Assembly: GCA_048941015.1 (NCBI GenBank)
Contig: JBHLNZ010000064.1
Coordinates: 1-17,838 of the forward strand
Origin: Promethearchaeota archaeon
GTDB lineage: Archaea > Asgardarchaeota > Lokiarchaeia > Sigyniarchaeales > SOKP01
DNA length: 17,838 nt
Reading direction: 5' to 3'
Shown: positions 1 through 17,838 of the stretch, in pieces
Numbering within the stretch: the first letter of the stretch is position 1
Layout: every line of letters begins with the position of its first letter
Program-made: the position numbers and the translations under genes
The notes under the pieces: model-generated
The model's database searches: none
What the model was told of the DNA's origin: nothing
The model's input: the letters and a program-made list of their open reading frames with translations, nothing else

Positions 1-184
1 GGAAGCTACTGCTGTAGGTAACATTTTAATCCAAGCTCTTGCTCTGGGAGAAATCGAAAATATTAAGGAATTGAGATCTATTGTTCAAAAATCTTTTCAA
101 TTAAGGGAGTACCTTCCAGAAAAAGTTAAAAAATGGAATGAAGCATATAATCTTTTTTTAGAAAAAACTTCAAAAAGTATCTAA
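1..184 (+). CDS. 3' end of FGGY-family carbohydrate kinase (rhamnulokinase-like), partial
   Basis: Frame starting at base 2 reads EATAVGNILIQALALGEIENIKELRSIVQKSFQLREYLP...SKSI, stop TAA at 182-184. The EATAxGNxxxQxxAxGE motif is typical of rhamnulokinase C-termini. Not in the ORF track because the 5' end is outside the window. Confidence 0.8.
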   Translation, partial: EATAVGNILIQALALGEIENIKELRSIVQKSFQLREYLPEKVKKWNEAYNLFLEKTSKSI

Positions 185-215
185 AAATTATCAAAATAGT
201 AATAAAAAAATCAGA

Positions 216-461
216 TTATTTTTCCCATGCTCTCATTACCATATGGGTATTTGAGGAAGAGATGCCTTTAATCAAATCGATTTTATTCGCAAAAATTTCG
301 AACAATTCCTCTGGAGTATCTACTTCGATTTCTGCTAATATATCATAATCTCCAGTCAAGGACATAACTTTTTTAATCTGAGGAATCTGTTTTAACTCTT
401 CAATTACAGGATTGATTACACTAATTCCTAATTTAAATAAACTAATTGCTTTAATGGTCAT
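216..461 (-). CDS. Stand-alone Lrp/AsnC ligand-binding (RAM) domain protein, no HTH
   Basis: 81 aa with beta-alpha-beta-beta-alpha-beta pattern and the LTGDYDIL motif, then 'IDLIKGISSSNT' (cf. I..I.GV..T.T). No N-terminal helix-turn-helix. Confidence 0.88.
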   Translation of the reverse strand: MTIKAISLFKLGISVINPVIEELKQIPQIKKVMSLTGDYDILAEIEVDTPEELFEIFANKIDLIKGISSSNTHMVMRAWEK

Positions 462-480
462 ATAGAATCATTTATTTATT

Positions 481-1800
481 TTATGTAGGTAATTTTTCTG
501 TTTTGTTAATAAAAAGTATTTCTATATTTTTAATCTCATCAATTGGTCTTAATCTATTATTCACAAGATAATACAAATCTCGAATGGAATTTGTTTTTAC
601 GTTTATGAGTAAATCATATGTTCCAATTAGAGCATATATCGAAGTTATTCCATAATACCTTAAAATTCTAAGAATAGTTGTTTTAATATTTTCGCTTTTA
701 ACATTAATTAAGAGATATGCTTTAACCAAATTTTTTACTTCATGAGCATAACGAAATATAATGGTTATAAGTAACAAGAAGATTAGAATAACTAATAATT
801 CCAATGGAAAAAATTCATTTATTAAAAAAACGGCGAATAAAATAGAGCCTAAAGGGTCGATAAGATTCAATATACTGTTCCATTGACTGTATGTTAAATT
901 TTCTGATTTCCAATTTACATTAGCAGTAAATACAAGAACATAAGGAATGATTGTAGAAAAAATTATCAAATAAATTATTTCCCATCTTCCTCCGATTGTA
1001 AAAAACTCTATTAATTGGTTAAAAAACATAATTGATTCTGTTCTCAATTCTGGAGAAAAAGAGAATGTAGTAGTTATCCATATAAACGGAATCATTGAGA
1101 GGATACCAAGAATAAATGAAACTCCCATTTTTATAAAAAGACGAGGAATTTTATAATACTTATTAACGTTTATATTTTTAGCTTCTTTCTTTGAATATGC
1201 ATCTCTATCGATGCTGATATATAAAAAGGCAGTTGTGATGCTATTTAAAATCAAATAAATAAAACTGCCGAAATTAATCGGATGTCCTTGTAAAATTTGG
1301 CCTAATATTGCGGCATAAAGTAAAATAATTATAGAAAATATAAGCATGATAATGTAAAGGACCTTAAATATATCAAATTTCTCAAAATTTACTCCTTTTT
1401 CATACAACGCAATTAATATAATTGTAAGTAAAGAACTAGCCATAGCAAAGGTTACAGAAGTAGTTTTAAGCATTAAGAAAAAGAAAATGATATGTAAAAC
1501 TATCCCTATAAAGCCTATTAACCAATAGTAAAAAATATTTCTAACATGATAGAATCGCCTATTACGATGAAAAATATTTTTGATTAGTAAACTAATAGAA
1601 ATTTTATGATTTCGAGTAAATTTATTATTATATAGTCCTAGAGTAATTCCTAAGATAAATAAAAAAGTACCAGCCATTAAAAATCTAAGAAAAATTACCA
1701 TTATAATTGAAACTTCTAGAAATAAACCAGATACTACGACTGGAATAAAACTCCATAACAAGTTAGCAATAATAATGTTAAATATAAGTTTATTTCGCAT
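481..1800 (-). CDS. EamA/DMT-like multi-pass membrane protein fused to a C-terminal Lrp/AsnC (RAM) domain
   Basis: About 10 hydrophobic segments. N-terminal 'ANLLWS...IFLRFL' and later 'IIFSTIIPY', 'LNLIDPLGSILFAVFLINE' resemble EamA repeats. The last ~82 aa (VKAYLLINVK...ALIGTYDLLINVK...LRPIDEIKNIE) match the RAM pattern. Confidence 0.8.
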   Translation of the reverse strand: MRNKLIFNIIIANLLWSFIPVVVSGLFLEVSIIMVIFLRFLMAGTFLFILGITLGLYNNKFTRNHKISISLLIKNIFHRNRRFYHVRNIFYYWLIGFIGIVLHIIFFFLMLKTTSVTFAMASSLLTIILIALYEKGVNFEKFDIFKVLYIIMLIFSIIILLYAAILGQILQGHPINFGSFIYLILNSITTAFLYISIDRDAYSKKEAKNINVNKYYKIPRLFIKMGVSFILGILSMIPFIWITTTFSFSPELRTESIMFFNQLIEFFTIGGRWEIIYLIIFSTIIPYVLVFTANVNWKSENLTYSQWNSILNLIDPLGSILFAVFLINEFFPLELLVILIFLLLITIIFRYAHEVKNLVKAYLLINVKSENIKTTILRILRYYGITSIYALIGTYDLLINVKTNSIRDLYYLVNNRLRPIDEIKNIEILFINKTEKLPT

Positions 1801-1996
1801 GAGAAGTTAACACTTTATTTCATAAATCTTAGTTATACTATTCTAGATTTTAAATAAAATGGAAATAATAAATTTTGTCAGTTTAGCTTATTTCAATTAC
1901 CCATTTTATTCCCTAATTATGATTTTAAAGTAAATAATTAAAGTTTCAGTGCATACTATGACTTATAATTAATTTAAAAATTTAATAGGAAAACTT

Positions 1997-3256
1997 ATGC
2001 CAAGTTCTAAAGAATTTATTGAAATGGATCTGGAATATTGTGCTCATAATTATCATCCTATACCTGTAGTTATTTCAAAAGCTAAAGGTGTTTGGGTATA
2101 TGATCCTGAAGGAAACAAGTATCTTGATTGCTTATCTGCCTACTCAAGTCAAAATACAGGACATTGTCATCCTGAAATTATAAAGGCATTAAAAGAGCAA
2201 GCTGATAAAGTAACTCTTACATCTAGAGCGTTTCATAATGATTTAATGGGTCCCTTCTTGAAAAAATTATGTGAAGTTGTTGGTCCTCATGTTAATGACC
2301 CTAATAATTCAGGAATTATGAGTATTCCGATGAATACAGGAACAGAGGCAGTCGAAACAGGACTTAAAGTAGCACGAGCATGGGGGTATATAAAGAAGAA
2401 GATACCAAAGGGAGAAGCTCATATTATCGCTTGTAGAGACAACTTCCATGGCAGATCAATAACAATAGTCGGAATAAGTACAGATATATCCGCTGTTCGA
2501 TATTATGGTAACTTTTCTCCCTATACACCAGGATTCAGTATAATTCCCTACGGAGATTCCAATGAACTTGAAAATATAATTCTGGAAATAGGACCAGAAA
2601 AAATTGCTGGCTTTATCTTTGAACCAATTCAAGGGGAAGCTGGTGTAAAGGTTCCTCCAGAGGGATTTATTAGAAAAGCAAGAGATATTTGTACAAAGTA
2701 TAATGTTCTAATGATTGCAGATGAAATTCAGACTGGTTTTGGAAGAACGGGCGCATTATTTGCATGTGATCATGAAGATGCAAAACCAGATATGCTTCTA
2801 CTTGGTAAAGCGCTTGGTGGAGGGGTATATCCTGTTTCAGCTGTTGTTACAAATAGAGAGGTTATTGGACCAGATGTAATAAAACCTGGGACTCATGGTA
2901 GTACCTTTGGAGGAAATCCTCTTGCTTCAGCAGTTGCCATGAAGTCATTAGATATCCATATAGATGACCATCTTGCGGAAAGAGCTAAAGAATTTGGAGC
3001 TTACTTTATGAATGGCCTTAAAAAAATCGCAGAAAAAGAAACAATTGTCCCAATAAAGGAAGTTCGAGGTAAAGGTTTGTTAATGGCAATTGAATTTGAA
3101 ACAGATGCTAGGCATATTGTTGAAATGCTAAAAGATAATGGTATTTTAGCTAAAGACACACACTCAACAACTATTAGATTCGCGCCACCCTTAATCGTTA
3201 CAAAAGATGAAATTGATTGGGCATTGAAGATTATTGAAAAAGTTCTTGTAAAGTAA
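1997..3256 (+). CDS. rocD: Ornithine--oxo-acid aminotransferase (class III PLP)
   Basis: AHNYHPIPVV, YLDCLSAYS, LTLTSRAF-like 'VTLTSRAFHND', EPIQGEAG, DEIQTGFGRTG, LGKALGGG (PLP Lys), PGTHGSTFGGNPL, LAKDTH..IRFAPPL. Confidence 0.95.
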   Translation: MPSSKEFIEMDLEYCAHNYHPIPVVISKAKGVWVYDPEGNKYLDCLSAYSSQNTGHCHPEIIKALKEQADKVTLTSRAFHNDLMGPFLKKLCEVVGPHVNDPNNSGIMSIPMNTGTEAVETGLKVARAWGYIKKKIPKGEAHIIACRDNFHGRSITIVGISTDISAVRYYGNFSPYTPGFSIIPYGDSNELENIILEIGPEKIAGFIFEPIQGEAGVKVPPEGFIRKARDICTKYNVLMIADEIQTGFGRTGALFACDHEDAKPDMLLLGKALGGGVYPVSAVVTNREVIGPDVIKPGTHGSTFGGNPLASAVAMKSLDIHIDDHLAERAKEFGAYFMNGLKKIAEKETIVPIKEVRGKGLLMAIEFETDARHIVEMLKDNGILAKDTHSTTIRFAPPLIVTKDEIDWALKIIEKVLVK

Positions 3257-3266
3257 GCAAATAAAT

Positions 3267-4184
3267 CTATTCCTTATTAATATAGAAGTGGGTACCTGCT
3301 TTTCCTTCTAATGCTTCTTTAATTTTTTCTATTGATGTTATAATTGCTTGCTCTCCACCCGCTTCAAGAAAGTTAATAACAGCTTCTACTTTTGGTTGCA
3401 TACTCCCAGCTGGAAAGTGGCCCTCCTTCAAATAGTTTTTAGCTTCTGATATCGAAATTCTATCTAGAGTTTTTTGATTTTGTTTTCCGTAATTGAGAGC
3501 AACCTTCTCGACATCAGTTGCTATTAATAAGATGTCTGCTCCAATTTGTTCTCCTAATTTAGAGCTAGCGAGATCTTTATCTATTACTGCTTCTACTCCA
3601 GATAATTGTTTCCCTTCTTTAATGACAGGTATACCCCCACCTCCGCAAGCGATAACTATCCAGCTCCCAAATTCCATTAGCTTTTTTATTTCACGCCATT
3701 GGTAGATTTTCTTAGGTTTAGGTGAAGGAACTACTCTACGCCATCCCTTAGCTGTTTCAACATATCCAGGTTTAGGTTTAGGATATGCTGGACCTATTGG
3801 TTTTGTTGGATTGTGAAAAGCTGGATCTTGAGGATCAACTTTTACATAGGTAAGAACAGTAAGAAAAAGCTTCTCCTCATCAAGCCCTATTCTCATTAAC
3901 TCTTCATCTAAAGTTGATTCAATCATATAACCGATTTGACCTTGAGTTTCAGCCACTAAAACCTGTAATGGTCTTTTTGAAACTTCAGCTGTAGCCTCTT
4001 GTTGCATAAGAAGCATCCCTACTTGAGGACCATTTCCATGGGTTATTACAATATTAAAATCTCGAGAGAGTTCTGCAATTTGGCTCAAGGGGACTTTTAA
4101 ATTTCTAAATTGTTCTTCTGTAGTTCCTTCTTCTCCAAATTTGATTAACGCATTTCCTCCGAGCGCAACAATTAAAGTTTTCAT
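3267..4184 (-). CDS. arcC: Carbamate kinase
   Basis: VALGGNAL, THGNGPQVG, ETQGQIGY, NPTKPIGP, WRRVVPSP, GGGGIPV, EAVIDKD, FPAGSMQPKVEA. Confidence 0.97.
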   Translation of the reverse strand: MKTLIVALGGNALIKFGEEGTTEEQFRNLKVPLSQIAELSRDFNIVITHGNGPQVGMLLMQQEATAEVSKRPLQVLVAETQGQIGYMIESTLDEELMRIGLDEEKLFLTVLTYVKVDPQDPAFHNPTKPIGPAYPKPKPGYVETAKGWRRVVPSPKPKKIYQWREIKKLMEFGSWIVIACGGGGIPVIKEGKQLSGVEAVIDKDLASSKLGEQIGADILLIATDVEKVALNYGKQNQKTLDRISISEAKNYLKEGHFPAGSMQPKVEAVINFLEAGGEQAIITSIEKIKEALEGKAGTHFYINKE

Positions 4185-4236
4185 TAAGCAATTCCTACAA
4201 ATTAGTCTAAATAAAAAATAATAATATTCTGCTTCT

Positions 4237-4253
4237 TATTTAAAATTTTTCTC
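4237..4253 (-). promoter_or_regulatory. Putative archaeal BRE-TATA promoter of arcC
   Basis: Minus strand reads GAGAAAAATTTTAAATA, about 52 nt upstream of the arcC ATG. AT-rich background lowers specificity. Confidence 0.4.
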
Positions 4254-4321
4254 ATAAAAAGAGCATTTTTAAATTTTTATTCTTATTTTAACCTAAAAAA
4301 AAGAATATCGAGTTTAAAATA

Positions 4322-5821
4322 CTATTTTTTAATATCTTTTATAACTAAACTTGATGCTATATTTTTAAAATTCTCTACGATTTCTTCATAATTTTCATCA
4401 TATTTAAACCACCAGAGATCCGGCTCTTTGTATTGATCGATATTGATATGTATTGGTCTTGTTACTTCAAGAAACCCAAATTTGCCGTGTGTTCTGCCTA
4501 TACCTGAGTTTTTTACACCTCCCCATGGAGTAGCTGCAAGCGCAAAAGTATACACTACTTCATTTATCATTACTGAACCCGTTTCTAATTCCTCAGCGAT
4601 CTTTTGACCAAATTCAATGTTATTTGTCCATACACTCGATGTTAATCCATATTGATTGCTATTGACCATCTCAATTACTTCTTCCTCAGTAGTAAATTTC
4701 AAGACAACTAGTACGGGACCAAATATCTCTTCCTGAACAACTCGCATATTGTTATCATTCACTTCTAGGATGGTAGGTTCATAAAAATAGCCATTATAAT
4801 TAGGATTTCTTCTTCCCCCGATTAAAACCTTTGCCCCTTCTTCAATACCCACTTTAACCATTTTATCCACCCAATTTAGTTGTTCTTCATTGATCATCGC
4901 GCCAACATCGATATTCGGTTCTGTAGGAATACCTTGCTTTAGCTTTTCGGTCAATTCGACCAACTTTTGTAGGAAATCTTTGTAAATCTCTTCATGGATA
5001 TATAATCGTTTAACAGATGCACATACTTGACCCGAGTTTGTAAAAGCACCCCATCGAGCTGCTAAAACTGCTCGTTCAAGATTTGCATCAGGAAATATTA
5101 TCATCGCAGATTTACCTCCAAGTTCAAGTGCTACTTCGGTAAGGGTATCAGCTCCGCGCTGCATTATTCTTTTTCCTGTTGCTGTGCTACCAGTAAAAAT
5201 TACTTTATCGGCATTATCAATTAGGGGATTTCCAATCTTGGAACCACTTCCAAATACCGTTTGAACCAAATTTTTTGGTAAATCGATAGCATCAAAGATT
5301 TCTTGAATTTTTTGTCCAACAAGCACTGTTTCTGATGAAGGCTTAAATATTACACTATTTCCCGCCATTAAGCTTTGTACAATCTGTTGAAATGGTATCG
5401 TAAATGGATAATTATAAGGGCCTATAACACATACCACTCCAATTGGTTTTCTCAAAATAATACTCCGTTTATCCAATGATTCATAAAAACCTAATGGAAT
5501 GGTTTCCTCTCTTCCCAGAATATCAATTACATTCGAATAATAATAAAAGGTGGAGTCCATAACACCATATACTTCGTTCACAAAAGCTTCTGACGGAGGT
5601 TTACCTACTTCCTTAGAAATTAATAATGAAATCTCATCAAATTGTTTTGAGATTATCTCATTCACTTTAACTACTCGTCTTACCCTTTCCTCAAGGGAAA
5701 TCTTAGCCCACTTTTTTTGAGCAAGACGAGCATCATTAAATATCTTATCAATGCTTTCTACTGGTGTTTCTTCCACTTCTCCATTTAACTCTAGAGTAGC
5801 GGGATTTATACTTTTAATCAT
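4322..5821 (-). CDS. NAD(P)-dependent aldehyde dehydrogenase (not canonical RocA/PutA-type; substrate uncertain)
   Basis: PYNYPF, GNSVIFKPS, FTGSTATGK, catalytic Glu in LELGGKS, catalytic Cys in NSGQVCAS, EEIFGPV, PWGGVKNSGIGR. Confidence 0.93.
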   Translation of the reverse strand: MIKSINPATLELNGEVEETPVESIDKIFNDARLAQKKWAKISLEERVRRVVKVNEIISKQFDEISLLISKEVGKPPSEAFVNEVYGVMDSTFYYYSNVIDILGREETIPLGFYESLDKRSIILRKPIGVVCVIGPYNYPFTIPFQQIVQSLMAGNSVIFKPSSETVLVGQKIQEIFDAIDLPKNLVQTVFGSGSKIGNPLIDNADKVIFTGSTATGKRIMQRGADTLTEVALELGGKSAMIIFPDANLERAVLAARWGAFTNSGQVCASVKRLYIHEEIYKDFLQKLVELTEKLKQGIPTEPNIDVGAMINEEQLNWVDKMVKVGIEEGAKVLIGGRRNPNYNGYFYEPTILEVNDNNMRVVQEEIFGPVLVVLKFTTEEEVIEMVNSNQYGLTSSVWTNNIEFGQKIAEELETGSVMINEVVYTFALAATPWGGVKNSGIGRTHGKFGFLEVTRPIHINIDQYKEPDLWWFKYDENYEEIVENFKNIASSLVIKDIKK

Positions 5822-5843
5822 TAATTTAACACGATTATAAAAC

Positions 5844-5859
5844 TATTTAAACATTTTTT
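5844..5859 (-). promoter_or_regulatory. Putative BRE-TATA promoter for a leaderless ALDH transcript
   Basis: Minus strand AAAAAATGTTTAAATA with the TATA ending about 22 nt before the ATG at 5821, the spacing expected for leaderless archaeal mRNA. Confidence 0.45.
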
Positions 5860-5955
5860 ACATGATTTATAATACAATTTTTTTAAATATGAGATTCACT
5901 TCAATTAAAAAGATGCTTTTTTGATGTCAGTGGAAGTATTAGTTGGAAAATTATT

Positions 5956-7521
5956 CTAAGAATTTTTCTTTTTATTTTTTTTTCTCTTTGCTTTTTCTTT
6001 CGGTTTCTCATATTCCTTAATAGGTTTTAAATAATCAATAGGTCTATCGCATACCCAACAAACATTTTCTAAGTTAGTTATTGCTCGAGCGCAATTTTCA
6101 CAATAAATAGTTCCACACTGACATATGTATGAGAATCTTAACACTTCACCCCGACATACTAAACAAATTTTAGTTTCTTTTGTAATAGCCACTTTCTCAT
6201 CTCTAACATAAAAAGTTAATATAGTAGGATTTCGAATCATTCCCTCAATTTGTTCATGCAAACGAGCTAACACAACACGATCAGCCATGGGTGCATCTTC
6301 TTCCTTTAATTTTTTCCATAAATGTTCATTTTTGAGTAAATCTTCATTTTCCTTAAAAATTTTTGTGGCCAATTTACTAGGGCCAAATCTATTCGCTACT
6401 TGTTGAGCTTGAATTAAGAAGCGTTTGGCCTTCTTTATGTTAAATGTTAAAAGATGTAATTTTCCTTGTAAGAGATATGTTTCGGCAGCAAAATAGTAAG
6501 TAAAAAAAGTTCCTGGTTGTTCAGCAAAGTTTAATAACATTCTAATATATGGATTTATCTCGTTTATTATATCTGTATCATTAGTTATACTTAATTCGGT
6601 AAGGAGTAGACTACAAAGATTTATTATAGCTTTGATATTGAAAGAAGGAGCGAAAGGAAGACGTTTCTTAACCATTTGTTTAAATAATTCTTCTGCTTTA
6701 ATTCGATCCCTTGCTCTCAAACTCGTTTTCAATATTAAAGCTTCATAATATTGATATATTAAATTTTTATATTTATTTTGATCTTTTTCTCTTAATTCAC
6801 TCATCTCTTGGAAATAAAATTTTGCATTAAGAACATCACCTTTAACAAGAAAAATTTCAATCAAAAGTCCCAGTAATATTAATAAATAAGGGGGATAATT
6901 AACTTCTATAGCACGTTTTGCATAGTATATAGCTTTATCATAATCTCCTAAAGCTTGATAATCTTCAGCAAGATTTAGAAGACAGGGAACTATCAAGCCT
7001 TTATCATCACTATCTTTTGCCAGTTCTAAAGCTTTTTGATTCCCATTAAGACCAAGACGAGGTCCTCCCGTAAGTGCTATACTAAGAGTATCTATTCTTA
7101 CCATGAAAGATTCTCTTTCTCTGAGATCTGTTTTTGATACTCTTTTAAGGTTCTCAAGCACTTTTTTTGCTTGTTTTAGTATAGTGTTAGCTCGAGTTAA
7201 ATCCCCTATCATTACAAGAGAATGTGCTTGAATCAACAAACCATCTAAATATGAAAATGAATCGCTCTGTTTTTGACTTTCTTCTAATACTTGGTTAACA
7301 TATTTTACAGCTTTTAAATATTCTGAAGATCTGTCAAAAATCATTGCTTTTAAAAGTTTAGAATAGAGTAAATCTTGAGAAGAATAGTCATCTCTTTTTT
7401 CTAATTCTAAAACAATTTGAGAGGCTTCCTTAATATATCCTTCTTCGATAAGTTGTTTTGCGTGGATCAATTCTTCTGGTAAATTTTTTTTCTCATTTTG
7501 TCTTATTTTTTTAGCTGTCAA
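5956..7521 (-). CDS. TPR-like helical repeat protein with C-terminal C4C4 RING-like zinc finger (paralogue 1)
   Basis: TPR-like segments such as 'LLNLAEDYQALGDYDKAIYYAKRAIE'. Eight Cys in C-x2-C-x10-C-x-C-x4-C-x2-C-x10-C-x2-C at 6049-6165. Lys-rich tail. TTG start preceded by AGGAGG. Confidence 0.85.
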   Translation of the reverse strand: MTAKKIRQNEKKNLPEELIHAKQLIEEGYIKEASQIVLELEKRDDYSSQDLLYSKLLKAMIFDRSSEYLKAVKYVNQVLEESQKQSDSFSYLDGLLIQAHSLVMIGDLTRANTILKQAKKVLENLKRVSKTDLRERESFMVRIDTLSIALTGGPRLGLNGNQKALELAKDSDDKGLIVPCLLNLAEDYQALGDYDKAIYYAKRAIEVNYPPYLLILLGLLIEIFLVKGDVLNAKFYFQEMSELREKDQNKYKNLIYQYYEALILKTSLRARDRIKAEELFKQMVKKRLPFAPSFNIKAIINLCSLLLTELSITNDTDIINEINPYIRMLLNFAEQPGTFFTYYFAAETYLLQGKLHLLTFNIKKAKRFLIQAQQVANRFGPSKLATKIFKENEDLLKNEHLWKKLKEEDAPMADRVVLARLHEQIEGMIRNPTILTFYVRDEKVAITKETKICLVCRGEVLRFSYICQCGTIYCENCARAITNLENVCWVCDRPIDYLKPIKEYEKPKEKAKRKKNKKKNS

Positions 7522-7530
7522 TTATAATAC

Positions 7531-7536
7531 CCTCCT
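7531..7536 (-). promoter_or_regulatory. Shine-Dalgarno site AGGAGG for paralogue 1
   Basis: Minus strand GGTAGGAGGGTATTATAA directly precedes the TTG at 7521. Confidence 0.6.
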
Positions 7537-7545
7537 ACCGATTAT

Positions 7546-9054
7546 TTACTTTTTTACTTTTTTCCCATTCTTCGCTCCTTCTTTTATTTCCTCATATTCC
7601 TTAATGGGTTTTGAATAATCAATACGTTTATCACACAACCAACAAACATTTTCTAAATCGGTTATTGCTTGAGCACATTTTTGACAATATATTGCTCCAC
7701 ACTCACATATATATGAGAATCTTAACACATCACCTCTACATACCAAGCAAACTTTTTTCTCTTTGGAAACTGCTACTTTTTCTTCAGTGAATTGAAACGT
7801 TATAACAATGCTTTTTTGTGTCATTCGTAGAATTAATTCATCTAATTGAGCTAATTCTATCCTATCAGCCATAGGTGCTTCAATTTCTTTTAATTTTTCC
7901 CATGAATCTGATTTTTGGAGTAAAATTTCAATTTCATCCGAAATCAACTCATCAAACTGTCTATATCCCATTCGTTCCGCTATTTTTTGAGCTTGAAATA
8001 ATAATCTTTTAGCTTTTGTAAAATTAAAAGTTAGTAGTGCCAATTTTGCTTGCAAGAGATAAATTTCAGAAGAAAACCAATAAGATTGTTCGCGATGAAT
8101 AAATTTTGATAATTGTATTGTGTAATGCTTTATTTCATTTATGATATCTAAATCGTTAGTTATGCGTAATTCTATAAGCATTAGGCTGCAAAGTTGTAGG
8201 AGGGATTTTATAACCATTTGGAAATCTTTTTTCTCTTCAATAATTTTTTTAAAAATTGCTTCTGCATCAACTCTACTTTTTGCCCTTAAACTTGTTTTTA
8301 GGATTAGAGCTTTATAGTATCGGTAGACTATACTATCTGTATCTCGTTCTGAAAATTCCATAAGATGTTCCATCTGAGAAAAATAATATTTTGCATTTTT
8401 AATATCACCTTTTCCAAGAACACAATCAATCAATGTTCCTAACCTCATTATTGAAAAAGGAGGATATTGAGTATCTACAGCACTTTTTGCGTAGAAAAGC
8501 GCTTTATCATAATCTCCTAAGTATTGGTATACTTCTCCGAGATTTATAAGGCTTGAGATAATCAGATGTTTATCTTCAGTTTCTTTTGCTAATTCATATG
8601 CTTTTTCATTTAACTTACGTGAAAGATGAAAATCTCCTTTTATAGCTTCGATACAAGCTTTGGTTCTAAGCATAAAAGATTCCCTTTCTTTAATATCTGC
8701 ATTTGGAATGTTTTTAAGTTTCTCAAATAATTCCTCAGCGTCTTTAATAATGGCTTCGCTCTGACTTAAATTTCCCGACATAATAAGTGCATATCCCTTA
8801 ATTAACAATGCATCAAAAATTAAGGATAGATTATCTAACTTCTTTCTTTGCTCTAATATTCGATTGGAACAATCAAGAGCATCGAAATATCGTGAGGATC
8901 TGTTATAGAGAGTTCCTTTGATTGAATAACATAAAAATAGTTCTTGATCAGAGAGTTGGCTCTTTTTCTCAAACTCTAAAATTAATTTTAAGGCTTCTTT
9001 AATCCTGCCATCTGCCATTAATTGTTTTGTTTGAACTAATTCATTTGATAACAA
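7546..9054 (-). CDS. TPR-like helical repeat protein with C-terminal C4C4 RING-like zinc finger (paralogue 2)
   Basis: Collinear with paralogue 1 (ERESFM.R, GDYDKA..YAK.A, YY.ALILKTSLRA, APMADR, CLVCRG.VLRFSYIC.CG.IYC..CA.AIT.LENVCW.C at 7633-7749). TTG start; an in-frame stop lies 11 codons upstream. Confidence 0.85.
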   Translation of the reverse strand: MLSNELVQTKQLMADGRIKEALKLILEFEKKSQLSDQELFLCYSIKGTLYNRSSRYFDALDCSNRILEQRKKLDNLSLIFDALLIKGYALIMSGNLSQSEAIIKDAEELFEKLKNIPNADIKERESFMLRTKACIEAIKGDFHLSRKLNEKAYELAKETEDKHLIISSLINLGEVYQYLGDYDKALFYAKSAVDTQYPPFSIMRLGTLIDCVLGKGDIKNAKYYFSQMEHLMEFSERDTDSIVYRYYKALILKTSLRAKSRVDAEAIFKKIIEEKKDFQMVIKSLLQLCSLMLIELRITNDLDIINEIKHYTIQLSKFIHREQSYWFSSEIYLLQAKLALLTFNFTKAKRLLFQAQKIAERMGYRQFDELISDEIEILLQKSDSWEKLKEIEAPMADRIELAQLDELILRMTQKSIVITFQFTEEKVAVSKEKKVCLVCRGDVLRFSYICECGAIYCQKCAQAITDLENVCWLCDKRIDYSKPIKEYEEIKEGAKNGKKVKK

Positions 9055-9195
9055 TTCTACTTCATATCGGTAATTTCTCTTATTTTATGTAAAATATACC
9101 TATAAATTTAATTAACTTATTTTGACTTAATTATCTAAATTTATTATGATAGATATTACCTCTATCTATAAAAATCTAATAAATCTAAACTAATA

Positions 9196-10128
9196 CTAAA
9201 ATTTATCACGTAAAAATAGCATTATTGCTTTTTGACCATGAAGGCGGTTTTCTGCTTCATCAAATACAACAGAATGCATTCCATCAATAACTTCTGCAGT
9301 TTGTTCATATCCTCGCATCGCTGGTAAACAATTCATAAAGATGGCATCTGATTTTGCATTTGCTAATATATTACTGGTAACTTGAAAAGGTATAAACGCT
9401 CTTTTTCTTTCTTCTTCTTGTTCGAGTGGAATACCATATGACATCCAAGAATCGGTATATAATATATCCGATTCATTCGCAGCTTCAAGAGCATTGTGAA
9501 CTACTTTTACTTCTGCACCAGAATTTTTGGATAGATTATTGACTTCGTTAAGCACTATCTTTTCAGGGGTATATTCTGGGCCTTTTGGACAAGCAACATC
9601 TAAGGTTAACCCAAACATAGCACTCATTCTCATGATATCATAGGTCACATTATTATGAGCATCTCCATAATAAGACATTTTTAAATTTTTTAATCGTCCT
9701 TTCTTTTCTTTAATTGTTAAAAAATCAGCTATAATTTGGCAAGGGTGAGCAAAATCATCTAACATATTTATTACCGGAACGTCAGAATATTTGGCAAGGT
9801 CCCATATATCTTGTCGTTTAAAAACTCGAGCTGCGATAAGATTAACATACCTAGAAGCCACCTTTGCAGTATCGCTAATGTTTTCTTTCTTTCCAAGAGG
9901 GGAATCTTTAATGGAATAAAAAATAGCATGACCACCTAATTGCTGCATTCCCGTTTCAAATGAAACACGTGTTCTTAAGGAAGGCTTTTCGAATATCATT
10001 AACAAAGTCTCATCTTCTAATGAATTCTTAAAATTTTTTGGGTTTTTTTTAATTTCAATTGCTTTTTCAATAACTTTCTCGCATTCTTCTTTTGAAAAAT
10101 CAGAGATTTTTGTTAAATGTCTAACCAT
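9196..10128 (-). CDS. argF: Ornithine carbamoyltransferase (probably catabolic, ArcB role)
   Basis: FEKPSLRTRVSFE (carbamoyl-phosphate site), LGGHA, HPCQ, GDAHNNV, YTDSWMSYG, FMNCLPAMRG, FDEAENRLH. Confidence 0.93.
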   Translation of the reverse strand: MVRHLTKISDFSKEECEKVIEKAIEIKKNPKNFKNSLEDETLLMIFEKPSLRTRVSFETGMQQLGGHAIFYSIKDSPLGKKENISDTAKVASRYVNLIAARVFKRQDIWDLAKYSDVPVINMLDDFAHPCQIIADFLTIKEKKGRLKNLKMSYYGDAHNNVTYDIMRMSAMFGLTLDVACPKGPEYTPEKIVLNEVNNLSKNSGAEVKVVHNALEAANESDILYTDSWMSYGIPLEQEEERKRAFIPFQVTSNILANAKSDAIFMNCLPAMRGYEQTAEVIDGMHSVVFDEAENRLHGQKAIMLFLRDKF

Positions 10129-10194
10129 TTTTATTCAATTCTAATTTTTTTATATCAGTTTCTTGAATTTATATCTAAATTTTCATTTAAATTT

Positions 10195-11373
10195 TTACTT
10201 TAGTTCTTCTTTTTGAGAAAAATCACGATTACTAGATAAGCTTGCTAATATTTCTTTATCTTTAGCAGATAATTTTTTAGTTATAATACGACTTATTAAT
10301 TCACCGAGACCTGGCCCAATCATAAATCCTTGCCCACATAAACCTACAGCATTAATATAACCTTCGATATTATCCTCTAATCCGATTATTGGATTACCAT
10401 CGGGTGTCATTGGATATAATCCTCTCCACGTTCTTCTAATTTTTATGTTTTGTAACCGTGGTAAAAGTGATATCATTCTTTTTGATATTTGTGGTAAATA
10501 AGAACTGGTTTCTTGACGATCCTTTCCTATAATACTCGGATTAGGAGTTAAACAGAAAATAATTTTTCCTTTTTTATTCTGATAAAAATAGTAATTTTTA
10601 GAATCTCCAAATTTGGGATCTTTAGAAGGCCGAATATCTACTACCATTGGTTCAAAAAATTTTTTAACTGGTTCAGTTATCCCCGCCTCATGAGATTCAG
10701 GTATTACCGGTAAATCGATACCTATCGTTTTTCCAATTTCTTTAGCGTTAGCACCAGCAGCATTAATAACATAATCCGCCTTGTATTTTTCTTTAGATGT
10801 TTTTACTCCTATAATTTTATTATTCTTAGTTAAAATATCAATAACTTCTTCTTTAAATTTATAATCTGTTCCATAATTTTTAGATTGTCGAAAAAAAGAG
10901 TGTAATGAAAGTAAGGGAGATGCGTTTCCATCTTCAGGACTGTAGGTTCCCCCTCTTAAGCCATTATCCTTAATTCCCGGGATTAATTCTCTAATCTTTT
11001 CGGAATCAACAAAATCTATATTCAACCCATATTTCTTTTGTTTTTTTACATTCTCTCGAAGAAAATTTTCATCTTTTTGGTTAAACGCTAGAAATGTATA
11101 ACCACCATCGATCCACCAAATGTCATCACCAAATTTCTCTTCCCAAGTAGAAAAAATTTCAATAGATCTTTGACATAACCATATCTTAGCTTTATGAGTA
11201 TGAGTTGCCCTTATCCCTCCTATTGCATGTTTATTATCACCTTGCGCAACGGATGGTAAGAAATCTATTACCAATGTTTTTAATCCATCATTCGCAGTTG
11301 CTAAAGCTGTTGGAATTCCTACACTTCCTGCTCCAATGATTATTACATCATATTCTACCAAATGTATTCTCAC
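10195..11373 (-). CDS. FAD-dependent amino acid oxidoreductase, DAO family (dye-linked proline dehydrogenase / sarcosine oxidase beta-like)
   Basis: YDVIIIGAGSVG Rossmann motif, GGIRA, VINAAG, RTWRGLYPMTPDGNPIIG, GLCGQGFMIGP. GTG start overlaps the upstream TGA stop (GTGA), although a TTG four codons later is an alternative start. Confidence 0.85.
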   Translation of the reverse strand: MRIHLVEYDVIIIGAGSVGIPTALATANDGLKTLVIDFLPSVAQGDNKHAIGGIRATHTHKAKIWLCQRSIEIFSTWEEKFGDDIWWIDGGYTFLAFNQKDENFLRENVKKQKKYGLNIDFVDSEKIRELIPGIKDNGLRGGTYSPEDGNASPLLSLHSFFRQSKNYGTDYKFKEEVIDILTKNNKIIGVKTSKEKYKADYVINAAGANAKEIGKTIGIDLPVIPESHEAGITEPVKKFFEPMVVDIRPSKDPKFGDSKNYYFYQNKKGKIIFCLTPNPSIIGKDRQETSSYLPQISKRMISLLPRLQNIKIRRTWRGLYPMTPDGNPIIGLEDNIEGYINAVGLCGQGFMIGPGLGELISRIITKKLSAKDKEILASLSSNRDFSQKEELK

Positions 11374-13448
11374 TTCCTCTCTTCTTGTACCCCTGCAAAA
11401 AGTCCCATAGATACTTCCATAAATAAGGGGCGCATAGTATGTGGAGTGATCTCTTCAATTTGTACACCTTCTTCTTGGAAAATCCGAAATATTAAGGGAA
11501 TACAAGTTTTTCCACCACATGCTCCCATTCCAACTCTAGTTAAAGCCTTGAGTTCATTAAAATCCCTTACTCCACAACGAATCCACTTTCTAACTTCTCC
11601 AACAGAAACTCTTTCACACCTGCAAATAATCACATCATCTTCAGTGTAGGTTTTCTGGTAAGTATCAATTGATTCAGTATAAGTGGTTTTTTTTAGTCTT
11701 ACTGCTACTGCTTTCTTTGCTATCTCTTTAGGTAATTTAATAGTAATTAATTGTGTTTTGGGGAATTCTTTAAGTATTCGTGCTCGATAAATTTCGAATT
11801 CTCCTAATTCTTGATCATTACTTACAACAAATACTTTTTTTCCTTTCACCAATTTTTCAAAACTTAATTCAAGAGGAAAGGTAACTAGTGGATTTTTATT
11901 ATCTTTTCGATAATCTACCAAAGTAACAGCTAAACCGGGACAAACTGCTACACATTTACCACATCCCAAACATTCTTTATCATCATTAAAGAAAGGTAAC
12001 TGAGAAATTAATCCATCAACAGTTTCAATTTGTTCTTGTGGGCAAACTGATGTGCATGGATTACAAGGGATTTCTTGATTACAATGAAAAAGGGGAAAAA
12101 TCCCTTCTTCTTTTTCTAAGTTAATAGACTGTGTTGGTAAAGGAGGTTTAGCTTTCATAAGATCCGCAAATTCTTGGAGATCTTCAATACTCTCGGAAAA
12201 TTTCACACCCTTTTCTCTAAGGATTTTAAATGCTTCAACTTTCCCAGTAAAGATTGCAGCAGAAGCTTCAGCGATTTCTTGAGCATCACCTGCAATCCAA
12301 ACTTTCATTCCAAATTGGGTTGCTTTATGGTAAAATTCATCAACTCGATTCAAACCTACTGCAATTAAGATTGTATCACATGCAAAGGTCTTTCCTGTTT
12401 CTGAAGCAATATCTCCATTATCATTAAGTTTCCCAATAGTAATTGATTTAACCTTCTCATCTCCATTTGCCGAAATAATAGTATGATTAGTAAAAATTGG
12501 AACTCCTAAACGTCTAAGTTTATCTTCATGAACCTTATAGCCTCCACAATAAGGTAGTGCTTCAATTAAACCAATTACATCGATACCTGCTTGAATTGCG
12601 TGATAACCTGCTATTAGTCCAACATTGCCACCTCCAACTATAAAAACTTTATCTGCTGCTCTTACCAAATCTCTATTAACAAGAGTTTGAAATGCACCTG
12701 CTCCATAAACACCAGGGAGAGTATTACCAGGAAAAACTAACATTTTTTCTCTCGCACCTGTAGCTATTAGGAGATATTGAGGCTTGACTAAAACATATTC
12801 ATTACCATTTTTCAATATTCCAATAATTTTATCTCTAAAAACCGCTAAAGCAGTACTATTTAGCCAAACTTTTACATTTTCTAATTGTTTTACATTTTGT
12901 CCCAAAATTTCTGCGATATGAATACCTCGTTTCCCTGCATATACGTCCTCTTCAGAACCAAAAAATTTATGCGTTTGAAGTACTAATTTTCCTCCTAGTC
13001 TATCTTTATCATCAATTAAAATAACATCTAAACCATGTTCACCTAAAATTTTAGTAGCCGAAAGTCCTGCTGGCCCAGCACCGATCACCAATGCTTCAGT
13101 TTCTATTATTTTTGGATCCTTTAGTTTAATTTCTTTATCATTTGAGGGTAGCTCAGGTAAGCCATTACAGCTCTCAATAATCATCCCTTCCTTAAGAGGA
13201 GTCATACAACCTTTTACAGGAATTCCGTTTACAATTACATTACATTGAGAACACTGTCCATTCGCGCAAAAAATTCCCTGAGGACTCCCATCCTTCTCAT
13301 GATGACCAAATATTTTAATCTTATTTAGAAAAAGCGCGGAAGATATAACCATCCCTTCAAACCCAGTCAATTCTTTTCCATCAAAGCTAAATTTAATCTT
13401 ATTTCTTTGGGGTATTTCTAAAATGGGATGTTTGGTTATATGTTCCAT
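11370..13448 (-). CDS. Multidomain Fe-S flavoprotein: [2Fe-2S] + FAD/NAD(P) oxidoreductase + 2x[4Fe-4S] + BFD-like domain (proline dehydrogenase / sarcosine oxidase alpha-like fusion)
   Basis: CANGQCSQC...C, VIGAGPAG, ATGARE..FPGNTLPGV, IVGGGNVG, CNQEIPCNPCTSVCP, CLGCGKCVAVCP, ICRCERV...TRVGMGACGGKTC. Confidence 0.88.
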   Translation of the reverse strand: MEHITKHPILEIPQRNKIKFSFDGKELTGFEGMVISSALFLNKIKIFGHHEKDGSPQGIFCANGQCSQCNVIVNGIPVKGCMTPLKEGMIIESCNGLPELPSNDKEIKLKDPKIIETEALVIGAGPAGLSATKILGEHGLDVILIDDKDRLGGKLVLQTHKFFGSEEDVYAGKRGIHIAEILGQNVKQLENVKVWLNSTALAVFRDKIIGILKNGNEYVLVKPQYLLIATGAREKMLVFPGNTLPGVYGAGAFQTLVNRDLVRAADKVFIVGGGNVGLIAGYHAIQAGIDVIGLIEALPYCGGYKVHEDKLRRLGVPIFTNHTIISANGDEKVKSITIGKLNDNGDIASETGKTFACDTILIAVGLNRVDEFYHKATQFGMKVWIAGDAQEIAEASAAIFTGKVEAFKILREKGVKFSESIEDLQEFADLMKAKPPLPTQSINLEKEEGIFPLFHCNQEIPCNPCTSVCPQEQIETVDGLISQLPFFNDDKECLGCGKCVAVCPGLAVTLVDYRKDNKNPLVTFPLELSFEKLVKGKKVFVVSNDQELGEFEIYRARILKEFPKTQLITIKLPKEIAKKAVAVRLKKTTYTESIDTYQKTYTEDDVIICRCERVSVGEVRKWIRCGVRDFNELKALTRVGMGACGGKTCIPLIFRIFQEEGVQIEEITPHTMRPLFMEVSMGLFAGVQEERK

Positions 13449-13484
13449 TTAGAATCTTATTATAATATAATTTAAGTTTTAATA

Positions 13485-15665
13485 TTATTGATATGGCTTA
13501 ATAAACGCAATTACATCATCATAATCAATACCTAATTCTTTAATCTTTTTAAGGGTAGGGCATCCTTTTTGGTTCCATCCCCTTTCTTTATATACTGCGT
13601 CTTGAAGTTTAGAATATTGTTCCTCTCGATATTCTCTTAAAAGTTTGACTTTTTCTTCAACATTTTTTCCAGAAATTTTGACTCCCAGCTCTTTTAATTG
13701 AGTATCATACCTTTCGGCCCGACTTTCATATTCTAATGGTGTAACTGGACCCATCGCTCGATAAGGAAAATTTGAATCATGTTCACGAAGACCCTTCCCT
13801 TGTCTTATATTAAAAATTCTCTGGAAGTTATACACAACTTCGGACATCATAATAAGGTCATCGGGAGTGGATTGCCGTCCTGTAACAGCTGAAAAATACT
13901 TTGCATACCATTCAACGTGATCAGGAACTTTAGCTCTAATTAACTCACCAGTTTCTGGATCTTTAATGGGATAATCTGCTTGAGAAGTTGGTTGAATATC
14001 ATTCCATGGAAGTTTACATAAACCATTTAACCCAAACCAAGTACGCCATAATGGAAACCATCGTAATGCTCTTGCTTTATCCTCAAAAGTGGGGATTGAA
14101 TTTCGGATAACATCCTCAAATATAAGCCATGCCTCATCATGTTGTGGCCCCTTATTAGTAAATCCATACCCTCCCTGCTGAGCTAAAGATTCCTTCGTAA
14201 CATATTCTGAAAATTCTAATCCTTTATGCTCCATTCCAATATCTTGGAGGAATTGAGGATCTGCACCATGCTTTTCAGCGAAAATCTTTTTCATTTCTTT
14301 TATGCCTTTACCAACAATAGCCCCAAATCCTTCGCCTCTCCTTATTTGATGAATAAGCTCGACCGCAGCCTCAGCATTACCGAATTTAAGTTCAAGACCC
14401 CCAGTTATTTCTTTATTCAAAATACCTGTTTCATAACATTCCATTACGAAAGCAATGCCCGTTCCCAAACTAATTGTATCTAAACCATACGTATCACAAT
14501 AAAAATTAGTTTCAAGAACCCATTTTGGATCCCATACACCCCAATTAGAGCCACATCCTGCTATTGTTTCATATTCGGGACCATCAACTATTACTTTTTG
14601 TCCTTTAAATGGTCCCGTTAATACCTCGTGGCCTTCTGAATAATGGGAACAACTAACAGTACATCCTAACCAACAACCATCAGCTCCTTCTCGACCTGAA
14701 TAAATCTTTCTCATTTCTTCTCTGCTATAAGGAATATCTTTTCCATCAATTTCCCTATGTCTTCCAAACCGGAAATTTTCAGTTGGAAGTAAATCAGTAA
14801 CATTCATAATATCAGGAAGATGACCTGTCCCTACTCGGCGCATTTCATTTTGAATGGGATCAAGTTTCATTATTTCTTGGCTGTGTGCCTTTCCAAGTTC
14901 CCTTGCTGTTTCTAAGTCCTCTGGATTATTTGAACTCACCGTTACCTTTGGAGAACGACATACTAAAGCTTTTATTTTTTTATCGGCGAAAACAGTTCCA
15001 ATTCCGCCTCGACCAGCTTGCTTATATGATGCCCAATTACGACCCTTAACATACCATGAAAAATTAAGTATACCCCATTTAGAATGTTTAGCAGCGGGAC
15101 CAGTACTCACTACTGAAATGCGTTGTTTCTCGCCTTCTTCTTTGGCATATTTTTCAGTTAGCTCTTGTGTAAGTAAATGCGAATATTCTGAATATTTATT
15201 TGAATTTTCTGTAGACTCTATTTGAACATATCCTTTTACTCCGTTTATATATATAATAACCTCTTTATCTGATTTGCCTTGTATTTCAATTGCATCAAAA
15301 CCAGAAAATTTTAAATAAGGGCCGAAATAACCACCTACGTTGCTATCAACAATAATCCCGGTCAGGGGAGAAACAGTTGTGACTATAGATTTTCCAGAAC
15401 CAGGATAAAAAATATTTCCTCCTAATGGTCCTGAAGAAATACATATCTCATTTTCTGGATCATTCCATTTTACTATTCTATCTTTTGGAAGAGCATTCCA
15501 CATTAACCATAAATCAAATCCTTTTCCACCAATAAATTTCTGTTTCATTTCATGGATAACAGGTTTAATGAGAATCTCATTTTTTGTTAAATTTATATAT
15601 AAAATTTGATTAGCGTAACCTTTTTCAACTTCAGGAATTTGATATTCTTTCCTAGCAAGGATCAA
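13485..15665 (-). CDS. Tungsten-pterin aldehyde:ferredoxin oxidoreductase (AOR/WOR family)
   Basis: FIGGKG, SPLTG..DSNVGGYFGPYLKFSGFDAI, AGRGGIGTVF..KKIKA, Fe-S Cys in GCWLGCTVSC and GLCKLPW, GPEYET, CDTYGLDTISLG, YKERGW...G.PT...KELGI. Confidence 0.93.
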   Translation of the reverse strand: MILARKEYQIPEVEKGYANQILYINLTKNEILIKPVIHEMKQKFIGGKGFDLWLMWNALPKDRIVKWNDPENEICISSGPLGGNIFYPGSGKSIVTTVSPLTGIIVDSNVGGYFGPYLKFSGFDAIEIQGKSDKEVIIYINGVKGYVQIESTENSNKYSEYSHLLTQELTEKYAKEEGEKQRISVVSTGPAAKHSKWGILNFSWYVKGRNWASYKQAGRGGIGTVFADKKIKALVCRSPKVTVSSNNPEDLETARELGKAHSQEIMKLDPIQNEMRRVGTGHLPDIMNVTDLLPTENFRFGRHREIDGKDIPYSREEMRKIYSGREGADGCWLGCTVSCSHYSEGHEVLTGPFKGQKVIVDGPEYETIAGCGSNWGVWDPKWVLETNFYCDTYGLDTISLGTGIAFVMECYETGILNKEITGGLELKFGNAEAAVELIHQIRRGEGFGAIVGKGIKEMKKIFAEKHGADPQFLQDIGMEHKGLEFSEYVTKESLAQQGGYGFTNKGPQHDEAWLIFEDVIRNSIPTFEDKARALRWFPLWRTWFGLNGLCKLPWNDIQPTSQADYPIKDPETGELIRAKVPDHVEWYAKYFSAVTGRQSTPDDLIMMSEVVYNFQRIFNIRQGKGLREHDSNFPYRAMGPVTPLEYESRAERYDTQLKELGVKISGKNVEEKVKLLREYREEQYSKLQDAVYKERGWNQKGCPTLKKIKELGIDYDDVIAFIKPYQ

Positions 15666-15671
15666 ATAATA

Positions 15672-15676
15672 TCACC
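15672..15676 (-). promoter_or_regulatory. Archaeal Shine-Dalgarno GGTGA supporting the TTG start of AOR
   Basis: Minus strand TTGGTGATATTAT then TTG at 15665 (6 nt spacing). Confidence 0.6.
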
Positions 15677-15771
15677 AATATACAAAAATTTGTTTAAATA
15701 ATATAAAACAATCCTATAGAGGGTGATTTTGATATAACTATATGCCCTCAATTTTTTAAAAAATTTGCTAT

Positions 15772-17109
15772 TTATTTTAAGAATTTATGAGTAAAATCAT
15801 CTAAAACGTCTTCAATAGTTGGACTCTTTACAGCTTCAATATCATACCTAACGGTAACAATAGGCTTATTTACTTTAACCAACTTCTCCAAATCAATTGG
15901 GCTTCCGTTAACAATAATATCGCATTTTGCTTTATTTAAGGTTTTTTCCATATCTTCAATTTGTTCATCACTATAACCCATTGCAGGAACAATCTCAGTA
16001 ATATGTGGGAATTCCTCGAATAAATCTTTCATAGTTCCCACAAGATAAGGTTTAGGGTCCACTATTTTTGCTCCTGCATTTTTTGCTGCAACATAACCCG
16101 CTCCGATTGCCATGCCTCCATGGGTCAATGTTGGACCGTCCTCAACCACAATAACCTTCTTTCCCTTCATCTTAAGAGGGTTATCAGCAGTAACTGTAGA
16201 ATTTGTATACACTCTCACTGCATTAGGATTCAATTCGTCTAAATCCCTCTCAACAATCTGTACATCTTCTGGTTTAGCACTATTCATTTTATTGATAACA
16301 AATACATCTGCATATCGAGCATTGACTTCTCCTGGATGATATTCTATTTCATGTCCTGGTCGTAGGGGATCTACAACTACAAATAGTAAATCTGTTATAT
16401 AGAAAGATATTTCATTATTGCCACCATCAAAAACAATTACATCTGCTTCTTTTTCCGCTTCTCTTATGATTTTCTCATAGTCTACTCCAGAATAAATAAC
16501 CAATCCTTGTCTAATATAAGGCTCGTATTCTTCTCTTTCTTCTATTGTACAGTCATATTTATCCAAATCATCGTAGGTTTCAAATCTCATAACATTTTGT
16601 TGAATCAAATCACCATAAGGCATTGGTTCTCTTATAGCTACGACTTTAATACCTTTTCCCTTTAAATATCGATATACTGCTCTCGAAACTTGACTTTTTC
16701 CACAGCCAGTTCTAACTGCACATACTGCTATGACAGGCTTGTTGGACTTTATCTGAGTAAATCGCCCCGAAATGAGACGATAATTTGCTCCCGCAGACAA
16801 TGCTCTGCTGGCTTTATGCATCACTTCTTCATGGGAAACATCACTGTAAGCAAATACAACTTCATCAACTTGGTGTAATTTGATTGCTTGCTCAAGTGCC
16901 TCTTCGGGAATCATAGGGATTCCTTTAGGATATAGTTTTCCAGCTAGTTCTGCAGGGAATCTCCGCTCTTCTTCCTCTACTGTTCCTACATTCTGTTCTC
17001 CTGCGATAGTAAACGCTAAAACCTCATATTCTTCATTATCTTTGAAAACGGTATTGAAAACATGAAAATCCATTCCTAGGGCGCCGATGATAATAACTTT
17101 TTTTTTCAT
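15772..17109 (-). CDS. arcE: Arginine synthetase (ArcE)-family P-loop protein, usually auto-annotated as GTPase or cyclic 2,3-diphosphoglycerate synthetase-like
   Basis: DFH.FN, PAELAGKLYPKGIP, FAYSDVSHEEVMHKAS, P-loop AVRTGCGKS, PMPYGDL, CTIEEREEYEPY, DGGNNE, HPGEVN, VEDGPTLTHGGM, PAMGYS. These match my recollection of the Thermococcus kodakarensis arginine synthetase family. Clustered with OTC and carbamate kinase. Confidence 0.82.
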   Translation of the reverse strand: MKKKVIIIGALGMDFHVFNTVFKDNEEYEVLAFTIAGEQNVGTVEEEERRFPAELAGKLYPKGIPMIPEEALEQAIKLHQVDEVVFAYSDVSHEEVMHKASRALSAGANYRLISGRFTQIKSNKPVIAVCAVRTGCGKSQVSRAVYRYLKGKGIKVVAIREPMPYGDLIQQNVMRFETYDDLDKYDCTIEEREEYEPYIRQGLVIYSGVDYEKIIREAEKEADVIVFDGGNNEISFYITDLLFVVVDPLRPGHEIEYHPGEVNARYADVFVINKMNSAKPEDVQIVERDLDELNPNAVRVYTNSTVTADNPLKMKGKKVIVVEDGPTLTHGGMAIGAGYVAAKNAGAKIVDPKPYLVGTMKDLFEEFPHITEIVPAMGYSDEQIEDMEKTLNKAKCDIIVNGSPIDLEKLVKVNKPIVTVRYDIEAVKSPTIEDVLDDFTHKFLK

Positions 17110-17436
17110 ACAATGTAACCTTCAAATAACGATCTTTAATTGATCAACATAATTAATTTGGGACTAATTATTAAGATTATCAATTCTCTAAAGGGAATGC
17201 TAACCCACCATTAAATTATTTTTCCTTCAACTGATAATCATTAGTAGTTCATCATTTCGTATACTCATAATTATTTGAACTGCTTTTGGTGCTGTACTAA
17301 GTTGTCCAATTACAACAAAAAAGAAATTTAAAGGTTATATTATATTAAAAAAAATGATAAGTATCAGTACATTTTGCCATTTTTAACCACAATTGACTTT
17401 TCATTTTTACATATTTATCATATATTACATATTCAT

Positions 17437-17838
17437 TTAATTTAGTTGATTTATCCATTTTTCTACTTCATCTCGTGCGTTTTTTACGCTTCCACCGCGA
17501 AAGGAAATTGCGTTTTTAATTTCTGCTTTAGGGCAGAGTTGTGCAATATCCTTCAAACTTCTTCCTAGTCCGCTACCCTCATGTGTACAAAAAGGAATTA
17601 TTGTTTTATTTGAAAAATCATAAGATTCTAAGAAAGTACGAATTGCCATAGGCGTAGTTCCCCACCAATTAGGGTAACCTAAAAATATAACGTTATATAC
17701 TTCCATATCCACAATATGATCTGAAAGTTCTGGTCTAGCATTATTTTTTAATTCTTGTTTTGCCACTTTAGTCGTTTCCTCATAACCTTTTGGATATTGT
17801 TTTACTGTATCAATATGAAACAAATCTCCTCTGACAAT
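17437..17838 (-). CDS. Flavodoxin (Flavodoxin_4-like), 5' truncated by the window edge
   Basis: Frame is open to the window end (IVRGDLFHIDTVKQYP...). Motifs ARPEL, IFLGYPNWWGT.P, PFCTHEGSG.G. The ORF track's start at 17823 is an internal Leu codon. Confidence 0.88.
   Translation of the reverse strand: MVRGDLFHIDTVKQYPKGYEETTKVAKQELKNNARPELSDHIVDMEVYNVIFLGYPNWWGTTPMAIRTFLESYDFSNKTIIPFCTHEGSGLGRSLKDIAQLCPKAEIKNAISFRGGSVKNARDEVEKWINQLN

Follow-up and report, generated by a model that had tools for sequence, protein, structure and literature searches.

Can a secondary transporter carry its own cytoplasmic sensor, built from the RAM domain of Lrp/AsnC regulators and completed by a separately encoded RAM protein? 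This question is raised by two adjacent genes of an Asgard archaeon, the first of which encodes a membrane domain of the DMT superfamily fused to a RAM domain. The DMT superfamily is very large and includes amino-acid exporters as well as the eukaryotic SLC35 nucleotide-sugar transporters. Channels and ABC importers are known to be controlled directly, at the post-translational level, through cytoplasmic sensors such as RCK, CBS, PII and the C2 domain of MetNI. For DMT transporters, we found no such control in open-access full texts or in a 2023 review (PMC10710835). An earlier note on this DNA knew of no characterized EamA–RAM fusion, and our search of the open-access literature likewise turned up no characterized fusion of a RAM domain to EamA or to another transporter.

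A divergent DMT-type membrane domain is fused to a cytoplasmic RAM domain

We analyzed a window of 17,838 nt (the whole stretch of DNA under study; contig JBHLNZ010000064.1, positions 1–17,838, forward strand) from a Promethearchaeota archaeon (GCA_048941015.1). On the minus strand, an open reading frame at 481–1800 encodes a 439-aa protein in which a membrane domain of the DMT/EamA fold is followed by a C-terminal RAM domain. Its stop codon (481–483, −) is separated by a spacer of 19 nt (462–480, −) from the gene of a free RAM protein of 81 aa (216–461, −), a distance that suggests co-transcription of the two genes. Re-derivation from the sequence reproduced exactly the reading-frame coordinates and the spacer given in the earlier note. 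On the other side, a divergent, AT-rich intergenic region of 196 nt (1801–1996, unstranded), the presumed promoter region, is shared with a gene for an ornithine-aminotransferase-like class-III aminotransferase (1997–3256, +; Pfam Aminotran_3, 409 bits), which is context only and lies outside the module. The fusion is not a chance event, since at least 244 full-length homologs have the same architecture.

The membrane domain (754–1800, −; residues 1–349) has the ten transmembrane (TM) helices and two inverted five-helix repeats of the DMT fold, as judged by an AF2 model, VIA structure comparison and the positive-inside pattern. By Pfam, EamA (PF00892) matched only the first repeat (residues 6–161), scoring 26.3 bits and thus slightly below the cut-off (28.2); in the relatives P0132, P0134 and P0202 the match exceeded the cut-off (31.2, 29.0 and 34.5 bits, respectively). 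The AF2 model of the fusion (pLDDT 77, pTM 0.71) superposed over residues 1 to ∼355 on DMT structures, and the best 21 VIA matches were all DMT transporters (Z 15–20.5, 270–302 residues aligned), the solved structures matched being PfCRT, SLC35B1, Vrg4, CST, LicB, TPT and YddG. No Foldseek match of the full-length model reached an E-value of 1e-3, and the fold assignment uses the VIA Z-scores and coverage. Features specific to the family are two cytoplasmic insertions, in loop 2–3 (residues 58–90, very basic) and loop 6–7 (residues 199–222); an extracellular helix spans residues 250–270. Across 30 homologs, the mean number of K+R in loops 2–3, 4–5 and 6–7 was 8.2, 3.0 and 6.1, compared with 0–1.8 in the opposite loops, in agreement with ten TM helices and with both termini inside. 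The tethered RAM domain is thus cytoplasmic.

Searching 1.84 billion representatives with a profile of the family gave 121 hits. The full-length ones extended into the RAM region, so the membrane domain is hardly ever encountered without RAM. Generic EamA proteins were not retrieved by this search, and the fusion family is therefore a divergent clade.

Between the two domains lies a connector (730–753, −; residues 350–357) with the motif R-Y-x-H-E-x-x-N, defined by alignments A1, A4 and A5 together with the AF2 model. R350, Y351, H353, E354 and N357 are invariant among the 30 sequences of A1, and the motif persists with substitutions in distant members (A4/A5), which largely retain R, Y and E. 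In the AF2 model, a helix at residues 333–356 is followed by a strand at 359–367; the connector is modeled as the cytoplasmic continuation of TM10, leading directly into strand β1 of the RAM domain.

The tethered and the free RAM domain differ in their ligand-site residues

The tethered RAM domain (484–729, −; residues 358–439) was delimited by Pfam, superposition on a solved RAM protein, alignments A1 and A4 and its charges. AsnC_trans_reg (PF01037) matched residues 365–431 of the fusion with 30.1 bits (cut-off 25), and the tail alone with 34.3 bits. In the AF2 model, residues 359–431 fold as β-α-β-β-α-β and superpose on the stand-alone RAM protein DM1 (2e1a) with a Z-score of 12.4 and an rmsd of 1.4 Å over 74 of 75 residues, bearing out the proposal that the C-terminus adopts a RAM/ferredoxin-like fold. 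The proposed G-x-Y-D-L-L signature is likewise present, as G-T-Y-D-L-L at residues 393–398. Here, G393, D396 and L397 are invariant in A1, and distant members retain the G and the D with one acidic substitution. The canonical T-x-T positions, which bind the ligand carboxylate, are occupied by I426 and I428, as seen by comparison with DM1, STS042 and AsnC. They are hydrophobic or aromatic in the tethered RAM domains examined, never Thr or Ser, possibly excepting the divergent and unreliably aligned RAM1 of a Spirochaetota protein. Of the canonical ligand contacts, the tethered domain thus retains the G-x-x-D half only.

The free protein is a single PF01037 domain (51.8 bits, cut-off 25; alignment A2), and its 81 aa place it among stand-alone RAM proteins (RAM alone, ∼75–85 aa). 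Its closest PDB sequences include the RAM proteins TTHA0845, FL11, DM1, PHS023 and STS042. Pfam assigned it to RAM families only and not to the P-II family. Neither the free protein nor the fusion matched an HTH family in Pfam or NCBIfam, and neither qualifies as an Lrp/AsnC regulator; NCBIfam regulator models matched with their RAM halves only, far below cut-off. The free protein retains T36-G37-D38-Y39-D40 and S70-N71-T72-H73, and hence the canonical contacts to the ligand backbone, namely the Asp of G-x-x-D and T-x-T. In the structure of Grp with Gln, the corresponding contacts are made by D102 and by T132/T134 of the neighboring dimer (PMC2504300). Among the archaeal and bacterial members of A2, which share ∼35% identity, G37 is invariant, Y39 and D40 are nearly so, and all 27 sequences have T or S at position 72. 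Conservation at such distances fits selection on the canonical ligand site. The free protein is also the better conserved of the pair, with 70–94% identity among relatives where the fusion shows 53–87%.

These residues bear on whether the RAM pair senses a ligand at all. It could instead be a module for assembly, stability or oligomerization without any ligand sensing, as might be expected from the loss of T-x-T, otherwise highly conserved in the RAM family (PMC2504300), from the tethered domain, and from several archaeal RAM proteins that do not respond to amino acids (PMC2995911). We consider such a purely structural role unlikely, since G37, Y39, D40 and a hydroxyl at position 72 are retained in the free protein across archaea and bacteria, and G393 and D396 of the tethered domain are similarly conserved.

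The gene pair is conserved from Asgard archaea to a bacterium

Conservation of the pair in relatives, on which the original proposal depended, was observed in every relative that could be evaluated. The free RAM gene adjoins the fusion gene in 43 of 43 evaluable genomes and in three further metagenomic or bacterial loci, including relatives with only 25–31% identity and one Spirochaetota bacterium. Over 55 gene pairs, the gap between the genes was 4–70 nt (median 20). One apparently pair-less locus (L040/G130) proved to be a masked-base artefact, as an 83-aa RAM open reading frame is present there. An adjacent RAM gene was also found beside P0229, an independent fusion of a membrane protein to RAM. 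In the Spirochaetota protein (P0247), the order is DMT–RAM1–linker–RAM2, accompanied by a separate RAM gene. Several Asgard lineages and at least one bacterium have the module, which would hence be old; we put this forward within the reading as a class of ligand-gated transporter, to which we give slightly less than even odds.

Following the examples of GlnK, which AmtB sequesters, and of FL11–DM1, the free RAM might serve membrane-anchored signaling: the tethered domain would capture or release the free RAM or Lrp regulators depending on ligand or transport state, the output would be transcriptional and transport itself would be ungated. AmtB does sequester GlnK at the membrane (PMC10710835), DM1, which consists of RAM alone, forms hetero-assemblies in vitro with FL11, a full-length regulator (PMC2995911), and this genome has about a dozen further RAM open reading frames, most of full-length Lrp size (142–197 aa). 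Such a transceptor or sequestration role appears improbable, however, because the free RAM is always encoded beside the transporter and has a tree topology parallel to that of the tethered domain, unlike what would be expected of a general Lrp partner. Moreover, no Lrp regulator gene was found as a conserved neighbor in the loci examined, and in the Spirochaetota protein the A-type free RAM is part of the fusion polypeptide, which prevents it from shuttling.

The tethered and the free RAM probably form an Lrp-type dimer

The heteromer of tethered and free RAM proposed in the earlier note gained indirect support from four sides: the bacterial fusion, parallel phylogenies, opposite charges and an AF2 heterodimer in canonical geometry. 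In the RAM tree, tethered and free domains fall on opposite sides with parallel topologies, and the two domains of the Spirochaetota protein separate accordingly, RAM1 clustering with the tethered RAMs (97/90) and RAM2 with the A-type free RAMs (97/94). The net charge averages +4.5 for tethered and −3.25 for free domains, with 19 of 20 free RAMs being negative. Locally, the counts of the note were exact (12 K/R and 7 D/E in the last 82 residues of the fusion, 9 K/R and 12 D/E in the free protein). That the tethered domain is basic could simply be due to its location beside the membrane.

We modeled the natural tethered–linker–free sequence of the closest relative, the chains being joined by an artificial read-through linker of 7 residues, with six paired alignment rows. 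Read-through constructs of this type (A5) came from those loci in which the two genes share a reading frame. The double RAM of P0247 was dropped as a folding target, as MAFFT (A3, A4) had placed all tethered RAMs on RAM2 and left RAM1 unaligned. The construct was predicted with a pLDDT of 86.2 and a pTM of 0.75, and its free domain superposed on DM1 with an rmsd of 0.8 Å over 75 residues. Since AlphaFold may dock any two RAM domains in the canonical way, the model indicates compatibility and not a preference over homodimers. The uneven distribution of ligand-site residues, complete in the free and halved in the tethered RAM, is a further argument for pairing. Taken together, sequence and model provide strong indirect support that the tethered and free RAMs probably pair physically as an Lrp-type dimer. 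A precedent for hetero-assembly is the FL11–DM1 hetero-octamer (PMC2995911).

The best PDB match of the two-RAM model was the enzyme NirDL (4ch7), which has two RAM domains in a single chain, with a Z-score of 17.7 and an rmsd of 2.6 Å over 161 residues spanning both domains. One might therefore think of a catalytic or otherwise non-regulatory dimer that modifies the cargo at the membrane, by analogy with NirDL/AhbAB or with a hydrolytic RAM of Pyrococcus furiosus, a stand-alone RAM protein that is cited in PMC2995911. We regard this as very improbable: the match to NirDL, at 14% identity, reflects a dimer geometry that Lrp-type proteins have in common, sequence searches group both domains with ligand-binding RAMs (DM1, FL11, AsnC and LysM models), and haem-pathway genes were not found in the neighborhood.

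Genomic context points to basic amino acids in this clade

As candidate ligands of the module, Arg, Orn, Cit and Pro had been implied. In this clade, the neighborhood agrees with the basic amino acids of that set: ornithine aminotransferase (OAT), carbamate kinase or arginase, and lysine/ornithine aminomutases are encoded near the module. The aminotransferase adjoins it within 1.5 kb in 17 of 29 close loci, at 77–93% identity, and the divergent arrangement recurs in relatives. These neighbors are conserved in this clade alone. Proximity to or co-occurrence with OAT is confined to genera g1, g12 and a few others, whereas in g5, g6 and g11 the transporter is mostly not accompanied by this OAT, and outside the clade the neighbors belong to the metabolism of sugars, 2-oxoacids or other compounds. 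We consequently rejected ornithine or arginine as the substrate of the whole family, as the link to OAT fails in g5, g6 and g11 and in the distant members examined. These differences make the substrate assignment weak; judging from gene neighborhoods, the most likely cargo or ligand in this clade is one of the basic amino acids arginine, ornithine and lysine. An FGGY kinase as a recurrent neighbor (L045, L055) was dropped, the local candidate being a 60-aa fragment at 2–184 without a Pfam match.

A model for a ligand-gated secondary transporter

We favor the reading that the pair may be a two-gene module, in which a secondary transporter of the DMT superfamily has its own cytoplasmic small-molecule sensor. 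Ligand binding, its coupling to transport, the direction of transport and the substrate are all points that we infer, and we give the explanation as a whole a probability of roughly 0.55. TM10 would extend via the short connector into the tethered RAM, which would form a canonical Lrp-type dimer with the free RAM on the cytoplasmic face. In this dimer, the free subunit would contribute the complete set of residues for binding an amino-acid backbone, and the tethered subunit the G-x-x-D half alone. Binding of a cytoplasmic amino acid or a related metabolite would alter the RAM assembly, either in its conformation or, as known from Lrp octamers, through further association of dimers. Being rigid, the connector would relay the effect to TM10, thereby turning transport on or off. 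This could either inhibit uptake by feedback (trans-inhibition) or activate export. A lone RAM heterodimer may not bind ligand, as the ligand sites of Lrp proteins lie between dimers.

More tentatively, with odds a little below even, the module may represent a new class of ligand-gated secondary transporter, consisting of a divergent DMT carrier and an obligate heteromeric RAM sensor of one tethered and one to two free subunits. According to the crystal symmetry of Grp, the two-fold axis relating the subunits of an Lrp-type dimer is perpendicular to the ring axis (PMC2504300). A tethered–free heterodimer would thus allow a flat RAM ring beneath the membrane with all tethers on one face, which would explain the constant need for a free partner. 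If this reading is true, no cytoplasmic allosteric domain would have been described for the DMT superfamily before, and stand-alone RAM proteins would acquire their first defined role in the cell. A conserved and genetically linked membrane partner would provide at least one of their lineages with a concrete job. The module may also help to explain how amino-acid-fermenting Asgard archaea meter the uptake or efflux of amino acids.

Comparison with known systems

Both domains belong to the same Pfam family and share the fold of Lrp/AsnC RAM assemblies and stand-alone RAM proteins, for which we compared FL11 and DM1 of P. horikoshii, Grp and STS042 of S. tokodaii and E. coli AsnC. Like the stand-alone proteins, the free RAM falls within 75–85 aa and has G-x-Y-D and [ST]-x-[TS]. 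Unlike Lrp/AsnC proteins, the module has no HTH or DNA-binding partner and one RAM is joined to a ten-TM transporter; moreover, this tethered RAM lacks T-x-T, and tethered and free domains are separate, co-inherited lineages with matching topologies. The siroheme decarboxylases NirDL (4ch7) and AhbA–AhbB similarly combine two different Lrp-type RAMs in one pseudo-dimer, which the modeled pair would resemble, whereas NirDL is soluble, contains HTH-like domains and lacks a membrane domain (14% identity). In RCK gating rings of the MthK type, with which the earlier note compared the pair, a ligand-binding domain tethered to a membrane protein assembles beneath it with soluble copies of the same domain. 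There, the fold is Rossmann-type, the membrane protein is an ion channel and the soluble copy is translated from an internal start of the channel gene, whereas the module described here has two long-separated genes, a ferredoxin-like fold and a carrier.

The conserved pairing of a gene for a small metabolite sensor with a transporter gene is, by analogy, reminiscent of GlnK–AmtB and SbtB–SbtA, whose PII proteins act directly on the transporter encoded alongside (PMC10710835). PII proteins are, however, trimers from another family and use a loop to plug the transporter, whereas here half of the sensor is covalently attached and the partner would complete the dimer. C-terminal cytoplasmic domains of MetNI (the C2 domain) and ModBC bind the transported substrate and stop transport (PMC10710835), but these are primary ABC transporters with homodimeric domains on the ATPase, in contrast to a secondary DMT transporter with a putatively heteromeric RAM. 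The same two domain families are linked in pairs of Lrp/AsnC regulators with EamA, LysE or RhtB transporters, as exemplified by PA2577–PA2576 of P. aeruginosa, where a RAM-containing sensor controls a DMT transporter (PMC8707732). In those pairs, control is transcriptional and exerted via the HTH. The absence of an HTH and the fusion of RAM to the transporter imply post-translational control in the module described here, in which the known partnership of Lrp regulator and EamA transporter would have moved from the transcriptional to the protein level.

Two adjacent genes encode a DMT-RAM fusion and a free RAM protein

The fusion gene (481..1800, minus strand, 439 aa) and the free RAM gene (216..461, minus strand, 81 aa), separated by 19 nt, agreed exactly in position, size and spacing with the earlier note. 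The window spans one entire contig (17.8 kb), and the two genes belong to an Asgard genome bin of ∼3.6 Mb (Promethearchaeota/Hodarchaeota-type), in which the fusion gene is present once. Pfam assigned fusion residues 6–161 to EamA at 26.3 bits, slightly below the cut-off of 28.2, and residues 365–431 to the Lrp/AsnC ligand-binding (RAM) domain (30.1 bits, cut-off 25). RAM was the sole domain of the free protein (51.8 bits). Neither Pfam nor other family models matched an HTH in either protein, so neither is an Lrp/AsnC regulator. An AlphaFold2 model of the fusion protein, built from 30 homologues (pLDDT 77, pTM 0.71), placed a helical bundle before a beta-alpha-beta-beta-alpha-beta unit at residues 359–431. 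Foldseek E-values for this model were weak taken alone. With VIA-align, the top 21 PDB matches were without exception DMT-superfamily transporters, including PfCRT, SLC35B1, Vrg4, the CMP-sialic acid transporter, LicB, TPT and YddG (Z 15–20.5, 270–302 residues aligned, model residues 1–∼355). The tail superimposed on the stand-alone RAM protein DM1 (2e1a) over 74 of 75 residues (Z 12.4, rmsd 1.4 Å), bearing out the RAM fold that had been proposed for the C-terminus. Both domains come from known families: the fold places the first in DMT, where its Pfam score is borderline, and Pfam and fold agree that the second is a RAM.

Among the 30 homologues, positively charged residues were concentrated at the N-terminus and in loops 2–3, 4–5 and 6–7 (mean K+R of 8.2, 3.0 and 6.1 for the three loops), and loops 1–2, 3–4, 5–6, 7–8 and 9–10 were K+R-poor or acidic. 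This distribution indicates a carrier of 10 TM helices whose N- and C-termini, and with the latter the RAM domain, face the cytoplasm. TM10 corresponds to helix 333–356 of the model and is followed by two non-regular residues and then RAM strand beta-1. Five residues of this junction (R350-Y-x-H353-E354-x-x-N357) were invariant in the 30 sequences, with R, Y and E mostly retained in distant members; in the model, the junction could act as a rigid mechanical link.

The G+C content was 24–26% over window 1–2000 (transporter and free RAM) versus 30–38% for the remaining contig, which may reflect only the Ile/Leu/Phe/Asn/Lys-rich composition of a membrane protein. A C-terminal gene fragment of 60 aa at the contig start (window 2–184, plus strand), convergent with the free RAM gene, had no Pfam match; by impression it may be the end of an FGGY sugar kinase. 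FGGY kinases flank the fusion/free-RAM pair at two other loci (L045 and L055).

The family is small and divergent

Searching for the EamA-RAM architecture across genomes confirmed that it defines a family. More than 244 database proteins matched the fusion protein; the best 120, leaving out the entry of the window itself and a single partial sequence, were 434–464 aa long and 53–87% identical at near-complete coverage. Their source names were Hod-, Thor-, Hermod-, Heimdall- and Lokiarchaeota, and public annotations went no further than "EamA family transporter" or "Lrp/AsnC ligand binding domain-containing protein". The transporter was found in 83 of 400 genomes of the phylum: 74 of these were among the 134 genomes of the window's taxonomic family, scattered within genera, and three other taxonomic families contributed full-length members at 26–31% identity. 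Against 1.84 billion representative proteins, a family profile gave 121 hits in total. Full-length hits extended as far as the RAM, and no ordinary EamA proteins were recovered, which argues for a small, divergent DMT clade with a nearly universal RAM tail. Two weak hits (P0202 and P0213) were RAM-less. In four related genomes (G250, G270, G231 and G145), the transporter match contained one in-frame stop (TAA/TAG), possibly a sign of pseudogenes or of errors in assembly.

A free RAM gene accompanies every evaluable fusion

A RAM-only gene of 77–86 aa was located downstream of the fusion gene on the same strand in all genomes whose loci had downstream sequence (43/43; median gap 20 nt, range 4–70 nt), so the gene pair is conserved as anticipated. 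One apparent lone fusion was explained by masked bases. The pair was retained at 25–31% identity; one Spirochaetota bacterium and a further distant member had it too. Free RAM is thus an obligate partner of the fusion. It was also better conserved (70–94% identity to relatives) than the transporter (53–87%) or the tethered RAM (44–90%). Two tandem free RAM genes stood behind the fusion in four genomes, all from a single Asgard family, and on one metagenomic contig (loci of this kind include L041, L042, L043, L045 and L055), an A-type ending in ...EWEK and a B-type ending in ...HW/RW; the window's clade has a single, A-like free RAM.

Several further RAM genes were observed. P0229 is a different-looking 10-TM protein (424 aa) with a C-terminal RAM, through which alone it matched the family profile. 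At its locus (an ENA contig), an 83-aa RAM-only gene lies 38 nt upstream and a GNAT acetyltransferase gene downstream; the pairing of a membrane-bound with a free RAM therefore recurs beyond the family. The only other stand-alone RAM gene of the window's genome (L007:1465-1716, plus strand, contig C77; 83 aa, PF01037 58.9 bits) and an MFS transporter gene (L007:1772-3034, minus strand) converge across a gap of 55 nt, with a GNAT acetyltransferase nearby; here, too, a free RAM adjoins a transporter. Contig C115 of the same genome encodes a 410-aa protein (L008:1252-2484, plus strand) with a RAM, a TATA-binding-protein domain (PF00352, 73 bits, residues 152–231), a winged HTH and a second RAM; this Lrp-TBP-Lrp fusion might link the sensing of metabolites with the basal transcription machinery.

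Indirect evidence that tethered and free RAM pair

Nature has joined the two domains in P0247, a 541-aa Spirochaetota protein with the order DMT, RAM1, linker (∼27 residues), RAM2, behind whose gene lies a separate RAM gene of 86 aa. A maximum-likelihood tree was built, in which RAM1 grouped with tethered RAMs (support 97/90), RAM2 nested in the A-type free RAM clade of two-partner systems (97/94) and the separate gene grouped with the B-type (92/91). The locus with this A-type free RAM fused to the transporter, in the Spirochaetota MAG (L053:6001-7897), lies among glycoside hydrolase, sulfatase and sugar-binding-protein genes; this bacterial member of an otherwise archaeal family was probably acquired by horizontal transfer. 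Sixteen of 17 tethered RAMs fell on one side of the tree (94/71) and free RAMs opposite, with parallel internal topologies (one long-branch sequence was unplaced), a pattern pointing to an ancient duplication, after which the two forms were inherited together.

Net charge was opposite as well: +4.5 on average for tethered RAMs (1/16 negative) and −3.25 for free RAMs (19/20 negative). Our recount of K/R and D/E in the window's two RAMs reproduced the figures in the earlier note exactly. Membrane proximity could contribute to the positive charge of tethered RAMs.

In the Grp–glutamine structure, D102 of the G-x-x-D loop contacts the ligand amino group, and T132 and T134 from a subunit of the neighbouring dimer hold the carboxylate, residues described as "highly conserved in all known Lrp/AsnC proteins" (PMC2504300). 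Free RAMs had the loop glycine in 27/27 sequences, Y and D in nearly all, and a hydroxyl residue at position 72, inside an N-[TS]-H motif, in 27/27. The tethered RAM retains G393 and D396, invariant in the 30 homologues, and has I426 and I428 at the T-x-T positions in three independent alignments (to DM1, STS042 and AsnC). These positions were never Thr/Ser in the tethered RAMs examined, being hydrophobic or aromatic instead, with the divergent Spirochaetota RAM1 as a possible exception. The two RAMs thus appear to carry complementary ligand half-sites.

At seven loci, only one stop codon separates the fusion from an in-frame free RAM gene. Reading the stop as glycine at six of them gave tethered-linker-free constructs of natural sequence, which served as paired rows of an alignment with tethered-only and free-only sequences as unpaired rows. 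The folded construct was that of the closest relative (L010, whose two proteins share 87% and 94% identity with those of the window) and reached pLDDT 86.2 and pTM 0.75 (five models, 82.5–86.2), with low confidence confined to the N-terminal stub and linker. Its best PDB match was the siroheme decarboxylase NirDL (4ch7), in which one chain holds two Lrp-like units, with Z 17.7 and an rmsd of 2.6 Å over 161 residues; single-domain matches reached only Z ∼10. Because the NirDL match spans both RAMs, the model suggests a canonical Lrp-type dimer, built with an artificial linker and six paired rows. For the heteromer proposed in the earlier note, the natural fusion, parallel trees, opposite charge and complementary half-sites all speak in favour; the model is compatible with a heterodimer and does not prove its specificity. 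Physical pairing is, in sum, well supported indirectly.

Gene neighbourhood and substrate

The window's pair is divergent from an ornithine-aminotransferase-like gene, near genes for carbamate kinase, aldehyde dehydrogenase, ornithine carbamoyltransferase, proline-dehydrogenase-like flavoproteins and aldehyde:ferredoxin oxidoreductase. Close relatives share this aminotransferase, flanked to one side by carbamate kinase or arginase and to the other by lysine/ornithine aminomutase genes. In the window's genus the two genes tended to occur together: 23 genomes had both transporter and aminotransferase, 10 neither, 4 only the transporter and 5 only the aminotransferase. In genus g12 the aminotransferase accompanied the transporter almost without exception (14 of 17 genomes; in two more a contig end truncated the aminotransferase, and one was unevaluable), but its presence does not imply the transporter. 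The transporter was common and this aminotransferase rare or absent in g5, g6 and g11. All these counts are non-independent, since the genomes are related. Neighbours of distant members were unrelated (2-oxoacid:ferredoxin oxidoreductase, HdrA/MvhD-like proteins, methylmalonyl-CoA mutase, FGGY and galactokinases, glycosidases, a ClC channel), so one of the basic amino acids Arg, Orn and Lys is a tentative substrate for the window's clade only.

A candidate regulated transporter

We favour a regulated transporter, at a probability of roughly 55%. The tethered and free RAM would probably form a heterodimer on the transporter's cytoplasmic face. In Lrp proteins, ligand bound at dimer–dimer interfaces alters conformation or oligomeric state (PMC2995911). 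Here, ligand might alter the heterodimer's shape against cytoplasmic loops 2–3 and 6–7, which are conserved and specific to the family, or drive association between heterodimers, bringing transporters together. The connector would relay the change to TM10, and either uptake would be inhibited, as in MetNI/ModBC trans-inhibition, or export activated. The RCK-like ring envisaged in the earlier note is possible by analogy. In Lrp octamers, the two-fold axis of the dimer stands at right angles to the four-fold axis, as seen from the crystal symmetry of Grp (PMC2504300); all tethers could therefore lie on one ring face only with a tethered–free dimer, a geometry that would favour the heteromer.

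Full-text searches of open-access literature uncovered no account of an EamA-RAM or transporter-RAM fusion, in agreement with the earlier note, and neither DMT nor Lrp/RAM comes up in a 2023 review on how transporters are regulated (PMC10710835). The system would fall among allosterically regulated transporters, a known kind. Export activation would be the protein-level counterpart of EamA/LysE exporters under Lrp control, for example PA2577/PA2576 (PMC8707732). GlnK-AmtB, SbtB-SbtA, the MetNI C2 domain and RCK rings likewise pair a transporter with a sensor (PMC10710835), whereas here the sensor fold and the transporter class are different and the sensor is split into a tethered and a free part.

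Follow-up and report, generated by a model that had tools for sequence, protein, structure and literature searches.

The locus described here raises the question of whether a single gene cluster in a lokiarchaeal genome could direct the breakdown of arginine, together with proline, through glutamate-5-semialdehyde (GSA) to glutamate by way of a tungsten-type aldehyde oxidoreductase (AOR). Such a route had been proposed in an earlier note made from the letters of the window, i.e., the whole stretch of 17,838 nucleotides that was analysed. The answer given below draws on family-level gene identities, on the order of the genes and the extent to which it is conserved, and on genome content, all of which were observed directly.

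Organization of the gene cluster

Open reading frames and family scans placed all of the named genes where the earlier note had put them and in the order that it gave. The features, with positions in the window, strand and family matches, are:

216-1800, minus strand: EamA/DMT transporter with a fused Lrp/AsnC RAM domain, and a free RAM protein (PF00892 + PF01037)
1997-3256, plus strand: ornithine aminotransferase (RocD/OAT; TIGR01885, 520 bits, cut-off 378)
3267-4184, minus strand: carbamate kinase (ArcC; TIGR00746, 375 bits, cut-off 358)
4322-5821, minus strand: aldehyde dehydrogenase (ALDH), NAD(P)-type (PF00171)
5956-7521 and 7546-9054, minus strand: two paralogous TPR proteins (TPR_12)
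9196-10128, minus strand: OTC (ArcB/ArgF; TIGR00658, 356 bits, cut-off 281)
10195-11373, minus strand: DAO-family protein, beta-like subunit (PF01266)
11370-13448, minus strand: Fe-S flavoprotein, alpha-like subunit, 692 aa (Fer2_4 + Pyr_redox_2 + 4Fe-4S dicluster + Fer2_BFD)
13485-15665, minus strand: AOR, 726 aa (AFOR_N + AFOR_C)
15772-17109, minus strand: ArcE-like protein, arginine synthetase candidate (no Pfam or NCBIfam model matched)
17437-17838, minus strand: flavodoxin (Flavodoxin_4), cut by the contig end (Pfam PF12682, E 1e-25)

As had been claimed, the first five genes were consecutive and co-oriented with gaps of at most 106 bp, those measured from ORF coordinates across ArcE/AOR/Fe-S/DAO/OTC being 106, 36, -4 and 66 bp; the negative value reflects a 4-bp overlap of the DAO gene with the Fe-S gene. 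The two-gene interruption before ALDH and arcC was accounted for by the TPR genes (5956-9054), which lie between OTC and ALDH, and the convergence of rocD (plus strand) on arcC (minus strand) was seen at a distance of 10 bp between ORFs.

The ArcE, OTC, carbamate kinase and aminotransferase core

OTC, carbamate kinase and ornithine aminotransferase each scored above the curated equivalog cut-off in the NCBIfam scan. The ArcE-like protein, for which these models and those of Pfam gave no match, showed weak similarity to the cDPG synthetase 9sxb (E 1.5e-4) and kept every invariant column and the invariant motifs of its family alignment. Its homologues carry the names 'predicted GTPase' or 'cDPG synthase', in agreement with the naming described for ArcE homologues (PMC11032458), and identities above 50% within the family were noted in Desulfurococcales, Caldiserica, Calditrichaeota, Planctomycetota and Chloroflexota, which are among the taxa listed in the same paper. 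Placed indirectly, through the published description of that family, the protein is a putative member of the arginine synthetase family.

Arginine deiminase (arcA; PF02274) had no match in this genome (G000, 95% complete), and neither argG nor argH was found there. The genome thus contained OTC and carbamate kinase, and a search for arginine deiminase found none, as would be expected of an arginine synthetase pathway; the core described in the earlier note was in accord with this. In Thermococcus kodakarensis, this pathway comprises ArcE (TK2200), ArcB (TK0871) and ArcC (TK2158) (Michimori et al., 2024, PMC11032458; 2026, PMC13260591). The present locus, with ArcE likened by family description, resembles that system in combining an ArcE-family protein with OTC and carbamate kinase where arginine deiminase was not found, and differs from it in that the three genes are clustered with OAT, AOR, a proline-dehydrogenase (PDH)-like Fe-S flavoenzyme, an EamA-RAM transporter and sometimes ALDH and flavodoxin, whereas in T. 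kodakarensis their locus-tag numbers are far apart and ornithine is given as a proline precursor. ArcE homologues in Lokiarchaeota, some of them near arcB or arcC, had already been noted (PMC11032458). Two-ATP arginine breakdown is likewise already known; the variant clustered with OAT, AOR and the PDH-like pair is new.

The Fe-S flavoprotein/DAO pair

The best PDB match of the DAO-family protein was the beta subunit of Pyrococcus horikoshii PDH1 (1Y56_B, E 8e-48; next match 8e-22), all of its NCBIfam matches being under cut-off, and that of the Fe-S flavoprotein was PH1363 (1Y56_A, E 4e-22), over residues 15-273 only. A DAO-family beta subunit next to a PH1363-related alpha subunit was therefore found, as in PDH1-type enzymes. 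Compared with PDH1 (PH1363/PH1364, 1Y56), agreement was noted for the beta subunit, for the alpha subunit over its N-terminal 260 residues and for the adjacent, overlapping genes. Unlike PDH1, the 692-aa alpha-like subunit has additional 4Fe-4S dicluster and BFD-type 2Fe-2S domains, so that all electron-transfer modules are fused: 2Fe-2S (Fer2_4), FAD/NAD(P) Rossmann domains, the 4Fe-4S dicluster insert and the BFD-type 2Fe-2S domain (Pfam). The cysteines of all four predicted clusters were invariant across 20 orthologues, and the DAO gene was always next door to the Fe-S gene in the loci compared. The pair is probably PDH-like, with L-proline as a candidate substrate suggested by context, namely rocD in the Asgard cluster and ProC and OCD next to a bacterial orthologue.

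The long tungsten-type AOR

The AOR contained AFOR_N and AFOR_C, the 4Fe-4S cysteines and the second-shell Thr, Glu, Tyr and His of its family, and its best solved relatives were 1AOR (E 4e-52, 181 bits) and the formaldehyde oxidoreductase FOR 1B25 (E 2e-47, 165 bits). Equivalents of the second-shell catalytic residues listed for AORs (PMC12096430), namely Thr243, Glu313, Tyr427 and His448, were all conserved, the first three cluster ligands had the spacing C-x3-C-x3-C and the fourth ligand is probably the invariant Cys550. The two-domain family, the second-shell residues and the 4Fe-4S cysteines are shared with P. furiosus AOR (1AOR) and FOR (1B25/1B4N), whereas the Asgard protein is only weakly similar to them in sequence, is approximately 120 residues longer, has the C-x3-C-x3-C spacing and belongs to its own clade, common to Asgard archaea and Desulfobacterota.

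Since eight matches to the AOR family were noted in G000, substrate specificity is not readable from family. The Km of P. furiosus FOR is lowest for glutaric dialdehyde and the enzyme binds glutarate (PMC12096430), a preference that provides a precedent for a C5 semialdehyde as AOR substrate. The long AOR is a candidate GSA oxidoreductase that would probably turn GSA into glutamate, and this GSA/P5C function would plausibly be new for such an enzyme. Multi-subunit AORs (AorABC of Aromatoleum aromaticum and WOR1 complexes; PMC12096430) offer a precedent for Fe-S and FAD/NAD(P) subunits encoded by neighbouring genes; in contrast with these, the protein predicted from the gene next to the AOR here is a DAO-type dehydrogenase alpha subunit and not a polyferredoxin/FAD pair.

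A proposed route to glutamate

The reading to which we give a probability of roughly one half is that the cluster encodes a catabolic route for arginine (and probably proline) in which the AOR oxidises GSA to glutamate. Thus, ArcE would form citrulline, NH3 and ATP from arginine, ADP and Pi, OTC would phosphorolyse citrulline to ornithine and carbamoyl phosphate, carbamate kinase would provide a second ATP and RocD would transaminate ornithine to GSA, in equilibrium with P5C. The DAO/Fe-S pair, as a fused-module relative of archaeal dye-linked L-proline dehydrogenase, would deliver proline to the same GSA/P5C pool, from which the long AOR would form glutamate, with ferredoxin or flavodoxin accepting the low-potential electrons. 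In G000, the NAD(P)-type ALDH would be an added second, accessory aldehyde oxidiser. Of the complete route that had been claimed (Arg to Cit to Orn to GSA, joined by Pro, then GSA to Glu), the core genes were present, while we infer what each enzyme acts on, which carriers take the electrons and in which direction the flux runs.

The proposed chemistry (proline to P5C/GSA to glutamate, and ornithine to GSA via RocD) is that of the canonical PutA or ProDH plus RocA route, except that the second step would be carried out by a tungsten AOR and not by an NAD-dependent ALDH4-type P5C dehydrogenase (P5CDH). The ALDH of the window is far under the P5CDH models, and in two complete relatives (G038 and G032) no ALDH-superfamily gene, proA or proC was found, though rocD was present, which would call for an enzyme of another type.

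A point against this reading is that strict anaerobes would find it energetically difficult to oxidise proline; the PDH-like pair may therefore work reductively. We regard as unlikely, on balance, a P5C dismutation in which the AOR would oxidise part of the arginine-derived GSA to glutamate while the Fe-S/DAO pair, receiving AOR electrons via flavodoxin or ferredoxin, would reduce P5C to proline and so balance redox without hydrogen. An electron sink of this kind is consistent with the joint gain and loss of the AOR and the pair in genera g1 and g12, with flavodoxin genes in the cluster, with the failure to find ProC in G018, G038 and G032, and with the four predicted Fe-S clusters of the alpha subunit, which would suit uptake from a ferredoxin-type carrier. 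The characterised relatives (PDH1 and sarcosine/glycine oxidases) are oxidative, however, and the pair in one bacterial locus (L166, below) is already accompanied by the proline-making ProC and OCD.

Distribution in Asgard archaea

The order arcE-AOR-Fe-S flavoprotein-DAO-OTC-(ALDH)-arcC with convergent rocD was noted in at least 28 genomes from five genera, counted as arcE, AOR and the Fe-S gene on one contig within approximately 10 kb. Such an arrangement is more than chance. The genomes that share it are related and not independent samples; it was limited to a single family and one further genus and probably goes back to no more than one or two events in evolution. In G038 and G032, the core genes formed a compact arcE-OTC-arcC-rocD operon in which OTC and arcC came straight after arcE and rocD was co-oriented, the AOR and the Fe-S/DAO pair lying elsewhere, and in the other Asgard families sampled arcE and AOR each stood alone. 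Among the cluster loci compared, rocD kept its position wherever the contig extended far enough. Thus, the neighbourhood survey suggested in the earlier note did find AOR and PDH-like genes with arcE, OTC and rocD in other genomes, and the coupling of ArcE to both in one locus, while recurrent, proved to be lineage-specific.

The claimed link between the AOR and the PDH-like pair was upheld more broadly: an AOR orthologue was present in 43 of 45 Asgard genomes that contained the Fe-S gene, the two were adjacent in family f1 and genus g5, and the pairing recurred in Desulfobacterota. The AOR clade itself was mostly stand-alone, without a conserved neighbour. In family f9, the AOR was present in 34/43 genomes, rocD in 0/43 and the Fe-S gene in 0/43, and in genera g13, g16 and g18 an AOR of 70-74% identity occurred where no arcE, rocD or Fe-S gene was found; a 52%-identical bacterial relative adjoined a polyferredoxin gene and no amino-acid genes. 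These occurrences speak against a dedicated role.

They also fit an explanation that we consider doubtful, namely that the AOR scavenges aldehydes in general and that the Fe-S/DAO pair acts on opines or another secondary amine (for example sarcosine or an N-methyl amino acid, from which a FOR-like AOR would receive formaldehyde). Their presence among the arginine genes would then be a lineage-specific accident or a matter of shared regulation only. Dispersal of the modules in G032, G038, G025 and G036 and the sub-cut-off NCBIfam scores of the DAO protein agree with this, as does the domain architecture of the pair (Pfam), which we take to be also that of HcnABC-, opine- and hydroxyproline-dehydrogenase-type enzymes. 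Against it, P5C-related neighbours (rocD, OAT-like, ProC, OCD) recur in two domains, the DAO protein is far nearer to PDH1 beta than to the sarcosine/glycine oxidases of the PDB, and gene order was kept across five genera.

Bacterial loci and the direction of the pathway

Desulfobacterota orthologues of the AOR (56-59% identity) adjoined Fe-S/DAO orthologues in three arrangements (L161, L166 and L167), that of L166 being Fe-S-DAO-ProC-OCD-amino-acid ABC transporter followed by a convergent AOR. ProC began 85 bp after the AOR in L163, a 45%-identical long AOR lay 22 bp after an OAT-like aminotransferase in L154, and unrelated neighbours were noted in 4/9 Desulfobacterota loci. The Desulfobacterota neighbourhoods with P5C reductase and ornithine cyclodeaminase are independent support for a P5C/GSA role. 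Canonical proA was present in 5/5 Desulfobacterota genomes that carried the AOR module, which is therefore no ProA substitute there.

AORs can reduce acids, and a biosynthetic or bidirectional cluster, although improbable in our estimation, would take advantage of this. Run in reverse and supplied by reduced ferredoxin or flavodoxin, the AOR would reduce glutamate to GSA, RocD would form ornithine, P5C would give proline, OTC would form citrulline with carbamoyl phosphate derived from CPS or carbamate kinase, and ArcE would make arginine using ATP, the cluster standing in for ProBA, ArgBCDE and ArgGH. In G000, argC and proA, like argG and argH, were not found, whereas the CPS large subunit, ProC and an OCD-family gene were present; the earlier suggestion that arginine could be made without ArgG/ArgH is compatible with this gene content, and of proABC the check returned ProC and not proA. 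The AOR-ProC neighbourhood of L163 also fits, and the ArcE reaction is reversible and serves to make arginine in vivo (PMC11032458). A carbamate kinase within the operon and the direction in which ArcE yields ATP are in keeping with catabolism, however, acid reduction requires a very low potential, no CPS was found in G038 or G032, and the proA genes of Desulfobacterota again argue otherwise.

Accessory genes

The best NCBIfam match of the ALDH was SSADH, under its cut-off, and its best PDB match was the aminoaldehyde dehydrogenase 3IWK, the nearest solved structures being aminoaldehyde, succinate-semialdehyde and betaine-aldehyde dehydrogenases. Assignment as P5CDH was rejected (TIGR01237, 283 bits versus a cut-off of 660; NF002852, 296 versus 648). 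By these scores the predicted enzyme is aminoaldehyde/succinate-semialdehyde dehydrogenase-like and not P5CDH-type. The gene occupied the same position in L150 and L151, was beside EF-2 in L152 and was missing from most clusters. It is thus a variable accessory. That this extra ALDH could be the real GSA dehydrogenase counts against the best reading.

One copy of the TPR gene was noted in G104; the other cluster loci compared had none, and the gene calls for L150 and L151 included none. The pair is a recent, lineage-specific insertion and is probably outside the pathway.

The flavodoxin gene, co-oriented and 327 bp upstream of arcE, had an orthologue at the same spot in G010 (L003) and was not found at that place in G104, so its association with arcE is weak. 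Flavodoxin genes occurred elsewhere in the cluster, between arcE and AOR in seven genomes and after rocD in G038, and flavodoxin is possibly the low-potential electron carrier of the cluster. The EamA-RAM transporter gene and that of the free RAM protein diverge from rocD. They probably form the amino-acid transport and sensing module of the cluster and were kept beside rocD in G024, G008, G017, G016, G104 and L151.

Gene content and enzyme assignments

Genes of the window, a whole contig of 17.8 kb (G000:C144; G+C 24-38%), were identified by ORF listing together with Pfam and NCBIfam scans, and every gene named in the earlier note was found where that note had placed it. The features were as follows:

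216-1800, minus strand: EamA/DMT transporter fused to an Lrp/AsnC RAM domain, and a free 81-aa RAM protein
1997-3256, plus strand, convergent on arcC: ornithine aminotransferase (rocD), above the curated equivalog cut-off
3267-4184, minus strand: carbamate kinase (arcC), above the curated equivalog cut-off
4322-5821, minus strand: ALDH
5956-9054, minus strand: two TPR genes
9196-10128, minus strand: ornithine carbamoyltransferase (OTC), above the curated equivalog cut-off
10195-11373, minus strand: DAO-family protein, 4-bp overlap with the flavoprotein gene
11370-13448, minus strand: Fe-S flavoprotein (FeS), 692 aa, with Fer2_4, Pyr_redox_2, 4Fe-4S dicluster and Fer2_BFD domains
13485-15665, minus strand: long tungsten-type aldehyde:ferredoxin oxidoreductase (AOR), 726 aa
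15772-17109, minus strand: ArcE-like (arginine synthetase) gene
17437-17838, minus strand: Flavodoxin_4 protein, truncated ORF upstream of arcE

None of the DAO, FeS and ALDH proteins scored above any curated equivalog cut-off in the NCBIfam scan, and the ALDH was not of the P5CDH family. Profile scans assigned no Pfam or NCBIfam family to the ArcE-like protein, which weakly matched the solved cyclic 2,3-diphosphoglycerate synthetase (E 1.5e-4) and whose homologues carry the source names 'predicted GTPase' or 'cDPG synthase'. The ArcE family was described likewise by Michimori et al. (PMC11032458), and homologues are known from that work in Lokiarchaeota, some near arcB or arcC. The window protein retained every invariant column of this very conserved family and was 46-57% identical to Asgard members from other families; bacterial and archaeal homologues from taxa listed in PMC11032458 were found at more than 50% identity. 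The contig scan of homologues covered 80 loci, with no Thermococcus among them. From these comparisons, which are indirect, the ArcE-like gene of the window is very likely a member of the family of TK2200, the ArcE of Thermococcus kodakarensis.

The window AOR aligned to P. furiosus AOR and FOR, had cysteine ligands in the pattern C-x3-C-x3-C and retained the equivalents of Thr243, Glu313, Tyr427 and His448, residues tied to aldehyde oxidation in a 2025 review (PMC12096430). Among solved structures, the DAO protein was by far closest to the PDH1 beta subunit (L-proline dehydrogenase of P. horikoshii; E 8e-48, the next-best solved match being at E 8e-22), and the alpha subunit of PDH1 was matched by the N-terminal part of the FeS protein. 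Across 20 orthologues of the FeS protein, cysteines were invariant at two 2Fe-2S and two 4Fe-4S sites. With opine oxidase as the alternative, plasmids were searched with the DAO protein by tblastn, which gave only generically named matches at 26-32% identity. The assignments of ArcE, OTC, carbamate kinase and RocD are much firmer than those of the AOR and of the proline dehydrogenase-like (PDH-like) FeS-DAO pair.

Conservation and plasticity of the cluster

ArcE, AOR, FeS and RocD were searched in 41 relatives and in 201 genomes of the phylum, and all window proteins were compared with the fetched loci by tblastn. The order arcE-AOR-FeS-DAO-OTC-arcC with convergent rocD was kept in genera g1, g12, g14 and g15 of the window's family and was also present in genus g5 of a sister family. 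On a single contig, arcE, AOR and FeS were noted together in at least 28 genomes, and contig ends split a few further clusters (G006, G014 and G017). Two seeming clusters lacking arcE (G017 and G223) were rejected as such since the contigs ended in fragments of flavodoxin and Zn-ADH genes, which indicated that the clusters were merely split or ran off the contig.

The cluster is plastic in its content. Between arcE and AOR, seven genomes (G012, G019, G021, G002, G008, G017 and G223) had a Flavodoxin_5 gene (187 aa), different from the Flavodoxin_4 gene of the window, and one or two Zn-ADH/MDR genes lay between flavodoxin and AOR in G019, G017 and G223 (L005 2172-3122, L015 11873-12496 and L036 12522-14461). 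Similarly, in four genomes a co-oriented gene for an Amidohydro_3 protein of 540-545 aa separated DAO from OTC (L005 8774-10411, L002 8458-10092, L010 1417-3039 and L036 4057-5679). The junction of OTC and arcC is a hot spot for insertions. An ALDH at this junction was present only in G000 and two other assemblies (loci L150 and L151), which disposed of the idea that it was unique to G000; an orthologue in L152, 79% identical, adjoined EF-2 instead. TPR genes were present only in the window (two paralogues, 50% identical) and in its closest relative, G104, which had a single copy with an arcC fragment of 49 residues and an LRR protein gene after it (L144 11002-14017).

The EamA-RAM transporter and free RAM protein, found beside rocD in G024, G008, G017, G016, G104 and L151, are probably the transport and sensing module of the cluster. 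Directly past these genes in L151 (13697-17503; GCA_004524355.1) were aminomutase genes (OAM_dimer/B12-binding, Lys-AminoMut_A and radical-SAM LAM_C), a predicted lysine or ornithine fermentation module adjoining the arginine cluster.

Evidence for a proposed role of AOR in P5C/GSA metabolism

The earlier note had proposed a genome search for arcA, argG, argH, rocA and proABC. In G000 (95% complete), arcA (arginine deiminase), argG, argC and proA were not found, nor was argH above the cut-off, while ProC was found, together with a carbamoyl phosphate synthetase (CPS) large subunit, an OCD-family gene and two ALDHs. In G008, a genome of the window's genus, argG, argC and argH were present on one contig (G008:C40:247032-254514), unlike in G000, G018, G038 and G032, which reflects either real variation or contamination (9% for this genome). 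No proA, proC or CPS was found in G038 and G032, two complete relatives, nor was any ALDH-superfamily gene (PF00171), the control for which was positive in 14 of 14 reference genomes. Both genomes nevertheless retained rocD, together with the FeS-DAO pair and the orthologue of AOR, and some non-canonical enzyme must process the RocD product there.

The AOR orthologue was present in 43 of 45 FeS-positive Asgard genomes, those with dispersed genes included, a figure inflated by kinship. More telling support for a role in P5C/GSA metabolism came from bacteria. A long-AOR homologue was noted in 27 of 251 Desulfobacterota genomes, in 12 of these at 55-61% identity, and nine of these loci were inspected. 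Neighbours were unrelated in four; the remaining five were arranged as follows:

L161: GntR regulator and AOR, divergent from FeS-DAO
L167: FeS-DAO-(MazE/PIN)-AOR, all co-oriented
L166, 1-11142 (G359): FeS-DAO-ProC-OCD-LivHMGF-LivK, long AOR convergent
L164: apparently syntenic with L166
L163: AOR, then ProC 85 bp downstream

From its gene content, L166 resembles an island for uptake and catabolism of ornithine/proline built around the AOR and FeS-DAO module. At another locus (L154), a long AOR of 45% identity began 22 bp after an OAT-like aminotransferase gene, the product of which scored 357 bits on TIGR01885, slightly below the cut-off of 378. In four representative long-AOR contigs, either no amino-acid genes were found beside AOR or the contig was too short to judge. 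RocD, ProC, OCD and proline dehydrogenase all produce or consume P5C/GSA, the sole aldehyde that they make, and GSA would therefore be the most economical substrate for the long AOR. Substitution of AOR for ProA in Desulfobacterota was rejected, since canonical proA was present in 5 of 5 genomes tested, and for the same reason the module there looks catabolic.

Proposed pathway and alternatives

In the reading preferred here, given a probability of about 0.5, arginine would be catabolised with formation of two substrate-level ATP, ornithine would be transaminated to GSA, proline would join through the PDH-like pair and AOR would oxidise GSA to glutamate with reduction of ferredoxin or flavodoxin. 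Everything in this scheme beyond gene identity and synteny we infer from sequence. Biosynthetic or bidirectional use of the cluster is allowed by the findings in G000, where CPS was present while ArgGH, ArgC and ProA were not found. The Fe-S flavoenzyme could also reduce P5C to proline with electrons from AOR, a direction favoured by energetics. It is unlikely, as a joint proposal, that AOR, the FeS-DAO pair and flavodoxin/ferredoxin form an anaerobic, tungsten-dependent and possibly reversible analogue of PutA. In such a system the proline/P5C step, of high potential, would be coupled to the GSA/glutamate step, of very low potential, through confurcation or direct electron hand-over; in reverse, it could convert glutamate to GSA independently of ATP, so that ProBA, ArgBCDE and ArgGH would not be needed to supply proline, ornithine and, through ArcE, arginine.

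A literature search found neither ArcE nor P5C linked to any AOR or proline dehydrogenase and, for ArcE in Asgard archaea, nothing beyond remarks on the existence of homologues. The arginine synthetase pathway is itself known; the cluster is a variant of it in which an AOR clade, so far uncharacterised, plausibly has a new function. Oxidation of GSA by AOR, if true, would be a physiological function new to the tungsten AOR family and would replace P5C dehydrogenase by an enzyme linked to ferredoxin or flavodoxin; it would explain how breakdown of arginine, ornithine and proline finishes in Loki-type Asgard archaea in which no ALDH-superfamily gene was found, and would supply low-potential electrons for syntrophic hydrogen/formate formation on top of the two ATP that the arginine synthetase pathway yields. 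The findings also place this clade, which Asgard archaea share with sulfate-reducing bacteria, in a first physiological context, and likewise the fused form of archaeal proline dehydrogenase. The proposal is testable since cultured relatives carry the same genes, dispersed.

Occurrence of AOR outside the cluster

The expectation of the earlier note that AOR and PDH-like genes accompany arcE, OTC and rocD in other genomes held in four genera of the window's family and in g5 and partly failed outside one family. G038 and G032, of the same order as the window, had a compact co-oriented arcE-OTC-arcC-rocD operon (followed in G038 by a Flavodoxin_5-like gene), with the FeS-DAO pair and AOR each approximately 85 to 240 kb away, and arcE was alone at 20 loci that belonged to other Asgard families. 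The AOR orthologue, present in 96 of 201 genomes from six families, was usually stand-alone, and a search for conserved neighbours of the stand-alone Asgard genes found none. It was present in 34 of 43 genomes of family f9, in which neither rocD nor FeS was found, and also in genera g13, g16 and g18 (identity 70-74%), in which arcE, rocD and FeS were not found; the AOR clade is therefore not exclusively bound to the arginine pathway. In the AOR tree, the stand-alone genes of f9, g13, g16 and g18 branched between the two in-cluster groups. A role in aldehyde oxidation more general than GSA is allowed by this breadth of the clade.

Near the stand-alone AOR of four f9 loci (L025, L026, L038 and L040) was a gene for a divergent 165-aa Fer4_8 dicluster protein, accompanied in three of the four by one for a protein of approximately 313 aa; both may be electron-transfer partners of AOR. 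In family f7, a co-oriented Arf-family small GTPase gene lay directly downstream of the AOR orthologue (L024 8304-8867, L029 11339-11893 and L039 8229-8789).

Follow-up and report, generated by a model that had tools for sequence, protein, structure and literature searches.

A long-clade AOR-family oxidoreductase as a candidate glutamate-semialdehyde:ferredoxin oxidoreductase in an Asgard arginine, ornithine and proline gene cluster

Described relatives and analogous systems

The P. furiosus FOR (1B25, 1B4N) belongs to the same family and has the same fold as the protein analysed here, for whose structural model it is the best Foldseek match (28% identity, TM 0.85 by target). The [4Fe-4S] plus bis-pterin architecture and the second-shell residues are common to both, whereas our protein, a member of what we call the long clade, exceeds FOR by ~110 residues, inserted mostly in the C-terminal half, and carries Cx3Cx3C in place of the Cx2Cx3C of FOR. 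FOR has reportedly been linked to arginine, lysine and proline metabolism (Roy et al. 1999), but its gene is not known to adjoin proline or ornithine genes. Glutarate is bound by FOR, whose presumed substrate is a C5 acid-semialdehyde or dialdehyde (PMC12096430), chemically close to the glutamate semialdehyde (GSA) proposed below for the long-clade enzyme.

The aldehyde ferredoxin oxidoreductases (AORs) sensu stricto, represented by P. furiosus AOR (PfAOR, 1AOR), Aromatoleum AorABC (8C0Z), C. autoethanogenum 9G7J and the bifurcating WOR 9MQX, are also members of this family (phmmer E 4e-52 to 1AOR). They have the Thr/Glu/Tyr/His second shell in common with the long-clade AOR, in which PfAOR Tyr452 corresponds to Trp513. 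The small polyferredoxin gene that precedes the long-clade AOR in Chloroflexota and one Asgard genome resembles AorA or the WOR5 beta subunit. In contrast to the AORs sensu stricto, the long-clade proteins form a separate clade, are longer, have another Cys spacing and are linked to the alpha and beta genes of a proline-dehydrogenase-like enzyme instead of AorA/AorC-type partners.

The P5C (pyrroline-5-carboxylate) dehydrogenase of the aldehyde dehydrogenase (ALDH) superfamily (RocA or the C-terminal part of PutA) catalyses the reaction proposed here for the AOR, at the same place in the pathway, after ornithine-oxo-acid aminotransferase (OAT) and proline dehydrogenase. Its fold is unrelated and it uses NAD+ where the AOR has W/Mo-pterin and Fe-S, so the likeness is a functional analogy and not a sequence relationship. 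The Thermococcales L-proline dehydrogenase (PDH; P. horikoshii, 1Y56) provides the best solved relatives of the neighbouring alpha and beta genes. The alpha protein differs from it as a 692-aa fusion with [2Fe-2S], 2x[4Fe-4S] and BFD-like modules that is genetically coupled to an AOR, a coupling of which we know no description for the Thermococcales PDH enzymes.

The ArcE pathway of Thermococcus kodakarensis (PMC11032458) has in common with the Asgard cluster an ArcE-like protein, ornithine carbamoyltransferase (OTC) and carbamate kinase (CK) without ADI, and an OAT leading on to GSA/P5C. This route is described as feeding proline synthesis, the fate of GSA toward glutamate not being addressed, and as described it has no AOR or PDH, unlike the Asgard cluster; ArcE homologs are reported in Lokiarchaeota (PMC11032458). 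In the collection of papers searched, none joined aldehyde ferredoxin oxidoreductase to either glutamate semialdehyde or pyrroline-5-carboxylate, or Prometheoarchaeum to arginine and aldehyde.

The AOR gene and its neighbours in the window

The window, i.e., the whole 17,838-nt stretch of DNA analysed, comes from a Loki-type Asgard archaeon whose genome is 95% complete. The AOR/WOR-family gene lies on the minus strand (13485..15665) and encodes, according to the ORF list, a 726-aa protein of the tungsto- or molybdopterin plus [4Fe-4S] type with a TTG start. This start is supported by the orthologs, whose lengths are similar (~726 aa) and whose alignment with the protein begins at residue 1 (consensus MILAE.KY). 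The first-pass annotation had described a 726-aa AOR-family protein, longer than usual, with C-x3-C-x3-C instead of C-x2-C-x3-C, located between arcE and PDH-like genes, and this description holds in every part. The Pfam domains agree with the family (PF02730 AFOR_N, E 4.5e-48, 164 bits against a cut-off of 29.8; PF01314 AFOR_C, which covers domains 2 and 3, E 1.8e-94, 317.5 bits against 27). The clade has a median of 726 aa and a range of 702–826 aa, compared with 604–653 aa in solved AOR-family chains and 568–699 aa in the nine AOR paralogs of the same genome that were read. The ArcE-like gene lies upstream and the PDH alpha/beta pair downstream.

The cysteine motif reads C331-W-L-G-C335-T-V-S-C339 (codons 14649..14675, minus strand) and, by alignment to 1AOR Cys288/291/295, supplies three presumed ligands of the [4Fe-4S] cluster; the fourth and last, also presumed, is C550 in GLCKLPW (codon 14016-14018, minus strand). 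All four ligands of PfAOR (Cys288, 291, 295 and 494) are thus matched, and the first two are spaced wider by one residue, which appears in the alignment as a one-residue insertion relative to CY-ACPIGC (Cx2Cx3C). The Cx3Cx3C spacing is kept in 115/115 long-clade members collected. Among nine of the genome's other AOR paralogs, seven have Cx2Cx3C alone, L010 has the two spacings in overlap and L009 has Cx3Cx3C; because of the latter two, the motif marks the long clade yet is not unique to it within the family.

The second-shell catalytic residues span 14139..14828 on the minus strand. In the phmmer alignment to 1AOR, T280 (14826-14828), E364-Y365-E366 (14568-14576), Y488 (14202-14204) and H509 (14139-14141) correspond to PfAOR Thr243, Glu311-Tyr312-Glu313, Tyr427 and His448, and all six are invariant in the AOR alignment. 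Thr243, Glu313, Tyr427 and His448 are named as conserved in active AORs (PMC12096430). The AF2 model (pLDDT 85, pTM 0.91; loop 482-509 of low confidence) shows the three-domain AOR fold and matched 1B25, 1AOR, 9MQX, 9G7J and 8C0Z in Foldseek at E 1e-29 to 1e-32 with TM by target of 0.83–0.88, the best folds being 1B25 and 1AOR (0.85–0.88). Judged by its motifs, residues and predicted fold, the AOR is a catalytically intact family member. The genome holds ten other AOR-family paralogs, canonical AOR-like ones included, and given these a specialised role for the long-clade AOR is plausible.

The neighbouring genes are arranged in an operon-like layout, with 36 bp between the AOR and PDH alpha, a 4-bp overlap of PDH alpha and beta, and 66 bp between PDH beta and OTC. 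The PDH alpha-like electron-transfer subunit (11370..13448, minus strand) is a fused Fe-S flavoprotein of 692 aa, in which Pfam recognises [2Fe-2S] Fer2_4, FAD/NAD Pyr_redox_2, 2x[4Fe-4S] and BFD-like [2Fe-2S] modules; its best solved relative is the PDH alpha subunit of Pyrococcus horikoshii (1Y56_A, E 4e-22). The alpha gene is always paired with a beta gene, whether or not an AOR is nearby. The structure prediction of a complex between the AOR and residues 430-692 of PDH alpha, run without controls, scored 0.00. The PDH beta-like catalytic subunit (10195..11373, minus strand) is a DAO-family flavoenzyme of 392 aa (Pfam DAO, E 3e-55) that presumably converts L-proline to P5C. Its best solved relative is 1Y56_B (E 8e-48, 167 bits), followed by a glycine oxidase (8e-22, 81 bits), and we infer proline as its substrate from this nearest relative.

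The 445-aa ArcE-like P-loop protein (15772..17109, minus strand) is presumed to be an arginine synthetase acting in the direction Arg + ADP + Pi -> citrulline + NH3 + ATP. It matches no Pfam or NCBIfam family, apart from a weak cyclic-2,3-diphosphoglycerate synthetase match (E 1.5e-4), and its homologs are annotated as 'predicted GTPase' or 'cDPG synthase'. The presumed assignment fits the published description of ArcE homologs. The search for an ADI-family gene in the genome found none. OTC (arcB, 9196..10128, minus strand) scored 356 bits with TIGR00658 (cut-off 281), and CK (arcC, 3267..4184, minus strand) scored 375 bits with TIGR00746 (cut-off 358). OAT (rocD), a direct source of GSA, lies on the plus strand (1997..3256; TIGR01885, 520 bits against 378).

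A flavodoxin gene cut by the contig end (17437..17838, minus strand; NF005389/NF005501, E 7e-35 and 7e-32) encodes a possible low-potential electron acceptor and likewise adjoins arcE in another locus (L012). The sequencing runs matching 9196-17109 were sediment and mangrove DNA metagenomes only, with no RNA run among them.

Distribution and gene context of the long clade

The long clade (~700–740 aa) spans Asgard archaea, Bathyarchaeia, Desulfobacterota, Chloroflexota and Bacillota, with bit scores above 360 inside the clade and below 300 for generic AORs. The ortholog is single-copy and occurs in 96/201 Asgard genomes. The GAPOR equivalog model NF040818 gave 46.8 bits against a cut-off of 1300, with a match to the N-terminal domain only, and the YdhV-type model NF007354 gave 106 bits against 868. 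The protein does not fit the YdhV-type Mo enzymes or the BamB clade, which are marked by missing second-shell residues and an additional Cys metal ligand; here the second-shell residues are kept, and BamB is the weakest PDB match. Orthology to FOR is not supported either: identity is 28%, and the score of 165 bits does not exceed that of PfAOR (181 bits). The long clade is separate in its bit scores and in a clade tree built with FastTree only. In this tree the PDH-linked members fall into three separate subclades.

The gene neighbourhoods were counted at 76 species-representative loci, where the proline/ornithine genes scored, out to 10 kb from the AOR, were PDH alpha or beta, OCD-family genes and class-III aminotransferases. 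The first-pass annotation had named a lack of association between the clade and such genes as one observation that would refute its proposal. This is not what we found, as no neighbour family is commoner than PDH beta (20 loci) and PDH alpha (18 loci), and 25/76 loci are linked (18/42 among loci flanked on each side by 4 kb or more). The linked loci occur in Asgard archaea, Desulfobacterota, Chloroflexota and Bacillota with differing gene orders. In Loki-type Asgards the order is AOR-PDHa-PDHb, and arcE-AOR-PDHa-PDHb-OTC-CK-OAT is kept in 10/40 sampled Asgard loci (genera g1, g2, g4, g5 and g10), with OAT at the cluster end in 7/10 linked loci; the same cluster is also found at L073, L074, L075 and L081. 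In Desulfobacterales the order is (OCD-family)-GntR-PDHa-PDHb-AOR, in many cases alongside an amino-acid ABC transporter of the Liv type. An Anaerolineae locus (L108) has polyferredoxin-AOR-OAT, where OAT scores 574 bits with TIGR01885 against 378, another locus (L102) has the AOR followed by a PRK05769-type omega-aminotransferase, and a Thermoanaerobacteraceae locus (L127) has split PDH-like genes followed by the AOR. Since six g1/g2 genomes are without the AOR, PDH beta and OAT together, the cluster is retained or lost as a whole in these genera.

The unlinked Asgard AORs (families f5, f7, f22 and f27, genera g3, g6 and g8) have as conserved neighbours only within-family synteny with unrelated genes, e.g., Arf-like GTPase, FeoB, EamA, PEPCK, HdrBC-like and DUF364. 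The stand-alone PDH alpha/beta pairs have no conserved neighbours. The four distant single representatives of the clade (P0124, P0125, P0127 and P0128) show no proline/ornithine context and are found with ILVD_EDD, FAD_binding_4 and ThiS, or with a polyferredoxin, ThiS, radical SAM and a second AOR.

The presence counts that follow come from related, hence not independent, genomes and from incomplete MAGs. Among the 96 Asgard genomes with the AOR ortholog, 54 have OAT or PDH beta and 42 have neither. Family f7 has the AOR in 34 of 43 genomes and OAT, PDH beta, ProA and ProC in 0/43 each. Genera g3, g6 and g8, nested within the linked Loki clade, retain the AOR after the loss of PDH and OAT, and possess ProA. 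In Bathyarchaeia, model-grade OAT was found in 0/5 and PDH beta in 1/5 genomes. Among five Desulfobacterota with an unlinked AOR, three gave no PDH beta match and a fourth gave only a 29%-identical one, and among five Chloroflexota with an unlinked AOR, four have model-grade OAT, compared with 1/14 control genomes.

Predicted function and competing readings

From its context, we give even weight for and against the prediction that the AOR catalyses the aldehyde-oxidising step (GSA to glutamate) of the Loki-type arginine, ornithine and proline catabolic cluster. This role is suggested because the gene stands beside proline-dehydrogenase-type or OAT genes in unrelated bacteria too. Arginine would be converted to ornithine by the ArcE-like protein, OTC and CK with a yield of ATP, and ornithine to GSA by OAT, while proline would be oxidised to P5C, in equilibrium with GSA, by the PDH alpha/beta pair. 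GSA would then be oxidised to glutamate at the W/Mo-bis-pterin centre, two electrons passing via [4Fe-4S] to ferredoxin or flavodoxin. The AOR would thereby do the job of the NAD-dependent P5C dehydrogenase and retain the low potential of the aldehyde/acid couple. GSA as the substrate is our inference, as are the metal, the electron acceptor and the reaction direction.

The earlier claim that the context predicts GSA stood in part: it agrees with the recurring proline/ornithine linkage and with a source genome without ProA, ProB or a model-grade RocA, but not with the 42/96 Asgard genomes lacking OAT and PDH beta. The source genome has only two ALDHs, neither at the RocA model cut-off, and family f1 contains no RocA-like protein of at least 356 bits; even a generic ALDH is missing from ten cluster-bearing f1 genomes. 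The proposed replacement of RocA by the AOR was slightly overstated, as the window itself holds a generic NAD(P)-type ALDH of 499 aa (4322..5821, minus strand; PF00171, E 1e-142), a local rival that could oxidise GSA. Its best model is SSADH (425 bits, below 521) and it reaches 296 bits with the RocA model (below 648). This ALDH is absent from every other linked cluster examined and was probably inserted together with two TPR genes (5956-9054). A further point against the prediction is the PutA-like fusion seen in one of five Desulfobacterales genomes that have the PDH-AOR module.

An enzyme with a broad range and no dedicated substrate, which detoxifies the aldehydes of amino-acid fermentation or harvests low-potential electrons from them, is a reading that we doubt but take seriously. 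GSA would be one of its many substrates and the position in the cluster a convenience. The ortholog occurs without OAT and PDH in the 42 Asgard genomes, in most Bathyarchaeia and in some Desulfobacterota, it stands alone among unrelated genes outside the linked groups, and the linked members carry no residue signature: the PDH-linked Loki and Desulfobacterales AORs have in common, against f7, Bathyarchaeia and Chloroflexota, only 11 conservative, non-exclusive columns. With no residue pattern to tell linked and unlinked members apart, we see no sign of specialisation. Characterised AORs are typically wide in range, with detoxification a frequent role (PMC12096430). A generic detoxifier would, however, not be expected to have PDH beta and alpha as its commonest neighbours in varied gene orders and two domains of life, or to be gained or lost with the cluster in g1 and g2; the clade is also single-copy and strongly conserved, and canonical AOR-like paralogs are already present in the genome.

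It is unlikely, in our estimate, that the DAO-family neighbour acts on an amine other than proline and supplies the AOR with another aldehyde, be it aminoadipate semialdehyde from pipecolate, formaldehyde from sarcosine-type N-methyl amines, or a product of polyamines. PDH beta stays below every NCBIfam cut-off and has further matches to models for ThiO, SoxB and N-methyl-Trp oxidase, PDH alpha resembles sarcosine oxidase alpha, and the nearest folds of the AOR include FOR, which is best on C1–C5 aldehydes such as glutaric dialdehyde. Adjoining the module in Desulfobacterales is a gene of the OCD/mu-crystallin family, to which lysine cyclodeaminase and ketimine reductases also belong, and the OCD-family protein of locus L088 is at no equivalog cut-off. 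Against these points stand the wide margin by which the Pyrococcus PDH beta is the nearest solved relative (167 versus 81 bits), the arginine/ornithine theme set by the arc genes, and the model-grade OAT, which by definition yields GSA, found in the clusters of Asgard archaea and immediately behind the AOR in L108. The reverse reaction, also put forward in the first-pass annotation, would reduce glutamate to GSA with reduced ferredoxin and give P5C for proline or ornithine synthesis without ATP, bypassing ProB/ProA. AOR-family enzymes can reduce acids to aldehydes (PMC12096430), and the 95% complete source genome has ProC and no ProA or ProB above cut-off. The proposal is very improbable all the same, and we reject it as the main function on phyletic grounds: OAT already makes P5C available to the cluster genomes, g3, g6 and g8 (AOR without OAT) have ProA, P5C for biosynthesis would serve no purpose in families f7 and f5, where the AOR occurs but ProC is missing, ProC is present in four g1 genomes with neither AOR nor ProA, and the gene lies among catabolic, ATP-yielding arc genes. 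The suggested anti-correlation with proAB proved to be one of ProA with the arc/OAT cluster and not with the AOR.

GSA oxidation is hence named as the best reading for this cluster, with our confidence evenly poised, and not for the entire long clade. The 42/96 AOR genomes without OAT or PDH beta, together with the missing residue signature, mean that the clade in its entirety cannot be dedicated to GSA supplied along these routes; as many members occur without OAT or PDH, other aldehydes or semialdehydes are probably accepted. Because the clade is broader than the pathway, the annotation should not be transferred to every ortholog. If GSA oxidation is confirmed, the AOR would be the first enzyme of its family to have an amino-acid semialdehyde for its physiological substrate. 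It would stand in for P5C dehydrogenase in a ferredoxin-linked form and close the ornithine/proline-to-glutamate step of the arginine-synthetase route, which was described recently. Syntrophic Asgard archaea that ferment amino acids would gain a low-potential electron for H2 or formate on top of two ATP per arginine, and one of the many unclassified AORs reported in Asgard genome papers (PMC11291895) would gain a function. The recurrence in Desulfobacterales and Chloroflexota offers culturable organisms.

A more far-reaching version, which we judge quite unlikely, makes the whole long clade a dedicated amino-acid-semialdehyde:ferredoxin oxidoreductase physically joined with PDH alpha/beta as an anaerobic, tungsten-dependent counterpart of PutA. 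Such an assembly would take proline, and via OAT also ornithine, all the way to glutamate, the unstable GSA/P5C passing straight from one enzyme to the next. In this version the module would also have been passed between Asgard archaea and sulfate-reducing bacteria. The two redox steps, at a high potential for P5C/proline and at a very low one for acid/aldehyde, would be merged or split by the flavin and Fe-S centres of alpha.

Gene order around the AOR gene

The window is one entire 17.8-kb contig (C144) of a metagenome-assembled genome (MAG) of 3.59 Mb, which is 95% complete, and its closest protein matches are from Asgard archaea (Promethearchaeota/Loki-type). According to crude ORF calls, the gene for the 726-aa protein of the tungsten-type aldehyde:ferredoxin oxidoreductase (AOR) family lies on the minus strand (13485-15665) and is followed on this strand by genes for a 692-aa Fe-S flavoprotein (11370-13448), a 392-aa DAO-family protein (10195-11373), whose gene shares 4 bp with the preceding one, and ornithine carbamoyltransferase (OTC; 9196-10128). 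The best solved relatives of the flavoprotein and the DAO-family protein are the alpha and beta chains, respectively, of Pyrococcus horikoshii L-proline dehydrogenase (hereafter PDHa and PDHb). Then come two TPR proteins (5956-9054), a 499-aa aldehyde dehydrogenase (ALDH; 4322-5821) and carbamate kinase (CK; 3267-4184), all on the minus strand, ornithine aminotransferase (OAT) on the plus strand (1997-3256), and a membrane protein (481-1800, minus). On the other side of AOR, the minus strand encodes a 445-aa ArcE-like P-loop protein (15772-17109) and a flavodoxin (17437-17838) truncated at the contig end.

No family was assigned to the ArcE-like gene, which is described as a 'putative GTPase' and adjoins arcB/arcC in a genome without arcA; no arginine deiminase (ADI) was found in this genome. 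ArcE homologs have been reported from Lokiarchaeota (PMC11032458), and the 445-aa gene fits their published description.

The ALDH and two TPR genes (4322-9054) split the arc cluster between OTC and CK. This block is missing from the other linked clusters, with one TPR gene kept only in genome G065 (locus L011), and looks like a recent insertion. By eye, the 106-bp spacer between arcE and AOR (15666-15771) contains an oligo-T run and then, roughly 40 nt ahead of the TTG start codon, a TATA-like stretch rich in A/T; because of these elements, AOR-PDHa-PDHb-OTC may have its own promoter, separate from that of arcE.

The AOR protein and its long clade

The first-pass annotation had placed the protein in the AOR family, correctly, since both Pfam AOR domains are present. 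Its cysteines are arranged as C331-x3-C335-x3-C339 plus C550; the Pyrococcus furiosus AOR has Cx2Cx3C plus Cys494. Residues T280, E366, Y488 and H509 correspond to the second-shell residues Thr243, Glu313, Tyr427 and His448, named as conserved among active AORs in a 2025 review (PMC12096430). The AlphaFold2 model (pLDDT 85, pTM 0.91) gave TM scores of 0.85-0.88 against the formaldehyde enzyme FOR (1B25) and AOR (1AOR). In the profile search, the protein fell below the GAPOR and YdhV model cut-offs.

The genome contains 11 AOR-family genes, the paralogs lying on contigs C132, C126, C24, C21, C85, C120, C118, C17 and C44. Of the ten genes read, seven have Cx2Cx3C only; besides the AOR of the window, a short paralog (L009) is Cx3Cx3C (CNPGCIIQC), and another (L010, CCPTCVIRC) has both spacings, overlapping.

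A search against 1.8 billion representatives returned few long relatives (700-741 aa, 35-60% identity, 369-926 bits), beyond which the scores dropped to ordinary 600-650-aa AORs at a maximum of 293 bits. The Cx3Cx3C motif is present in all 115 long-clade members collected, the median length of which is 726 aa. The clade was monophyletic against six of the genome's ten other AOR paralogs, in a tree made with FastTree only and having long outgroup branches. Orthologs with 55-82% identity, assigned by E-value thresholds, occur in Asgard, Bathyarchaeia, Desulfobacterota, Chloroflexota, Bacillota, Thermotogota and Bipolaricaulota.

Two Asgard orthologs, in genomes G019 (L019:8493-10706 region) and G069 (contig C21), contain in-frame stops (2 TAA and 1 TAG, respectively), which may be sequencing errors or pseudogenes.

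Conservation of the gene neighbourhood

All counts below span related, non-independent genomes, including incomplete MAGs with short contigs. The ortholog is single-copy in 96 of the 201 sampled Asgard genomes (families and genera of this sample are numbered f and g). Among 40 Asgard loci retrieved together with some 9 kb of flanking DNA per side, the order arcE-AOR-PDHa-PDHb-OTC-CK-OAT was kept in ten, all from one order (family f1, genera g1, g2, g4 and g5; family f2, genus g10). In the remaining 30, AOR is solitary amid unrelated genes, and elsewhere in Asgard the PDHa/PDHb pair forms a free two-gene unit. Neither OAT nor PDHb was detected in 42 of the 96 AOR carriers, including the whole of the Thor-like family f7, which is also without ProA and ProC. 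Six g1/g2 genomes lack AOR, PDHb and OAT together; thus, AOR travels with the cluster in these genera.

To see whether the clade is associated with proline and ornithine genes, species-representative genomes were scanned, yielding 80 loci. Across the 76 used for counting, the two commonest neighbour families were PDHb (20 loci) and PDHa (18 loci). PDHa/b, a class-III aminotransferase or an ornithine-cyclodeaminase (OCD)-family gene lay within 10 kb of AOR in 25/76 loci, and in 18/42 of those having at least 4 kb on both flanks. The Desulfobacterales order is GntR-PDHa-PDHb-AOR, unlike the Asgard AOR-PDHa-PDHb, often with an OCD-family gene in front; this module often adjoins a Liv-type amino-acid ABC transporter, and an omega-aminotransferase is sometimes added. 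Split PDH-like genes precede AOR in a Thermoanaerobacteraceae locus, an aminotransferase follows it in L102, and the order in an Anaerolineae locus (L108) is polyferredoxin-AOR-OAT, with OAT above the NCBI equivalog cut-off. A model-grade OAT was present in 4/5 Chloroflexota genomes with an unlinked AOR versus 1/14 control genomes.

Proposed substrate and alternatives

OAT and the PDH pair would each supply glutamate-5-semialdehyde (GSA), in equilibrium with P5C. In the best-supported mechanism, AOR would oxidise this GSA to glutamate, in place of RocA as first proposed, and its [4Fe-4S] cluster would relay the electrons to a carrier of low potential such as ferredoxin or the neighbouring flavodoxin. 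None of the 201 Asgard genomes encodes a protein above the RocA model cut-off. Full-length proteins resembling RocA (356-435 bits) form a class present in f5, f7, f14 and others, and absent from f1. The genome studied encodes two ALDHs, both below the RocA cut-off; the window ALDH is absent from every other linked cluster examined, and ten cluster-bearing f1 genomes lack even its generic type. Therefore, AOR is the only conserved aldehyde-oxidising gene beside the two GSA/P5C-producing enzymes in f1.

On this gene context, a GSA role for AOR in the cluster has roughly an even chance of being right. Our literature search found no paper tying an AOR to GSA or P5C; many unclassified AORs with high expression are described in Asgard genome papers (PMC11291895), and what becomes of GSA on the way to glutamate is not treated in the papers on arginine synthetase (PMC11032458). 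A semialdehyde would not be out of place among the substrates of the family, since the presumed substrate of FOR is glutaric semi- or dialdehyde (PMC12096430).

The GSA reading accounts for the linked members, a third to half of the long clade. In f7 and Bathyarchaeia, unlinked members are common. In g3, g6 and g8 the unlinked state appears to be secondary: in the tree these genera are nested among the linked Loki members, and they have lost PDH and OAT, kept AOR and carry ProA. Since unlinked members are common and alignment comparison revealed no residue signature separating them from linked ones, the clade has either a wider substrate range or an additional substrate besides GSA. These same observations would suit a generic aldehyde role, which we consider less likely given the recurrent PDH neighbours. 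Action on another PDH-derived aldehyde seems unlikely, the AOR-OAT locus of Anaerolineae speaking against it. Least probable of all is the reverse reaction, put forward earlier as an ATP-free reduction of glutamate bypassing ProB and ProA. Neither ProA nor ProB was found above cut-off in the 95% complete genome, where ProC is present; the ProA/ProC distribution gave this route to proline no support. The expected anti-correlation with ProA is real for the arc/OAT cluster, and does not hold for AOR itself: ProA was found in 0/16 g1, 0/10 g2 and 0/4 g4 genomes versus 4/4 g3, 2/2 g6, 1/1 g7 and 1/1 g8. AOR may also take part in a physical PutA-like complex.

Within f1, ProA is confined to g3, g6, g7, g8 and one g5 genome, complementing g1, g2 and g4, which have the arc/OAT cluster. 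All 16 g1 genomes, and only two of the ten in g2, encode ProC; in four of the g1 genomes it occurs with no ProA, OAT, PDH or AOR to account for P5C.

Other neighbours were also seen. A 130-164-aa polyferredoxin gene, resembling AorA or the WOR5 beta subunit, lies directly upstream of the long-clade AOR, often overlapping it (L108:9528-9980, L126:9551-9943 and five further loci), in Chloroflexota, a Thermoanaerobacterales genome and one Asgard genome (G089); the PDH-linked loci are without it. In a Bathyarchaeia locus (L093), a similar polyferredoxin from the same cluster of sequences stands beside a shorter AOR paralog. An Amidohydro_3 (D-aminoacylase-like) gene follows AOR-OAT in the Anaerolineae contig (L108:13726-15333) and adjoins AOR in a Hodarchaeales contig (L052:7676-9241). 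In f5, an Arf-family small GTPase gene is located directly 3' of AOR on the same strand in 7/8 loci (e.g., L042:8204-8767).
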